A stretch of 64,000 bases of DNA, taken from assembly GCA_028285525.1 (NCBI GenBank), contig JANQOZ010000102.1, positions 21,888 to 85,887 of the forward strand, in the 5' to 3' direction. Shown here in pieces: positions 1-64,000 of this stretch. The position numbers and the translations under genes are program-made. The DNA is from Lysobacterales bacterium (GTDB lineage Bacteria > Pseudomonadota > Gammaproteobacteria > Xanthomonadales > SZUA-38). Numbering within the stretch: position 1 is the first letter of the stretch; each line of letters opens with the position of its first letter. The notes below the pieces were generated by a model. The model did no database searches. It worked only from the letters and a program-made list of their open reading frames with translations, and was not told the DNA's origin.

Positions 1-249
1 CACTCACTCGATCCACCGCGTAGATTCAACCGTTCCACGCAAAGGCCGCGGTTCAGCGGGTTGGAGCAGCACCATGGCAAGTGCTTCACAGTTAGGTCCT
101 CGAAACTTCGCGCGTTTGAACTGCTCAAACGTCCTCTAGAAAGACCGACCTGAACAGGCTATTTCCCAGGGCGATCGGACGAAGGCCGCCATCCACGATC
201 TGTGACGCGTTTCTCCGTTAATCTCTGGCCGATCTCATAGCCTGCGCTG

Positions 250-1662
250 ATGCGCTTATTTATCATCTTGACGGTCCTTCTCGGGCAATCCGCGGCGCTG
301 GGCCAGCCAGTTTTCAAAAATGGCTTTGAGCAGGCGGGCATTCTGCCCTTAAGCTCCACCTTTCTTGGCGGCTCGCAAAACGAACGAGTGCAGGGTGCGG
401 TTGTCCTTGCTGACGGCTCACTTCTGGTGGCCATGGATGCACCGGCTTTCGCGCCAGACGGTTTTGCTCCCCGGCTACTCGCCGGCAGTGCCGTGGACAG
501 CCCTACGTTGCTGCTCCTGCTGACCGAAGATGCCTCTCAGGTGCTGTCCGCCGCTAGGCTGCCAGGCACGGTAAACGATTTGGCACTGGATGGAAACGAC
601 ACGATCTACGCAGCCTGTCGCGAAGGCGGGTTGGTCGCGCTCAGCCCAGAACTTGACGAAGTCTTTTGGCAGGTTCCTGAGATGGACGCAGATCGCGTTT
701 CAGTTTCCACCACCGGTCGGGTTGCTGTACTCGACAATGCCCTCAACGATGCGGGGACGACCGCCGCAAGAGCCGGAACAGTCCACGTGTTCAGTCCTCA
801 GGGCGATCTTCTGGGCCAATGGCCCGGGCGCCACAAAACCTACGATCTGGCTATTAGCGCCGCTGGAGACCAGGTGGTAGTTACGGGTTTTCGGCAGACC
901 TCGGGGCCGTCCGGAAATCCGGTTCAGATCGCCTATCTCAGGGCGCTCAATTTTTCCGGCGCACTTCTTTGGAGCAACTACGACTGGACGGGGCAGCAGG
1001 TGGACGATCCCGCGGCAGGCGGCACCGGGCCCACCAACAACATGGCGGACACACGGGGTGTAAGAGTGTCGTTTGGTGCAGACGGCATGCTGTACGCAGC
1101 TTTCATGGCAGCGGGTGGGAACCACATTTTTCGCTATGCGCCGCGGGACCTTTTTTCACCAAGCCCCATCGTTGGGGGTGATGCGTTCCACGAGTTTTTC
1201 AATACTCGCTCCGAGCACAAGACGTTCCTGGCCCGGTTCGATCCAGCAAACGGAGACTACCTTGTCGGGCAGCAGCTCGTTAACCGGCTGTCCAACGGGC
1301 GCGGGAACACCATTACACTCGATCGGGGCGGCGACATTCAGGCTGACAGGTTCGGTCGGGTATACGTTTTTGCTAACGCGGCATCAGGGTCTCCAATCAC
1401 CTTGGAGCCATTGCCTTCCGGCAGCTATACGGGCGGAAGCGTCTTGCTTGTGTTAAGCAACGATTTCGCAGATCGAGAACTGGTGACGCGCTACACCCCG
1501 GACGCTGATGCCCGAACGCTCGCTTTGCGAGAATTTGGAGGCGCGACTCGAATAGTTGCGGGAGGAGGAAGCGATGATCAACTGTTCGGCCTGCGTTCGT
1601 TGCAACCTGACTTCGGTGGCGGAGACCGAGATGGGGCGTTGCTGCTGCTTGAGGGGCAATAA
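250..1662 (+). CDS. secreted hypothetical protein (beta-propeller-like)
   Basis: 470-aa ORF with an ATG start. N-terminus MRLFIILTVLLGQSAALG looks like a Sec signal peptide. The mature end begins PVFKNGFE, a motif shared with other secreted proteins in the window. No catalytic motif recognised. Confidence 0.65.
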   Translation: MRLFIILTVLLGQSAALGQPVFKNGFEQAGILPLSSTFLGGSQNERVQGAVVLADGSLLVAMDAPAFAPDGFAPRLLAGSAVDSPTLLLLLTEDASQVLSAARLPGTVNDLALDGNDTIYAACREGGLVALSPELDEVFWQVPEMDADRVSVSTTGRVAVLDNALNDAGTTAARAGTVHVFSPQGDLLGQWPGRHKTYDLAISAAGDQVVVTGFRQTSGPSGNPVQIAYLRALNFSGALLWSNYDWTGQQVDDPAAGGTGPTNNMADTRGVRVSFGADGMLYAAFMAAGGNHIFRYAPRDLFSPSPIVGGDAFHEFFNTRSEHKTFLARFDPANGDYLVGQQLVNRLSNGRGNTITLDRGGDIQADRFGRVYVFANAASGSPITLEPLPSGSYTGGSVLLVLSNDFADRELVTRYTPDADARTLALREFGGATRIVAGGGSDDQLFGLRSLQPDFGGGDRDGALLLLEGQ

Positions 1663-1909
1663 CGGTTCGCTGTAGATGTGGCCGTACTACGGGTTACACG
1701 TACGGCAACGCCGTTGTCCCAACAACGACGAGCAGGCCCAACTTCCTTAACGTCGTAGACATACTGACAGCTCTGCCAAAATCATGAGAAAATGACGTGG
1801 TTGAGGAGGCGGTATCCCAAACCGGTTGCAAGTTCGTCAGCGGGACGAAGCGAAAAGAGAACCGCTCAGAGGATTAGCCTGGCTCAACACCAAAGCTCTC
1901 TTTTTGAAA

Positions 1910-1985
1910 GCCGGCATAGCTCAGTTGGTAGAGCAACTGATTTGTAATCAGTAGGTCCCGGGTTCGACTCCTGGTGCCGGCACCA
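1910..1985 (+). tRNA. tRNA-Thr (anticodon UGU)
   Basis: 76-nt cloverleaf read by hand: acceptor GCCGGCA/TGCCGGC, D arm GCTC-AGTTGGTA-GAGC, anticodon arm ACTGA-TTTGTAA-TCAGT (anticodon TGT), variable AGGTC, T arm CCGGG-TTCGACT-CCTGG, encoded CCA. Confidence 0.93.
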
Positions 1986-2257
1986 ATAAAATCAGCAGCT
2001 TACGTAGTTTTCGGGCATTTTTCAGGACTAATATAACTCGCTTAAACGCTCTGAATACCGCCACAACTTCGTGAATTGGCCTACCGCGTCACAATAAGCG
2101 CGAGCCACTGATTTTATTCCGGCTTTGCTCATCAGATCTCATCAACGCTAGTTGCCCTTTCACGCCCCAAATTTTTGGGACCGCGACCAAGTGCCAAAAC
2201 AGGCAAACACTGCAATTGTAAGACCGACCCGGCACTTAGTCCTGGACCCTAAGATTC
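1986..2257 (+). repeat. conserved post-tRNA module, copy A (att arm-like)
   Basis: About 270 nt directly after the tRNA, alignable by eye with 5051-5288, 30413-30683 and 34586-34855. The shared core is AGCGCGAGCCACTGATTTT.TTCCGGCTTTGCT.ATCAGATCTC..CAACGCTAGTTGCCCT.TCACG, followed by a GGGACCGCGACCAAGTGCC...GGCACTTAGTCCTGGACCC inverted pair. Confidence 0.8.
2177..2249. repeat. REP2-type palindrome (copy a)
   Basis: Inverted arms GGGACCGCGACCAAGTGCC (2177-2195) and GGCACTTAGTCCTGGACCC (2231-2249). It abuts the stop codon of the 2258-2866 gene. Confidence 0.75.
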
Positions 2258-2866
2258 CTAGACATCGCGAAATCCGAACCCTGTAAGCCCCGCCCGCTTA
2301 ACCAAACCAAAGAACTCCGATGTAGCAAAATCGCGGTTTAATTCGTATTTCCAAGCCGGAAGGCGAAAAACATACTTCGACTTGACCTTGTCGAGGTCAT
2401 AGTCAGGAAATCTCGGGAGGCGAAACCTCCCGTCCCCCAAATAGCCTGGTTTGAGTTGATTACTCGGTACGTCGATAGGGTCCGAAATACAAGTAATCCA
2501 AAAAACAAAATACCGTCCCTCGCAGCCGCGGATGGTCGTTTCGACGAATGAAGCTTCAGCACCGAGCTCGGGCAAGAGAACATCGCGAGCCTTTTCCGAC
2601 ACTACACTAACGAACCCTTCGCAGAAAAAGAATGGGGTCTCACTTGAAAATACCATGTGACAATCGAGAAAGACCGAATCCTTGGTTCCCTTTTGCCATC
2701 TAAAAGCAAGATCGCCAAGCGCGACCGGAGTTGAGGTACGTGCCCACGGCTGCTGATTAGTTCGATCAACTGATATCGGATATTCGAGCTCGACTTCATC
2801 CAACTCCACGTCGCCGAAGAGCCTGATTTGCTCTCCGTCACCAGAGAATCTGTATAACTTTGTCAA
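2258..2866 (-). CDS. Imm11/DUF1629-like immunity protein (orphan)
   Basis: 202-aa ORF with a TTG start. The layout is typical of DUF1629/Imm11: ...VVSEKARDVLLPELGAEASFVE..., a central GRYFVFWITCISDPIDV, and a C-terminal KYVFRLP....ATSEFFGLVKRAGLTGFGF. Lower GC (about 47% in a sampled line) than the flanks. Family assignment is from memory of family signatures, not a search. Confidence 0.55.
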   Translation of the reverse strand: MTKLYRFSGDGEQIRLFGDVELDEVELEYPISVDRTNQQPWARTSTPVALGDLAFRWQKGTKDSVFLDCHMVFSSETPFFFCEGFVSVVSEKARDVLLPELGAEASFVETTIRGCEGRYFVFWITCISDPIDVPSNQLKPGYLGDGRFRLPRFPDYDLDKVKSKYVFRLPAWKYELNRDFATSEFFGLVKRAGLTGFGFRDV

Positions 2867-2868
2867 AG

Positions 2869-3060
2869 TTAAGGGCTCTTCTTAGGCGAAAGCAAGTCAA
2901 GTAAACCACTGGAACCGACGCGCATTTCTTCCTGAATGATGTTCATAACCCTACGGATTTCATCAGCACCACCTTTGGCGTCGGCTTGCCTAATCGATAC
3001 CGGGGTCGGCTCCTGCCCCGCAACATTCCGGGCACAAACGGGAACGAGACGGTATGAATT
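2869..3060 (-). pseudogene. possible toxin C-terminal stub upstream of the Imm11-like gene
   Basis: Open frame leaves the REP2 arm (translated ALGPGPKNS), runs about 60 codons (...GGADEIRRVMNIIQEEMRVGSSGLLDLLSPKKSP) and ends at a TAA 2 nt before the TTG start of 2258-2866. This is the same tight spacing as the Rhs/immunity junction. No family recognised. Confidence 0.3.
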
Positions 3061-3148
3061 CTTGGGGCCAGGACCAAGTGCCCGATACGGCCAAGCGCGC
3101 CTACGGCACACCGACTTGGTACTTGGTCCTTGCCCCTAGGGTTCTTGG
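3056..3148. repeat. REP2-type palindrome (copy b, best preserved)
   Basis: GAATTCTT-GGGGCCAGGACCAAGTGCC (3064-3082), a 35-nt loop, then GGTACTTGGTCCTTGCCCC (3118-3136)-TAGGGTTCTTGG. Confidence 0.8.
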
Positions 3149-3179
3149 ACTGACCTGGGAATTACGTTTCCGGATGCGA

Positions 3180-3752
3180 TCATGAGACCCACGGATCCTC
3201 TTCCCAAAACCGTGTTTTCAAACAAAAACCCCTGAGCCCGGATTCAACAACCCGATTTTTAAACCTCTCCGAAACATAAACTGTCGTGCTGCTGTCTGGA
3301 AGCACGAATGCATCCGCATCACCGATGATCCCGGTGTCAAAAACCCAGCTTTCAACATTAGCGAAAAGGTCAGGCGTGGATCCATATTTCTGGAGTGGGC
3401 CCTGTGACTTCTGTCGGTCAATGCAATCGAGCTGCGTCTTAACAACCACCATGAAAAATGAATCATCCGAGGCATCAGCAGTCACTAACGGATACAGAAT
3501 CGCATGCCGACTCCAAATATCTGAGAGAACCTCAGCAGCCTTGGCGCTAACTAGATTTACGAGTCGGGACATAGGAGCATCGGTATTGACCCTACGTGCC
3601 CCGCGGCAAACGACCTGAGGAGGGGTCCAATCCTCGAGATCTGGTAGCGGCTCACCAAGTAATGGATCATGCCAAAGCAGCCATCTATCGTCTGATTCGG
3701 TCGATCCCACAAAATCGACTGCGTCCTCTGGAGCTGACCATCTGTAGTACAT
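3180..3752 (-). CDS. Imm11/DUF1629-like immunity protein (orphan, second copy)
   Basis: 190-aa ORF with an ATG start. Same layout as 2258-2866: LVSAKAAEVLSDIWSRHAILYPL, DDSFFMVVVKTQLDCIDRQKS, DAFVLPDSSTTVYVSERFKNRVVESGLRGFCL. Confidence 0.5.
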   Translation of the reverse strand: MYYRWSAPEDAVDFVGSTESDDRWLLWHDPLLGEPLPDLEDWTPPQVVCRGARRVNTDAPMSRLVNLVSAKAAEVLSDIWSRHAILYPLVTADASDDSFFMVVVKTQLDCIDRQKSQGPLQKYGSTPDLFANVESWVFDTGIIGDADAFVLPDSSTTVYVSERFKNRVVESGLRGFCLKTRFWEEDPWVS

Positions 3753-4051
3753 CGCTCGCCCTACTGCGCTCGCCGGTTAAGAGGCGCAAGGTTGTTGTTT
3801 AGCATTATTAGGGCCAGTAACAACTGCCACATCCGGCCATGCGTGCCTATGGCAGATTGACCTCGTAGATCGTCCTGACCCCAAAGATTCATCATGCGCC
3901 GAATTGCCAAACGCTTTGGCGCGCATTACAGCACGGCCAGTTCCGCCCTCATGGCATGATTGTGGCAATGCAAGAATTCGCATCTTTGCGAATAGTGACC
4001 CCGAATGGAAAACTCATAATAGTCGTTATGGCATCGATACCGCGGTTCTCA

Positions 4052-4711
4052 TTACATGACTAACGAGGATGCACCGATACCTTTTAGGAACTTTTTGTGG
4101 GCTGTCTCCCGACATACCTGTTCCCGGATATCTTGCTCGAGTTTGGTTTTGAACTCATCCTGTGGACTTCCACTCAGCTTGTGGAAGTAGCTGTTTGCAC
4201 ACGAAAAATTACCGGCCACTACTTGGTATCCAATCATACCCATGAGCCGCAAGGGCGTCTCTTTCCGCGAAACAAAGTCACCAACGAGCTCGAAAGGCTC
4301 CGGTGGGTGGTCTATTTCGCCGAGTAGGTACCGATATACTTCGATCATATTAGTAGAAGCGGAAAAAGCACTTATCCAGTTTCGTAGATGGCCAAGAAAT
4401 GCATGATTACCATCATCCCTAGATCCAAACTTCCAAAGTGAAACTGTTCCTTTCCCAAATGTCGACCGGAGTGAACCATCTGCCATGAGCCGATGATACT
4501 CAAAAGGCGACATCAGAAATCCACTCTCGCCGGCATAGTAGTAGACGCCAAGCGACACTTGGTAACCACCGCTCTTTCTCCCGAAATAAAGCGCAGCATA
4601 TGCGGGGACGCGGGCAATCTGAGCTTGGTAGTAGTTTAGAGAGTCGCGACCAAAACCGATCTGAAAAAGCTCGTCTTCGAGCCGTTTTGGTGCTTTGCTT
4701 GCTTTCGCCAT
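4052..4711 (-). CDS. hypothetical protein (cassette gene)
   Basis: The ORF track gives 4052-4798, but the first 29 codons read through the REP2 arm (LALFPGTKNS). The first ATG (MAKASKAPK) is at 4711, giving 219 aa. No family recognised. Confidence 0.55.
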   Translation of the reverse strand: MAKASKAPKRLEDELFQIGFGRDSLNYYQAQIARVPAYAALYFGRKSGGYQVSLGVYYYAGESGFLMSPFEYHRLMADGSLRSTFGKGTVSLWKFGSRDDGNHAFLGHLRNWISAFSASTNMIEVYRYLLGEIDHPPEPFELVGDFVSRKETPLRLMGMIGYQVVAGNFSCANSYFHKLSGSPQDEFKTKLEQDIREQVCRETAHKKFLKGIGASSLVM

Positions 4712-4739
4712 CAGTCGGCAACGTGAACTGTCGTCATTA

Positions 4740-4822
4740 GAATTCTTGGTGCCAGGAAAGAGTGCCAGATCCGACCAAGCGCGCCAACAGCAGACCAACC
4801 TGTTGCTTGGTCCTGTCCCTGA
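4740..4822. repeat. REP2-type palindrome (copy c, degenerate)
   Basis: GAATTCTTGGTGCCAGGAAAGAGTGCC ... GCTTGGTCCTGTCCC; same architecture as 3056-3148 with mismatches. Confidence 0.6.
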
Positions 4823-4825
4823 ACC

Positions 4826-5003
4826 ACCCCGAATTCACCGTAGAGTTTTTGGTTTGAGCGCCGGAAGATGCTCTTTGGCCTAATATTCCTGAGGCTGGAG
4901 TGGGTGTTTCCAGGCCTTTCGATGAGTTTTGCCGAGTTATATTAGGCCTCAATACTCTATTAACCAATTGTTTTTATTATCTTTTATGGGTTTTTGCGGT
5001 TCG
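4826..5003 (+). repeat. conserved pre-tRNA' module, copy B (att arm-like)
   Basis: Alignable with 10771-10948 and, more loosely, with 30239-30365 and 34415-34538. Contains the 72-nt hairpin 4877-4948 and an AT-rich spacer. Confidence 0.8.
4877..4948 (+). repeat. 72-nt imperfect hairpin GGCCTAATAT...ATATTAGGCC (copy B)
   Basis: Perfect 10-bp outer stem GGCCTAATAT/ATATTAGGCC. Inner GGCTGGA...TCCAGGCC stem with a bulge. Conserved core GGTGTTTCCAGGCCTTTCG. Confidence 0.8.
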
Positions 5004-5050
5004 GATGTGTAATCAGTAGGTCCCGGGTTCGACTCCTGGTGCCGGCACCA
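5004..5050 (+). repeat. tRNA-Thr 3'-half direct repeat (copy B)
   Basis: 47 nt matching tRNA positions 30-76 with 1 mismatch (GATGTG vs GATTTG), including CCA. Confidence 0.9.
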
Positions 5051-5288
5051 ATAAAAGCAATGGGTTACGACATTTTCGGGCGTTTTTCACGCCTAATATA
5101 ACTCGCTGAAACCCTCTGAATTCCGCCACAAACTCGTTAATCGAGCTACTGAGTCAGAAAAAGCGCGAGCCACTGATTTTTTTCCGGCTTTGCTTATCAG
5201 ATCTCTTCAACGCTAGTTGCCCTCTCACGTCCCGAATTTTTGGGACCGGGACCAAGTTTCCAAAACAGGCAAGCGCGGCAACTGTACG
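5051..5288 (+). repeat. conserved post-tRNA module, copy B
   Basis: Same conserved core as 1986-2257. The right arm of its REP2 pair is missing. Confidence 0.75.
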
Positions 5289-5812
5289 TGAGCGATCAGC
5301 GAGCCACGCCTTGACCACGTCGCTGGTTATGCGTTCCCCCGCGGACGAACTAGGCAAAGCCGGCGGCAACAAAACCCGTTCCAGATCGCTCTCGCCCACA
5401 TTCCACGGCAACAGCGCGTCGATGTTTTTCCCCGCCCGAGGTAACTCGCTGAACACATAGATGAGCGGCGCAACGGTCAGCGGGAATGAGTCCGCCACGG
5501 CGGTGGTCGTCACTGGCGGCGTGTTCTCCGTCCTGCTCGATTTAGGCGGTAGGCTCCCTCCGGCATCGTCGATCCGAAGGCGGCCAACCATTTTGCTCAG
5601 GCCGAATACTTGGTAGGGCCAGCCGATTTGCTGGCTGCTGACGGGTTTGAGTAACCGGGGTGACCGACGTCTAAAACATCGCAGGTGGGGTGTGATAACG
5701 TCCGCACAGAAAATCTGGACAGCAGCGGCCAGCGATGCACCGGCATTTTCGGAGAAGCCATGCAACGCTGGACCATTCATAATGGCTGTCAGGCCACCAA
5801 AGGACGCGCGCT

Positions 5813-6643
5813 TTGGACCCACTGCAAAAACTGACCACTACCTTACTCGTCGTCACGATAAGTTTGCTGGCGTTCGTGGCCACCGGCCAGTCGATCTTTG
5901 CCGACGGTTTTGAGGCGCCGGACTTGCCTGACATTCCGATCACCTCGGAGCCCACCTCCGCGCGGCAGTCTGCATGGCCGCTAGGTTCAACCAACGCTCA
6001 GCAAGGGTATTATGAGTACCTTCCGCCGGGTTACTCCGCGGCGCAGCGCTATCCGCTACTGATCTTCATCCACGGGTTGGGTGAAAACGGCAACGGGGAT
6101 GAAGATCTCTCCCGCGTGCTTCGCAATGGCCCGCCCCGGCTGATTGATCGGGATCAGTGGGACGCCACCCTTCCGTTTGTGGTGTTGTCGCCCCAGCACG
6201 GCGGCGGCGGCTGCACATCAAGCGGTGAAATCGATGCGTTAATCAGCTTTGCACTTGACCAATACGCCATCAATCCCGATCGGGTTTACCTCACCGGATT
6301 AAGCTGCGGCGCTATCGGGAGCTGGAGCTACGCCGAAAGTTTTGTCAACGAGGCCATCGCCGCGATGGTGCCCATCGCGGGAAATGGCACCGGCGCATTT
6401 AACCGCGCCGGGTGCGCCCTGGGCGCGCTGCCTATCTGGGCATTCCACGGGGACGCCGATACGGTGGTGAACGTGTCCGGTACCATCACGCCGATCAACA
6501 ACCTGCTGGCCTGCGATCCGGCACCCCTCAACGTGATGATGACCATTTATCCCGGCGTGGCGCACAACTCCTGGAGCCGAACCTACGACGGCAGCGCTGG
6601 CCACGATATCTACGCCTGGATGCTGCAGTTCAGCCGCCCATAG
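5813..6643 (+). CDS. secreted alpha/beta-hydrolase esterase (PHB-depolymerase/CE1-like)
   Basis: 276-aa ORF with a TTG start. Signal peptide LLVVTISLLAFVATGQS, then SIFADGFE. YPLLIFIHGLGENGNG, nucleophile elbow G-L-S-C-G (GLSCGA), and FHGDADTVV. Confidence 0.7.
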   Translation: MDPLQKLTTTLLVVTISLLAFVATGQSIFADGFEAPDLPDIPITSEPTSARQSAWPLGSTNAQQGYYEYLPPGYSAAQRYPLLIFIHGLGENGNGDEDLSRVLRNGPPRLIDRDQWDATLPFVVLSPQHGGGGCTSSGEIDALISFALDQYAINPDRVYLTGLSCGAIGSWSYAESFVNEAIAAMVPIAGNGTGAFNRAGCALGALPIWAFHGDADTVVNVSGTITPINNLLACDPAPLNVMMTIYPGVAHNSWSRTYDGSAGHDIYAWMLQFSRP

Positions 6644-6853
6644 TTAACTGCAAGGCAGCGACAGCCCCGCAACTGCAACAATCGTCGGGTTTAGATTGGT
6701 GTGACGCGCCGCTCGAAATGCTGTGTGGGCCTTGCGAATGCAGGCCTTTTTAGCGCGACACTCAAGGTTTGAGGGGATCGCTAAGGAGTTCAGTTCCCTA
6801 TTTTGGTCGGACCGATTCGCGCCTCATTGAAATAGTAAAATCCGTAATGGGTT

Positions 6854-7543
6854 TTAGTCTGAATCCGGACCAAGCCAGCCAAACGCCTCAACAAACTTGG
6901 CTCGGGCGTTATCTTCGATAATCTGGTCATGCGCCAACACGATACGTTCCACTGGCCATGCGAGCATTTCTTCGATCGACCGCTTGAAGGCTGCTTGGCT
7001 CTTGACCATTAGTCTCATGGTTCGCGACATCGCAACCTTGTCATATACACCGAGCAGCTGTGCCACTATTTGGACCAAGCCGAAAGACCTCGGCGAAAAA
7101 GAAAATAGTAAATCCGTGGCGAATAAGGTTCTGGACTCCCGGTGAAACCAGACGGTCTCGTTGATCACCGGTAATCCCTCAATAAAGACTGCTTCTAAAT
7201 CGTTTGACCAGAGTTTGTGCGTAGCTGGATCAAGTTCATCGATGCCCATGAGTTCTGGAATCTTCTCAGCAAGGCCAGGAGCCAAGAAACCCCGAGCAGT
7301 TGGGAATTGATCGAGGAACTGCGAGAAAAACAAATGATGGGTCTTGTTCGGGGCAACGACGTATCGAACGGTACCAATCTCTGCCAGCTGTTCCCTGTTG
7401 GCTTCGCTAAGTGGGACAGGTGAGTGAACCCATATATCTCCGTTTGAAAGACGTATGTAGGTTGCTCGATTAGTGAGCCCCAATGGCCCAAAGCGGACCT
7501 CATGTAGCGAATGCCAAATCTGACCGCTCACAATCTGTTCCAT
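6854..7543 (-). CDS. DUF4336-like protein (metallo-beta-lactamase-fold family)
   Basis: The ORF track starts at 7624; the likely start is the ATG at 7543 (MEQIVSGQIW). Motifs RLSNGDIWVHSPVPL and VRYVVAPNKTHHLF match my recollection of DUF4336. Confidence 0.6.
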   Translation of the reverse strand: MEQIVSGQIWHSLHEVRFGPLGLTNRATYIRLSNGDIWVHSPVPLSEANREQLAEIGTVRYVVAPNKTHHLFFSQFLDQFPTARGFLAPGLAEKIPELMGIDELDPATHKLWSNDLEAVFIEGLPVINETVWFHRESRTLFATDLLFSFSPRSFGLVQIVAQLLGVYDKVAMSRTMRLMVKSQAAFKRSIEEMLAWPVERIVLAHDQIIEDNARAKFVEAFGWLGPDSD

Positions 7544-7873
7544 GGTTACCACCTTATTGCTTGAGCAGGCCGTTTTCCTACCGCCGGAGGTTAGAATGAG
7601 ATTGCTTGCGAGTTTTCCTGACAAACCCTAGGAAACCGGCCGAACGAGGCGTGCAAATATGGCCTTCAGTGCGTGTAGCGAAAATCCGATTCGCAGCATA
7701 CACAAACTCCCCGTTTGGCCAGAAGGTCTTCGATATCTCGATGGCTAAGATTGAATCGGTGTTAGAGTCAGACCGCGGAGCTGATGATTTCAGGCGGGAA
7801 CCGGTGTCGTTTGCGGATGCCGATCGCCGGCTGAGTTAACTTGGCAGTACCATCTTGAGCCTGCGGTGGCCAC

Positions 7874-9346
7874 TTAAAACGCTCCATCATCACATCCCAG
7901 GGCCTCACTAAATGCCAATCGCGACAGCAGCTGATCTCCGGCCTCCAATTCGGGAATTACGAGTTCAAATTCAAAGGCAAGCTCATCGCAGCTGATGGTC
8001 GTTATCGTTCCCTGCCCCACTCGGTTCGCGGTTACGCTTCCCTCAAGCCGCCCAGCATTTGTAAATGGCCCCCGGTTGCGAAACAACTCTAGAGAAATTT
8101 CGTTGCCTTGCGGAGAACCCAGGCCGTAGAGCCACAGGTTATTCCCATCGCGATCAAACGTCTGCCAGGTCACTAGGACCTCCGACGGCCTGACGTATGA
8201 GACCTGCAGGTAGGCACCGTCGCGATCGGGCTCAAACCACAAACCCGTGACCACCCCGACGCTGGCTGGCGGCGGTGAGTTCGTCTCCACCGCGCCAGCG
8301 TCGCAGCGGCTGGCGTTGATCAGACGCGGGTGGCCGCGCTGGTCCAACGAGACGCAGTTTTGTGCTGCCACACGCCCACGCGCCGGATGATCCGGCGTCA
8401 GAGGCACAACCCGCCGGTAGCCGGAGGTTATCGGCGGGAGTACGAAAGCTGTCGCGGCATCCACCGCGTCGTTGCTAACCAATTCGGCCACGCACTCCGG
8501 GGCTGAAAAAACGTTGTCGCCCGAGGACTGGATATCGCCGGCGCAGGCGGCGTTAACCTGGCCGGACACAATACTCTGCCCGACTACCACTTGCCCCTCC
8601 GGCGCGTTGAAAATACTGGTGACCAGGCACTCTGACAGGTCGCGCGCGACAAACTGCATGCCGAAGGTGACGTGGCGCAGCTGCGCTGCGCCGGTGTTGT
8701 AAAGCGCCATGCCGCCCGCCAGGCAAAAGCTGAAGGGCTCCTGAGGAAAAGTACCTGGCTTAAAGTCCGCGATCAGGTTGAAAAGACTCACGTTAACCGC
8801 CTCCAGGCGGCCGGAGTTGTAGATCCCCAGGCCCGGCAGCGTTGCGCTGTTGACGCCCGGCGCTGCTTCAAATTCCGCTCGAACACCACTGATGGAAACG
8901 CGTTCCAGCCGAGTCCGCCCCCGGTTTTCGATCGCCCTGATTTGCGGTGTGCCAGTCAGGTTGATATCCACGTCCGCCAGCGTGACTTCAGCCTGTTCCC
9001 GTATCTCAAATCCGATTCCCCGGAGCTCAGAGCCCCGCCCATTGAGGAACAGCTTTCGGTCCAGCTGATAAGGCTCCCCAAGAGCCAGGCCCCCACGACG
9101 CAAACAGGAGCCAAAGGGCCCCATTTTTTGATCGCCGGGGAATACGGATACCCTCGGGCCGCGGCCGGGAAATTCGTAAAAGCCATCAACAGCTAGAATG
9201 ACGCGAACGGGTTCGTCCGCTACGTTCGCCTGGCAGAGCGCCGTGCTCAGCGCTTCCACATCGCCGTTCTCGATCACAAACGTGGACTCGGCCAGACCTG
9301 GCAGCGGTAGCAGGCTCAGCAGAAGCGTAGTCAACGACAGTTTCAT
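7874..9346 (-). CDS. secreted hypothetical protein
   Basis: Likely start is the ATG at 9346 (MKLSLTTLLLSLLPLPGLAES signal peptide). Beta-helix-like N-terminal half. C-terminal GLWFEPDRDGAYLQVSYV...VTWQTFDRDGNNLWLYG domain. Confidence 0.6.
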   Translation of the reverse strand: MKLSLTTLLLSLLPLPGLAESTFVIENGDVEALSTALCQANVADEPVRVILAVDGFYEFPGRGPRVSVFPGDQKMGPFGSCLRRGGLALGEPYQLDRKLFLNGRGSELRGIGFEIREQAEVTLADVDINLTGTPQIRAIENRGRTRLERVSISGVRAEFEAAPGVNSATLPGLGIYNSGRLEAVNVSLFNLIADFKPGTFPQEPFSFCLAGGMALYNTGAAQLRHVTFGMQFVARDLSECLVTSIFNAPEGQVVVGQSIVSGQVNAACAGDIQSSGDNVFSAPECVAELVSNDAVDAATAFVLPPITSGYRRVVPLTPDHPARGRVAAQNCVSLDQRGHPRLINASRCDAGAVETNSPPPASVGVVTGLWFEPDRDGAYLQVSYVRPSEVLVTWQTFDRDGNNLWLYGLGSPQGNEISLELFRNRGPFTNAGRLEGSVTANRVGQGTITTISCDELAFEFELVIPELEAGDQLLSRLAFSEALGCDDGAF

Positions 9347-9766
9347 CTCAGGGGCCCCTTCTTGGTTCCGGCGCAGTATGCCCACACCGAATGAACCGGC
9401 GATGAACGCCGCCGGGTCTCACCGCGCGGGACTTATCCTGTCCGCTTTTTCCGGCACTTTCGATGTGCTTTGGCCATGCTTAAGTAAGGACTACAAAGGA
9501 CCGCGCGAATGTGCCGTTTGCCCGCACTGCTTTTGCTTCTGTTTTTGCCGCTAGCAGGGAGCCGCCGCGGGTTTTCCGGAGATCATTCAGTGGGAGCATA
9601 AAAGCGTTGACCCTCCCGAACCGATTAGAACCGTCTCATTCCACACAACTAAAACGGTCTTCTAAATACCCAAGGTGATTCACGAGATGACGTGGGAATA
9701 CCTTTTCATGGTAGGCAGAACCTTCAGGTATGAAAGATCGAATTTCTCGAACTACCGTTTTGGGCC

Positions 9767-10228
9767 CTACTCTGCCGTACACGGATAGTGACGTCGCAGC
9801 GATGCGTAGACAACTTCCTGTGCCTGTATACCTTCAAGACTTTCGTACCGATCAAGCTCTTCAACAACGTGCATCATGACGTCTGCAATTGGATCTGGCT
9901 GTTCGAGACAAAATTCCGCGTATATGGATGAGCCGAACCTCTCCAGGCGAGCGTCAACGCGCGCGCTGATCGCGCGGTTGGTGGACGCGTTGTCTTTTTC
10001 GATCTCCGCGGCAACATTCTCGGCAACGCGTCCATCGGTTGCGACTGCTCCGTCAAGAAAGCCTTTCACGTAGTAGACACACAGCGATGACCACGGACCA
10101 ATGTCGTCGTCCTGGAAATCAACGCAAACCTGCTCAAGTTGCGCGGCCGTCAAGGGCGCGATGGCCGACGTTCGTGGTGTGATTAGTACAAAACTCAGCA
10201 CCGCTGTGCATATCAATAGAATTCTCAT
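9767..10228 (-). CDS. small periplasmic protein, possibly Rap1a/Tai4-like immunity
   Basis: 153 aa. Signal peptide MRILLICTAVLSFVLITPRTSA. Two-Cys pattern LEQVCVDF....SSLCVYYVKGFLDGAVA resembles the C..Y..G..D signature I recall for Rap1a/Tai4. Family call is weak. Confidence 0.4.
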   Translation of the reverse strand: MRILLICTAVLSFVLITPRTSAIAPLTAAQLEQVCVDFQDDDIGPWSSLCVYYVKGFLDGAVATDGRVAENVAAEIEKDNASTNRAISARVDARLERFGSSIYAEFCLEQPDPIADVMMHVVEELDRYESLEGIQAQEVVYASLRRHYPCTAE

Positions 10229-10770
10229 AAGGTCGTACTCTCTGTGGTTCCGACATCAGCTGTTAGCCATCTCCTAGCCTTTAAGCTAACAGCTTCAGAA
10301 ATATCGAAAAAGTCTAATTAACAGCCATCATTAATCGGTTTCACCGATGTATTTCGAAGGTGTCGACAAGCTGACTTGGCTGGGTGAGCCCAATCTCCCA
10401 AGAAATTTTCAGACCACCACATTCCTCCACTGAGCATATGTACGTTCCCTGAGGTCCCGGCAGTGTGTCGCCGGCCCTTGATAGCGCCCCAGATTGAACA
10501 AATTTTGAACGGCTGGGTTAGCAGCAAGGAATCGCTGGCCCTGCCAGATATACTTGAACTTTCGCATCCCGCGCTCTCGGAAACGGGGCGTTAGTCTTCG
10601 CAACCGCGGGCACCGAACTTGAGATTTTTTGATCATGGCCCTCGACTCGACAAGGAAGGCACCTAGTGGTGCTATGAGACCTCTCTCGACCATGCGGCAA
10701 TCGATAGGATGCTGAGTCCCAGACGGCCACCAAGCGTAACCTACTTTTCCCGGCGCTCAATGATTGACCC

Positions 10771-10948
10771 ACCCCGAGTTTTCCGTAGAGTTTCTGGATT
10801 GAGCGCCGGAAGATGCCCATTGGCCTAATATTCCTGAGGCTGGAATGGGTGTTTCAAGGCCTTTCGGTGAGTTTTGCCGAGTTATCTTAGGCCTCGAAAG
10901 TCTTTTACCTAATTGTTTTTATTGGCTTTTAAGGGTGGTCGCGCTTCG
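10771..10948 (+). repeat. conserved pre-tRNA' module, copy C
   Basis: Close match to 4826-5003. Includes the hairpin 10822-10893 (GGCCTAATATTCC...GAGTTATCTTAGGCC). Confidence 0.8.
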
Positions 10949-10995
10949 GATTTGTAATCAGTAGGTCCCGGGTTCGACTCCTGGTGCCGGCACCA
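10949..10995 (+). repeat. tRNA-Thr 3'-half direct repeat (copy C)
   Basis: 47/47 identity to tRNA positions 30-76. Confidence 0.92.
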
Positions 10996-11019
10996 AAACC
11001 CCAATATTTTCAGTAAGTT

Positions 11020-11045
11020 AGCCTCGCATGTCGAGGCTTTTTTGT
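11020..11045 (+). terminator. rho-independent terminator after tRNA' copy C
   Basis: AGCCTCG-CATGT-CGAGGCT stem-loop followed by TTTTTTGT, 25 nt after the CCA. Confidence 0.7.
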
Positions 11046-11203
11046 GTCTGTCGTAATCAGTTGCTACTGGGTTAGACATCGAAGCCTCAATCAGTTAAGT
11101 CACTGAAAATATTAGACATTGCATTTCGGACAGCAGCCCTTATGAAACGGGAAAAGAGTAAAAGAAAGAGAAAAAACCAAACCGTTCGCGCAGCGGTCCG
11201 CGC

Positions 11204-11668
11204 TTACCCGGGCTTCCTGGCTGTAGCTATTCCCATTGAAAGCACAAGGAGTAACAGCAACAGCAGGCCACGCGGTTGCAGCCCGGGAACCGGGAGGCTC
11301 CCAACAACTACACCACTAACAAAAACCGGGTTGACGTCGTCGATTGCAGTATTGGTAAACACCTGCAAAGTGTAGTGGCCTCGGGGTAACCCGGAGACTT
11401 GAAAGTTGAACGTTGGAGTTGGGAACGGATCAAGGTTGAATCCGCAAAACGCGATATCAAGGTTTACCAGAATGACTTTCCCTGATGTAGTCACCGATTG
11501 ATTGTTCCAACAGCCGGAGTTGAACGCCTGAATGGTGATTTCGAATGGTTGGTTCGCTGCCGGCGCGACTGGGCGAATTGAAAGGCTTTCGACTTGGAAA
11601 AAAACCGGAGTACCAGAAATACAGCAGTCAGCCAGGGTCAGCAACGCTATTAGGACTACCAACCGCAT
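11204..11668 (-). CDS. small secreted protein with exosortase-type (IPTL/PEP-CTERM-like) C-terminal tail
   Basis: 154 aa. Signal peptide MRLVVLIALLTLADCC. The C-terminus LPVPGLQPRGLLLLLLLVLSMGIATARKPG has a short motif, a hydrophobic helix and basic residues. Confidence 0.5.
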   Translation of the reverse strand: MRLVVLIALLTLADCCISGTPVFFQVESLSIRPVAPAANQPFEITIQAFNSGCWNNQSVTTSGKVILVNLDIAFCGFNLDPFPTPTFNFQVSGLPRGHYTLQVFTNTAIDDVNPVFVSGVVVGSLPVPGLQPRGLLLLLLLVLSMGIATARKPG

Positions 11669-11799
11669 AAGGCACTCAGAAACCCGCGCTCTGGGACACC
11701 GCCTTTAGACGTATGGCCATGCGCATGACCCCTAAAAAGGCCGAGGATTGATGCGTCAACCGATCTTCACCTACCCATGCTCATGACAACCATAAATTT

Positions 11800-11822
11800 G
11801 GGGTCAGTTTCAAGTGCCAGGC
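11800..11822 (+). repeat. REP (family 1)
   Basis: GGGGTCAGTTTCAAGTGCCAGGC preceded by ATAAATTT. Confidence 0.85.
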
Positions 11823-11941
11823 TTGGCTGACAAGTCAGATCAGGGATCATCCTCACCGGTTTGGGCAATCGGACCTTACGGGGCTTTGCCAACCCGGGAG
11901 AAGATACAAAGCCCTGACTCTGTCATATCGGAACGACCACT

Positions 11942-12586
11942 GTGCCAAGACGCCCTCGGTTTTGCCCAAAAAATGTACCCGCACACATCATTCAGCGTGG
12001 CAACAACCGACAAGCGATTTTCGCTGCCGAGAGTGACCTTGCCGCCTACGCGCATTGGCTAAGAGAAGCGGCTGTAAAGTTTCAAGTAAACATTCACGGC
12101 TGGGTGTTCATGACCAATCATGTACACCTACTCCTAACGCCATCTACCGATTCGGGTATTTCAAAGCTGATCCAGAGTCTTGGACTGCGATACTCGCGGC
12201 ACTTCAACTACACGTATGCCCGAACTGGCTCGCTCTATGACGGACGATTCAAGTCCTGCCTGGTGGAGGATCACAACTACCTGCTAACTTGCCTTCAGTA
12301 CATAGAACTCAACCCGCTACGCGCCGGCATGGTGACAGACCCTGGAAATTACTCTTGGTCAAGCTACCGCTCTCACGCGTTCGGGGTACCGGTAAAAATG
12401 TGGAGTCCGCACCCGCTGTACCGCTCCCTGGGCGAAAACCCCAAGCAACGCCAGCAAGCCTACCGCCAGCGCATCACTCAACAACTCGATCAAGCCGTCA
12501 TCACCAAAATTCGCCACTGCATCAACACCGGCATGGCACTAGGGTCAGATAAATTCAAAGCCCAGATTCACGCCCTGACCAACTAG
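11942..12586 (+). CDS. REP-associated tyrosine transposase (RAYT, IS200/IS605-like Y1)
   Basis: 214 aa with a GTG start. N-terminus PAHIIQRGNNRQAIF, HUH motif MTNHVHLLLTP, catalytic-Tyr region LQYIELNPLRAGMV, DPGNYSWSSY. Flanked by inverted REPs. Confidence 0.85.
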   Translation: MPRRPRFCPKNVPAHIIQRGNNRQAIFAAESDLAAYAHWLREAAVKFQVNIHGWVFMTNHVHLLLTPSTDSGISKLIQSLGLRYSRHFNYTYARTGSLYDGRFKSCLVEDHNYLLTCLQYIELNPLRAGMVTDPGNYSWSSYRSHAFGVPVKMWSPHPLYRSLGENPKQRQQAYRQRITQQLDQAVITKIRHCINTGMALGSDKFKAQIHALTN

Positions 12587-12605
12587 CCTCTTTACACCAC
12601 CTCAT

Positions 12606-12628
12606 GCCTGGCACTTGAAACTGACCCC
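12606..12628 (-). repeat. REP (family 1)
   Basis: GCCTGGCACTTGAAACTGACCCC followed by ATAAATT. Confidence 0.85.
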
Positions 12629-12638
12629 ATAAATTGAT

Positions 12639-12661
12639 GCCTGGCACTTGAACCTGACCCC
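12639..12661 (-). repeat. REP (family 1)
   Basis: GCCTGGCACTTGAACCTGACCCC; tandem with the previous copy. Confidence 0.85.
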
Positions 12662-12671
12662 TTAAATTAGA

Positions 12672-12866
12672 AAGCCAACCCAGAATGCTTTCGTCGAGAG
12701 CTTCAACGGCAAGTTCAGAGAATACTGTTTAGACCAACACTGGTTCGCCGGTATCCAGGATGCCAGATCGACTGTTCAGATCTGGAACCACCACTACAAC
12801 CATGTCAGGCCGCATCGGTCTCTAGGAAAAATCCCGCCAGCGATGTTCGCTCAGCGGGCAGCCTGA
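12672..12866 (+). pseudogene. IS3-family transposase (OrfB) C-terminal remnant
   Basis: Hand translation: KPTQNAFVESFNGKFREYCLDQHWFAGIQDARSTVQIWNHHYNHVRPHRSLGKIPPAMFAQRAA*. This is the ESFNG...YN..RPH..LG tail of DDE integrase-core transposases. No upstream part is present. Confidence 0.8.
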
Positions 12867-12923
12867 TATGCCCGATTTCCCACATAGAGCGCGGCTCAAA
12901 TCCTGGGGTACGGTCAACCTCAT

Positions 12924-12946
12924 GCCTGGCACTTGAACCTGACCCC
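12924..12946 (-). repeat. REP (family 1)
   Basis: GCCTGGCACTTGAACCTGACCCC. Confidence 0.85.
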
Positions 12947-13227
12947 TTAAATTGCCTAAATTGCCCAATTCGCGAAATGCCCCCAAAACCCGAGCTTGCT
13001 TTGACAAACCGGGCACACTTTGGCCCCAGCCCAGATTGTCGAGCCACACTTAGGGCACTGTTTGGTCTCTTGAGTTTCAGACATTCCTGCTGCGCCGCCG
13101 ATTTAACTGGCCTAAATGGCCGCACATTCCGGTGTACGCCTTGTCGTGCAGTGTTCCCGACGCTTACTTGCCTCTTTTTGACGAGTCAAACACGGGCATG
13201 AAAAGAAAACGGAGGTTTCCAAAACAG

Positions 13228-14052
13228 TCAATGGGATCTTAATTGGGGTGGTACATCTGACGCAGATTGACGATTTCGAGACTCACGGAGAGTGGCGCTG
13301 ATTTCCATCGCTTGATTTAAAGATTCTTCGTCTGCTTCCTTGCCACGCAGAAGATCCCGAATCGATATCAATAGGAGGTTTTCGATTTCTGGCAACAACA
13401 TACCAAGGCTATTGGCGCCAGCATTTTCTATAAATTTCTTTTGATGTGGAAGAACAATGAGCACGACTTTCTTTAACGCTTCGTCGTCGACGAGATCTAT
13501 CTTTATCCCGCCTTTGAGCGCCATCATTTTTGCGATCGCCGTAACAACAATAGCCTCAAAGGCCTCGTAGTATGCCCACACCAGCGGCCCCACATAGGGC
13601 TTACACGCATGCGCGCCGGTATTGCTGATCCTTTCCTGGGACGCAGGGCCCATCAGATTGGTGAACGATTCGCGAGCTCTTGCGTCTTTCTCCGCAAGCT
13701 CAACGCAGGCTTCATATTTTAGGCGAGGTAGAACATTCGCGGACTGAGCGTTTGCTCTCAGTACTTTGACCGCCTCCTAGAGTTCATCAACCGCCTGAAT
13801 TCTTCTCGAGTTCATTGCAATCTGCCGACTGGTCATTGCAGACAAAACACCACCCCTAAGATCAGAAAGCTCAGTCTCAGTTTGTCGCAACTCCGACTGG
13901 ACTCCCGCCAACTTTTCAGCAAACTCATTTCTCACTGCGGCCTGCAATCGAGTGACAATCAGGTTCTTCGATAGAAACACCGCGACCGCGATCAATCCGC
14001 TTATCACTCCGCCGGACAATACGATAGATTCAAATATTGTCATTCTGTTCAC
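13228..14052 (-). pseudogene. membrane-anchored coiled-coil protein interrupted by one in-frame TAG
   Basis: ORFs 13777-14052 (91 aa, TM segment IVLSGGVISGLIAVAVFL) and 13228-13653 (141 aa) are in the same frame. I translated the 123-nt gap by hand (EAVKVLRANAQSANVLPRLKYEACVELAEKDARARESFTNL) and the only stop is the TAG at 13777-13779. Confidence 0.6.
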
Positions 14053-14416
14053 CTCACCGGCTTAACAGGTCGTGCTTTTCTGTTGTAAACCTTGTCGTGC
14101 ATCTTACGCGTGGCGTGGACCAGCAGCCGCCAGTCATCCCCATCGGTGGCCGCCTTCGCTCGAATGTCCTGGAACTGGAACCGATCGATCCCGTAACGCT
14201 CCACTGCCCTGTCCATGGCCCGGCACCAGATCGTGCGGAATCCGTTGCCGGTGTACGGACCACCCAACCTGGTCGAGAGGATGTGGATGCGGGGCACTTC
14301 GTAGAGCCGAATCGCCCGGCCATAGGCTTTCTGCAGTGCTGGTGACCACTCCACAAGCACGGCCTTACCCGTCTTGCCTTGGCGAAAGTTGAGCCCCTTT
14401 TCGTCAAAGTCCGAGT
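14049..14416 (-). pseudogene. tyrosine recombinase/integrase, C-terminal fragment
   Basis: Hand translation: DFDEKGLNFRQGKTGKAVLVEWSPALQKAY...RFQFQDIRAKAATDGDD..LLVHATRKMHDKVYNR. These are the box I/II-like motifs with the terminal Tyr. The N-terminal two thirds are absent and the break coincides with the REP at 14420. Confidence 0.7.
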
Positions 14417-14419
14417 TTT

Positions 14420-14442
14420 GGGGTCAGGTTCAAGTGCCAGGC
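14420..14442 (+). repeat. REP (family 1)
   Basis: GGGGTCAGGTTCAAGTGCCAGGC. Confidence 0.85.
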
Positions 14443-14690
14443 TTGGATGACAATTCAAATCAGGAATGATCCTCACCGGTTAATGTGGAGTCCACACCCG
14501 CTGTACCGCTCCCTGGGCGAAAACTCAAAGCAACGCCAGCAAGCCTACCGCCAGCGCGTAACCCAACATCTCGATCAAGCCGTCATCACCAAAATTCACC
14601 ACTGCATCAACACCGGCATGGCACTCAGATCAGATAAATTCAAAGCTCAGATTCACGCCCTGACCAACTAGCCTTCTTACACCACCTCAT

Positions 14691-14713
14691 GCCTGGCACT
14701 TGAACCTGACCCC
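14691..14713 (-). repeat. REP (family 1)
   Basis: GCCTGGCACTTGAACCTGACCCC. Confidence 0.85.
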
Positions 14714-14880
14714 ATAAATTCCTGGGCGAAAACCCAAAGCAACGCCAGCAAGCCTACCGCCAGCGCATCACTCAACAACTCGATCAAGCCATCATCACCA
14801 AGATTCGCCACTGCATCAACACCGGCATGGCACTCGGATCAGACAAATTCAAAGCTCAGATTCACGCCCTGACCAACTAG
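14714..14880 (+). pseudogene. RAYT 3'-end remnant (second tandem fragment)
   Basis: Starts within ...CCTGGGCGAAAAC and encodes LGENPKQRQQAYRQRITQQLDQAIITKIRHCINTGMALGSDKFKAQIHALTN*. Followed by the REP at 14899-14921. Confidence 0.75.
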
Positions 14881-14898
14881 CCTTTTGCACCACCTCAT

Positions 14899-14921
14899 GC
14901 CTGGCACTTGAACCTGACCCC
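14899..14921 (-). repeat. REP (family 1)
   Basis: GCCTGGCACTTGAACCTGACCCC. Confidence 0.85.
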
Positions 14922-15157
14922 ATAAATTGATTACCTTTCGCTGCGAGCAATATCGAGCTACTAGCAACTTTGCACCCTCCAAAAAACCAATCGATTGCTG
15001 GGCTTGCTCAGTAGCCACTCGATTCTAAGAGGTTAGGCTTAAAGAGAGTAGTGCCGGTTCGATGATGAAACTCCTATAAATCTGGTTCTCACCAACTGGT
15101 ATGAATCGAAGTGACACCATTTCACGCCTAAGATCGCGCGAGCCTCCTTTATGACCA

Positions 15158-15799
15158 CTAGGATTTGAGTGCTTTTACGAAGCTGCTCCGGACTTCGGAA
15201 GAAAACGCTTTGTCAATATCAACACTAAGCTCGCCTATTGTTCCAAAGAAATTGCTTACAAAAGACTCTTGACCACTACGAAAAACCTCCGAAACGTCGG
15301 CGGTTAGCGCGCGGACAGAAAACAATTCTTCCAAGGCCAGATAAGGAGTCTTATCTGACCCAATAACGCTCAGATTCGAACTAAAGAGGTACAAAAAAAC
15401 GCCAAGTGAAGTCCCTACAGTCGATGACTCTCCATACCTCTTTGTAAAGAAACGGTTCTTCGCCCTCGGTAAACCGAACGAAAAGTGAACACTGTCGACC
15501 AAGCGTTTTTCGACTAACGCCTTGAGAAAACTCCGATGGGGTTCCATGCACACAACTTCATCACTATCTCGATAATGGATCTGCATTAAATCCAACACCA
15601 CACACCGAAATGGCGTTTCGACAAATGAAACTCTCCATTCGTCGGTGGATAACTGGGACTCAAGTACCGTGTATTCACCTGCAATAAGAGAAGTGTCTCT
15701 GTAAAAGCCTCTCATGGAGCGAGATAGCTCCTCGAGTACAGTGGCTGCGTGGTTCGATTTGTTGTATCTCACCAGTGTCGCTACAGGATACTCCGCCAC
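15158..15799 (-). CDS. putative cognate immunity protein of the Rhs C-terminal toxin
   Basis: 213-aa ORF whose GTG start lies 2 nt after the Rhs stop (TAG-AC-GTG). Sampled 60-nt lines give about 42-47% GC, against about 63% in the Rhs body. No signal peptide and no recognisable family. Function is assigned from position only. Confidence 0.6.
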   Translation of the reverse strand: MAEYPVATLVRYNKSNHAATVLEELSRSMRGFYRDTSLIAGEYTVLESQLSTDEWRVSFVETPFRCVVLDLMQIHYRDSDEVVCMEPHRSFLKALVEKRLVDSVHFSFGLPRAKNRFFTKRYGESSTVGTSLGVFLYLFSSNLSVIGSDKTPYLALEELFSVRALTADVSEVFRSGQESFVSNFFGTIGELSVDIDKAFSSEVRSSFVKALKS

Positions 15800-15801
15800 G
15801 T

Positions 15802-18800
15802 CTAAGCCCTAATCGCTAAAGAGATAAGAATCGCTTTTGCAGCCGCTGCTGCCGTCCAGGTAGTACAATTTCGAACCAAAAGGTTGTACTGAATAGAACA
15901 CGAATCGCTGCTTCCAACTACGGTGGAATGCCAAATTAGCCATTGAACGAAGCTAAGTCTTGCCACACGTTTTTTTATGCCTCTTATTGACGACCTAATC
16001 GCCGGCCGGGCCCTAACGACACCATCGAACACCGAAAATGGCCTGCTATTTACAGTAGCTTTATTGGTGTTTAGTAAACCAACGTCGTAGCGAATTCCTT
16101 CGGGTCGAGGAAATCGCTCAACATAGATAAAAGTGTGCCAGTTTGGGCGGAAGCTTTGAACAACAAAAACGTTAAGATTTCTCTTCTTAAAGGTGTTTCG
16201 GACGAATCGGCTAGCTCCAAATCGTAGACCGGTACCCAACGTTACGTTGGTTGAGAGTGTAGCTAAACCAAAGTAGCCGCTTGGATCAACAAACAAAACC
16301 GGGTCGTTGTTGGCGTAGCTATACTTATGCAATGTCGCAGGAAGTTGAGGATGGCCAACAAACTTATCGCTGGAATAAAATCTACCTAACGATGGACTCA
16401 AGTAGCGAGCACGCAGGTAGTAACCACCTAAATCTTGATCAAAGTGTTCGCCCGTATACCTAAATGAGTTAACTTGACTTTCGTTAGACGACTCCTCAGT
16501 CCCAAACGCCTCATAGACGTACTCGTTCACTTCAATGCCGTTATTTGCCGTGACTAGTCTGGTGCTCCCCAACCCGTCGTAGTGATAGAATCCGGTCTTC
16601 CCATCGGCGATCCGCTGCTGCGAAATCAAATCGTCCCCATGGGTATAAACGACACCTACCCCCCCTGCACCATCACGCTCCTCAATGACCTGTGCGTAGT
16701 CCCGATTGGGATCAACAAGGAATCGAGTTGTCACCCCGCCCACAGTCTGGCTCTGCCGAATCCCGTTCTCGTCATAGGTATACGAGACATTCGAAGCGTT
16801 AGTCGCCCCAACCAGCCGATCTTCAAAATCCCACTGATAGGTCACTTCCGTTACGCCATTGACCCGCTTCTGCTGCGTGTTGCCATTTGCGTCGTAGATG
16901 TAGGTGTTAACGTCGGACCCGCTCGTCTCGGTAAGCAGCTGATCGTTATCGTTGTAGACGTAGGTGGTCACCACGCCGGCGTCATCCTGACTCAGCCGGT
17001 TGCCCACAGAATCGTAAACCCAGGACGTAGTTCGATCCGTGACGTTCGGATCGATCACCGCTTCCTGGGTGAGTCGATTCAGCTCGTCATAGGTGTAGGT
17101 GACCTGGCGCCCGCTGTCTTCCAGGATTTGTGCCCGCGTGCCGTTGTCGTTCAGCACATAGGTGAGACCAAGCAGATTAGTAGCACCAGGCCCAACATGA
17201 TCGATGCCCGTCAGGCGGTTGCGCTCATCGTAGGTGTAGACCGTCTGCGTGCCGTTCGGATACGTCATGCCCGACCGAAGGCCCACGCTGTCGTAGGTGT
17301 AACCAGTGGTTCCGGTATCATCAGTGACGGTGTCCAAACGATTGAGCACGTCATAGGTGTATACAACAGACTGGTTGGCGGTGATCAGCGCCACGCGGTT
17401 GCTCGCCTCGTCGTACTGGTACTCCACTACCGCGCCATCCGGATAGGTGATGCGCGTCAGCCGGTCTCGCTCGTCGTAGTCGTATTCGGTAACGCCGCGG
17501 CTGTCGGTCACCGTGTCGACGCTGCCGTCAGACCGGTAGGTCCATGACCGCGTGCTGAAGTCTTCAAACGTTTCCGTTTCTACCCGGTTGTCGTTGTTGT
17601 AGGTCCAATTGGTAACTGCGCCGTTGAAGTCAACGCGAGTAATGCGGTTGCCGACATCGTCATAGGTAAAGTACTCGGCCTGCCCCAGCGGTAGCGTGCG
17701 AGAAACGACTCTTCCAAGACGGTCATATTCCCAACGAGTAACCCTGCCCAGCGCATCGGTCTGGCTGATCTTGTTGCCCATGCCGTCATAGCCGTACTCG
17801 GTGTGCTGGTTCAGCGCATCGATAACCGCCGTTAGGTTGCCGCGCCCGTCATACTCAAACTGGGTGATGCGGCCGAGCTCATCAGTCTCGCTGATCTTGC
17901 GACCCAGGCCGTCGTAGGCCATAAGCATACGATCGTTGTCGGTGTCGTCACCCGGCGTGTCGTCCGGGAAAATGGTTTCCACCAGCCGCTCAGCCGCGTC
18001 ATACACATAGCGGGTTGTGCGGCTGTTGGCATCGGTCATGGCGACGCGCAATCCGCGATCATCGTATTCAAACGTCGTGACCTGATTGAGCGCGTTGCGC
18101 ACCAGCGTGCGGCGGCCTGCACCGTCGTATTCATACTCGGTGCGGTTGCCACGTTCATCAATGGAGGCAGTTAGCCGGCCGGCCGCGTCGTACTCGTTGG
18201 TAGTACGCGGGTTGTCTGCAAGCCCACTGGTTTCGTCGTCATAGATCGTCTCAAGCAAACGCCCCGCTTCGTCATAGGTCATGTCGGTGCGGTTATTGTT
18301 GCGATCGAACTCGCGAATCAACCGGTTTTCGTTGTCGTAGGTCCGAGAGATGCTATCGGCCGGGCTGGCGAATCGCTGCGAGACCATGTTGCCTTTCGAG
18401 TCGAACGTATAGCCGGCAAAATTCCGGTTTTCGTCAAACTCGGCCGTGACACGGCCGTTGTCGTCGTAGACGGTTTCGGTGAAATTACCGAAGCTATCGG
18501 TGCTGAAGATCCGCCGGTCTTTGTCGTCGTACTCATAGCTGGTTACCGAAATTTCCACCTGGCCGTTGTTGTTGACCCGGCGGCGGGTTTCCGACAGCAC
18601 GTTGTTGTTCTGGTCGTAGCTCCACTCCATGACGTTGCCGTCTTGATCTGTCTCCGATAGCCGATTGCCCGAGTTATCGTAGGTGTAGCTGGTAACGCCA
18701 CCTTCAGCATCAGTGATACTGAACAAAAGACCCAGCGACCGACCACCGTTGCCGACTACGAAGTTGGTCTCGTTGCCCAGCGCGTCGGTGCTGCGTCCGA

Positions 18801-21800
18801 TGTTGCCGTTCAGGTCGTAGACGTTGGTCACGACCACGTTGCCCAAGTCGTCGGTCTGCGTGAGCACCTGGCCCCGTGTGTCGTAGGTGTAGGTGGTAGT
18901 TTCACCCTCCGCGTTGGTTTCCGTCAGCTGGTTACCGCGGTTGTCATAGGTCCAGGTGGTGGTATTGCCGAGCGGGTCGGTCTCCGTGAGCTGGTTGTCA
19001 AACTCATCATAAGTTCGACCGATGGTTTCATTGAGCGCATTCGTCTCAAACAACACATTGCCGCGTTCGTCGTACTGATACACCGTGGTGTTGCCCAGGC
19101 GGTCCCTCACCGATTCGGAGCGGGCCGCGATGTCATGGGTCAGCTCGATTCTCCGGTTGGTCGCATCAATGACGGCTACAAGGCGGCCGTCTGCGTCATA
19201 TTCGTTGGTCGAAACTCGCGTGCCACGCAGATCATCGAGATTCTCCAGGTAGTGGCCCGGCAGATAGGTGTATTCCGCCACGCTATTGATCTGGTCAGTC
19301 ATCGACACCAGGTCGCCGTTACCGTCGTACTCGTAGCGCAACGAAGTGCCGTTCGGCAGAACCATCTCGCTGATGCGGCCCTCGACATCTCGCACGAAGT
19401 CGATCTGCTTGCCGGCGGAATGAAAAATGCCGCTATCGGTGTAAGTCAGCGTATTACCGTTGTTGTCGATCACCTGGCGAATGCCGAATGATTCGTCCAG
19501 CTCGTAGATGAATCCTTCCTGGGTGGTGAGGCGGTAAAACTTAGGATCAACCGGCTCGTCTGGCGCGCCAAGATCAACTAGATCGCCGCTAAGCACCCGC
19601 AGCGGACCAAAAGAAGCCTGCTCGAGCTCAGAGGTCGTATCACCAAGCGGCTCGAACCCTAAGAAGAAGAACGGATCGCTGATGAAGTCGAGATTGGACT
19701 TACACTCGGGATCAGCTACCGCCCGGAAGCGATGCGTTTCGCCATCTGGTAAACGGATGTTGACGTAGTTATCACCGTTGCTTTTGGCACAGGTCTGGCC
19801 AAAGGAACCGCCCTGCTCTTCGATAAACCAGAACTGGCCGGGCGCACGCGACTCGGTGAGCCGCATGTTCTGGTAGTCGACCGACCAGCCGTAGCCGAAA
19901 TCGAGGTTTTCATTGCGCTGACGTGTGTCATAGGTACGAGTCACCTGCAGCGGAATCCCGACCATGTCGATGGACACGTCTTCCAACGTGATAGAAAAGT
20001 GGCCGACCTTCATGTTGCCATCGACCTCGATTGCGATTGAATCGCTGGCCATATTGCCACCCAAATCCGTGGCCTCCAGCACCAGCGAGTAGGCTCCGTT
20101 CATCAACATTGTCGGATCAAAGTCCCCGAGGCTGATGCCAGTGCCTTCGTTGCTGCCACTGGCAATTTCCTGCACAACTGGTCGCGTGCCGCCCTGCTGG
20201 AGGAATACGCGCCAAATAGCGAGGTTGTCGTCAAGCACATCGCCGATCATCGGCGTGGGCGCCGTAACCACGTCCCCTTCCACCGGCGCGGTCAGCGCGA
20301 CAAGGGGCGGCGTCACATCGGACGGATCAATAACGATGAGATCTCGCTGATCATTCACCGTATCGCGCTGATCCACCGCGGTGCCAACAAAGCTACGTAA
20401 ACCCGGCGCGCCGGAATCCACCATCGCGCGGCCGCTAGCGTCGAGCGGTATGCTCGCGCCGTCCATGGTGAGGCTAAGCATGTAAGGACCGGCTGCGCCG
20501 GTGGCCACAACGCCAACCTCAACCATCGTATTGGGCTGCACAGCCGTGTCGGCCAGCTCAACCGCCACCTGCAGCGGTTGGTTGGACGGCGCAACCGTGA
20601 TGTTCCAGCTGCCGGGCACGGTGTACGTGCCGTCGCTCACGGTGAACTCAATGGTGTGGAATCCAACGGTTGAGTTCGACGGGCTATAGAACACCGCTCC
20701 CGTCGATGGATTGATCGATACCACGTTGAGGCCGGACACCTTGGTAAAGGTCAGCGGATCGCCGTCAGCATCTGTCGCAACAATCTGGTCGTTATAAACC
20801 ACCGACACCCTCGCCTGGTCTGAAGGCAGCTGGTTAATCACTGGCGGCGAGTTGATAGTTGCCCCCACAGTGATGGCGAAGTCCTGCACGCCCTGGCCGC
20901 CCAGTCCGTCGTTGACTAACACGCTCACCATCGGTTGGCCTTCGTCCGCAGCAGTAGGCGTCCAGCTGATGACGCCACTGTTGGCGTCAATCGTCATGCC
21001 CGCCGGCGCTGTCCCGAGGGAGAACGTGAGCGGGTCGCCGTCCGGATCGGTTGCCTCGACGTCGTAGCTGTAGGGCGAATCAAAGGCCGCCACGATCTCA
21101 GGCTGTGACGTAATGGTTGGTGCGGCGTTGTTCATCGCCACCACCGTTAGATCGACCCGCTCGGACGCCACGCGCCCTGTCAAGTCCCGAGCCTGGATAA
21201 AGAAAGTATAGGAACCCAGATCGTCGATCGTCGGCGTCCAACGTATCTGCCCCATCTCCTGATTCCAGCTCATGTCGCTGGGTAAGTTGTTGCCCGTTAC
21301 GTTCACTCGTAGGCCATCGCCAATGTTGGGATCGACTAGGTCGATGTCGTAGACGTAGGTGGAACCAACGGCAACGACGGATGGCGATTCGGAAGCGATA
21401 CTCGCCACGAGCTGGTTTTCCAACAGACCCGGCAGGAACAGGCGGCGGTCGCCGCGATTGGGGCCGTCAAACACCTCCAGCTCGTAGACGGGTGTCATCA
21501 CTCGATTGTTGCGGGTTTCGCATTCGATTTCGCTTGTGACCAGCTGCACAGCGATGTCCCCGCTCACCTGTTGACGGGTCAACCCTCCTAGCATCACCGT
21601 TGCGGACTGAGTGCTGCGCAAACCAGAAACCACTTGAGTACCAAGCAGCACCGCACTGGGTGAATCCGGATCACCGCGGTAGAACTCCACCGTGACAGCA
21701 CTGGCCACGTCGGCAGGGCCGCGATTGGTGAGCTTCGCTGTAATCTCATAACCTGCGCCAACGGAATCGGCTCGAAGCTTGCCGATCCACAGGTCGGGCA

Positions 21801-24800
21801 GTAGGGCGTCGACGTCGCGCGCTGGTATCGCAATGTTCACCTCATTGCTGGTGGTAACCAAACCGAAGGATGGGGTCGATACCGGTCCACTCACCCAGCC
21901 TGTGCCGCGCGGCTCCATGGCTTTGGTAAAAATGCTGCTGCTGTTGCTGTCGGCGCCGGCAAGAATCTCGACGCTGCCGTCGCGGTCGATGTCAGCCAGG
22001 GCGAGCCCGCCATAGCGTGCGTCGAGGTCAAAAAAGCCACCCTCGCTGTACCACTCAAGACCCGACAATACGTCGACTATCTCAATGGTGGTGCCGTTAC
22101 GAAGCCGAATTACCTCATACAGGCCGTCGCCGTTGAAGTCTCCAACGACCACCCGGAGAAAGTCGGTGTTGATCCCGAGCGCGTCCTCTTCCTGCGCCAG
22201 CGCCTCGCCGGTCTCGCTCAAGCGCAGGCCGTCATTGGGCGCGTAAATCTCAAGCCGGCCGTCGTGGTCGAAGTCGGCGACAACAGGCAGGCTGGCGTCC
22301 TCCATCGGCACGGGTCCCCACTTGACGCTGCCGCCCGCCTCAAACACCCATAGCGAGTGGGATAGACCATCAAACACGCTGGCAATAATGTCTGTAGAAC
22401 CGTCCTGATCGAGGTCCGACGCCACGAACTGGGCGACCGGATTGGTGCCGCCGACAGCGGTATTAATTGACCAGCGCAAGCTGCCGTCAGCGTTGCGAAT
22501 TTCGCTGCCAAACAGCACTTCATACTGACCATCACCCTCCAGATCAGCGATCCACGGCAGAGCTTCCACCACCGGGCTGGAAACAGCCGTATTAAACTGC
22601 CAAAGGAGGTTGCCCGTACCGTCAAGCACGCTGGGCCCAACCACGATCTCAACAGCACCATCGCCGTTGAGATCAAACACTTCGATAGCGGTGCGGGTTT
22701 CATCGAAGTTGCCGGGCAACACTGGCGTTACACTTTCCCAAAGCAGGTCACCAAGATTGCTGTAGGCATACAGGTGGCGCTCGCCGGTCGCGGCATCGTT
22801 AGCCACGAGCACCTCCGGCACATTGTCACCGTCAATGTCCGCAATGGCGGCGCCGACATCGATAGTAGCAGCGCCGGAAACCCGCCACAGGAACGTCCCT
22901 GTGGCGGCATCCAGGGCCGTCAGATCTGGACCTATGCCGATGATCGCCTGGTCGTCTGCCGTATTAATTGCTCCGTTGCCGTCGGTATCGGTTAGGGGCG
23001 CTACTTGAACCAGCTTTAGGTCTTCGGTACTGGTCCAGACCGACTTAACGTTCAGTGCCGACCGATCGGTAAGGGGCGCGCGGCAATAGGGGTTGAAAAC
23101 CTCAAGGGCTTCTCGCACCAGGTTGATTTCACCGCCAACCGTATTGTTGAGCCCAGACTGCAACAGCCATTGATTGTCGGGCCCCGAATTGGTCACCGTG
23201 GCGCGGGGTGGTGCCTCAATAATCGCTAGCTGGTTGGTGTCGACGTTGCCGCCAATAGCCCGCACGGTGAAGGTGGGCGCAAAGGATTCGGTTTCTTCCG
23301 GCGTGATCTCACTGAACACGGGAGCATAGTTCACCAGAAGCTCGTAGTTTTGCACCCCCTGGTTCCCGAAGGGATCGGTCGCCGACACTGAGATCGCGTG
23401 GAGCGTTGAGACGCGGTCCTGCGGCACAGTGGGTGTCCAAGATAGCGTGCCACTTGCCCCATCGACGGTAACACCAGCCGGCCCCGACACCAGACCGTAG
23501 GTAATCGCATCGCCGTTCGGGTCAAACGCATCGATCGTGTACGCGTGCGTCGCCTCATTCAACTCCAGTGGTGGTAGCGAGATGATGATCGGTGCCGCCT
23601 GGGTACCTGCCGGGAGCGCTTCCCAGGTGACGTTCGCTGATTCGATCGCGGGCCCGGAAACAAAGGTTGCGGTTTCTGTTCCGGCGTCAATACCGATGTA
23701 GCAGTAGTTGGCTGTACCTGTATCGTTCGTCGCAATTGACTGGCGAATGGTTCGTGCGCCGCTCACGCGCACGTCGATACGAGCAAACGGAACAGCGTAA
23801 TCCAGGCCGTTTTTGGTGGTGATCGTGAAGCAGGCGTTTGCCCCTACGGTCTGAGTCTGGTTCAGCGGGGTTACTTCAAGACGATTCACCGGCGGCAGGT
23901 CACCCAAAATAGCGTTACCGTTGGTGCCGTAAGACTCAGCCGGCCCCCAGCCATAGATGGTGATCCCAAATTTCTCGGCCGCCGACATCGTGTGCGTGCC
24001 AAAGGAAACTTCGATGGCCCCACCTAGGTATCCCGTATCCTCAATCGGCACCAACGTGCTGATGTCCGCAGGCTGGCCGTCAAGCACTAAAGAGGCTGCC
24101 GCCGTATCCGGAATAATCACGTTGACGTAGTGGGAATTCAGTCGATCGGTTCCCGCCGTTGTAAAGATGTACTCGTCGAGGTAGGCGGTGGTTGGCGGCA
24201 ACAGCACCATGAACGGATCGGCGTCACTGTTACCGGGTTCTGTAGCCCCTCGCTCCACAGCGTCAAACGCCTGACCGGTTGCGATCTGAGCCGCATGGAT
24301 GGGCGCTGTGGAGGTAATCTCCGCCACCCCATCAATCACGCGATCAACAAACTCAAGGGCGTCCAGATACGCGGTTTCGACACCATTAACCCGAACGACC
24401 GTATCATCGGTGGTGGCGACAAAGCGGAACAGGTCACCGTTAAAGCGAGTGGCGAAGGGTACGGACAAAAAGCGCGTGGCCAGCTGATCATCGCCCGGCA
24501 CCTGCTCGATCAAGTGGTCACAGGAGATGGTTTCTTCGTTCGGAACGTTCGCGCAGATTGCGCCAGCAAAGACTCCAATCGGCCGGCTCGAACGAAGCGT
24601 GGTGCCGGTAACAAAGCGGGCTCGGGAGCCAGGAGTGTTGGTCCAGACGTCGCCCTGTTGAAGCGTGATGTTGAACGGCGCCTGATTAAAGGTTCCGTTA
24701 CCAACCATCTGAGTGACACCGGGTCCAGGAGTCACGGTGACCAGTGTGTTGTCTTCGGTTGCAACAATGCCGAACGCGCCTAGCTGCAGCGAGTGAAACG

Positions 24801-27800
24801 CCGGAATGGTGTAATCGCTCGCCAGTACGTTCGTAGGGTAAACCTGGGCCGCATCGGTCGAGGCCGTCCGCTCGTTGAAGGCCATGACGGTAATCGGCGC
24901 ATCAGCGCCGACGTTCACGCCCACTGGATCAGGCGTTCCGTTGGTTCGGGTAACCACCGAAATTGGCAGCTCGATGCGCTCCAATCCACCCGCAGGAATC
25001 GTGAAAGGAATATCGATCGCCAGACTGGCCACGGAAATCGTGCCGCTCGCACCACCCGGCGCAGCAATTGACAGCGCCGGAACAGCAGGCGGGCCTGGGT
25101 CGATGTCATTCCGCAAGAACGTCAGCCAGAAGTCGGTGCCAAGGTAGCTGCGGTTAATCGTGGAGCCGGGTACCGTCACGACGTAGTCCTGCTCGGCGAA
25201 CGCGCCTTGCGGGTCGCTCGCTCTAACCCGCACATCCACTGCACCGAGCGTGTCCGAGAGGGGTACCCACGAAATGAGACCCGTCGCTGAGTCGATGCTC
25301 ATGCCCTGCGGGGCAATGACCAGCGAGTACGTCAGGCTGTCGCCGTCCGCGTCGCTCGCGTCCACGTCATAGGCGTAGGCTGCGCCTTCAGCCGCATCAA
25401 GCACCGGCGTCGAGATAATCTCGGGCGCCGAGTTGTTAACCTGGACGTCGAGGTTCACCACGGCGGCTGCCGAGTCCGCCTGCCCGTCACTGACCTGGAA
25501 GGTGAAAGAGTCGGGCCCCGAAAAGCCGCTATTGCGGGTGTAGGTCAGGTTGGGTGCCGTGCCCGTGAGCGTTCCACCCGCGGGAGAGACGACCACCTGA
25601 TAGGTGAGTGGATCACCGTCGACGTCCGATCCGGTGAGTGTCAGCGCAAGGCTCGCCTCAGTAACCACCAAACTCTGCGGGTCGGCGACCGGCGTATCGT
25701 TTTGCGCCGAAATCTGGACGGTAACGGTTGCCGGATCAGATTCGGCGATGCCGTCACTGACCGTGAAGCGGAACGTATCCTCGCCATTTTCATCTGCGTT
25801 TGGCAGATAGGTGAGGTTAGGCGGCGTACCGCTGAGCGTCCCTCGGAGCGGGGCCTGAGTAACGGCAAAGGATATGACGTCGCCATCGGGGTCCGTTCCC
25901 GCCAGCGTCAGCGCTACGGCAACGTCTTCGTTGGTACTAACAGAAAGGTCCTCAGCCGTCGGCGGGTCGTTGATCGGTTCAACCACCAGAGTGATGGTTG
26001 CAAGGTTGGAGTCTGCGGCCCCATCGTTAGCCACAAAGGTGAGCGAATCGGTGCCGCTAAATCCGGCGCTCGGCGTGTAGTCATAGTCTGATCCCCCGCC
26101 GACCAGAGTGCCGTTCGCCGGTGCGTCAACGATCGCGAAGGTCAGAAGGTCACCATCAGCATCGCTAGCGGTTAAGCGCACCATGGCAGTCGTATCTTCG
26201 GCCAGGTTAATCAAGTCGTCCTGCGCCAGCGGCAGGTCGTTGACTGCGGTAACCGTTAGCGTAACCGTGGCTCCCATTGAGCTGACGATTCCGTCAAACG
26301 CCTGGTAGGTAAACGAGTCGACACCGTTGAAATCCGGGTCAGGCGTATAAGTGAGATTTGGGCTTGTACCCGTCAATTCACCGTGTTCCGGCTGCGACGT
26401 GAGTGCGAACGTCAGCGCATCACCATCTTCATCGCTAGCGGACAAAACCACCGGCACCGACTCGTCTTCATTCAGCGTCTGGGCAATATCAACGGCGATC
26501 GGCGGGTCGTTCACCGCGTTGACGACAATCGACACCAACGCCGGAACTGAGTCACTGAGGCCGTCATTGGCCACAAAAGAAAAGCTGTCCGAGCCGCTAA
26601 AACCCGGATTGGGGGTGTAGATGAAGTCTGGACCATTCCCCGAAACCACTCCGTGGCTCGGCGGCGTAGACACGACAAAACTGAGCGATGCTGACTCCAC
26701 GTCGCTCGCGCTGACGCTCACCACAACGCTTGAGTCCTCTTCCACCACCGCCGATGCGCCGCTAGCTATCGGGATGTCGTTGACTGCTGAAATGGAAAGC
26801 GAAACGGTTGCTTCATTGGAATTGACGTTTCCGTCGTTTGCGACGTACGCAAAGCTATCAGCGCCGTTGAAATTCGGGTTTGGAGTGTACGTAAATTGCG
26901 GCCCGCTTCCCGAGAGAACGCCGTTCAGCGGTTGCGTAATGACCTGATAGGTCAGCGTATCCCCATCGATATCGTTGGCGATCACCGTGATGTTGGCGGT
27001 GTTGTCTTCTGCCAGAGTAACAACGTCGCTATTCGCCTCGGGCGAGTCATTCACCGGTGCCACATCGAGCGTTACGGTTGCAGCGTTCGAGTTGCTGGTT
27101 CCGTCGTTCGCCCGATAGGTAAAACTGTCACTACCGTTGAAATCCACGTTGGGAACATAGGTGAGATTTGGAGCCGTTCCTGACAAAACACCTGATCCCG
27201 GTGCAGTGAGTATCTCGAAGGTTAGCGGGTCACCTTCAGGGTCCGTAGCCGCCAGCGCTACGGCAGCGTTCGTGTCTTCATCCAGGTTGATCGTTTGATC
27301 AGTTGCGACTGGCGGCGAGCTCGCGCTGCCCACCTCAATCGTGATCGTGGCTACATTGGACGTCGCAGAGCCGTCGCTAACGGTGTAGGTAAAGCTGTCG
27401 GTACCGACAAAGCCAGCGTTGGGCGTATAGATCCGCTGTCCACTCACCTCGCTCACCGTGCCGTTTGCCGGAGCGCTGACTATCGTTACGGTAAGGCTGT
27501 CCCCGTCGACGTCAGTTGCGGTGTCCTCAAGAACGACGGGTACATCAACGTCGGTCGTGTAGGTCGCATCAAACGCAACCGGCGGATCGTTTACTCCACT
27601 GACTTTGAACGTCACGCTTGCGGGATTCGATGTTTGGCTGCCGTCGCTGGCCACGAAGAGGAAATGGTCCTGCCCAAAGAAGTCAGGATCCGGCTGGTAA
27701 GTCAGATTCGGCGGACTGCCAGTGAGGCTTCCGAACATCGGTTCTGATAAAACGGTAAAACTGAGGCTGCCTTGACCACCCGTTCCTGTCAGCGTTACCG

Positions 27801-29829
27801 GGGCACTGGAATCCTCGGTCAGATTAATGAACTGGCTGTCAGCGAACGGGCCTGCGCCTCCCGTAGGATCGGAAAAGCCGTTGCTGAGCGTCAATGAGGA
27901 CCATTTATCGACAAATATGTCTCTCGCAATGAGCGCTCCAACCGCTTGGGCTGCCTGCTCAAGACGAATGGTGCCGTTTGGCGCGTAAACGTTGGCCTCA
28001 ATAGACGCGGTCGGCTGAAGCTGCACAGCGGCCGGCGTCTCGTGGATGCCCCCGCCAACGCCGTTCTGTCCGTTGACATACAAAACGATAGATGCGGGGC
28101 TATTCCCATAGGTGGGAATCAATTGTCCACCGTCATCGATAAACAGCGATTCATCGATTCTGAGTCTCGTTGAGCCGTCTACCTTGACGTAGGCGTCGAC
28201 ACCAATCGACAGCGATTTGATGTTGTAGAGCCCCGGGCCAAACTCCAAAATCCCGTTGTCCCCGACAGTGATGTCACCAAAGTCGCCTTGGACAATCGTC
28301 TGGTTTCCGGATGCAGGAACAGATACATCTTGGGTCCCAGGTAGTCCGGTTTCGAACACGGGGAGGTTTGAGAACACCGGCTCGTCGTAACGGTTCACCA
28401 ACGTTCCACCCAGCTTCGGTCGACCACCGAACAAGCCAGCACCCAGGATTTTTGTTCCTGAAATATCGACGTCGCTGTGGAGGTACTCGCCGAAAAGGTT
28501 TCGGTCAGCCTTCACGACGTAACTTTGGGGCAGGAACACACCGCGCCCAAAAAAGGCTTCGTAGCCTGGCTGAAGGGTATCGCCAGCAGCAGGCGCATTG
28601 ACTATGACATTGCCGGATTTGACGAAGACCTCTCGACCAAACTCGATGCTGTTTGTGGCCAGTGCGACGGTCTCTTTGAGCTGGATGTCCTCGCTCGGCA
28701 AAACACGATTCGAGACCTCGGCGACAGTCGACTGAACGCCACCCACCGCAACACGAAACTCGAAGTTATCGAATCCGACATAGCCAGCATCGGGCTCGTA
28801 TCGATATTCAGCGCGATAGTTGTCCAAGGTCTGAATAAACGTCAGCGTGCCGTTCGCGGGCTGGGTCACGATCTCAAACTGTAGCTGGGCCCCAGTTGGT
28901 CCACTGCCAGTCAGCTCGAACGTGACCGTCTCACCGACTCGGGAAAACAGACCTCGCGCATCCGCAAGCGGGCGATTGTCGAGTTCGGAAAACCCGCTTT
29001 CGCCGACGACAGTGCCGGTGTGAACGTCGCGCGCAAACAAAGCCCCGGTGGTGCTGCTGCTCGTCGTAATCGTTCCATAAGGTGCGTACACGCTTGCTTC
29101 AAAAACCGCGTAACCGCTGCCGACCTCTACTGTCGCTGGAAGAGAGCTGAATCCTCCGTCGGTTCCGTTGGAGCCGGCAACGTAAATTTTGACGTTGGGT
29201 GTTCCCGAATCATTTGTCAGCGCGGCGCCATCAGCAAGCTTGAGTTTTTCTGAGATTCGGACGTTTGTTGGTCCCGGGAACTTCAGATACGCGTTTGTCT
29301 GAATATCGACTGACTCAAACGTGTAGTTGCCGGGCTCTAACGAGAGGATCCCGTCTACGACGTTCAATTTGCCGTAGCGACCCGGCCATAAGACTCGATA
29401 GCCACCGCTGTCGACGGTTATGTCAAGCGTGCCCGGAGTCGACTCCTGGAACATCGGCAGGTTTGGAATGACCGGGAGCGTGAGGCTTTGTTGACTGCCA
29501 GTGTGACTCGCAGTTGAGTGAATAGTGAGACCGTTAGTGAAAATATCTCCTTCGATAACGCTATACAGCTCCATGTCGATGGAGTCGGCAAAGATATCGA
29601 ATCCACCTAGTAAATCGGCGCTGCGCGCGATGCCGAGCTCATAAGGGGGGCTTAGTGTTGGACCGCTCGAAACGCTATCGACGACAACGTTTCCGGAGAT
29701 ATAGGCTTCGCGCTTAATGTAGGCACTGTTTTCTGCGTAGATTGCCGTTTTGGAAAGGTCGTCCGCCCCAGTTCCGGTAGCGAAAACGAATAAAACGGCA
29801 GCAACAAAGCGCGGCGCAGACCTGAGCAT
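15802..29829 (-). CDS. giant Sec-signal Rhs/YD-repeat polymorphic toxin (4675 aa)
   Basis: Signal peptide MLRSAPRFVAAVLFVFATGTGA. Two N-terminal beta-helix-like modules of about 370 aa. Nine consecutive ~90-aa VNDxP...DxDGDxLT...G.L.G..P.LTY.P...F.G.DSF.Y...DG repeats (about 25440-27870). Ig/dystroglycan-type domains. A GTDFWLTFLRN domain. At least 7 FG-GAP/VCBS-like D.DGDG..E repeats. A YD/RHS shell of about 1250 aa (about 16267-20020) ending FRYTGEHFD..GYYLRARYLSPSLGRFYSSD...NDPVLFVDPSGYFG. Then a 154-aa C-terminal domain (15805-16266). Confidence 0.9.
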   Translation of the reverse strand: MLRSAPRFVAAVLFVFATGTGADDLSKTAIYAENSAYIKREAYISGNVVVDSVSSGPTLSPPYELGIARSADLLGGFDIFADSIDMELYSVIEGDIFTNGLTIHSTASHTGSQQSLTLPVIPNLPMFQESTPGTLDITVDSGGYRVLWPGRYGKLNVVDGILSLEPGNYTFESVDIQTNAYLKFPGPTNVRISEKLKLADGAALTNDSGTPNVKIYVAGSNGTDGGFSSLPATVEVGSGYAVFEASVYAPYGTITTSSSTTGALFARDVHTGTVVGESGFSELDNRPLADARGLFSRVGETVTFELTGSGPTGAQLQFEIVTQPANGTLTFIQTLDNYRAEYRYEPDAGYVGFDNFEFRVAVGGVQSTVAEVSNRVLPSEDIQLKETVALATNSIEFGREVFVKSGNVIVNAPAAGDTLQPGYEAFFGRGVFLPQSYVVKADRNLFGEYLHSDVDISGTKILGAGLFGGRPKLGGTLVNRYDEPVFSNLPVFETGLPGTQDVSVPASGNQTIVQGDFGDITVGDNGILEFGPGLYNIKSLSIGVDAYVKVDGSTRLRIDESLFIDDGGQLIPTYGNSPASIVLYVNGQNGVGGGIHETPAAVQLQPTASIEANVYAPNGTIRLEQAAQAVGALIARDIFVDKWSSLTLSNGFSDPTGGAGPFADSQFINLTEDSSAPVTLTGTGGQGSLSFTVLSEPMFGSLTGSPPNLTYQPDPDFFGQDHFLFVASDGSQTSNPASVTFKVSGVNDPPVAFDATYTTDVDVPVVLEDTATDVDGDSLTVTIVSAPANGTVSEVSGQRIYTPNAGFVGTDSFTYTVSDGSATSNVATITIEVGSASSPPVATDQTINLDEDTNAAVALAATDPEGDPLTFEILTAPGSGVLSGTAPNLTYVPNVDFNGSDSFTYRANDGTSNSNAATVTLDVAPVNDSPEANSDVVTLAEDNTANITVIANDIDGDTLTYQVITQPLNGVLSGSGPQFTYTPNPNFNGADSFAYVANDGNVNSNEATVSLSISAVNDIPIASGASAVVEEDSSVVVSVSASDVESASLSFVVSTPPSHGVVSGNGPDFIYTPNPGFSGSDSFSFVANDGLSDSVPALVSIVVNAVNDPPIAVDIAQTLNEDESVPVVLSASDEDGDALTFALTSQPEHGELTGTSPNLTYTPDPDFNGVDSFTYQAFDGIVSSMGATVTLTVTAVNDLPLAQDDLINLAEDTTAMVRLTASDADGDLLTFAIVDAPANGTLVGGGSDYDYTPSAGFSGTDSLTFVANDGAADSNLATITLVVEPINDPPTAEDLSVSTNEDVAVALTLAGTDPDGDVISFAVTQAPLRGTLSGTPPNLTYLPNADENGEDTFRFTVSDGIAESDPATVTVQISAQNDTPVADPQSLVVTEASLALTLTGSDVDGDPLTYQVVVSPAGGTLTGTAPNLTYTRNSGFSGPDSFTFQVSDGQADSAAAVVNLDVQVNNSAPEIISTPVLDAAEGAAYAYDVDASDADGDSLTYSLVIAPQGMSIDSATGLISWVPLSDTLGAVDVRVRASDPQGAFAEQDYVVTVPGSTINRSYLGTDFWLTFLRNDIDPGPPAVPALSIAAPGGASGTISVASLAIDIPFTIPAGGLERIELPISVVTRTNGTPDPVGVNVGADAPITVMAFNERTASTDAAQVYPTNVLASDYTIPAFHSLQLGAFGIVATEDNTLVTVTPGPGVTQMVGNGTFNQAPFNITLQQGDVWTNTPGSRARFVTGTTLRSSRPIGVFAGAICANVPNEETISCDHLIEQVPGDDQLATRFLSVPFATRFNGDLFRFVATTDDTVVRVNGVETAYLDALEFVDRVIDGVAEITSTAPIHAAQIATGQAFDAVERGATEPGNSDADPFMVLLPPTTAYLDEYIFTTAGTDRLNSHYVNVIIPDTAAASLVLDGQPADISTLVPIEDTGYLGGAIEVSFGTHTMSAAEKFGITIYGWGPAESYGTNGNAILGDLPPVNRLEVTPLNQTQTVGANACFTITTKNGLDYAVPFARIDVRVSGARTIRQSIATNDTGTANYCYIGIDAGTETATFVSGPAIESANVTWEALPAGTQAAPIIISLPPLELNEATHAYTIDAFDPNGDAITYGLVSGPAGVTVDGASGTLSWTPTVPQDRVSTLHAISVSATDPFGNQGVQNYELLVNYAPVFSEITPEETESFAPTFTVRAIGGNVDTNQLAIIEAPPRATVTNSGPDNQWLLQSGLNNTVGGEINLVREALEVFNPYCRAPLTDRSALNVKSVWTSTEDLKLVQVAPLTDTDGNGAINTADDQAIIGIGPDLTALDAATGTFLWRVSGAATIDVGAAIADIDGDNVPEVLVANDAATGERHLYAYSNLGDLLWESVTPVLPGNFDETRTAIEVFDLNGDGAVEIVVGPSVLDGTGNLLWQFNTAVSSPVVEALPWIADLEGDGQYEVLFGSEIRNADGSLRWSINTAVGGTNPVAQFVASDLDQDGSTDIIASVFDGLSHSLWVFEAGGSVKWGPVPMEDASLPVVADFDHDGRLEIYAPNDGLRLSETGEALAQEEDALGINTDFLRVVVGDFNGDGLYEVIRLRNGTTIEIVDVLSGLEWYSEGGFFDLDARYGGLALADIDRDGSVEILAGADSNSSSIFTKAMEPRGTGWVSGPVSTPSFGLVTTSNEVNIAIPARDVDALLPDLWIGKLRADSVGAGYEITAKLTNRGPADVASAVTVEFYRGDPDSPSAVLLGTQVVSGLRSTQSATVMLGGLTRQQVSGDIAVQLVTSEIECETRNNRVMTPVYELEVFDGPNRGDRRLFLPGLLENQLVASIASESPSVVAVGSTYVYDIDLVDPNIGDGLRVNVTGNNLPSDMSWNQEMGQIRWTPTIDDLGSYTFFIQARDLTGRVASERVDLTVVAMNNAAPTITSQPEIVAAFDSPYSYDVEATDPDGDPLTFSLGTAPAGMTIDANSGVISWTPTAADEGQPMVSVLVNDGLGGQGVQDFAITVGATINSPPVINQLPSDQARVSVVYNDQIVATDADGDPLTFTKVSGLNVVSINPSTGAVFYSPSNSTVGFHTIEFTVSDGTYTVPGSWNITVAPSNQPLQVAVELADTAVQPNTMVEVGVVATGAAGPYMLSLTMDGASIPLDASGRAMVDSGAPGLRSFVGTAVDQRDTVNDQRDLIVIDPSDVTPPLVALTAPVEGDVVTAPTPMIGDVLDDNLAIWRVFLQQGGTRPVVQEIASGSNEGTGISLGDFDPTMLMNGAYSLVLEATDLGGNMASDSIAIEVDGNMKVGHFSITLEDVSIDMVGIPLQVTRTYDTRQRNENLDFGYGWSVDYQNMRLTESRAPGQFWFIEEQGGSFGQTCAKSNGDNYVNIRLPDGETHRFRAVADPECKSNLDFISDPFFFLGFEPLGDTTSELEQASFGPLRVLSGDLVDLGAPDEPVDPKFYRLTTQEGFIYELDESFGIRQVIDNNGNTLTYTDSGIFHSAGKQIDFVRDVEGRISEMVLPNGTSLRYEYDGNGDLVSMTDQINSVAEYTYLPGHYLENLDDLRGTRVSTNEYDADGRLVAVIDATNRRIELTHDIAARSESVRDRLGNTTVYQYDERGNVLFETNALNETIGRTYDEFDNQLTETDPLGNTTTWTYDNRGNQLTETNAEGETTTYTYDTRGQVLTQTDDLGNVVVTNVYDLNGNIGRSTDALGNETNFVVGNGGRSLGLLFSITDAEGGVTSYTYDNSGNRLSETDQDGNVMEWSYDQNNNVLSETRRRVNNNGQVEISVTSYEYDDKDRRIFSTDSFGNFTETVYDDNGRVTAEFDENRNFAGYTFDSKGNMVSQRFASPADSISRTYDNENRLIREFDRNNNRTDMTYDEAGRLLETIYDDETSGLADNPRTTNEYDAAGRLTASIDERGNRTEYEYDGAGRRTLVRNALNQVTTFEYDDRGLRVAMTDANSRTTRYVYDAAERLVETIFPDDTPGDDTDNDRMLMAYDGLGRKISETDELGRITQFEYDGRGNLTAVIDALNQHTEYGYDGMGNKISQTDALGRVTRWEYDRLGRVVSRTLPLGQAEYFTYDDVGNRITRVDFNGAVTNWTYNNDNRVETETFEDFSTRSWTYRSDGSVDTVTDSRGVTEYDYDERDRLTRITYPDGAVVEYQYDEASNRVALITANQSVVYTYDVLNRLDTVTDDTGTTGYTYDSVGLRSGMTYPNGTQTVYTYDERNRLTGIDHVGPGATNLLGLTYVLNDNGTRAQILEDSGRQVTYTYDELNRLTQEAVIDPNVTDRTTSWVYDSVGNRLSQDDAGVVTTYVYNDNDQLLTETSGSDVNTYIYDANGNTQQKRVNGVTEVTYQWDFEDRLVGATNASNVSYTYDENGIRQSQTVGGVTTRFLVDPNRDYAQVIEERDGAGGVGVVYTHGDDLISQQRIADGKTGFYHYDGLGSTRLVTANNGIEVNEYVYEAFGTEESSNESQVNSFRYTGEHFDQDLGGYYLRARYLSPSLGRFYSSDKFVGHPQLPATLHKYSYANNDPVLFVDPSGYFGLATLSTNVTLGTGLRFGASRFVRNTFKKRNLNVFVVQSFRPNWHTFIYVERFPRPEGIRYDVGLLNTNKATVNSRPFSVFDGVVRARPAIRSSIRGIKKRVARLSFVQWLIWHSTVVGSSDSCSIQYNLLVRNCTTWTAAAAAKAILISLAIRA

Positions 29830-30238
29830 GCGGTATTCCTGTAGCTAGATATGTGAGGAGGGCGTCAAGAAAATGTCGGGATAATGTTACCTTAGCAATT
29901 ATTTCAGATTTGTTACAAGCAAGCTGAAACGACTCGCCACATGGGCGATCGACTGTACGTAGAAGGCTCGGATAGGGGCATTTTTCGCCAGGTTTGTACT
30001 CCCGCAGACGTGCCACACACCGCTGCGGCAGCGGCCACATAAGCCACTGGCGGAAGGTCATGTTGACGGCAGAAACCAATGCGATAACCGTCTGCGAGGT
30101 CTTCGCGCACTGGACAACCGCTGCGATTGTCGAATGCTTTGCTTACGGCTCCCCCGCTACCTCAGACCACATCCAACAGAACGAGCTGATGTGCCTCAGG
30201 CCTACTCGCGGGGCGACTTCCCTCTGGAGAAGCTCGCC

Positions 30239-30365
30239 GGCCTAATACTCCGAGGGCTGGTACAGGGGTTTCAAGGACTTTCGGCGAGTTTCAGTGAGTT
30301 ATATTAGGCCGCCGGATGCCTTTAACCTCTTGTTTTATATAAATTTTTAGGGTTTTCGGGAACCG
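30239..30365 (+). repeat. conserved pre-tRNA' module, copy D
   Basis: Contains the hairpin 30239-30310 (GGCCTAATACTCC...GAGTTATATTAGGCC) and an AT-rich spacer. Confidence 0.75.
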
Positions 30366-30412
30366 GATTTGTAATCAGTAGGTCCCGGGTTCGACTCCTG
30401 GTGCCGGCACCA
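30366..30412 (+). repeat. tRNA-Thr 3'-half direct repeat (copy D)
   Basis: 47/47 identity to tRNA positions 30-76. Confidence 0.92.
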
Positions 30413-30683
30413 ATAACATCAAGGGTTTACGAAGTTTTCGGGCTTTTTTTTGGACTAATTAGACTCGCTGAAACGCTTTAAACACAGCCACAACCTCGTC
30501 AATCGAACTCTTCAGTCAAAAAAAGCGCGAGCCACAGATTTTTTTCCGGCTTTGCTCATCAGATCTCGACAACGCTAGTTGCCCTTTCACGTCACAGATT
30601 CTTGTGATCGGGACCAATTGCCGAAACAAGCAAAGGAGGCAACTGTAAGGCCGACCTCGCACTTGACCCTGACCCCAATTGAC
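30413..30683 (+). repeat. conserved post-tRNA module, copy D
   Basis: Shares the AGCGCGAGCCACAGATTTTTTTCCGGCTTTGCTCATCAGATCTC core. Ends in GGGACCAATTGCC...CGCACTTGACCCTGACCCC. Confidence 0.75.
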
Positions 30684-30694
30684 GCCGAATCGGA

Positions 30695-33595
30695 TCAGCC
30701 GCCGCAGCGTCCGGCTGACTCAGCTTCAAAGCCATCGATGAAAAGCGGCTGATCGTCGTCGAAGTTGGTCACGAAAATAGGCAATGGCATTAGATCACTG
30801 TACGCGGTGTCTTCGCTTTCAATAGCCAGGTTCAGAGTGACCGCAACCTCCAGATCACATTCGTCGTCGTTTTGCCCGATCAGCGTAACCGTTTGGGGCG
30901 TATTCCAATTTGACGAAGTGAAGGTAAAGCTATTGGCCAGCGCCTGAACTTCGGTCTCATCGGCTACAACAAGCGATACAACAACATCGTTTGCCGGTTC
31001 GCGGGCGAGCACCAATCGAAACGAGTCTTCCTGACCACTTTCCGAGGTCACCAACGGTCCATCGATCAGTAGATCCACCCTGGCCGACGCCGACGGTGTG
31101 TTGTCGAGAATCTCCACCTGATAGCTGAACGAGACTATCAAATCACCATCGGTGCCAAGTTCGATCAAAAAGTCCTCCGTTGGCTCGAAGGCCATGTTGT
31201 TGACGGTGTCTATGGCCAGGGGTTTCGCCGCCATATCGTTTGCTGTCCAGGACAGTACACCGGATCCCGCGACGTAGTCCGCACCCTCCTGCGCTGAGCC
31301 CGGCGTCACTTTGTAGGTAAGGGTGATGGCGCCATCCAGCGGCGGTCGGGGAACCTCCAGCGCTAGCGCCTCCCCTTCCCGCACGCGCACGACAGTTGGA
31401 CTGATCTCTGGCGTGTCCGGTGGATCCGACAAATAGATGCTGCCGTTGCCGCCTGACAACATCACGCGGCCGTCCGGCGTGACAACGGCATCGAAGAAAC
31501 GGCTGCTTCGATTTTCAACCTCGATTGGCGTAGTGCGCCAGGTGGTGCCGTCGTCGGCGCTGATCCAGACAATGGGTATTCTATTGGAGTTGCTCGTGCT
31601 GGTGCGCCTCGACCCCGGAGCAATGAGGCGGTCGCCCGCTTCAACGATTGGGCCGATCGTCCAGCCGAGAAACACTCCGTCGCCGCCGTTGACACCATCC
31701 AAATCTCGATATTCTCGAACCACCCAGCTGTCTCCCCGGTCGTCGCTAGTTAAGATCTCGCCCGAGTCTCCACGGATGATCAACCGGCCGGAGCGGGTCC
31801 TAAATATCTGCTCCAGATCGATAGTGGTGAGTTCCGGTGATTCGTCGGAAAACAAGAGTCCCTCGAGGCCATTGAAAGGCCTTTCAACTCGCCAGGTAAC
31901 GCCGTTGTCGTCGCTAACAACCAGTTCCGGGCTGAAGCTGAAGGAGGCGTTTTTGAGGTAGATGATGCGGCCGCCGCCAGCGTGAATGCCAAATTCCGGC
32001 GTGGAACCGAAGCCACCTACACCCTCGCGCTGGGTCCAGGTCTGGCCGTTGTCGTCGCTGGTAAAGAAATCAGCCTCCGGGCCAATGGTCCGATCTTCCG
32101 GGGCGATAATAAGACGCCCGTTTTGCCCTACGACAACGTCAATCAATACGCCCGTAGTTTCGGGGGAGGCAGGGTAAGGGAGTGCGGCCCAGGACTTTCC
32201 TTCGTCGGTACTGGTGATCACCTGGTTACCCTGCGCCGAAAACAGGCGATCGCCGCTTCCGCGAATTCGAGTAAACCCGGCAATGCCAGTTTGTTCTTGA
32301 AGATCGGCGAACTCAACCCAGGTCGCGCCGTTGTCGACGCTGGACCAGACCCGCTGCCGAAAGTCCTGGCCCAGCGCCAGAATGCGGTTGCCAACCCGAA
32401 ACGGGTTGCTCATGTTGGGTCCGGGATCCTGATCGAGAATTTTGGACCAAGAGCTGCCCCGGTTATCGCTGCGCCAGACCTCGTCGCTGTTGCCGACCGA
32501 GATTACGGTTTGATTGTCGATGGCTCCGACGCTGCCAAACCCCTCCCGTACCGTATCGTCGGCCACCATCCAATCGGCCCCGGTGGACGAGATTTGCGCA
32601 CCGCGGCCGCCCACACTGAGTAGCTGACCGTCAACGTTTAGCCAGTCCGGATAGAGTCGACTCAGCTCGGTTCCCGTCCAGTTGCGCCCGCCGTCGAACG
32701 GGTTGGGGCTTTCCAGCACAAAGTTGCGCACGGCAACGGCTTCGAACAGCTCCGGTATAGACTCCGACCGTCGGAAAAGCTGTGTCTGCATCACGTAGTT
32801 GCCGTTCAGAAAGGTTATATCGCTGCCGTTTAGCCCTTCTAGGACATCGGGCCCCAGCACGTTGCCGTCGACGTTGTACTGCGCCTCGCTCAAGCGGTAA
32901 CCGTTCCAGCCGCCGCCATCGGCGCTGTCCAGCACCGTTTGAAACCCCGCAGCGGCAAGTCGTGAACCGGTTTGCGCCATGGATTGCAGGGCCCCAAGCG
33001 AAAAATACATTTGTTGCCACGATGCTCCCATGCGCCGAAAGATTAGACCGCCGATGTAGAAGCCGCCAAAGCCATTGGAAAGCAGCGTTGTCCCGTAGGC
33101 GATCAGCCCTCCGCCAGGCGTCACAAAAAGGTGGGTCAGATAGATACCCGGAAACCGACCAACCGAAGCAATAGCCTCCCTTACAGGAAAGGTCTCAACC
33201 TGCCAGCTGCTGCCGTTGTCGATGCTGGAAATGATTTTTGTTTGCCCCTCAAACGGAATCTGAAACCGATTGCTTGAGGGAATCAAGCGGGTCGCAGTGC
33301 CGACGATCGTGTTACCGAGGAGCACCAGGTCGGTGACATTGCCGTCCAGCGGCTGTCCGTTCTCTAAAATGGTGTCGTAGCGCCAGTTGGCGCCGTTGTC
33401 GTCACTGATCATCAGCCGGCCACCGCCGCCGGCGGCGATCCAGCGGCCACTGGGTGTCGCCACAAAGGCGTTGTAGCTCAGTCCGGGACTCAGATCGCCC
33501 CGCACGCGAGTCCAGTTGTCGCCGAGAGCAGTTGAGGTCAGCGGCGCAATGAGCGCACCAGCAGCCAGTAGCGTTGAGATCAGCATGGCTTTCAT
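30695..33595 (-). CDS. secreted BNR/Asp-box repeat protein with Calx-beta domain (paralogue 1)
   Basis: 966 aa. Signal peptide MKAMLISTLLAAGALIAPLTSTA. Nine S.D.G.(T/S)W Asp-boxes (SDDNGANW, SIDNGSSW, SDNRGSSW, SVDNGATW, STDEGKSW, SDDNGQTW, SDDNGVTW, SDDRGDSW, SADDGTTW). Calx-beta-like GSAQEGADYVAGSGVLSW. C-terminus LFIDGFEAESAGRCGG. Confidence 0.8.
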   Translation of the reverse strand: MKAMLISTLLAAGALIAPLTSTALGDNWTRVRGDLSPGLSYNAFVATPSGRWIAAGGGGRLMISDDNGANWRYDTILENGQPLDGNVTDLVLLGNTIVGTATRLIPSSNRFQIPFEGQTKIISSIDNGSSWQVETFPVREAIASVGRFPGIYLTHLFVTPGGGLIAYGTTLLSNGFGGFYIGGLIFRRMGASWQQMYFSLGALQSMAQTGSRLAAAGFQTVLDSADGGGWNGYRLSEAQYNVDGNVLGPDVLEGLNGSDITFLNGNYVMQTQLFRRSESIPELFEAVAVRNFVLESPNPFDGGRNWTGTELSRLYPDWLNVDGQLLSVGGRGAQISSTGADWMVADDTVREGFGSVGAIDNQTVISVGNSDEVWRSDNRGSSWSKILDQDPGPNMSNPFRVGNRILALGQDFRQRVWSSVDNGATWVEFADLQEQTGIAGFTRIRGSGDRLFSAQGNQVITSTDEGKSWAALPYPASPETTGVLIDVVVGQNGRLIIAPEDRTIGPEADFFTSDDNGQTWTQREGVGGFGSTPEFGIHAGGGRIIYLKNASFSFSPELVVSDDNGVTWRVERPFNGLEGLLFSDESPELTTIDLEQIFRTRSGRLIIRGDSGEILTSDDRGDSWVVREYRDLDGVNGGDGVFLGWTIGPIVEAGDRLIAPGSRRTSTSNSNRIPIVWISADDGTTWRTTPIEVENRSSRFFDAVVTPDGRVMLSGGNGSIYLSDPPDTPEISPTVVRVREGEALALEVPRPPLDGAITLTYKVTPGSAQEGADYVAGSGVLSWTANDMAAKPLAIDTVNNMAFEPTEDFLIELGTDGDLIVSFSYQVEILDNTPSASARVDLLIDGPLVTSESGQEDSFRLVLAREPANDVVVSLVVADETEVQALANSFTFTSSNWNTPQTVTLIGQNDDECDLEVAVTLNLAIESEDTAYSDLMPLPIFVTNFDDDQPLFIDGFEAESAGRCGG

Positions 33596-33777
33596 GGATC
33601 ACCTTTTTGTCGAGGTCAACTTTTGAAGCGAAATCGGGCTTCAAAGGGGGTCAGGGCAGATCAGACCCGCGAGTAACCGGTGCAAGAACTTCAGGAATCC
33701 AGGAAATCTGGGGCAGGTGTTTAATTGCCGCTTTTTGGGCGTACAAGGCAAAGCGCTTTTGCGAGCAAGCGATAGCG

Positions 33778-33843
33778 AGACCACCGCGACTCGAATTCGA
33801 AGGCGCCCCTTATCATGTGACATCTCGCGGTAGTCGGCGTGAG
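33778..33843 (+). pseudogene. stub of a second IS200-like/Y1 transposase family
   Basis: 22 codons, RPPRLEFEGAPYHVTSRGSRRE, resemble the P-R-I-E-F-P-G-A-x-Y-H-V-x-S-R-G-N-R-R N-terminus of COG1943-type transposases. Nothing follows. Very short. Confidence 0.3.
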
Positions 33844-33889
33844 CTGAATCACCCTGGGTATTGCGGAGACCATCTCGTGTGAGCCTAAG

Positions 33890-34171
33890 TCAACCGTGCA
33901 AAGCCCGTTTGACTGCTTCTGGTTCTTTTTCCATGACCCTAAGCAGGGTATGCGACGCTCCGTCGGGCTTGCGTTCCCCCTGCTCCCACTTTTGAAGCGT
34001 TCGGACAGAAATCATCAGGAACTCCGCAAACTGTTTTTGCGACATGCCAAACTTCAGCCGAACCGCTTTCACTTCCGCAGGTGCAAACTCGTGGCGCTTA
34101 AGCGACCCTGGGCGATCTCGAAACTCCTTCAGCCCAGCGAGGATCTCAGCACCAATGTCTCTTTTGCTCAT
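33890..34171 (-). CDS. HTH (XRE/NadS-type) antitoxin
   Basis: 93 aa: MSKRDIGAEILAGLKEFRD...FGMSQKQFAEFLMISVRTLQKWEQGERKPDGASHTLLRVMEKEPEAV. This is the typical antitoxin partner of HigB-2/RelE-like toxins. Confidence 0.75.
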   Translation of the reverse strand: MSKRDIGAEILAGLKEFRDRPGSLKRHEFAPAEVKAVRLKFGMSQKQFAEFLMISVRTLQKWEQGERKPDGASHTLLRVMEKEPEAVKRALHG

Positions 34172-34333
34172 TCAGACACACCTCGAAGTGATTTCACCAA
34201 CTCTCGCATTGCCGTGATCGCGGCCGAGGAAAGATCGTCCGCTTCGCTTATAGAGCTGCAGCATATTGAACTGGTCGTCGTCGAAGTAGTCTTCTCGGAG
34301 ACTGGTAAACGCCGACGTTTCGATAAACCCCAT
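34172..34333 (-). pseudogene. HigB-2/RelE-like toxin remnant
   Basis: My own translation in a frame the ORF track does not report: MGFIETSAFTSLREDYFDDDQFNMLQLYKRSGRSFLGRDHGNARVGEITSRCV*. The first ~28 aa match the M.FIET..F.......DD.Y..LQ N-terminus of this toxin family. The rest is out of family and only 53 codons long. The stop is adjacent to the antitoxin ATG (TGAATG). Confidence 0.5.
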
Positions 34334-34414
34334 TGATCACCATTATACCCCAATGGGGCATAAATCGGCAATCAGCAGGGTGTGGCAGATTACGAACTTA
34401 GGAGTGGCCCTCTG

Positions 34415-34538
34415 TCCTAATATTCGTCAGGCTCGAGCAAGGGTTTCAAGGACTATTGATCTATTTCGGCGAATTTTGTTAGGCCGCCATATTTCCGTAA
34501 ATAACTGATTGATAGTTTTTACCGGTTTTCGCGGTTCG
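34415..34538 (+). repeat. conserved pre-tRNA' module, copy E
   Basis: Hairpin 34415-34485 (GTCCTAATATTCG...TTTTGTTAGGCC) and an AT-rich spacer. Most diverged copy. Confidence 0.7.
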
Positions 34539-34585
34539 GATTTGAAACCAGTAGGTCCCGGGTTCGAGACCTGGTGCCGGCACCA
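34539..34585 (+). repeat. tRNA-Thr 3'-half direct repeat (copy E, degenerate)
   Basis: 47 nt with 4 mismatches (TTTGAAACCAG and TTCGAGACCTGG). Confidence 0.85.
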
Positions 34586-34855
34586 ATAAATTCAACGGGT
34601 TACGTGGTTTTCGGGCGTTTTTCAGGCCCAGTTAAACTCGCTAAACCGCCCTGAATCCCGCAACAACTGTGTCAACTGTCCTACTGAGTCGCAATACGCG
34701 CGAGCCACTGATTTTCTTCCGGCTTGGCTTGTCAGATCTCATTAACGCTAGTTGCACTTTCACGTCCCAAATTTTTTGGGACCGCGACCAAGTGCCAGAG
34801 CAGGCAAGCGCGGCAAATGCAAGGCCGACCTGGCAATTGGCCCTGAACCCTATAG
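34586..34855 (+). repeat. conserved post-tRNA module, copy E
   Basis: ACGCGCGAGCCACTGATTTTCTTCCGGCTTGGCTTGTCAGATCTC core plus GGGACCGCGACCAAGTGCC...GGCAATTGGCCCTGAACCC. Confidence 0.75.
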
Positions 34856-35205
34856 TTCGGACTTTGAGGCCTCTATGGAAAAGGCCGGAAGTTTCCGTGA
34901 TACCCGGACCAGTCCATAGCCCGCAGTGGCGAGAGCCGGACAAGATTTGCGGTTTGGCACATGACCGAGCGACCAAGCTGATCTACACGAACAACCTTGA
35001 TGAAATTACGAACAGAGATCTCCCTGCCCCTAAAGGTTGGCAATGGTTTGGGCCGCGCCTTCATTGCCGAAAGCGGCCTCCTATCACGCTTTTTCGTCTC
35101 CCTAATCGGAACGTTATCGAACCTCACCCCTTATCGACACACTTGATCCCGTTTCGCGATGCTTTTCGCTGTACCAGATATCGAAACCTAAAACAGGCGC
35201 TCCCG

Positions 35206-38106
35206 ATGAAACAGCTCAAGTGGCTTTTTCTTCTGATACTTTTGACTACGACGCTTTCCGAGTCCAGTGCCGGTATCGGCGATGAGTGGACCCGCGTCCG
35301 GGGTGACCAAAGCCCGGGGCTCAACTATTCGTCTTTTGTGGCAACGTCCAGCGGCCGTTGGATCGCCGCAGGGGCTGGTGGACGCCTAATGATCAGTGAC
35401 GATTCCGGCGCAAACTGGCGCTACGACGTCATCTTGGAGGATAACGACAGACCCCTGGGTGGCACGGTCACTGATTTGGTGGAAAACGGAGGCGTCATTA
35501 TCGGCACGGCTATCAGTCAAATTCCTTCGTCCAACGAGTTTGGGTTCCCTTTTGAGGGTTTTACTCAGGTTGTCACCAGCGCGGACAACGGGAATACGTG
35601 GCAGGTTAGCCCGTTTCCCGTTTCCGAAGCGATATCCACCAGCGGTCGTTTTCCCGGCATCCTTCTTTCCAATCTGTTCGTAACGCCGGGCGGCCAGGTG
35701 TTGGCCTATGGGACCACGCTCCTTTCAAGCGGCGCTAGAGGGTTTTTTATCGGCGGACTGATTTTTAGACTTACGGGGGGCACCTGGCAACAGATGTTCT
35801 TCGAGCTCGGGATGTTGCAATCGATGTCGCAGACAGGGTCGCGGCTGGCGGCTTCGGGTTTTCAGACGGTGATCGACAGTGCCGATGGAGGTGGCTGGAA
35901 CGGCTACCGTCTGCGTGATGCCCAGATTTCAGTGGACGGGGAGATCCTCGACTTTGAAGTTCGCGAGGGGCTCAATGGCAGTGACGTGGCGTTTCTAAAC
36001 GGCAACTACGTGATGCAGACCCAACTGTTTCGTCGTTCGCCCAGCAACCCCGGAATTTTTGAGGCAACAGCCGTTCGTAACTTTATTCTCGAGAGCCCGA
36101 ACCCTTTTGATGGCGGGCGCATTTGGACCGGCACTGAGCTAAATCGGATTCACCCAGACTGGCTGAATTTCAGCGACCGGCTGGTAAGCATCGAGCGGCG
36201 GGGCGCTGAGGTTTCATCCAACGGATCGGGTTGGACGGTCGCGGACAGCTCGGTACGGCCCGGGTATGGGAGTTACGGCAGGCAGGGCGATCAAACCGTT
36301 ATTTCTGTCGGCAGCAGTGACGAGGTCTGGCGCAGCGACAACCGGGGGCAATCCTGGACCAAGATCCTGGACCAGGACCCGGGTCCCAACATGATTCAAC
36401 TGGTCACGGTGGGCTATCGTATTCTCGGGCGGGAGGGAAATGCGCGAATCTGGTCCACTGTCGATAACGGAGCCACCTGGGTTCAGATTGCCGATATCGC
36501 CGAGCAAACGGGCGCCAGAGGCATAACGCAGATTCGGGTGGTCGGTGACCGCCTGTTTGCGGCCCAAGGTGATGCCAGTCAGATTATCACCAGCTCGGAC
36601 CAGGGCGAGACCTGGGAGGTTCTCAGCTTCCCAAATCCGTCGGTGTCCAGCAGGGTTTTGCTGGATGTTGTAGAGGGTCAAGGCGGAAGATTGATTATCG
36701 CTCCTGAGAGCCGGGGAATCGACCCGCCTGAGACAGATTTTTTTACCAGCGATGACAATGGTCAAACCTGGACGCCGCGCAGGGCGCCGCTTGGATTCGG
36801 CGCAACCCCCGGCATGGGCATCCACGTGGGCAATGGTCGCATCATTTACCTCATGAACGGTTTTGCAAGTTTCGATCCAGAGCTGGTGATCAGCGACGAT
36901 AACGGGGTCACCTGGCGGCGGGAAAATCCCTTCGCCAACCTTGATGGTTTGGGCACGCCCATTAACGACCCGGATCAAACCATCATCGACCTGGAGCAGA
37001 TTCTCCAAACCCGCTCGGGACGCCTGATTATCCGCGGTGACAGTGGAGAGATTCTCACCAGCGATGATCGGGGAGACACCTGGGTGGTGCGAGAGAATCG
37101 GGACGACGTGTCTGATGACGACCCATTTTTCAGCTGGGACGTGTATACCATCGTAGAGGCCGGCGGCCGTCTGATCGCACCTGGTGACCGCCGCCCAACG
37201 CCAACCAGTTTCGATGACGTTGCTATCATCTGGGTCAGCGCTGACGATGGGACTACTTGGCGGACCTTTGAGCTGGAGGTTGAGCGGGACAATACGCGGC
37301 TTTTTGACGCAGTGGTCGCGCCCGACGGACGAGTGGTGCTTTCCGGTGGAGGAAACGGCGCAGTTTACGTGTCTGATGCGCCGGATTTATTTGAGGTCGA
37401 CCGCGCGGTTGAGGTGGTTCGAGAAGGTGAGACCCTCATGCTGGAAGTTCCCCGGCCGCCACTGGACGGAGCCATCCGGGCCACCTACCAGCTCACCCCA
37501 GGTTCGGCGACGGAAGACCAGGACTACGTGGCGGTTTCCGGCGAGCTCAACTGGACCGAATTTGACCAGTCTCCCAAGACCGTAATTGTTGAGACGATCG
37601 ACGACTTCAACTCGGAGCCCCCTGAAGAGTTCCTTATTGAGGTGGGCACGGATGGGGCCCTGGTGGTGGCGACCAACTATGCAGTAGAGATTCGCGACAA
37701 CGAACCCGCCGCGACAGCTGGCCTTAAGATATTGGCCCCTGGGCCGCTTACAACCGGCGAGAACGCTCCACCTGAGACCTTCAGAATCGTACTGTCTCGT
37801 GATCCTGCCAGCGACGTCACCGTGACCCTAACAAACACCAATCCGGCAGAAGTCATCGCGCAACCCACTACCTTTACATTTACGCCGGAAACCTGGAATA
37901 TTCCCCAGACCGTGCAACTCGCGGGTCAGGACGATAACACCTGCGATCTCGACGTAGCGGTGGCGCTGAACCTGAGCACGGCGAGCGCTGACGCCAACTA
38001 TGATGAACTGATACCTGTCACGGTTTATGTCACCAACGAGGATAACGACCAACCAGTGTTCGTCGATGGTTTTGAACGAGAGTCTGCCGGGCTTTGTGGG
38101 AGATAG
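35206..38106 (+). CDS. secreted BNR/Asp-box repeat protein with Calx-beta domain (paralogue 2)
   Basis: The ORF track starts at 34669, but that extension reads through repeat module E. The in-frame ATG at 35206 (MKQLKWLFLLILLTTTLSES signal peptide) gives 966 aa, collinear with 30695-33595 and roughly two-thirds identical by eye. C-terminus VFVDGFERESAGLCGR. Confidence 0.8.
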   Translation: MKQLKWLFLLILLTTTLSESSAGIGDEWTRVRGDQSPGLNYSSFVATSSGRWIAAGAGGRLMISDDSGANWRYDVILEDNDRPLGGTVTDLVENGGVIIGTAISQIPSSNEFGFPFEGFTQVVTSADNGNTWQVSPFPVSEAISTSGRFPGILLSNLFVTPGGQVLAYGTTLLSSGARGFFIGGLIFRLTGGTWQQMFFELGMLQSMSQTGSRLAASGFQTVIDSADGGGWNGYRLRDAQISVDGEILDFEVREGLNGSDVAFLNGNYVMQTQLFRRSPSNPGIFEATAVRNFILESPNPFDGGRIWTGTELNRIHPDWLNFSDRLVSIERRGAEVSSNGSGWTVADSSVRPGYGSYGRQGDQTVISVGSSDEVWRSDNRGQSWTKILDQDPGPNMIQLVTVGYRILGREGNARIWSTVDNGATWVQIADIAEQTGARGITQIRVVGDRLFAAQGDASQIITSSDQGETWEVLSFPNPSVSSRVLLDVVEGQGGRLIIAPESRGIDPPETDFFTSDDNGQTWTPRRAPLGFGATPGMGIHVGNGRIIYLMNGFASFDPELVISDDNGVTWRRENPFANLDGLGTPINDPDQTIIDLEQILQTRSGRLIIRGDSGEILTSDDRGDTWVVRENRDDVSDDDPFFSWDVYTIVEAGGRLIAPGDRRPTPTSFDDVAIIWVSADDGTTWRTFELEVERDNTRLFDAVVAPDGRVVLSGGGNGAVYVSDAPDLFEVDRAVEVVREGETLMLEVPRPPLDGAIRATYQLTPGSATEDQDYVAVSGELNWTEFDQSPKTVIVETIDDFNSEPPEEFLIEVGTDGALVVATNYAVEIRDNEPAATAGLKILAPGPLTTGENAPPETFRIVLSRDPASDVTVTLTNTNPAEVIAQPTTFTFTPETWNIPQTVQLAGQDDNTCDLDVAVALNLSTASADANYDELIPVTVYVTNEDNDQPVFVDGFERESAGLCGR

Positions 38107-38122
38107 TAAAAATCGGAATTTC

Positions 38123-38145
38123 GGGGTCAGGTTCAAGTGCCAAGC
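38123..38145 (+). repeat. REP (family 1)
   Basis: GGGGTCAGGTTCAAGTGCCAAGC. Confidence 0.85.
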
Positions 38146-38264
38146 TTGGCTGACAAGTCAGATCAGGAATCATCCTCACCGGTTTGGGCAATCGGACCTT
38201 ATTGGGCTTTGCCAACCCGGGAGAAGATACAAAACCCTGACTGAGTTATGTTTGAAAGACCACT

Positions 38265-38909
38265 GTGCCCAGACGTCCTCGGTTTTGCCCAAAAAATGTA
38301 CCCGCACACATCATTCAGCGCGGCAACAACCGGCAGGCGATTTTTGCTGCCGAGAGTGACCTTGCCGCCTACGCGCATTGGCTAAGAGAAGCGGCTGAAA
38401 AGTTTCAAGTGAAAATTCACGGCTGGGTGTTCATGACCAATCATGTACACCTACTCCTAACGCCATCTAACGATTCGGGTATTACAAAGCTGATCCAGAG
38501 CCTTGGACTGCGATACTCGCGGCACTCTAACTACACCTATGCCCGAACTGGCTCGCTCTCTGACGGGCGGTTCAAGTCCTGTCTGGTGGAAGATCACAAC
38601 TATCTGCTAACTTGCCTTCAGTACATAGAACTTAACCCACTACGCGCCGGCATGGTGACAGACCCCGGACACTACCCCTGGTCAAGCTACCGCTCTCACG
38701 CGTTCGGCTTGCCGGTAAGAATGTTGAGTCCACACCCACTTTACCGCTCCCTGGGCGAGAACCCAAAGCAACGCCAGCAAGCCTACCGCCAGCGCATCAC
38801 CCAACAACTCGATCAAGCCGTCATCACCAAAATTCGCCACTACATCAACACCGGCATGGCATTAGGATCAGATAAGTTCAAAGCTCAAATCCACGCCCTG
38901 ACCAACTAG
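38265..38909 (+). CDS. REP-associated tyrosine transposase (RAYT), copy 2
   Basis: 214 aa, near-identical to 11942-12586 with scattered substitutions. HUH motif NHVHLLL and YIELNP are retained. Confidence 0.85.
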   Translation: MPRRPRFCPKNVPAHIIQRGNNRQAIFAAESDLAAYAHWLREAAEKFQVKIHGWVFMTNHVHLLLTPSNDSGITKLIQSLGLRYSRHSNYTYARTGSLSDGRFKSCLVEDHNYLLTCLQYIELNPLRAGMVTDPGHYPWSSYRSHAFGLPVRMLSPHPLYRSLGENPKQRQQAYRQRITQQLDQAVITKIRHYINTGMALGSDKFKAQIHALTN

Positions 38910-40346
38910 TCGTTCTCTACCACTTAGTACCTGGCACTTGAACCTGACCCCATAAATTTCGGCGATGGCTTCCACCGCGCCTGGCTCGCCCAGTTCAGGC
39001 ATCTCGTCACCGTCTTCTTCCTCAAACCAGCGGAGCGCGCGCCGGAATCCAGGCAGCATGCGTACGCCACGCTTGTCGCCGAGCGCTTCACATAGCTTGA
39101 CCGCGTCTGCAATTTCGCCGTGTTCCAGTTCGTCACCAGCGGCGGCCAGCCACCAATCAATTATCTCCTCCTGGACCCCAGCGGCGTAATCCGGATGCTC
39201 CAGAATCAGGGCGACAGCCTCGTCATGCGGCAACCCGTCATACAGATCGTAGTTTCCTAGCGCTGCGGCAACTGCACTGCGCAATAGACTGGCCGGAATG
39301 TCACTCGCGCAACCCAGCCAGTCACAAATGCTGCTCAGCTCTGCCGGGTCTGCCCCAGCCACGGCGCGTAACAACTCTGATTCATTGGCTGCTGGTTCGC
39401 TGGCGGCCAGAAAACCAAGGGCATTCGTTCGGGTTTTCGCGCCACTTTCCATCACCCCCCGCACGAGCTCCTGATCACAGGACCGAAAGCCACAGCGACT
39501 GCTGATGCGCGTCAGCGTATGAACGAGCAACGCCCGCTGTTCGTCATCCCAGGCCAGGGGGATCAAGGCGCCGACCAGCGCCTGCGCCTTCGCCGCCGGC
39601 TCCTGCTTTAGCGCACAAAAGACGGCACATCGCGCCTCCAGCACGTCTTCTTCCACGCCTGGCTGAAGACCGATAGTGAGGGCGTCGTACCTAGCAGCGG
39701 AGGTGACGTGGCGGGCGAGCGCCCTGGCTCGGTCCTTGACCATGTGGTTACGCCCCATTCGATCGGCGTGCCTCAGAAACTGGTCGAACGAGACGTCATC
39801 CAGGGATTCGATCCCACCGAGCGCAATCTCCGCAGCGTCACAAACCGAGGGTTCAGGGTGTTCCAGGCAGGCCAGCAGCTGGGACTCCACAGCCGCGCCA
39901 TGGATACCGAGGCGTCGTACTACCTCCCAGGCACCGGCTCCCCGGAGGACGTTGACGATCTTCGTTTCATGAGGCTCCAGGGTGTACTGGTTCAGGTCAT
40001 CATGACGCCAGCCGGGTGGGTCGGACGGCGGCTCCGGCTCCTGCCCAAAGGCAGCCATCCGCTGGTAGAAGAGTTCGCTGGACAGGTCTGACCAGTAGGC
40101 GACGAGCGCGCGCACAAAAACCTCGGGCGAAGGCCTGAGCGCCGCGACGGTCAGCACCTCGAACAGGTCAAACGTCTTGTCCTCTTCCTGCTCGGCAATC
40201 CAATGGAAGATCAGGTCGTCGGCGCGAAAGCGCTGGAGCGGATCGGCTGCCAGCAGGTCCTGGAAAGTCTCCTGGTTAACCTCAAGCTCTTCGTTCTGGT
40301 CGATCACTGGGGGCAGGTATTCACGGTCATTTTCTGAAGCTGTCAA
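38868..40346 (-). CDS. hypothetical helical-repeat protein; 3' end runs into REP/RAYT unit 2
   Basis: 492-aa ORF. The last ~28 codons (YGVRFKCQVLSGRERLVGQGVDLSFELI) are the antisense translation of the REP and the RAYT 3' end, so the native C-terminus was replaced at about 38952. The body is acidic and helical (ACLEHPEPSVCDAAEIALGGI, HEAT-like). Confidence 0.55.
   Translation of the reverse strand: MTASENDREYLPPVIDQNEELEVNQETFQDLLAADPLQRFRADDLIFHWIAEQEEDKTFDLFEVLTVAALRPSPEVFVRALVAYWSDLSSELFYQRMAAFGQEPEPPSDPPGWRHDDLNQYTLEPHETKIVNVLRGAGAWEVVRRLGIHGAAVESQLLACLEHPEPSVCDAAEIALGGIESLDDVSFDQFLRHADRMGRNHMVKDRARALARHVTSAARYDALTIGLQPGVEEDVLEARCAVFCALKQEPAAKAQALVGALIPLAWDDEQRALLVHTLTRISSRCGFRSCDQELVRGVMESGAKTRTNALGFLAASEPAANESELLRAVAGADPAELSSICDWLGCASDIPASLLRSAVAAALGNYDLYDGLPHDEAVALILEHPDYAAGVQEEIIDWWLAAAGDELEHGEIADAVKLCEALGDKRGVRMLPGFRRALRWFEEEDGDEMPELGEPGAVEAIAEIYGVRFKCQVLSGRERLVGQGVDLSFELI
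38929..38951 (-). repeat. REP (family 1)
   Basis: ACCTGGCACTTGAACCTGACCCC followed by ATAAATT. Confidence 0.85.
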
Positions 40347-40815
40347 TATACGCGTTCACCTGCTGGTGCGCTTCATACAGCTCCAGGTGAAGCCGGCCGG
40401 CTGCCTCGCTGTCACCGTCGCGCTCAGCCTGCTCCAGCCGTCGCTCCAAAGCGGTGCAAACCGACTGTAATTCCCGATGCTGTATGGCCGGAACACCCTT
40501 GTCGACCTCGTAACGCCAAATCATCCAGTCCATCCAGGTGATGACCCAATCGGGACACTCCAGGGCGGCAAGCCCCCGCGCCTCCAGTGTTTGGGTTAAC
40601 ATTTCGTACTCCTCGGACGAGAGGGTGAAGGGGTCCCAGCTTGCTCCGCCGCTCATGCCCGCGTCTGCCTCGCCGCGTTTGAGCACGGTGTTGATCACGG
40701 CCAGCGGCGGCACGTATTTGTCGAGGAAATACGGGATGGCGTTAAGCAGGTCCACCAGGTCACCCCGCTGTTCAACTTCCCCGCCCATTCCCAGGACCTT
40801 GTAGTGATAGGTCAT
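40327..40815 (-). CDS. hypothetical protein
   Basis: The ORF track starts at 40905, inside an antisense RAYT remnant. The first ATG outside it is at 40815 (MTYHYKVLGMGGE), giving 162 aa. It overlaps the downstream ORF by 20 nt, so the two are a probable operon. Confidence 0.5.
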   Translation of the reverse strand: MTYHYKVLGMGGEVEQRGDLVDLLNAIPYFLDKYVPPLAVINTVLKRGEADAGMSGGASWDPFTLSSEEYEMLTQTLEARGLAALECPDWVITWMDWMIWRYEVDKGVPAIQHRELQSVCTALERRLEQAERDGDSEAAGRLHLELYEAHQQVNAYIDSFRK

Positions 40816-40841
40816 CCAGAATCCTCTGCCATCAGATATGC

Positions 40842-40974
40842 GCAAGCCTACCGGCAGCGCATCACCCAACAACTCGATCAAGCCGTCATCACCCAAATTC
40901 GCCACTGCATCAACACCGGCAGGGCACTAGGGTCAGATAAACTCAAAGCTCAGATTCACGCCCTGACCAACTAG
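40842..40974 (+). pseudogene. RAYT 3'-end remnant (third)
   Basis: ...QAYRQRITQQLDQAVITQIRHCINTG..., ending ...AQIHALTN* (TAG at 40972-40974); internally degraded. Followed by the REP at 40994-41016. Confidence 0.7.
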
Positions 40975-40993
40975 CCCTTTTTTGCGACCTCAT

Positions 40994-41016
40994 CCCTGGC
41001 ACTTGAACCTGACCCC
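40994..41016 (-). repeat. REP (family 1)
   Basis: CCCTGGCACTTGAACCTGACCCC followed by ATAAATT. Confidence 0.85.
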
Positions 41017-41043
41017 ATAAATTCATATTCGAGGTAATTGATT

Positions 41044-41478
41044 TCAGAAGGGACCTCCATAGTCCTCAACATCCACGATGTCGCAGATAAGAAATGGCGC
41101 ATGAGGCAGCGCTGGCAATAAACTTAGCTGACCGATGCACTCGCGTGCAATTCTTCGGCACGCCTGCCACTCAGCGTTAGTAGCGAGCGACTCTGAGTTC
41201 CAGACTTCTGCACCGAAATCCTCGAGCATGGATCTGACTCTAGAATCAAGATCTACCAGCAGGCTCTCGTCGTCTACTTGCTCTCGAAAATCGCTAAGTA
41301 CTAAGTGAGACGCTGCAAGAGCCACGCCTATCAGGTAATTCGCTCCAACGTCAGTACGTTCGCGAACAAACCAAGCGGGACATTCGCCAATCAATTTTGC
41401 TTGTTCGTTCGGGTCGGCTGCCAAAAAAGACAGTAACCTCCAGCTAAGCAGTCTGGACTTCGTCCAACCTGAATCCAT
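41044..41478 (-). CDS. hypothetical protein, immunity-like by context
   Basis: 144 aa from the ATG at 41478 (MDSGWTKSRLL). No signal peptide. Its start overlaps the stop of an upstream stub ORF as TGATG. Confidence 0.5.
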   Translation of the reverse strand: MDSGWTKSRLLSWRLLSFLAADPNEQAKLIGECPAWFVRERTDVGANYLIGVALAASHLVLSDFREQVDDESLLVDLDSRVRSMLEDFGAEVWNSESLATNAEWQACRRIARECIGQLSLLPALPHAPFLICDIVDVEDYGGPF

Positions 41479-41637
41479 CAAACGCTACCTCGAGCCTCCT
41501 TGCCAATTGTAAACGTGCATATGGAAATTGATCGTTTCACGGGGTCTACATAGCTCCCTCGCATTTGCTCCACTGGCGCTCCCATGATCGCCGTCCAATG
41601 GCCCTGCATCCATACGTATAAGTTGTCGTTCACCGCT
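41478..41637 (-). pseudogene. possible toxin C-terminal stub
   Basis: Open frame leaves the REP2 arm (ALGPGPKTS) and continues AVNDNLYVWMQGHWTAIMGAPVEQMRGSYVDPVKRSISICTFTIGKEARGSV*. Its stop overlaps the next ATG. Confidence 0.3.
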
Positions 41638-41743
41638 GAGGTCTTGGGGCCAGGACCAAGTGCCAAATCGCAATACTATGGGCGCGCTGAGCCGGAACTG
41701 GCAACCGAAACTGGCAATATTTCCTGACTCTAGGGATTCCTGG
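41638..41743. repeat. REP2-type palindrome (copy g, right arm degenerate)
   Basis: GGGGCCAGGACCAAGTGCC (41646-41664) ... GGCAATATTTCCTGACTC-TAGGGATTCCTGG. Confidence 0.6.
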
Positions 41744-41879
41744 CTCCAGGGATTCGAGAATTTTGACCCCGAGACGCTTGAGCTAAAACTTGGCCCTGAG
41801 CCCATTGATTTAAGCCTGTGCTCGCGGCGATTCCCAGGCCTTTCGTTTCTGCAGAATGTTTGGGTGTTAAGCTCAATCG

Positions 41880-42461
41880 ATGAGCACCTCGATATTGAAA
41901 AGTAATCTGTGTAGGGCCTTGCGCATGCGTCGTCGACTGCGAAACGTCAAGCAACAAGCTCTAGCATTAGACCTGGGGGTGAGTCAGACGACAATTTCTC
42001 GCTGGGAGAGCGGTGAAAGCCTCCCGGGAGATGATCACTTTGACAAGTTGTTGACCCTTTTTGGAATTCCGATTGAAATTCCCTGTGACGGTGCTTTACG
42101 CGACTTGATAGAAGGGGCGCAGACACCGGTCCACCGGATTTGCGACGTCAGTCATCGGTTACTTGCAGCATCAAGACCACGGCTTAGTCAGTGGCGTTGC
42201 AGTTTTTCTGAACTGCGTGGACGGTCACTTTTCCGATACACGACACCAGAAATAACGAGAGCCGAAAAAGAACTGCCAAATCTGGGTTGGTACGATGATA
42301 ACTGCAGCTACTTCCGGTTCTACTGCGGCGCCAGCACGTTAGACAGCGACATTCCCATTCGACCCAGTGTTTGTACTTGGGAGCGCCTATCCCTGGGCAA
42401 CGGTTCAATGGTTCGGCTGGTATCAAGTGAGGATCAAAAACAAGGAATAAATTATTCATAG
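41880..42461 (+). CDS. XRE-family HTH protein with uncharacterised C-terminal domain
   Basis: 193 aa. HTH segment LRNVKQQALALDLGVSQTTISRWESGESLP. The C-terminal domain of about 120 aa is not recognised. Confidence 0.65.
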   Translation: MSTSILKSNLCRALRMRRRLRNVKQQALALDLGVSQTTISRWESGESLPGDDHFDKLLTLFGIPIEIPCDGALRDLIEGAQTPVHRICDVSHRLLAASRPRLSQWRCSFSELRGRSLFRYTTPEITRAEKELPNLGWYDDNCSYFRFYCGASTLDSDIPIRPSVCTWERLSLGNGSMVRLVSSEDQKQGINYS

Positions 42462-42520
42462 CAAGGATGAGACAGAGCATTCAATGTTAGAGCCCGTTGA
42501 AATCTCTGGAAAACTACCTC

Positions 42521-43099
42521 ATGCCTATCTATGTCTACCTTGCCGGACCTGATGTGTTCTCTCGCCAACCGCTGAAAATTGGCAAGGAAAAGAAGTCGAT
42601 TTGCGAAAAGTACGGCCTCGCTGGCGTTTTTCCAATGGATCATTGGGTAGCCTCAGAACGACTGAGCGATGCTGAATTGGGCTATTCGATTGGCGCCATG
42701 AGCGAAAGATGGATGCACGCCTGCGACGCGATGATCGTCAATTTAACGCCGTTCCATGGCCCCAGCATGGACGTTGGCAGCGCTTATGAAGTCGGCTTTA
42801 TGCGTGCTCTCGGAAAACCCGTTTTTGGCTACTCAAATGTCGCCTCAGGATTCGCTGCGCGGGTTAGCGCCTTTTTTGACGATAATGTCAGACGTCGTAA
42901 GGACGGGCGTTTGGAGGATCATCTCGAGATGGAGATAGAGGAATTCGGTTTTGTGGAGAATCTGATGATCGATCACGGGGTTGTCGGCTCCGGGGGATTT
43001 ATCCACACCCGAGACATCGACACCGATTGCCGCCAAAGTTCGCTCGAAGTCTTTGAAAGCTGTGTACGAGACGCGGCAAAAGCACTCGGATCACGGTAG
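42521..43099 (+). CDS. nucleoside 2-deoxyribosyltransferase-like protein
   Basis: From the ATG at 42521 (the track starts at a TTG at 42497). MPIYVYLAGPDVF, CDAMIVNLTPFHGPSMDVGSAYEVGFMRALGKPVFGY, and IEEFGFVENLMI match the NDT (PF05014-like) signature as I recall it. Confidence 0.65.
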   Translation: MPIYVYLAGPDVFSRQPLKIGKEKKSICEKYGLAGVFPMDHWVASERLSDAELGYSIGAMSERWMHACDAMIVNLTPFHGPSMDVGSAYEVGFMRALGKPVFGYSNVASGFAARVSAFFDDNVRRRKDGRLEDHLEMEIEEFGFVENLMIDHGVVGSGGFIHTRDIDTDCRQSSLEVFESCVRDAAKALGSR

Positions 43100-43104
43100 A
43101 CCTG

Positions 43105-43998
43105 ATGTCCAAGCAAAAGGCGCTATTGGCAGCGCTCTCAGTCATCTTGTTGTTTGCAGCGACAGGCGCTTTCCTTTTTCAGCAGAGTCCTAACGGGACG
43201 CAACAGGATTCGGCGGGTGCGCGGGCATCACCTAAAACCCAAAGCGCAGCCGAATACTCCGGCATACAACCTGGTGACCCTATCCCCATACCGACAGGAA
43301 GAGCGGCGCGAGGTAGTGTCGAAGCGGTCGCACAATCCCCTCATCAAACCGTGTATTCGGGAGAGGTTGAAACTCCCGATTCTGCGACCTACTCCCTTTG
43401 GAAAGAACTGAGTGCCGACGGAGATGATTCGGCCGCACTGCGCGTGTTCAAGGTATTGAATGACTGTTCGTCTGTTGACCGAAACCACGCGAAGGCGGAA
43501 CGTGCTCTTGCCAAAGGCGAAATTGATCGAGCGGAGGGGTTCCTGGATCGAGCAGATAGACTCTCAGGTGCCTGCAAGGAGATTGACAGCGGGGACATCT
43601 CCAACGCCGTTGCCTGGTTAAAAAGGAGTGCCGACCTTGGCAACGATGAGGCCCGGTTGTTGTATCGAGCTTTTGGTGGTCCTAGCGAAGAGGAGGCCTT
43701 CAGGAACCCTGATAGCGTTAAGGACTACAAAGACCGGGCCGTCAGATACCTGCTCGAGGCTTCTGCGAACGGCAACGTCGAAGCCATGAGCTTTTTAGCA
43801 ACCGAGTTCTATCAAGGGAACCTTGTTGATAGAAACGTACTAGCAGCGCTTTCCTACGCTTATGCGGTTGAGCGATCGGGCGTTGGGAGCCCCTACGCCC
43901 CACAGCTAATCGAAACATGGTCACAAGAAGTTTCCCCAGAAGTATTAGAGCAGGCGTCGAGCCTGGGTTGGGAGATTCTGGATCGTTGTTGCGGCTAG
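43105..43998 (+). CDS. membrane-anchored Sel1-repeat protein
   Basis: 297 aa. N-terminal TM segment ALLAALSVILLFAATGAFLF. Sel1-like repeats AVAWLKRSADLGNDEARLLY and RYLLEASANGNVEAMSFLATEFYQG. Confidence 0.65.
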   Translation: MSKQKALLAALSVILLFAATGAFLFQQSPNGTQQDSAGARASPKTQSAAEYSGIQPGDPIPIPTGRAARGSVEAVAQSPHQTVYSGEVETPDSATYSLWKELSADGDDSAALRVFKVLNDCSSVDRNHAKAERALAKGEIDRAEGFLDRADRLSGACKEIDSGDISNAVAWLKRSADLGNDEARLLYRAFGGPSEEEAFRNPDSVKDYKDRAVRYLLEASANGNVEAMSFLATEFYQGNLVDRNVLAALSYAYAVERSGVGSPYAPQLIETWSQEVSPEVLEQASSLGWEILDRCCG

Positions 43999-44236
43999 AG
44001 CGACACAGCCACCAAGCTACTCCGGTAGTATTTTAAGGGAGTGCACAAAGTCGATTTCAACTCGCAAAATCAACCATCTTGGGTTTCCCGAAGACTTTCT
44101 CGTATGAGTTTTACACAACGGCGCAATGGCCAATTCACGTCCTGTGCGCCTGCATAAGACTTGAGCTGAATTGGTTTTCCTTGAAACCCGAGCCGAGTTC
44201 AGACCTGCGGGAGAAGCAGGTGGTTACCTCATTCTC

Positions 44237-44806
44237 CTAGCGGCGACAGTAAGAGGACGATTTCGAGAAAGAGTCAGGGTTTTCTTTAGCCATGGAGACA
44301 AAGTCGACGGGCTGGTACCCGATCCCACTGCTCAGCTTTTCGTTGATGAACGTTAGAACCGTCAGGCGCCCGGATTCGGTCATCCTGTCTAAGTTTGAAA
44401 TGAAATTTCGCCTTTTCATCTGAGCAGCCGACTCGTTGATAGCCGTCAGCGCTCTTGCCTTTTCTAAAGCGCTTTTGTTTCTCTCCGAGCTGTCGCACAA
44501 CACCTTTCTAATCTCGACCTGAGATTCCGCTGCCGCCTTTCCTGCAGTTTGGCCTGCTTCAAAAATCAACAGCTGGAGCTGGGTTTGATCTTCTGAAACC
44601 AACTCATCCATTATCATTGTGGAAACGCCGGTTATCATGAAGGCCTCCATGCGAACCTCGAGAGGAAGGGTCCCAACTGGCTCGTTGCTGAGAATTGTCT
44701 CTGTCGGAGAGTAAGTTTCTGGATCTGTTTCTTCACCATAAGGAGCTTCCGTGCAGGCGTATCCGATCAGAAACACTAATGAGGTTTTGAATCCGAGATA
44801 TTTCAT
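44237..44806 (-). CDS. hypothetical exported protein/possible lipoprotein
   Basis: Likely start is the ATG at 44806 (MKYLGFKTSLVFLIGYAC). The lipobox is non-canonical. No family recognised. Confidence 0.5.
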   Translation of the reverse strand: MKYLGFKTSLVFLIGYACTEAPYGEETDPETYSPTETILSNEPVGTLPLEVRMEAFMITGVSTMIMDELVSEDQTQLQLLIFEAGQTAGKAAAESQVEIRKVLCDSSERNKSALEKARALTAINESAAQMKRRNFISNLDRMTESGRLTVLTFINEKLSSGIGYQPVDFVSMAKENPDSFSKSSSYCRR

Positions 44807-45127
44807 TTCGAGCCTCAAAGACCCTAAGTTCAGTCTCACAAAAAAGACGCCATTGCGAAAACGAGTCGGGTTTTCTCGATCTATTTGCCAGTTGAAAAAT
44901 CCCGAACAGTACGGACCTTACGTTGATGCATCATGGCCACGCGTTGCCCAAAGAGCTTTATTGAGACTGGAAACCATCCCTAGGCTCCAAGAGTTGCCTG
45001 GCGGCCTAATTCCATCGGTCCGGAGCGAGGGGTTCAGGGACTATCGAGTAGTTTGGGGAGCTTCATTGTTCCTTTGACATGATCGATATCTCGGCGTTCT
45101 GCGGCTAACGGTAGAGGAGGAACTGCT

Positions 45128-47899
45128 ATGACCGACAATACCTATCGTGAGTTGGAGTCATTGTTCAATCAGGTAATGGCCCTGCCTGAACGGGAACGAC
45201 ACGACTTTCTCAGTAACCTGGCCCAAACTTCACCACGCCTTGCGCAGCGACTGAGCAGCCTGCTGAATGCTGATGCGCAGGAGGACAATTCCCTCGAGTT
45301 GGCGCTGGAGAACGCTGCCACCGAGTTGATGGGTGATACCGCGCCTCCTGCGCTCATTGGCAAAAGTGTTGGCGTCTGGCGCATCGTCGACACGATCGGC
45401 AGCGGCGGGATGGGCGTGGTTTTTCGTGCCCAGCGAGATGACGCTGCTTTTGAACAGAGCGTTGCATTGAAGGTCATGAGCCAGAGGGTTTTTGATCCAG
45501 CGGCCATTCGCCGATTCAGCACCGAACGGCAGATTCTGGCCAACCTGGACCATCCTGGTATCGCCAGATTAATTGATGGCGGCGCAACCTCTGACGGGCT
45601 TCCCTACCTGGTAATGGAATACGTGGAGGGCACTCGCATAGATCTCTACTGCGATGCTCAGAATCTGAGCCTCAAGCCACTGCTCAAGCTGTTTCGTAAA
45701 GTTTGCGACGCGGTGGACTTTGCACACCGCAACCTGGTTGTGCACCGCGATATCAAGCCAGCCAACATCCTGATCAGTTCAGAAGGCCAACCCAAATTAC
45801 TCGATTTTGGCATCGCCAAGCTGCTGAACCCGGAAGGCAACGAAGTGAGTACTGGCGTCGGCCAGCGGGCGATGACTCCCGAATATGCCAGCCCGGAGCA
45901 GGTTCGGGGCCAGTCGATCACCGTTGCCTCCGATGTCTATGCGCTCGGGGTCCTGCTGTATCGCCTGGTAACCGGGCACTCGCCGTACGGCGACCAGACT
46001 ACAACGCCTGCTGAGCTGGAGCGGGCGGTGCTCGAGCATATGCCCATCCGCCCAAGCAAACTGCGTCATCGCTTAGCGGGTGATATCGATACGATCATTC
46101 TCAAGTGCCTGAGCAAAGAGCCGGCACGACGGTACGCCTCAGTTAGAGAACTGACCGACGATATCCAGCGCTTTGAAAACAACGAAGCGGTCTTGGCTCG
46201 AGGCGATTCCGTCGGGTACAGGATGGGAAAGTTCCTGGTCCGGCGGGCACCCTGGGTCATTGCCGGCAGCGCCGCGCTGATCGTTGTTGCTGCCTCATCG
46301 GCTTACTACACACTCGGCATCACCCGAGAGAGGGACCGGGCTCAACTGGCTGCCGACCAGGCCACCCAGGTCAGTGAGTTCCTGATTAACATTTTTGGAA
46401 GCGCATCACCCACCAATTCCAAAGGCGAGATACCCAACGCGCTGGATCTGCTGGACGCAGGCGCACAGTCAATTGAAGAATTGTCAGACCAACCCGTGGT
46501 GCAGGCGGCATTGCTCAACGTGATGGGCCGCAGCTATACCAATCTTGGTCAGTTTGAGCAGTCGCTGCCGCTGCTGGAGCGATCCTTGGCGATGAAGCGT
46601 GAGCATAGTCCAGACGACCTGCTGGGTCAGGCGGAAGCCCACCACGCCCTGTCCGAAAACTACCGGTACCTCAATCGTAACGACGAATCGGTTGAGAACA
46701 TCCGGCAGGTTTTAGCGCTCAATCAGCAGGTCTACGGAACCAGACACAAGGAAGTGGCGTTCCTTCATGGTGCTTTGGCTCATGCGCTGAACGCTGGCGG
46801 GCGACTGGAAGAGGCGTTGGCGGCCGTCGAAGAAGGGCTGGAAATCCGACGCGCTGTTGCCCCCGAACTGGACGCTGATCTGGTGGCCAACCTGGGCACC
46901 CGATCCATCATTCTCGATAACATGGGTAGGCATCAGGAAGCTCTGGCCATGTACGAACAGCTGGTGATCCAATCCGATGAGCTGATCGGAAAACTCGCGC
47001 CCGACAGCATCAGCAGGCTGGTAAACGCCGGCATGGGTAGCCGCCGCCTGTGGCAACATGAAAAAGCCCTGGCATACCTGACAGAGGCCAGTAGTCGGGC
47101 AGAGAGCGTCTGGGAACCGGGTGCTGACGAGCCGGCCTTTATTGAAATCCTGAAAGGGGATGTTGCCCAAAGCCTGGGACGCTTTGACGAAGCGTGGGCC
47201 TTCCATCAGAGGGCTGGTGAGATTATCGCTCTGAACTCCCAATCAATTCCCATCTATGCAACCACCCACCACCAGGGGATGGGCGACTGGTATCGCGAAA
47301 TGGGCCGGTTTGTCGAAGCGGAAACGTCATTCGCAGAAGGTATGGCGCTGGCGAAAGAGGCAGGCAACTTCTACATGCAAAACTACAACGCCTTGGAGCT
47401 TGGTTCTGTAAAAGCCGCTCTCGGAAAGTTTGCTGAAGCCGAAACGCTGTTGACAGGAGCGATAGCGGACGACCGATCAAGCCGGACTGTGCGCATGCAG
47501 GCGAAACAACACCTGGCCGTCACCCTGAGTCTTCAAGAACGCTGGCAGGAGGCGGAGGAGCTGTTTCAAGAGGAGCTAGCGCTGCAGCGGAAAGCGTTCG
47601 GTGGAAGCAGCCCGGCCATGCTGCCGATCCTCACAACGGCTGCCGCCCACTATCGCCGCGCGGGAGACCTTGAACAGTCGCTGCAGCTGGCAACCCAGGC
47701 CTGTGAGATCGGTCAGGCCAGCATGCCTGAACGCAATTGGAATGTCGCGCTGGCCTGCGCAGAAAAAGCCTTCACATTGGCCGAATCAGGCAGCGCTGAA
47801 GAGGCCAAAGCCTTGGCGAAAGAAGCTCACCAGGACCTCGTCATCACGTTTGGCGAAGAACACTTCCAGGTTAAAAGGGTGGCTGTACTTTTGCTCTGA
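45128..47899 (+). CDS. Ser/Thr protein kinase with TM segment and TPR-like C-terminal region
   Basis: 923 aa. Hanks motifs GSGGMGVV, VALKV, HRDIKPANIL, DFGIAKL, TPEYASPEQ. TM segment WVIAGSAALIVVAASSAYY. Long helical-repeat tail. Confidence 0.85.
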   Translation: MTDNTYRELESLFNQVMALPERERHDFLSNLAQTSPRLAQRLSSLLNADAQEDNSLELALENAATELMGDTAPPALIGKSVGVWRIVDTIGSGGMGVVFRAQRDDAAFEQSVALKVMSQRVFDPAAIRRFSTERQILANLDHPGIARLIDGGATSDGLPYLVMEYVEGTRIDLYCDAQNLSLKPLLKLFRKVCDAVDFAHRNLVVHRDIKPANILISSEGQPKLLDFGIAKLLNPEGNEVSTGVGQRAMTPEYASPEQVRGQSITVASDVYALGVLLYRLVTGHSPYGDQTTTPAELERAVLEHMPIRPSKLRHRLAGDIDTIILKCLSKEPARRYASVRELTDDIQRFENNEAVLARGDSVGYRMGKFLVRRAPWVIAGSAALIVVAASSAYYTLGITRERDRAQLAADQATQVSEFLINIFGSASPTNSKGEIPNALDLLDAGAQSIEELSDQPVVQAALLNVMGRSYTNLGQFEQSLPLLERSLAMKREHSPDDLLGQAEAHHALSENYRYLNRNDESVENIRQVLALNQQVYGTRHKEVAFLHGALAHALNAGGRLEEALAAVEEGLEIRRAVAPELDADLVANLGTRSIILDNMGRHQEALAMYEQLVIQSDELIGKLAPDSISRLVNAGMGSRRLWQHEKALAYLTEASSRAESVWEPGADEPAFIEILKGDVAQSLGRFDEAWAFHQRAGEIIALNSQSIPIYATTHHQGMGDWYREMGRFVEAETSFAEGMALAKEAGNFYMQNYNALELGSVKAALGKFAEAETLLTGAIADDRSSRTVRMQAKQHLAVTLSLQERWQEAEELFQEELALQRKAFGGSSPAMLPILTTAAAHYRRAGDLEQSLQLATQACEIGQASMPERNWNVALACAEKAFTLAESGSAEEAKALAKEAHQDLVITFGEEHFQVKRVAVLLL

Positions 47900-48018
47900 C
47901 CCTTTACTCTGACCCCAAAATTTAGTGCACCCCTTTTTCGATGTTGCGCAGATTTCTCCAGTTCCGATGATCGAATCCTGTCCCACTTCTGGCTTTAGGA
48001 AGTAGAGACTTTTTTCGG

Positions 48019-50058
48019 GTGACTGGCATGACAACACACTCAGTTGATTTTCCCATCGACAGAAGCGAACGATTGCGCCGGCCTACTCAACACAGGCACG
48101 CTGCGGCTCGCTTTGGCGTTGCCAAAACTCAACCAACAATCTCACCCAGTCTGCTGGCCGTCCTCTTGACACTTCTGTTGTTTATCCCGAGCGTGGCATT
48201 AGCCCAGGTCCAACTTGGTTCCGAAATTAGTGGCGAACTTGGAGACCGTTCAGGTAGCGCTGTGTCTCTATCCTCCGATGGCACACGCCTGGCGATCGGC
48301 GCGCCAAACGGTGTCACCAATGGAAACACAAGCGGGCTCGTTCGCGTCTTCGAACTAAGCGAAGATAACTGGACCCAGCTAGGCCAAACCCTCGTTGGTG
48401 ACGCTGCCACCGACGGCTTCGGCTTTGCAGTCTCACTGTCCGCTGACGGAAACCGCGTTGCCGTTGGCGCACCACGCGAAGGTGACGGATTAGACCGCGG
48501 GCAGGTGAACGTTTTCGAGCTGAATGCAGACGGTTGGTCGCTAGTGGGCGACACCATACTCGGGGACGCAGCCGGAGACCTAAGCGGCTTTGCAGTCTCG
48601 CTGTCCGCTGGCGGAGATCGTGTCGCGATCGGTTCGCCGTCGAACGACGACGGCGGAATCGACAGCGGAAAGGTGCGCGTCTTCGATTTCAATGGAGGCG
48701 AGTGGACCCAGGTCGGCGAAGACATAGTCGGCGAAGAAGCCGAGAGCGAAAGTGGCTATGCAGTCTCCCTATCCGCCAACGGAGTCCGCGTTGCGATCGG
48801 CGCCCCACTTAGTGGCCAGCTTATTCCTTTTCAGGGACATGTTGGCGTCTTCGAACTGATTGGAGACAACTGGGAGAGACTCGCCGAAGCCATAGTGGGC
48901 AATGGTGGCAGCGCTAGCGGATCGGCAGTCTCAATGTCCGCTGACGGAAAACGCGTCGCGATTGGCGCGCCAGTCAACAATGGCCTTGCCGGCCAGGTTC
49001 GCGTGTTCGAATTTAGAAACGATGCATGGGAACAGCTCGGCTCCAACATTGACGGCGAGACTTCCTTAGATGAAAGCGGCCGATCGATCTCTCTGTCGGC
49101 TGACGGAAGCCGCATCGCGATCGGCGCACCGCAACCGAGAACAATCGGGACTAGCGGTTATGTCCGCGTCTTTGAGCTCAGCGGCCACAGCTGGAATCAG
49201 ATGGGCCAAGATTTGGACGGACAAATCCCAGGTGATGAGAACGGCCGGGCCGTCTCGCTTACAGCTGATGGAAATCGCGTCGCTACCGGTGCGCCACGCA
49301 ATGATGACAATGGAGAAGACAGCGGGGAGGTGCGGGTCTTCGAGTTCCGCCCAGCCGGCCACTGGTTTTTCCAAGGCGAAAATTCGCTAGCCGACAGGAG
49401 CGGTAACTTCCCCGATCTCACGCTATTCGGCACTTCACGCGTACTCAACGGGCTCCTCATGGTAAAGGGAAATGGGGACACACCCACCGGCTATGCGCGC
49501 AGCGTGGGCACCTACCAGGGACGCGAGATAGGTGAAAAGACCCTGGTCGCGTGCGTAGCACTTTACGGCCTCGATGATGTGGCCAACGCTGGGTCAGTGC
49601 TGACGCTTGCATCCCAGGACGGCAGCCTGTTCGACGGCATGGTGTTTTCCGAGCTTGAAGCGAATCGATGGATGGCGGGAAGCAATAACTACCGTCGAAC
49701 GGAGAACTTCAACCCGGGCTTTGAGGAAACGACAACCGGCGAATTCGTGCAGCTCGCCATCAGCTATCAGAACATTAACGACGAGGTGCTGGTGGTTGGC
49801 TACCGTGGCGAGACAGAAATCGGTCGGTACCTGACAAGTAACCCCAGTCGATTCGCAAATGGAGACGCGGAAGTGAACTTCGGGCTGCGACATAGGCGCG
49901 AGGGCAACCCGGTTGGCGCGCTACAGGGCGCCATCGTCGAGGCATCTGTCTATGATTTTGTACTGGGCGAAAAATCTATTGCGAAACTCGCCTCTCGGTG
50001 CGCCGCACCACCGTCGTTGCTTTTCGAGGACGGGTTTGAAACAAAGATCGCGCAATAG
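48019..50058 (+). CDS. secreted FG-GAP-like beta-propeller protein with LamG-like C-terminal domain
   Basis: 679 aa with a GTG start. Signal/anchor LLAVLLTLLLFIPSVALA. At least 7 repeats of G.AVSLSADG.RVAIGAP....G.VRVFE. C-terminus LLFEDGFETKIAQ. Confidence 0.75.
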   Translation: MTGMTTHSVDFPIDRSERLRRPTQHRHAAARFGVAKTQPTISPSLLAVLLTLLLFIPSVALAQVQLGSEISGELGDRSGSAVSLSSDGTRLAIGAPNGVTNGNTSGLVRVFELSEDNWTQLGQTLVGDAATDGFGFAVSLSADGNRVAVGAPREGDGLDRGQVNVFELNADGWSLVGDTILGDAAGDLSGFAVSLSAGGDRVAIGSPSNDDGGIDSGKVRVFDFNGGEWTQVGEDIVGEEAESESGYAVSLSANGVRVAIGAPLSGQLIPFQGHVGVFELIGDNWERLAEAIVGNGGSASGSAVSMSADGKRVAIGAPVNNGLAGQVRVFEFRNDAWEQLGSNIDGETSLDESGRSISLSADGSRIAIGAPQPRTIGTSGYVRVFELSGHSWNQMGQDLDGQIPGDENGRAVSLTADGNRVATGAPRNDDNGEDSGEVRVFEFRPAGHWFFQGENSLADRSGNFPDLTLFGTSRVLNGLLMVKGNGDTPTGYARSVGTYQGREIGEKTLVACVALYGLDDVANAGSVLTLASQDGSLFDGMVFSELEANRWMAGSNNYRRTENFNPGFEETTTGEFVQLAISYQNINDEVLVVGYRGETEIGRYLTSNPSRFANGDAEVNFGLRHRREGNPVGALQGAIVEASVYDFVLGEKSIAKLASRCAAPPSLLFEDGFETKIAQ

Positions 50059-50134
50059 CGAGCCTTAGTGCTCACCGGGCGAGGACCGAAATTGCCCCGG
50101 GCGCAACAGCTTAAAAACAACGTTAGAGACCGAG

Positions 50135-51049
50135 ATGCCTGACTACCAAGCAATCCTTGACACCCTTTACGCCGAAGCGATGAGCGCCGACGACAGGGGC
50201 GTTGTGGCCTCCTATATTCCCGAGCTGGCCAACGTTGACGTCAATCAGTTTGGCCTGCACCTGAGAACTTCGGATGGCTCTGAATTTGGTGTCGGCCAAT
50301 CCGATATTCCGTTCTCGATTCAGAGTATTTCGAAAGTGCTTGCCCTGGCCAAGGCGCTGTCCATTGAAGGGGTCGATCCGTGGGATCGAGTCGATGTGGA
50401 ACCCTCCGGAAACCCCTTCAACTACCTGTCTTTGCTCGAACAGGAAAACGGTATTCCTCGCAATCCGCTGATCAATGCTGGCGCCATCGTCATTTCCGAC
50501 ATTTTGGTATCCCTGTTGGAAGATCCCAAGGCGGAGTTTCTCGCGTTTGTTCGAGAACTGGCGGGTGACGATGAGATCAACTACAACATCGAGGTGGCGC
50601 GGTCAGAAAGAGAAACCGGTTTTCGCAACTTCGCGGCGGCCAACTTGCTGAAGTCCTTCGGCAACCTCGAAAACGACGTTGACGAGGTGTTGGACTTCTA
50701 CTTCCACCAGTGCGCAATTGAGATGAGCTGCGCGCAGTTGAGCAAAGCCTTTCACCTGTTCAGCAACCAGGGAAGATGCTTGTCAAACAGGGCACATATC
50801 ACCAGCAGCCAGGCGAAACGAATCAACGCTCTCATGCTCACCTGCGGGTTTTATGACGAAGCCGGTGAATTTGCGTTTGAGGTTGGTCTGCCCGGAAAAA
50901 GTGGCGTCGGAGGCGGGATCATTACCCTGCTTCCCGATCAGTTTGTACTGGCCGCATGGTCGCCGGGCCTGAACCCAAAAGGCAATTCGTTGCTTGGGAT
51001 GGCGGCGCTGGAGCGCTTCACCACTGAAACGAGGCTTTCGATTTTTTAG
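50135..51049 (+). CDS. glsA: glutaminase A
   Basis: 304 aa: YIPELANVD, FSIQSISKVLALA (Ser-x-x-Lys), NPLINAGAI, GLPGKSGVGGGI. Confidence 0.88.
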   Translation: MPDYQAILDTLYAEAMSADDRGVVASYIPELANVDVNQFGLHLRTSDGSEFGVGQSDIPFSIQSISKVLALAKALSIEGVDPWDRVDVEPSGNPFNYLSLLEQENGIPRNPLINAGAIVISDILVSLLEDPKAEFLAFVRELAGDDEINYNIEVARSERETGFRNFAAANLLKSFGNLENDVDEVLDFYFHQCAIEMSCAQLSKAFHLFSNQGRCLSNRAHITSSQAKRINALMLTCGFYDEAGEFAFEVGLPGKSGVGGGIITLLPDQFVLAAWSPGLNPKGNSLLGMAALERFTTETRLSIF

Positions 51050-51180
51050 CCTCTGCTAAATCAGGTAAATCACCTCAATCCAATCATCCTCTGGCCGGTA
51101 CACGGCAAAAGTTAACCTGGCCCCGTTTTCGCGTTACTCTCGACCAGTCGTATTTCCAACGCATCCTGAGAGGGGAAATC

Positions 51181-54100
51181 ATGAGGAAGCCTCACGCTAG
51201 CTATTGGTTCTGGGGGTTGATGCTGACTGCCGTCCAGGCGGTGACAGCTCAAGACGCAGCGGATGAGGCCCATCCCCTGCTTCCCGCCTATGAAAGGGCA
51301 GCAGCTGTACAGGCCCAAGCTATGGACAAGTGGGTCTTAAATCAGCATGTGTATCCCCGCTGGATCGATGAAACCAGCTTTTGGTACAACCGCGAGACCG
51401 CGGATGGCACCGAGTATGTTCGAGTCGATGCAAAAAAGGGAAAGAAGGCGCCAGCGTTCAATCACAAAGCCCTTGCACGGGCCCTTGAAAAGCAGCTGGA
51501 CGAGGACGTTGATGCAGCCGATTTGCCTATCAGCGCCCTGGTGCTCGATGCGTCCTCCGCGACGTTCACCGCATTCGGCAGATCGTGGAGGTACGAGAAA
51601 CGCCGACTGACTGAGATCACCGATGGCGCCATAGATAGTGCGTGGCGCATTTCGCCGGACGGCAAAAAAGCAGTGTTCTCAAGAGATCACAATCTCTGGC
51701 TCAGGGACCTTAAATCCGGTGAAGAGAAAGCCCTGACCAGCGATGGCGAGATGTATTACGCCTATGGCGTCGTTCCCAATGCCACCGGTCGCCCGGCGCT
51801 CAAGCCGGAGTCAGTCTGGTCTCCGGACTCCCGCTACCTGCTCACCGTCCAGACCGATGACCGTAAAGTGAAGTCGCTGCCGGTCATTGATTTTGCGCCC
51901 GCTGACGGCAGCGTCCGGCCCAGGGTGATTGACTACCGTACGGCGCTGCCCGGTGACGAACATATCACCCGGTTCCGCATGACCCTCATCGATACCGAAA
52001 CCGGCAAACAGACCCGAATCCACTATCCTGATCTTGCGGCGGTACGCATGAACGACACGCCTCTCGGGGGCAATCGGGCATGGTGGTCCGATGATTCGAG
52101 CTCGGCGTACTTCGTTGACATTCTCCGGGGAGAACAGGAAGCCCGGGTGGTCAAGGTGGATCGAGGTTCAGGCGCGACCCGGGTGGTGTTCACCGAAACA
52201 ACCGAGACTTACCTGGAGCTGGGCTCGAACGTCTACATGCCCACCTCTATTTTGCCGCTACCACAAAGCGATGAGTTCATCTGGTATTCGGAAAAATCCG
52301 GCTGGGCTCACCTGTACCTGCACGATGCTGATACCGGTCAGCAAAAGCGGGCGCTCACCACCGGCGACTGGCTGGTCCGGGACGTACTCGGCGTAGACGC
52401 CGAGAACCGGCAGCTGTTTATCAGCTTGGCAGGCCGCCGGCCAGACGTGAATCCGTACTACCGGGAGATTGCCCGCGTCGACCTGGATACCGGGGCTCTT
52501 ACAGTTCTCAGTTCGGGTGATGACGATCGCCTGGTTCTTTCCGACGGCGACTTCACCCTCCTGCTTCTGACTGCTTTCGGCATGGATCCCAGCCTGGTTT
52601 CCGGCTTGTCTCCAGGCGGTGCCTACTACGTTGAGACGCGGCAGCGCCCTGACCGACCCACCACAACCGTGCTGATGGACGCGCAAGGTGACGAGGTGAT
52701 GGTGGTGGAGCAGGCGGCCATCAACACCATGCCCGACGGGCAACGCTGGCCGGAACCATTCTCGGTGACCGCGGCTGATGGCTCGACGGATATCCGCGGC
52801 GTGATGTTTCGCCCCCGAGACTTTGACGAAGACAAACGCTACCCGGTGATCGACTACATCTACGGCGGCCCCCAGGTAGCCCATGTACCGAAAGCCGCTT
52901 ATTCGAGTGGTGGTGTTGGCTTTGAGTCGGCCGCGTCACTGGCCGAACTGGGATTTATGGTGGTGATCATGGACGGCCGGGGCACCGCCGAGCGATCCCG
53001 GTCCTTTCATGAAACTTCCCACGAACGGATTCACACCGCCAGCAATCTGGAGGACCATGTGGCCGGCATCCAGCAGCTTGCCGAACGATTCTCCTACATG
53101 GACATCGAGCGGGTCGGCATTACTGGCGTTTCCGGCGGTGGCTACATGACCGCGCATGCCATGCTGAAGTTTCCGGAGTTCTTTAAGGTGGGCGTATCCG
53201 CCGCGGGCAACCACGACCAGCGGTTGTTCTGGCATACCTGGGGCGAGCGGTATCAGGGCCTGCTGGACGATGACAATTACGCCGAGCAGGCCAACCTGAC
53301 CCACGCCAAGAACCTTCAGGGGAAACTGCTGTTCATCCATGGCCTGCTCGACTATGGCGTGCATCCCGCTGGCCTGTTCCAGCTGACCCAGGCGCTCATG
53401 AACGCGAATAAAACCTTTGACCTGGTTCTCATGCCACAGGCCGGACATGAGGTGCCTGGCTATGCCATGGTTCGGAGCTGGGACTACTTCGTCAGGCACC
53501 TGGCTGGACAGGAACCCCCGGCAGGCTTTAGCGCTAAATCCGCCACGGACCTGATCAAAGAGAGAGTTATGGCAATGCACGCGGTAGCCCAGAGCGACGA
53601 CGCGAGCGCTCCGGTTGAGCCTACCGAGGATTCGTCGGGCAGCACGACCCTCGGCAAGGCTGTGGACGTTGTCCTGGATACTTCGGCTGGCGAGATCCGA
53701 ATAGCCGTGTATCCGGAGTCAGCGCCGAAATCCGCGGGCAGCTTCCTCGACCACCTGGATCAGGGCCTGTTCGACGGCGCAGCCTTTTACCGCGTGGTCC
53801 GCAAGGATAACGACAACGGCTCTCCCATTATCGAAGTCATTCAGGGTGGCGTCACCGATCCCACTCGTGCCCTACCCCCGGTGGAACATGAAACCACCGA
53901 ACAAACCGGCCTGCTTCATATCGAAGGAACGGTTTCCCTGGGGCGGGGCGACCCAGGCACCGGCAGTGGCGCCGCGTTCTTCATTACCATCGGCAACCAG
54001 CCGAGCCTGGATTTTGGCGGCATGCGAAACCCGGACGGACTAGGATTTGCTTCGTTTGGGAAAGTCACCTCGGGAATGGGCGTGGTACGCAAAATTCAGC

Positions 54101-54195
54101 AGATGGAATCCACCGCCCCCGTAGAAGATGACTACGCCGCGGGCCAGTTTCTCAACGAGCCGGTCATCATTAACAGGGCCTACCGCATGCGGTAG
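51181..54195 (+). CDS. DPP-IV-type S9 serine peptidase fused to a cyclophilin-type PPIase domain
   Basis: 1004 aa. Signal peptide; beta-propeller N-domain; GITGVSGGGYM nucleophile elbow; DYGVHP and AGHEV. A low-complexity linker (SDDASAPVEPTEDSSGS). Then VVLDTSAGEIRIAVYPESAPKSAGSFL...FYRVV...IQGG...GTVSLGRG...FFITIG (cyclophilin). Confidence 0.8.
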   Translation: MRKPHASYWFWGLMLTAVQAVTAQDAADEAHPLLPAYERAAAVQAQAMDKWVLNQHVYPRWIDETSFWYNRETADGTEYVRVDAKKGKKAPAFNHKALARALEKQLDEDVDAADLPISALVLDASSATFTAFGRSWRYEKRRLTEITDGAIDSAWRISPDGKKAVFSRDHNLWLRDLKSGEEKALTSDGEMYYAYGVVPNATGRPALKPESVWSPDSRYLLTVQTDDRKVKSLPVIDFAPADGSVRPRVIDYRTALPGDEHITRFRMTLIDTETGKQTRIHYPDLAAVRMNDTPLGGNRAWWSDDSSSAYFVDILRGEQEARVVKVDRGSGATRVVFTETTETYLELGSNVYMPTSILPLPQSDEFIWYSEKSGWAHLYLHDADTGQQKRALTTGDWLVRDVLGVDAENRQLFISLAGRRPDVNPYYREIARVDLDTGALTVLSSGDDDRLVLSDGDFTLLLLTAFGMDPSLVSGLSPGGAYYVETRQRPDRPTTTVLMDAQGDEVMVVEQAAINTMPDGQRWPEPFSVTAADGSTDIRGVMFRPRDFDEDKRYPVIDYIYGGPQVAHVPKAAYSSGGVGFESAASLAELGFMVVIMDGRGTAERSRSFHETSHERIHTASNLEDHVAGIQQLAERFSYMDIERVGITGVSGGGYMTAHAMLKFPEFFKVGVSAAGNHDQRLFWHTWGERYQGLLDDDNYAEQANLTHAKNLQGKLLFIHGLLDYGVHPAGLFQLTQALMNANKTFDLVLMPQAGHEVPGYAMVRSWDYFVRHLAGQEPPAGFSAKSATDLIKERVMAMHAVAQSDDASAPVEPTEDSSGSTTLGKAVDVVLDTSAGEIRIAVYPESAPKSAGSFLDHLDQGLFDGAAFYRVVRKDNDNGSPIIEVIQGGVTDPTRALPPVEHETTEQTGLLHIEGTVSLGRGDPGTGSGAAFFITIGNQPSLDFGGMRNPDGLGFASFGKVTSGMGVVRKIQQMESTAPVEDDYAAGQFLNEPVIINRAYRMR

Positions 54196-54297
54196 GTCGT
54201 TGCATTCGCGGGCCAGCGCCTTGGCCCTGCCTATGCCTGATTCATGACATGCACGTCGGCAGGTCGAGTGCCGCGGCGAGATCGACGCGCTGGTCTT

Positions 54298-54816
54298 TCA
54301 GGCGTCGGGATCTGTAGTTTTGCTGAACCTGATCATCTGCATCCCCCGTCCGGTCAAGGATTGCACCTGTTCAACGGGCTCGCGTTCCGGGTGAGCAAAG
54401 AAGATCTCCTCGGTCATGCTGTTCCCCTCGATGGCATGACGGACAACCAACGTTCGCGGCCCGTATTGGAAAGCAGAGTAGATCACATCATCGAAGACCG
54501 AGAGTTCCAGCACGATGCCATTACGTTCATCCAGGACAAACCGCCCATCGTCCTTTCGGCACAAGCGATAGTCCTTGATCTGCCGCTCTTCACCGTTCTC
54601 GCGGTAGGTGGACCGCCAGATGAGGCAACCGTCATCAGCATCGCCACCGACGTTCACTTCAAGGGTCACTTCCACCTCAGGAGGGTCCGGGCGAAGCGGA
54701 AGGTTCTGCAATCGCCCGGTCCAGACACCATGCCACTGCGGAAGGATGGCGGCGTCGCCTTGGAGCCCCTCTTGAGCTGACGCTTTCCAGGAAAAGGCCA
54801 ACAGCGGAATCGCCAA
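54298..54816 (-). CDS. hypothetical protein
   Basis: 172-aa ORF with a TTG start and a weak, truncated-looking signal peptide. No family recognised. Confidence 0.45.
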   Translation of the reverse strand: MAIPLLAFSWKASAQEGLQGDAAILPQWHGVWTGRLQNLPLRPDPPEVEVTLEVNVGGDADDGCLIWRSTYRENGEERQIKDYRLCRKDDGRFVLDERNGIVLELSVFDDVIYSAFQYGPRTLVVRHAIEGNSMTEEIFFAHPEREPVEQVQSLTGRGMQMIRFSKTTDPDA

Positions 54817-54865
54817 CCAGCGGAACAGGCGATTCCTTTGATTCGCTTGTGGCTTAACCGTTCCC

Positions 54866-57838
54866 TTACAGATCCGGCATCGCGTGGGTGTAGCCTACGT
54901 AGAACGACCGTCCCGCAAAGCCCTGTCGACCCGACAGGCCATTGAGCGATCCCCGCACCAGGTCAGGAAACTCGTCGGTCAGGTTTCGCACGCCACCGTA
55001 AATTCTCGCGTTGTCGCTGAAACTGTAGCCAACCTGCACGTCATGATTGATGAAGCGGTCCACAAACGGATCGTCAATAAACTCAAAGGCGGTGTCGCGC
55101 TGGGCGTTGATCAGCGGCGGGCGCAGAGTCTCGGAGTTGTAGTTGACGCCCCAGTTGGCATCCCACTTGTCCCAGCGCCAGGTCAGGTCAAAATTTGCGA
55201 CCCATTCCGGCGCAGAATTACCCAGGAACGTATTGAACAATCCTCGCTCATCGGTCTGTCCAGGCAAGGGCGTGCGCTGCACGTCCAGCCGCTCCAGGCG
55301 CGTGGCGTTGAACGTCAGCGTGAAATCTCCGAAGGACTCAAACGGGAGCCGATAGATTCCGCCGAGCTCATAGCCGGACGTGCGAATCTCCGCGACGTTT
55401 ACCGCCACAATTTCCACAAAGTTCGCAAAGCCGGTGGTCGAGTCCCGCCCGATCAGGTCACAGAAGACGTTATCCAGAGAAGCTGAGTCGTAGCAGGAGT
55501 CAAAAATGGCCTGTTGACTGGGGCTCAGCACCGCGTCCTCGAGCTCAATATCGAAGTAGTCGACGCTCAGCGACAGGCCATCGATGAAGGTTGGCTGCCA
55601 GACCAGACCGATGGTTTCCGTATTGGCAGTCTCTTCGTCGAGATTCGGATTGCCCCCGGTAACGCCCGGAAAGAACGTTCCTAGCTGCGGCATGAAGGTA
55701 TCGGGATCCACGCCGATCGCAGACAGGTCGGCGGCGCAATTCTGGCGCCGGAACTCTGTACCTAAGTCGAGGTTGTCTACGTTGCAGGGGTCAAACTGCC
55801 CCAGGGAAGTGGAAATATTGCTCCTTTCCTGGAACAACTCCTGGACGTTAGGCGCCCGCACGGCTTCGGAGATCGTGCCGCGAAGGGTCAGTCCACCAAA
55901 GGTGTCGAAGGTAAAGCCGCCGCCCCAGGTCAAGGTGTTTCCAATGGTCGAGTAGTCGGACCAGCGCAAGGCCCCGTTGACGGTCAATCCTCTTACGAAG
56001 TCATTGGTGTCACCCAGCACCGGTGCCGAGAATTCACCGAACGCTTCGATCACATCGAAGTCACCGGCAAGGTTTTGGCCATTAAACTGTGCGATCACGC
56101 GGTCGGTTCCGGAAAGCGCGTCAAACCGGATGTCCGAACTCTCGTCGCGATACTCGCCACCCACGACAAACTCAACCGCTCCGCCGGGCAGCTCAAACCA
56201 CCCGCTGGTATCGGCGTTCAGGTAGCCCAGCAGCACCAGCTGCTCGTTTTCCGTTTCGTTGGTTGTCGGAATCCAGATCCAATCGATCGCGTCTGCGTTG
56301 ACCGAACTGTCCATGGTGAACGGATCAAACGGGATGCAGCCGCTTCCTGGCCCGGCCGTGAAGCTGACCGGCCCCAGCGATCGATCAAAAGAGGTCTGCA
56401 GGAAATCGCTGGGAAGCGAGTTAAAGCTCGCGGGGTCGATGTTGCTGCGGCAGACGATATTGCCGGTCGCCGGATCGACCACGCTATCGATGGCGGCGAT
56501 GTACCGATCATACATGCGGTTGTTTCGGACGCTGATGTCACGGTTCACTCTGCCGAAGTTCACCGACACGTCGTAGCTGAAACGATCGTTGAGCTGGCCT
56601 TCCGCTCCGGCAACAATGCGAAAGGTGGTCTTGTCGATACGCTGGTCGATCAACCCCGAGTCCAGGTCCCAGCGGTTAAAAAAGATCGGCCCGGGATACC
56701 CTGCCGCCTCTGCGGCATCAAGCACGGCCTGGGGAAGGAAAGCGTTGTCCCGAGCCGCCTGGCTGCCCACCGTCAGCGAGTGCTGCTGCAGCGAGCGTGC
56801 CTCGATATCGGAGAAATGCAGGTCGACGTAGGGCCGGAATCGATCGCTGAAGTCGTAGTGAGAAAGTACGGTGACGATGGCGCGCTCATTCTCCGGCCGG
56901 GCCCCGTGGCCAAACAGGATCCAGTTGGGAAGCCCATCACCTCCCAGCTGCCCGGTACCGGCAAAGCTGCCAACGGGAATACCGTTGTTGAAGGGCGTAC
57001 CGTCACCGTTGAAACCCGTAGAAAAGATATTGAAGGGGTCGAAGCGTGCGCCGCCGTTGGTGAAAAATGCCTCACGCGAACCCGCTTCAAGCACAAACCT
57101 TGGTGTCACCCCATTGGCCGTTCGGTTGTCGTAATTGTCGATTTGCTCGGCGATGCCGATGCTGGACTCGTCCCGGGCTGTGGCTGGCGTCAACGGACGT
57201 TCCCCGTAGAGGAGGTTAGCCGTGATGTTTCCTCGGCCATCAGCGAAGTTCCGGCCATAGGTCACCGAGTATTGCTGATCCCGAAAATCGCCATCCTGGG
57301 CGTCGCCGTATTGGGCCTCCAGCGCCAGTCCCTCAAAATTGTCCTTAAGAACAAAGTTGACCACGCCGGTAACCGCATCCGCACCGTAAATGGCTGATGC
57401 ACCACCGGTCAGCGAGTCAACCCGCTCAATGAGAGAAAGTGGAATCACGTTGGTATCAACAGCGGTTGTGCCGCTGAAGCCGCCGACAAACCGTCGCCCG
57501 TTCACCAACACCAGCGTTCGGTTGGTACCGAGGTTGCGCAGGTTCAGCTGATTCTCACCCTGGCTCTGCTCCGACTCACCGTCAGAACCCACCAGCGCGC
57601 CGACTTCGCGAACAATTTCCTGCACGCTGGTGTTGCCAATGTACTCCAGCGCCTGTTCATTCAGCGTTGTGACAGGATTGAGCGAATCCAGATTCTGCGA
57701 GCGAATCCGGGTTCCTGTGACAACCACCTCCTCAACAGCTGCACCTTCCTCGTCGGAAGCCTGAGCGAATAAAGGTTGATCGACTAAAAGAAAAAGCGCG
57801 CCTGGCAAAAGCGCCAGCGATTTGAATTGATTGCTCAT
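54866..57838 (-). CDS. TonB-dependent receptor
   Basis: Likely start is the ATG at 57838 (MSNQFKSLALLPGALFLLVDQPLFAQA). Plug motifs EEVVVTGTRIRSQ, NRTLVLVNGRR, GGASAIYGADAVTGVVNF. Long beta-barrel ending GRSFYVGYTHAMPDL. Confidence 0.88.
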   Translation of the reverse strand: MSNQFKSLALLPGALFLLVDQPLFAQASDEEGAAVEEVVVTGTRIRSQNLDSLNPVTTLNEQALEYIGNTSVQEIVREVGALVGSDGESEQSQGENQLNLRNLGTNRTLVLVNGRRFVGGFSGTTAVDTNVIPLSLIERVDSLTGGASAIYGADAVTGVVNFVLKDNFEGLALEAQYGDAQDGDFRDQQYSVTYGRNFADGRGNITANLLYGERPLTPATARDESSIGIAEQIDNYDNRTANGVTPRFVLEAGSREAFFTNGGARFDPFNIFSTGFNGDGTPFNNGIPVGSFAGTGQLGGDGLPNWILFGHGARPENERAIVTVLSHYDFSDRFRPYVDLHFSDIEARSLQQHSLTVGSQAARDNAFLPQAVLDAAEAAGYPGPIFFNRWDLDSGLIDQRIDKTTFRIVAGAEGQLNDRFSYDVSVNFGRVNRDISVRNNRMYDRYIAAIDSVVDPATGNIVCRSNIDPASFNSLPSDFLQTSFDRSLGPVSFTAGPGSGCIPFDPFTMDSSVNADAIDWIWIPTTNETENEQLVLLGYLNADTSGWFELPGGAVEFVVGGEYRDESSDIRFDALSGTDRVIAQFNGQNLAGDFDVIEAFGEFSAPVLGDTNDFVRGLTVNGALRWSDYSTIGNTLTWGGGFTFDTFGGLTLRGTISEAVRAPNVQELFQERSNISTSLGQFDPCNVDNLDLGTEFRRQNCAADLSAIGVDPDTFMPQLGTFFPGVTGGNPNLDEETANTETIGLVWQPTFIDGLSLSVDYFDIELEDAVLSPSQQAIFDSCYDSASLDNVFCDLIGRDSTTGFANFVEIVAVNVAEIRTSGYELGGIYRLPFESFGDFTLTFNATRLERLDVQRTPLPGQTDERGLFNTFLGNSAPEWVANFDLTWRWDKWDANWGVNYNSETLRPPLINAQRDTAFEFIDDPFVDRFINHDVQVGYSFSDNARIYGGVRNLTDEFPDLVRGSLNGLSGRQGFAGRSFYVGYTHAMPDL

Positions 57839-58158
57839 GTGTGTCCCCCATGGTCTGCGGCCGCTTGGTCGTACGCAGCCAGCTCCAGTGTAATCCAAAA
57901 GCGTCGCTGATCCACTTGCGGAAAATGACTAGGAGTCACGAGGGCTAATCGGGAGCCGTGAATCGAGCACGGTGAGTGGCTCCCCTGGGAAAGCTGGCGA
58001 AAAGGAAAGTCTGGCTCGTACAGAGTTCAGCGGTCGATGCGCAAACCCAGGGGCCTCGACCGAAAAGTTGTAGCCAACCGGAAAACCGTTTGCGAAATTC
58101 GGACCTAGCCCGGCACAGTCCGTATTCCCCGTTCAGCTTTCGGAATTGATCCGTCTGG

Positions 58159-61100
58159 CTAAGGCTCGAAGCCAGCGCGAAAAATCAGATCGTCCGCCCT
58201 CAGCTGAAACTCCAGGATCAGCGGCCTGGCCCCGTCTACCGTTACCGGCAGCGCAGACGCAAAAGAGCATTGCCCCGAAATTGGTGGCCCCGCGCGGCAT
58301 TCCACGTCCGGGAAGATCAGATCGATGAATCCCTGTGCGTTGTCGGTTGACACAAAGTAGTCACCTCGACTGAGCGGCACTGCAAAGCTCCCGCTTGAAT
58401 TCGTCGAGGTGCTTATGACCAGAGATTCGTCACGATCCCAGATATCAATTGCGACGCCTGACAGCGGCAAGTCATCAGACGCGTTTTCAACGGAGCCATT
58501 AATTCCGAGGCGTCTGAACAGCGGGATGGTCAGCTCTCTTGACTGACCGGGTGATACGGTCAGTAACTCACCTTGAAGCAAGTTACAGACATCATCCGGA
58601 CAGGCGACGTTCGGCCAAAGCACGGCCTCATAGCCAAGGGCAGTCGCTTTAATGTAGAAATCGCCGGGGGGAATCCGGATAGCAGCCGGCCCTGCTGAGT
58701 TGGAACCACCTCTCCGTATAACGCCTCCTGCCGGGTCCAGGACATCGACGGTGCCAATGAGTGCTTGCCCGGATCCGCCGTCCAGCAAATTGACCACAAC
58801 CGAAGGCAAAGGGCTTAGGGCAAAGTTGATATCCTCAATGGCCTCCTTATCGGTGATCACAAGCGGTGTCGTGGACTGCGGCCCACATGAAATCAGGAAG
58901 CCATCGATGCACGGAATATCATCAAACAGTTCATCGATATACTCGCGGGAGAGCTCGTTTGTTCTGGTAACGACGTAATAGTTGCCCGGTTCGAGTCCGT
59001 TAAACTCGTAATCGCCGGCGGTATTCGCTTGTGTTGAGACCAAAAGACCGCCGAGATCGTTCCAGAGCTCGACCCCTATGGACCTTAGCGCCGATCCATC
59101 AGTCGAGTCAGTGACAGACCCTCGAATGCGTCCGAAGGGGGTAAGCAAGGTGGTCCCGGTATCTGTTGTCGTACCGACAGAGACCTGGACGGTCTGCCCG
59201 GTTTGCGTATCACAGTCCACGGCGCCAGGACCCTCGCAGACCTCTCCACCAAGAAGCATGTCAACGTAGGATTCGGAACTGAATTTCAACTTGTACGTTC
59301 CCGACGCAAGGTCGTTCACCAGGAAACCACCGCCCCCGGAACTGCTCGTTTTTACAAGGTTGCCGTCCAGCGTGAAAACCTCAACCGTCACCTGTTTGGC
59401 CAGCACCAGCGTTTCGGCTTCCCGCAGCTCGCCAGCGATTCCCCCTAGCCTACGAAGGTCGAAATCCACATCCCGGATCGACTGGTCATTGACAACGATG
59501 GGCGATCCGCTGACAACGTCACACCCTGGATCACAGGGCAATCCACTCCATAGCGCTGTCTCAAACCCCGGAGCGGTAGCGGTGAGAAAGTAGGTCCCTG
59601 GCTGTACATCAAATACCTCGAAGGTGCCGTCGACGTTCGTGTCGATGCCAAGCGGCAATTGCTGGCCCGCAATGTCGTAAATCTCCAGCTGAGGACGGCG
59701 CACCTCCCGCGCAGTTGCGGCCTCGATCACTCTTCCCGAGATGGTTGGACTCGGCGAAAGGCTGAAGTTGATCCCGTCGATGGCGCCTTCTTCGTTCAGG
59801 TCGAACAGTTGACCCACGTCGTCCGCGCAGTCGTTACACGGCAAATCCGGGAACGCAAGGTCGACAAAACCGCGGGTTTCGGTGCGAACACGAAAGCGAC
59901 CGGGTGACGGAAGCACGTACGCCCATTCGCCGTCTTGATTTGCCTGCACGCCGACGCGCGACCCTGACTCAGAAATGAGCGTCACGCGCGCGCGATCAAT
60001 TCCCAGTCCCGTTTCAGCGCTGATAACACGGCCGCGAAGCACGCGTTTGGGGTTCATGGCGAAGTTGAGCTCTACCTGCTGCTGCGCTCCCAGACTGATA
60101 ACCTGACCCAGGGGCCCCTGGCAGTCCGCCGCGCAGTCAACTCCGTTGAAATACTGAATGAAATACCGATCCGCTGCGGCGAATAGTGGCACCACTCGCA
60201 CACGATAGTCGCCAGGCGCTGCGGGAAGGAAGTTCTCGACGTCACCGATCAACCTGAAGCTTTCTATGAGGTTACCTGCAACGTCGAGTATTTCTGCGTC
60301 CGCGGGTAGCGACGAACCAAGAACGGCATCGGCAGCAGTAACACCAAAGGAACTTTCGTTAGCGAGCTCAATCGCAATGGAAACCTCAGAATTGGGGCTG
60401 ATGCTGATGGGCGTTCCGGTGCGCGGGTCGCACCCACCCTGACAATCGAACCCGTCATAAAGCTCATCGATGTGGGTGAGGGTGTCGGTCGCAACGTAGT
60501 AGTCTCCCGGCAGGAGGTCACGGAAAACAAACTCGCCATTGGTCCTGAACTGGATGGCTTGCAGTGCGCCATCGCTGTCGAAGACCCGAACCGCTGCTGG
60601 AAAGGTGTCTCCTCCCGGATCGCTGACGCTGACGTTGAGCCGACCCAGACGCTGGATAGCTATCGGCGGGTTTTCGAACTCGCCGGTAGCCGGAACGTTG
60701 AAGGGCGTGCCGCTGCTGAAGTCGCACTGGGACTGAGGCAGACAAATTGTGTTCGGGAAAACCGTTTCGGGCTGTGAACCGCTGTTTGCGCTGGCGATGA
60801 GGAAAAACGGCCCGCCGATCGGCGGCCTGAGTTCATACAAACCATCAGAGTTAGAAGACGTCTGCGCCATGACTGCTCCCGAAACATCTCTGAAAAAGAC
60901 CTCAGCGAAAGCAGCATCCCCGCCCTGGGCCTCCTCCACAAAACCTCGATAGCGGGCCACAACCTGGAGCTCAAAATCTATGCCGGTGATCTGGGCGCCT
61001 GCCGCTACGGAGATTGGCGCAGCGCCTGCGATGTCATCGCAACTCACCGCACCAAAATCACACGGTTGATTCGGATAGATTTCCCCTCGGAGAAATTGGT

Positions 61101-62565
61101 GAAAACCGCTGGTTGTGGCGACAAGCCGATAGCTCCCAGGGGGCAGCCCGCTGAACCGATAATTCCCCGAAGAATTTGCGTTCTCGCTGCGAATTGCCGT
61201 CCCGCTGTCGGCGTACAAAGTGATCCTGGCGGAACGCGGAAGGCCGTCGGATCCGACCACCCTTCCCTCGACGGACGCTCCCAAAGGCGCCACCGCATCC
61301 AGGCCAAATTGCGCGGTCGCCAACGGAACAAAAACCGCCTGTCCCTGACTGAGGTCACAGGACGTCGAATCCGCCACGCAAATTGCGTCCGGAAAAAGAA
61401 ATGTTGGGGTTTGCGCACTGGAAATCGCGATGACGTAAGTCAGGTCAGGCAACGGCCCACTGGACCATGTCCCTTCCGCATCGGTCGTTGCAGACCAGAC
61501 CGACTGTCCCGTGGCTGTCGAGATAAACAAAACCTGGGCCCCTTCCACGGGAAAGCCAGTCACCGACTCCGTGAGTGTTCCGTTGAGCGAGCCAAACGAC
61601 GTCAGCGCAATATCAACATCGTTGCGAACCTCTTCGACCGCGATGGAGATCAGCGAGCCGGTGCTTTCACAGTTGGAGTCGCCAGATCGTTCGTCACAAC
61701 TCGCCGCGGCACCAAAATAGCGAGCCTTGTGGCCGTCAGCCGAAGCACGCACCCAAAAATCACCTGGACGCACGCCCTGGAGAACAAAATCCCCATTACT
61801 GTCGGTAAAAGTGCTGTTGGCACCTGCTTCAAAGGGCAACGTGATCGACGCGTTGCTCACAGGTAGCCCGGTGTTCGCGTCGGATATGTTCCCGCTGATG
61901 GTTGCAAAGCCCGGTAGCTCGAAGTTGATGTCGACAACCTCCTCGCCCTCAGCGACAAACACCGACGTGCCGTCGGACAGGACGCAACCCTGACCCAACC
62001 CTCCCGAGCACGGCACGCCGTCGTAAAGTGTTTCAACGCCCGAGTCCGAGACCGCCAGTAGCCGGTACTCTCCGGCAGTTACAGAGTCGAAGAGATAGCG
62101 ACCGGCGCCATCGACGGCCACGCTACCGAGAAAAGTCCCCTCCGGAAAGCTATAACGGAGCACCGCGGCGTCCGCCGCGCCCGCCCCATCTGATCGACGA
62201 AAGACTCGGCCGGCGATACTTCCAGTCGAGCCCTGATTGGCGAGGTCTGCTGGTGCTTCGAGAGGCTGCAGGTCGAGCAGCGTCAAGCGAAGCTCCTGCA
62301 TTTGATTGCGCTCAGCGCCAGAAAGGCCCTCGGACGAGGCAAACAGGATTCGCTCGAGCTGTGCGATGGCGCTGACTCGCCGGCTGTTAGCAAAGCTGGA
62401 ATCGGAGGCCGCGGCCTGCTCGGCGGTCAGCCTTATCGACTCGATAATTTCGGCGTAAGTTTTCTCAGCGGGTACTGCAGCATGTGCAACCGCGAAAAGC
62501 AGATAACAGGTCAGAATCAGACAGCCAGAAAACCAGTGCGCTGATCGGAAAAAAGGGGGCAGCAT
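58159..62565 (-). CDS. large secreted protein of tandem CarboxypepD_reg-like domains
   Basis: Likely start is the ATG at 62565 (MLPPFFRSAHWFSGCLILTCYLLFAVAHA). More than 12 repeats of the G.V......P...A.V........T...G.Y.F..L.PG.Y pattern. C-terminus LIFRAGFEP. Confidence 0.75.
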   Translation of the reverse strand: MLPPFFRSAHWFSGCLILTCYLLFAVAHAAVPAEKTYAEIIESIRLTAEQAAASDSSFANSRRVSAIAQLERILFASSEGLSGAERNQMQELRLTLLDLQPLEAPADLANQGSTGSIAGRVFRRSDGAGAADAAVLRYSFPEGTFLGSVAVDGAGRYLFDSVTAGEYRLLAVSDSGVETLYDGVPCSGGLGQGCVLSDGTSVFVAEGEEVVDINFELPGFATISGNISDANTGLPVSNASITLPFEAGANSTFTDSNGDFVLQGVRPGDFWVRASADGHKARYFGAAASCDERSGDSNCESTGSLISIAVEEVRNDVDIALTSFGSLNGTLTESVTGFPVEGAQVLFISTATGQSVWSATTDAEGTWSSGPLPDLTYVIAISSAQTPTFLFPDAICVADSTSCDLSQGQAVFVPLATAQFGLDAVAPLGASVEGRVVGSDGLPRSARITLYADSGTAIRSENANSSGNYRFSGLPPGSYRLVATTSGFHQFLRGEIYPNQPCDFGAVSCDDIAGAAPISVAAGAQITGIDFELQVVARYRGFVEEAQGGDAAFAEVFFRDVSGAVMAQTSSNSDGLYELRPPIGGPFFLIASANSGSQPETVFPNTICLPQSQCDFSSGTPFNVPATGEFENPPIAIQRLGRLNVSVSDPGGDTFPAAVRVFDSDGALQAIQFRTNGEFVFRDLLPGDYYVATDTLTHIDELYDGFDCQGGCDPRTGTPISISPNSEVSIAIELANESSFGVTAADAVLGSSLPADAEILDVAGNLIESFRLIGDVENFLPAAPGDYRVRVVPLFAAADRYFIQYFNGVDCAADCQGPLGQVISLGAQQQVELNFAMNPKRVLRGRVISAETGLGIDRARVTLISESGSRVGVQANQDGEWAYVLPSPGRFRVRTETRGFVDLAFPDLPCNDCADDVGQLFDLNEEGAIDGINFSLSPSPTISGRVIEAATAREVRRPQLEIYDIAGQQLPLGIDTNVDGTFEVFDVQPGTYFLTATAPGFETALWSGLPCDPGCDVVSGSPIVVNDQSIRDVDFDLRRLGGIAGELREAETLVLAKQVTVEVFTLDGNLVKTSSSGGGGFLVNDLASGTYKLKFSSESYVDMLLGGEVCEGPGAVDCDTQTGQTVQVSVGTTTDTGTTLLTPFGRIRGSVTDSTDGSALRSIGVELWNDLGGLLVSTQANTAGDYEFNGLEPGNYYVVTRTNELSREYIDELFDDIPCIDGFLISCGPQSTTPLVITDKEAIEDINFALSPLPSVVVNLLDGGSGQALIGTVDVLDPAGGVIRRGGSNSAGPAAIRIPPGDFYIKATALGYEAVLWPNVACPDDVCNLLQGELLTVSPGQSRELTIPLFRRLGINGSVENASDDLPLSGVAIDIWDRDESLVISTSTNSSGSFAVPLSRGDYFVSTDNAQGFIDLIFPDVECRAGPPISGQCSFASALPVTVDGARPLILEFQLRADDLIFRAGFEP

Positions 62566-62651
62566 TGCAGCTCCATTGCGGGCAAATATCCCTAGGCCAC
62601 AGTGTGTCTCATGTGAGGCCATCGAAGCAATGATCTTCCCGCTTCCCTTGG

Positions 62652-63500
62652 CTAAAAGACCACCGTTCTGACGCCGTTCATCTGGACTCGGTATTCCACG
62701 TGCGCGTGAACCGCTCGCGCGAGCACGCTGGCCTCCACTTCCCTGCCCATGGTGACCATCTCTACGGCGCTGGTGGCGTGAGACACGCGTCGGACGTCCT
62801 GCTCGATGATCGGGCCTTCATCCAGATCCGTGGTGACGTAGTGAGCTGTGGCGCCAATGATCTTGACCCCTCGGTCGTGGGCCTGGTGGTAGGGCTTCGC
62901 TCCTTTGAAGCTTGGGAGAAAGGAATGGTGGATATTGATGCAACGCCCGGACAACTGTTCACACAACCAGGGCGAAAGAATTTGCATGTATCTCGCCAGC
63001 ACGACCAGGTCGATCTCCCGCTCGTTGACCAGCTCTAGAATCTTCGTCTCCTGGCGCCGTTTGTTTTCTTTGTCCGCAGGAAAATGGAAGTACGGGATGC
63101 CATACCATTCGACGATGCCTCGATGGTCATCGTGGTTCGAAACAACCGCGGGGATATCCACGCGCAAGGTCCCTCGTTTCCATCGGTGCAGGAGATCCAG
63201 CAGGCAGTGATCCGGCTTGGAAACCGCCAGGAGGATGCGAGGGCGGTATGACAGGTCGTGGAGTTCCCACTCCAGCGCCAAATCGCTCGCCATTTCGTCC
63301 AGCTCACCTCTCAGCGAGACCACTTCCTCATCGCCCGGCACAATAACGTGCAGTCGGATGAAGAACGTCTTGGAACCATCATCTCCGAACGACACCGCGT
63401 CACGAATATCGCCGCCACGTTCGCTGACGGCTCGGGTAGCCCTCGTCAGAATCCCAGGCCGGTCGGGACACCTCATTAAAAGGATCAGTTCGACAGACAT
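62652..63500 (-). CDS. purU: formyltetrahydrofolate deformylase
   Basis: 282 aa. N-terminal ACT domain (LILLMRCPDRPGILTRATRAVSERGGDI). Formyltransferase motif CINIHHSFLPSFKGAKPYHQA. Confidence 0.88.
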   Translation of the reverse strand: MSVELILLMRCPDRPGILTRATRAVSERGGDIRDAVSFGDDGSKTFFIRLHVIVPGDEEVVSLRGELDEMASDLALEWELHDLSYRPRILLAVSKPDHCLLDLLHRWKRGTLRVDIPAVVSNHDDHRGIVEWYGIPYFHFPADKENKRRQETKILELVNEREIDLVVLARYMQILSPWLCEQLSGRCINIHHSFLPSFKGAKPYHQAHDRGVKIIGATAHYVTTDLDEGPIIEQDVRRVSHATSAVEMVTMGREVEASVLARAVHAHVEYRVQMNGVRTVVF

Positions 63501-63573
63501 GTTCGGGCTTCGATCGGTTGGAACGCGGAGCTCATTTTCAGTGTCCTTGAAGTACTTTGAGATGTTCTTGTGT

Positions 63574-64000
63574 CTAGGTACTCATCGACCCGCAAACCGG
63601 CGCTTTCCAAGCGAGCGACCGGTGGGCCGCAGTCAGCGCGTCGATTTCCTGGTAAACGGCTTGCGGCCAGGGTGCGGTCCTACGAGACTCCAGATTCACG
63701 TGGGCCGTCACGAACTCCATGGAGCTGGCTAGCGTGCCCTGTGGCTCATTCACCATAAACCACATGCCGTGTACCCGTTTTTCATGTCCGCCTAGAAAGC
63801 GCCCATAAATCGAAACGTCTTCGCCCACCAGGACCTCAGCCTGGTAGTGCAAATGATGCTCCAGGTCGAAAATCCCGCAACGCTCCGTCTGCATGTACCT
63901 CTGGTCGACACCCATGGTCGCAAAAAACGCCCATCCAGCCTCGTCGTAAAGACCCATATAGTGTTGGATGTTGATATGGCCGTTGACGTCCTCAAATTCG
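63574..64000 (-). CDS. hotdog-fold thioesterase-like protein (5' end outside window)
   Basis: The reading frame stays open upstream of the annotated Met to the window edge (EFEDVNGHINIQHYMGLYDE...). The 4HBT-like length and pattern are only weakly recognised. Confidence 0.5.
   Translation of the reverse strand, partial: EFEDVNGHINIQHYMGLYDEAGWAFFATMGVDQRYMQTERCGIFDLEHHLHYQAEVLVGEDVSIYGRFLGGHEKRVHGMWFMVNEPQGTLASSMEFVTAHVNLESRRTAPWPQAVYQEIDALTAAHRSLAWKAPVCGSMST

Follow-up and report, generated by a model that had tools for sequence, protein, structure and literature searches.

What accounts for the recurrence of the 3' half of a tRNA-Thr gene downstream of that gene in a Lysobacterales genome, and for the diverse genes that lie between the copies? 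In the window (the whole 64-kb stretch analysed), ARAGORN and Rfam identified one tRNA-Thr(TGT) gene, at 1910–1985 on the + strand. The initial annotation had reported that the last 47 nt of this gene recur four times as direct repeats, and this was confirmed: in addition to the copy within the gene (core A), + strand cores were found at 5004–5050 (B; one mismatch, at tRNA position 33), 10949–10995 (C; none), 30366–30412 (D; none) and 34539–34585 (E; four mismatches). No further copy with 14 or fewer mismatches was found on either strand of the window, and a core-derived 13-mer gave four matches against 0.04 expected. The five cores share the same orientation and are contiguous with the tRNA; cores are absent from the 19 kb on the right and the 10 kb on the left of the array. 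Alignments also bore out the related arms noted before cores B–E and after A, B, D and E, and defined non-coding modules in the order upstream P arm, core, downstream P' arm.

1910–1985, + strand: tRNA-Thr(UGU) gene; its 3' 47 nt (1939–1985) are core A and, with the next arm, the attL of the array.
1986–2253, + strand: P' arm of unit 1; 175-nt arm, GGACTAATATAACTC motif at 2025–2039, REPIN-like palindromic tail at 2161–2253.
4864–5288, + strand: module B; P arm 4864–5003, core 5004–5050, P' arm 5051–5224, partial REPIN tail 5226–5288.
4877–4891 (+) and 4934–4948 (−) in the P arm, 5090–5104 in the P' arm: motif copies of module B.
10809–10995, + strand: module C; P arm 10809–10948, core 10949–10995; no P'-family arm follows.
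30226–30681, + strand: module D; P arm 30226–30365, core 30366–30412, P' arm 30413–30587, REPIN tail 30588–30681.
34401–34855, + strand: module E; P arm 34401–34538, core 34539–34585, P' arm 34586–34760, REPIN tail 34761–34855.

The cores were 43–47/47 identical, whereas the neighbouring arms were only 64–86% identical. Such a contrast is expected of separate elements that each had to match the tRNA, and is not expected of in-situ duplication followed by neutral decay. The 140-nt P arms of B and C were 86% identical, with arm C resembling arm B further back, to about 10765, and the remaining pairs were 64–69% identical. The P' arms aligned without gaps over 175 nt (74–84% identity), after which each ends in a palindromic tail of ∼95 nt. 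The arms contain no conserved ORF, and their variable sites split 19/23/16 and 22/28/22 by codon phase. There were no indels across the 175 nt of the four P' arms or the 140 nt of P arms B, C and D, indicating that spacing is under constraint. Module E is the most decayed, with two 2-nt indels in its P arm; the substitutions in cores B and E include changes in the anticodon-loop segment.

The GGCCTAATATAACTC motif had nine matches in the window, eight of them inside modules (0.59 expected) at fixed offsets from the core of about −127 (+), about −70 (−) and +40 (+). The P arm thus carries two copies as an inverted pair (a 10–23-nt motif) and the P' arm one, ∼40 nt past the core. The core of modules B and D is flanked on both sides by an inverted repeat of 23–27 nt. 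This layout is that of arm-type recombinase-binding sites, and GGCCTAATATAACTC is a likely candidate for such a site. A 72-nt hairpin had been proposed in the P arms; what remains of it is a pair of inverted 10-nt copies (GGCCTAATAT / ATATTAGGCC) lying 52 nt apart. With arms of only 10 nt and fold z-scores of −1.8, −2.7, −0.4 and −0.7, the segment is unconvincing as a hairpin.

The array had been taken to end at 34.9 kb. It extends further, as a truncated sixth P arm (nhmmer E = 5e-6) lies at about 45 kb and coincides exactly with a shift in G+C. This arm is what survives of the terminal attR, so that the array spans about 1.9–45.1 kb, an island of ∼43 kb with five units at a single tRNA-Thr gene. 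Unit 3, of 19.4 kb, has a terminator and unrelated sequence at its start in place of a P'-family arm, which counts against the reading that we favour below; either its original left arm was of another kind, or a deletion at the RAYT scar joined two units. The proposed empty site, with the 11020 terminator immediately after the tRNA, is doubtful, since the array runs on to the sixth arm.

44991–45063, + strand: truncated sixth P arm, of which the left half remains; coreless, 65 nt upstream of the ATG of a Ser/Thr kinase gene.
10996–11203, + strand: left flank of unit 3; not related to the P' family; terminator-like hairpin at 11020–11038, enclosed by an 18-nt inverted repeat (11003–11020 / 11096–11113).

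The cargo of the five units was as follows.

2258–4798, − strand: unit 1; small genes, including one for an Imm11 immunity-family protein (3180–3752).
3056–3140, 3804–3886 and 4741–4821: REPIN-like doublets between the unit 1 genes.
5289–10764: unit 2; alpha/beta hydrolase (5813–6643), DUF4336 protein (6854–7624), 503-aa choice-of-anchor Q domain protein (7874–9385), Rap1a immunity-family protein (9767–10228) and small ORFs.
15158–29829, − strand: unit 3; 4675-aa RHS-repeat/cadherin/Big_9 protein (15802–29829).
15158–15799, − strand: 213-aa gene downstream of the RHS gene, presumed to confer immunity solely on account of its position.
30695–34171, − strand: unit 4; BNR/Sortilin/Calx-beta protein (30695–33595) and HTH_3/MqsA-like protein (33890–34171).
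34856–44990: unit 5; second BNR protein (ORF 34669–38106; homology to the first starts at residue 188), RAYT-like unit 2 (38106–38959), four uncharacterized minus-strand genes, HTH repressor-like gene (41880–42461), nucleoside 2-deoxyribosyltransferase-family gene (42497–43099) and a gene whose Sel1 match is weak and below threshold.

No conjugation or mobilization genes were recognized in any of the five units, and ICE or IME ancestry is therefore not established. The initial annotation had also described the islets as integrase-less and the region as lacking an intact recombinase. By Pfam and tblastn the former is true of four units out of five, the exception being unit 3, which contains an integrase stub; the latter holds for integrases, none of which is intact in the window or in the 10 kb upstream, but two RAYT-like Y1 transposase genes are intact and an IS3 remnant is present.

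14054–14416, − strand: tyrosine integrase C-terminal stub, about 120 codons; the N-terminal part is absent.
11783–12661, + strand: RAYT-like Y1 transposase unit 1; gene 11942–12586, inverted REP sequences GGGGTCAGGTTCAAGTGCCAGGC on both sides.
38265–38909: intact RAYT-like Y1 (IS200-type) transposase gene of RAYT-like unit 2.
12666–12863, + strand: IS3-family transposase C-terminal remnant (rve_3, E = 2e-23).
14403–14929, + strand: RAYT-unit remnant, internally deleted (left end and two right ends), which abuts and truncates the integrase gene.

The stub retains the K, H and Y motifs, with QDIR replacing HxxR. It had no Pfam match and matched a PHROG integrase weakly (E = 0.005). It aligned at 34% identity (E = 7e-12) with a Pfam-confirmed Phage_integrase protein from a Rhodanobacter MAG (locus L023), with which it shares a PVKPVR tail; 133 nt separate the end of that protein's gene from an identical 47-nt core present as a 3' half alone. 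A further alignment was obtained between the stub and the integrase of locus L031, which comes after a 3'-half core copy. Its tie to the particular arms of the window is circumstantial. Also against the favoured reading, no element combining these arms with an intact integrase was found, three arm patterns giving 0 matches in genome, metagenome and viral collections; units 1, 2, 4 and 5 contain no integrase remnant (Pfam, tblastn), so that an integrase lost from every unit is only presumed; and no syntenic relative was available to reveal cassette polymorphism or an empty site.

The 47-mer was present in 107 stretches of species-representative genomes as 109 core copies, comprising 92 full tRNA genes, 13 3'-half-only copies and four cut by the locus end. 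The 3'-half-only copies indicate that the core is a recurrent attachment site. It serves other element families in Woeseiaceae and Rhodanobacter, including integrase-less mini-islets and tandem arrays. Islets at L066, L031, L032 and L023 (Woeseiaceae, Rhodanobacter and related MAGs) have the identical core and, like the window, a P arm with two motif copies, a P' arm with more copies, conflict-type cargo (hipBA, parE and fic in their case), integrase-less units and tandem arrangements. In contrast to the window, their integrase gene abuts the core, and their arms and motif are unrelated to those described here: this second arm family, of like design, has TTCTAAGAA motifs at −125, −55 and just past the core. 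Among its members, L066 is a 2.3-kb hipBA islet whose integrase is reduced to its last 30 codons, a remnant of a kind that the four integrase-less units of the window do not retain, and L031 has the tandem order tRNA, integrase-less cassette, core, integrase.

Near-identical cores, divergent non-coding arms free of indels, a motif at fixed positions, a stub homologous to core-adjacent integrases elsewhere and a truncated P arm at the compositional end together support the view that the modules behave as attR/attL junctions and the arms as attP arms. The core/arm contrast, motif layout and stub homology likewise favour the earlier suggestion of tandemly accreted, related elements. We conclude that the 1.9–45.1 kb region is probably a composite island that grew as related elements integrated in turn, site-specifically, at the 3' half of the tRNA-Thr(UGU) gene. 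Each incoming circle would have carried an attP in which a P arm and a P' arm flanked 47 nt matching tRNA positions 30–76. By analogy with lambda/P4-type integration, a tyrosine integrase would join the circle to the tRNA or to a resident core copy, with crossover probably within, or close to, the core segment that corresponds to the anticodon loop and with GGCCTAATATAACTC as the likely arm-type binding site. The product would be a chain, tRNA-P'...P-core-P'...P-core, in which each internal junction looks like a complete attP. In the order of events that we infer, a RAYT-like IS200-type element then destroyed all but the C-terminal third of the unit 3 integrase gene, and a deletion removed the terminal attR, leaving half a P arm. 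The four integrase-less units (3.0, 5.9, 4.1 and 10.5 kb) correspond to CIMEs (cis-mobilizable elements). As these units lack an integrase, that of unit 3 is destroyed and the terminal attR is lost, the array is most likely immobile now, provided that no other part of the genome encodes a matching integrase.

The same geometry could instead belong to a living cassette platform, whose units are still cut out and put back by an integrase encoded at another genomic locus or by a visiting element. Any core-to-core segment would circularize with a complete attP, so that such a platform would act like an integron for interbacterial-conflict genes. Indel-free arms with conserved motifs, three perfect cores, four units without integrase scars and cargo rich in immunity-type genes (Imm11, Rap1a) alongside an RHS toxin are all in keeping with this, as is the L031 arrangement, in which an integrase-less cassette adjoins an integrase-bearing neighbour. 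We nevertheless consider it unlikely, given the lack of an integrase in and upstream of the window, the anticodon-loop substitutions in cores B and E, the deleted terminal attR, the RAYT and IS scars, which point to decay, and arm conservation that may predate integration. Amplification of one unit (module and cargo) in situ by unequal crossing-over, with cargo replaced later and no repeated integration, is very improbable. In its favour, per-module and per-element divergence patterns describe the data equally well, all four P' arms share the REPIN-like tail and the two BNR genes are paralogues, but the cores are much more conserved than the arms, the cargo is unrelated among the five units save for the BNR pair, which is inverted relative to the arms, and no known mechanism replaces whole cargo yet keeps arm length exact.

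The REPIN-like doublet of the distal P' arm has relatives in the REPs associated with the RAYT-like genes of the island and similar intergenic counterparts elsewhere in the window, as would befit a 0.45-kb module that was in its own right a mobile repeat, small and non-autonomous (MITE- or REP-like), carrying a chance tRNA fragment and marking no boundary. However, every module has the same orientation and lies downstream of the tRNA, with none outside the island; terminal inverted repeats and target duplications are absent; and the tRNA itself has a P' arm while lacking a P arm, the arrangement expected from integration. These features make a mobile repeat highly improbable. We give almost no credence to a unit order created during assembly by the repeated 47-mer. 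Short-read Logan contigs from the same sample do have their breaks precisely at cores (the end of L001 is at position 1937 of the window, and L109 covers about 10967–11875), but the source contig is 90 kb and the arms around each core differ by 14–35%, so that long reads, or assembly at any k greater than 47, would tell the modules apart.

On tandem accretion, our best reading, the locus now resembles an array of CIMEs and is a clear but ordinary case of a known process. Published work describes both the accretion/CIME model and arrays of several islands that include units lacking an integrase (PMC5704250, PMC3146451). Among elements related to ICESt1/ICESt3 of Streptococcus thermophilus, as summarized in a later account (Pavlovic 2004 and Bellanger 2011, via PMC5704250), CIMEs are described as bounded by attL/attR-type direct repeats of the target gene's 3' end, without integration and transfer genes, placed in tandem by integration into a resident att site and with attP-like internal junctions, all as here. 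Compared with that description, the window differs in its tRNA-Thr target, its uncultured gammaproteobacterial host, its five units in a row and a neighbouring integrase that is itself dead. The ssrA islands of Dehalococcoides, 15 of which have no integration module and have been put forward as CIMEs (PMC3146451), likewise lie in tandem and in number downstream of one small-RNA gene, each bounded by a 3'-end direct repeat with extra conserved sequence around it. They use a serine recombinase (DsiB) and a 20-bp tmRNA repeat and carry reductive-dehalogenase cargo, whereas the window has a 47-nt tRNA repeat, arms of about 140 and about 270 nt, and a tyrosine-integrase stub as the sole recombinase trace.

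The suggestion of an undescribed cassette-capture system gained no support, as accretion and CIMEs explain the geometry fully and integron hallmarks are absent. Like integrons and CALINs (attC clusters without an integron integrase), the window has gene units separated by a recurrent inverted-repeat recombination site and no integrase adjacent to the array. Unlike them, it has neither an intI gene nor attC architecture; the ends of its inverted motif read AAT/ATT, not AAC/GTT, and the motif interior is unpaired, its units are multi-gene and of mixed orientations, and its att site is tRNA-derived, of the double-strand type and flanked by arms.

The window contains a single tRNA-Thr(TGT) gene at 1910-1985 (ARAGORN, Rfam). 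The last 47 nt of this gene, hereafter the core, occur five times between 1939 and 34585, all on the plus strand, in the orientation of the tRNA and in an array contiguous with the tRNA gene:

1939-1985, plus strand, core copy A, inside the tRNA gene (tRNA positions 30-76)
5004-5050, plus strand, core copy B, 1 mismatch
10949-10995, plus strand, core copy C, 0 mismatches
30366-30412, plus strand, core copy D, 0 mismatches
34539-34585, plus strand, core copy E, 4 mismatches

No further copy was found on either strand of the window when up to 14 mismatches were allowed. Related arms flank the cores, a P arm lying 5′ of copies B, C, D and E and a P′ arm 3′ of copies A, B, D and E; P arm, core and P′ arm together are referred to as a module. 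The repeats of the tRNA-Thr 3′ half and their arms, as listed in the initial annotation, are thus real and were well described (ARAGORN, repeat finding, MAFFT, self-BLAST), and the self-BLAST and multiple alignment of the modules that it proposed as a check confirmed the flanking arms.

Global alignment of each arm showed that the 140-nt P arms of B and C are 86% identical, the remaining pairs being 64–69% identical. The P arms of B, C and D align without gaps, and that of E with two 2-nt indels. The P′ arms (175 nt) are 74–84% identical and gapless in all four copies, and beyond each of them lies a palindromic tail of ~95 nt. No reading frame is open across all copies of the arms, nor is there codon periodicity at their variable sites. 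Rfam matched only the tRNA in the window, with no RNA family in the arms, and the covariation term for the consensus fold of the four P′ arms was essentially nil (RNAalifold, +0.31). The arms were also considered as remnants of an integrase pseudogene; this was rejected, as they have no conserved ORF and no tblastn match, unlike the islet at locus L066 of another genome, described below.

A 10-nt inverted repeat, GGCCTAATAT / ATATTAGGCC, is separated by a 52-nt spacer without consistent pairing. What had been read as a 72-nt hairpin is this inverted repeat with an unpaired interior; fold z-scores for the region range from -0.4 to -2.7. Against an expectation of 0.59, the window contains nine matches to the extended motif GGCCTAATATAACTC, eight of which fall inside modules. 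Its offsets are fixed, at about -127 (plus strand) and -70 (minus strand) from the core start and at +40 (plus strand) past the core end; the +40 site is also present 3′ of the real tRNA. In modules B and D, an inverted repeat of 23–27 nt brackets the core. The attP sites of lambda-type tyrosine integrases carry arm-type binding sites, which are short sites repeated on both arms at constant positions and with strict spacing. The layout of GGCCTAATATAACTC is that of arm-type binding sites, and we regard its copies as candidate sites of this kind.

The array proved longer than reported. A profile built from the four P arms detected a sixth, partial P arm at 44991-45063 (E = 5e-6), which consists of the left half of the arm only and has no core after it. 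At this point G+C climbs from 0.49–0.55 to 0.57–0.61, and the start codon of a Ser/Thr kinase gene lies 65 nt beyond. The island at tRNA-Thr therefore extends from the tRNA to ~45.07 kb and comprises five units, the terminal attR being deleted except for half its P arm. The units are multigenic, with genes in mixed orientation:

1986-5003, unit 1: small minus-strand genes, small unknown proteins, an Imm11 immunity-family protein
5051-10948, unit 2: alpha/beta hydrolase, DUF4336 protein, choice-of-anchor Q protein, Rap1a immunity-family protein
10996-30365, unit 3: integrase stub, RAYT/IS scars, RHS protein
30413-34538, unit 4: first BNR/Sortilin/Calx-beta protein, HTH/MqsA-like protein
34586 to ~45065, unit 5: second BNR protein, RAYT-like unit 2, HTH repressor-like and nucleoside 2-deoxyribosyltransferase-family proteins, unknowns

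The cassettes had been described as lacking an integrase apart from one stub. This holds for units 1, 2, 4 and 5, in which no integrase, relaxase or conjugation gene was recognized with Pfam, NCBIfam, PHROG or tblastn using three integrases. In unit 3, the stub (14054-14416, minus strand, 120 residues) has no Pfam match and only a weak match to a PHROG integrase (E = 0.005). Among the loci of other genomes that carry the identical core, it matches a 318-aa protein of a Rhodanobacter MAG (locus L023; tblastn E = 2e-9, 34% identity in a multiple alignment), itself a Pfam Phage_integrase (E = 7e-12) whose gene ends 133 nt upstream of a 3′-half-only copy of the same core. The alignment with this protein spans the beta-hairpin Lys, the HDLR box (QDIR in the stub), the LLGH His and the catalytic Tyr, and the C-terminal PVKPVR is identical. 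The stub is also 25–29% identical (pairwise E = 6e-5) to the integrase of a second locus, L031 (Pfam E = 2e-9), which directly follows a 3′-half core copy. The catalytic K, R (in QDIR, with Q for H), H and Y of the stub align with both integrases, the first R box having been lost by truncation, and its orientation, reading toward the core at its left, is the same as in the L031 layout. Since both integrases lie beside the same core, the stub belongs to a loose group physically tied to this attachment site. A word-index homologue search returned only the stub itself, a full HMMER search of 1.8 billion representatives only three weak, repetitive matches, and a PDB sequence search only spurious ones.

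The stub is directly abutted by an internally deleted copy of a RAYT-like unit. The RAYT-like units, their fragments and an IS3 remnant are placed as follows:

11783-12661, intact RAYT-like Y1 transposase unit 1, in unit 3
12666-12863, IS3 rve_3 remnant, in unit 3
14403-14929, internally deleted RAYT-like unit, in unit 3
38106-38959, intact RAYT-like unit 2, in unit 5
~40845-41016, RAYT-like right-end fragment

Within 30 kb there are thus two full copies, whose proteins are 94% identical, together with an internally deleted one and a fragment of the right end. The two genes match Y1_Tnp (E = 8e-15 and 5e-13); of the NCBIfam models REP_Tyr_transpos fits them best, but with 65 and 63 bits they stay below its 80-bit cut-off. 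Inverted REPs, GGGGTCAGGTTCAAGTGCCAGGC, flank both genes. RAYTs are usually described as single-copy and vertically inherited. With its copies within 30 kb and an integrase gene disrupted, the RAYT-like unit behaves more like an active insertion sequence than like a typical RAYT. We conclude that a RAYT-like element inserted into the sole integrase trace and, together with a deletion, inactivated it.

The distal ~95 nt of the P′ arms form a doublet of inverted REP-like half-sites, here called REPIN-like, and the half-site of these tails resembles GGGGTCAGGTTCAAGTGCCAGGC. Such doublets also occur away from the modules:

2161-2253, 5226-5288, 30588-30681 and 34761-34855, REPIN-like doublets (85-95 nt) ending P′ arms
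3056-3140, 3804-3886 and 4741-4821, REPIN-like doublets between small genes of unit 1
41641-41729, REPIN-like doublet between genes

The doublets may have been inherited with the P′ arms or may target that position.

The left end of unit 3 differs from the others in that copy C is followed by unrelated sequence, without an arm of the P′ family. This flank had no match by BLASTN or nhmmer in the 107 core-bearing loci of other genomes. The region has a single good intrinsic-terminator hairpin, which lies past core C at 11020-11038; where an element replaces the 3′ end of a tRNA, it often supplies a terminator itself. An 18-nt inverted repeat, AATATTTTCAGTAAGTTA / TAAGTCACTGAAAATATT, within 11003-11113 encloses this terminator and may belong to a left arm of another type. 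It is possible that unit 3 originally carried a different left arm, and possible too that unit 3 is a fusion of two units, through a RAYT-scar deletion that also took the integrase N-terminus. A third possibility is that 10996-11780 is the original chromosomal flank, in line with the empty site considered in the initial annotation (tRNA-Thr directly followed by the 11020 terminator), everything rightward having arrived otherwise; this is the least economical option, because the sixth P arm lies at 45 kb in the same orientation.

The exact 47-mer was found in 107 stretches of species-representative genomes (Woeseiaceae, Rhodanobacter, Lysobacterales, Elongatibacter). Of its 109 copies there, 92 are in full tRNA genes, 13 are 3′-half-only and 4 are cut by the locus end. 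Nine half-only copies (L012, L017, L031, L032, L034, L038, L051, L066 and L094) share a different P arm of ~125 nt. In this second family the TTCTAAGAA motif stands at -125 and at -55, and as many as three further copies lie past the core; the design is that of the window module, with a different sequence. Elements with TTCTAAGAA arms, from Woeseiaceae and related MAGs, differ in cargo, which includes hipBA, parE, fic and large surface proteins. The tRNA-Thr(UGU) gene is a hot spot for toxin–antitoxin and conflict genes in these organisms. At L031 the order is tRNA, a 5.3-kb integrase-less cassette, core, integrase, and at L032 it is ParE, P arm, core, Fic. The smallest arrangement is at L066:

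467-2811 of L066 (MAG casp150-mb.9, JAQCAD010000032.1), islet: tRNA, P′ arm, hipA, hipB, P arm, core, terminator

This 2.3-kb islet has no integrase and carries only hipBA as cargo, and the last 30 integrase codons are fossilized in its left (P′) arm. It is a minimal toxin–antitoxin islet left by element decay.

Neither the window arms nor the region upstream of the tRNA had DNA similarity in the 107 core-bearing loci (BLASTN, nhmmer). Three arm patterns, exact or degenerate and including TCAGATCTCNNNAACGCTAGTTGC and TTAGGCC-N48-62-core, each gave 0 matches in collections of genomes, metagenomes and viral contigs. The best homologue of a flanking 470-aa protein is 50% identical, and no synteny was obtained through it. 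Matches to purU were 95% identical on a 2.3-kb contig, then 75%, then ~63% (Lentisalinibacter salinarum). Exact-protein look-ups returned nothing, or only short Logan contigs of the same sample that break at the core repeats and are uninformative on junctions. Kinase genes near tRNA-Thr in three relatives were considered as a conserved right flank and rejected, being generic 28–34% matches at inconsistent positions.

An incoming element with P-core-P′ as its attP would recombine either with the tRNA or with a core already in place. A chain built by such accretion would leave the tRNA with a P′ arm only and the far end with a P arm, and since each attP would be P-core-P′, internal junctions would resemble a complete attP. 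The array fits tandem site-specific accretion of islands. Cores far better conserved than arms, arms free of indels (the P arm of E excepted) and unrelated cargo argue for several related but distinct elements that kept functional att sites as they diverged, and against the duplication of one unit in place. The earlier proposal of tandem accretion at one tRNA, with the arms as attP arms, was right. Core identity starts at tRNA position 30, and tRNA-targeting integrases have known sublocation preferences; from these, the anticodon-loop segment is the probable crossover region. It is in this segment that cores B and E carry substitutions (tRNA positions 33 and 36).

The suggestion of an undescribed system is not borne out: the locus adds one more instance to a known class of structures. 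Like CIME arrays (cis-mobilizable elements), it has direct repeats of a gene 3′ end, related arms, and no integration or transfer genes in units 1, 2, 4 and 5; the exceptions to arm retention are unit 3, without a P′ arm, and the last unit, without a core. As to descent by decay from an ICE, IME or prophage, no remnant of an integrase, relaxase or conjugation gene was found in four units, while the integrase of unit 3 decayed via RAYT-like insertion. By the definition in the Streptococcus literature (PMC5704250), units 1, 2, 4 and 5 correspond to CIMEs; they correspond as well to the integrase-less ssrA islands of Dehalococcoides (PMC3146451). An integron or CALIN would have an intI gene, attC sites with a paired stem and R″/R′ boxes of the form AAC...GTT, and ORFs that are mostly single, lack promoters and share one orientation. 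This was rejected, as Pfam found no intI, the GGCCTAATAT/ATATTAGGCC interior is unpaired, and the units are multigenic and of mixed orientation. We consider it improbable that the locus is an active integron-like platform, in which an integrase encoded in trans would shuffle multigene cassettes between tRNA-derived cores, excised cassettes automatically regenerating a full attP, and which would be specialized in stockpiling interbacterial-conflict genes. If it were, it would stockpile orphan immunity genes, an Rhs toxin and toxin–antitoxin-like genes in a poorly sampled gammaproteobacterial lineage. Judged from the window, the array is most likely immobile in this genome, because the integrase trace is inactivated, cores B and E are substituted and the terminal attR is gone.

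Accretion of islands at a tRNA is seen here in an unusually long (five-unit) and clean case, from an uncultured lineage and with arm sequences absent from all collections searched. Positions 30-76 of tRNA-Thr(UGU) are a landing pad common to several unrelated att/integrase families in Woeseiaceae, Rhodanobacter and relatives, and the cargo at this site consists mostly of conflict genes. The locus leaves the understanding of how such elements work unchanged; it is useful for annotating island boundaries, and it supplies candidate att sites in which the layout of the arm motifs is clear.

Several genes within the units deserve mention. Unit 3 encodes a 4675-aa protein (15802-29829, minus strand) that combines 13 Big_9 domains with cadherin-like and FG-GAP domains, one IgGFc-binding domain and 14 RHS repeats; no family is matched by the 213-aa gene located downstream. 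The BNR/Sortilin/Calx-beta paralogues of units 4 and 5 (30695-33595, minus strand; 34669-38106, plus strand) are 62% identical over 966 amino acids and form a large inverted duplication, whose axis of symmetry, ~34402, coincides exactly with the start of the P arm of module E. Relative to the arms, they point in opposite directions in the two units. A search for an inverted copy of module E across the duplication axis found none. Directly upstream of the P arm of module E lies a small HTH_3/MqsA-like protein (33890-34171, minus strand), a possible antitoxin or regulator of the element. The last unit also contains three genes arranged like an operon (41880-43998, plus strand), which might form a defence-type module. 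Their products are a repressor of the HTH type (RstR/DicA-like), a member of the nucleoside 2-deoxyribosyltransferase family and a protein whose Sel1 match is weak and below threshold.
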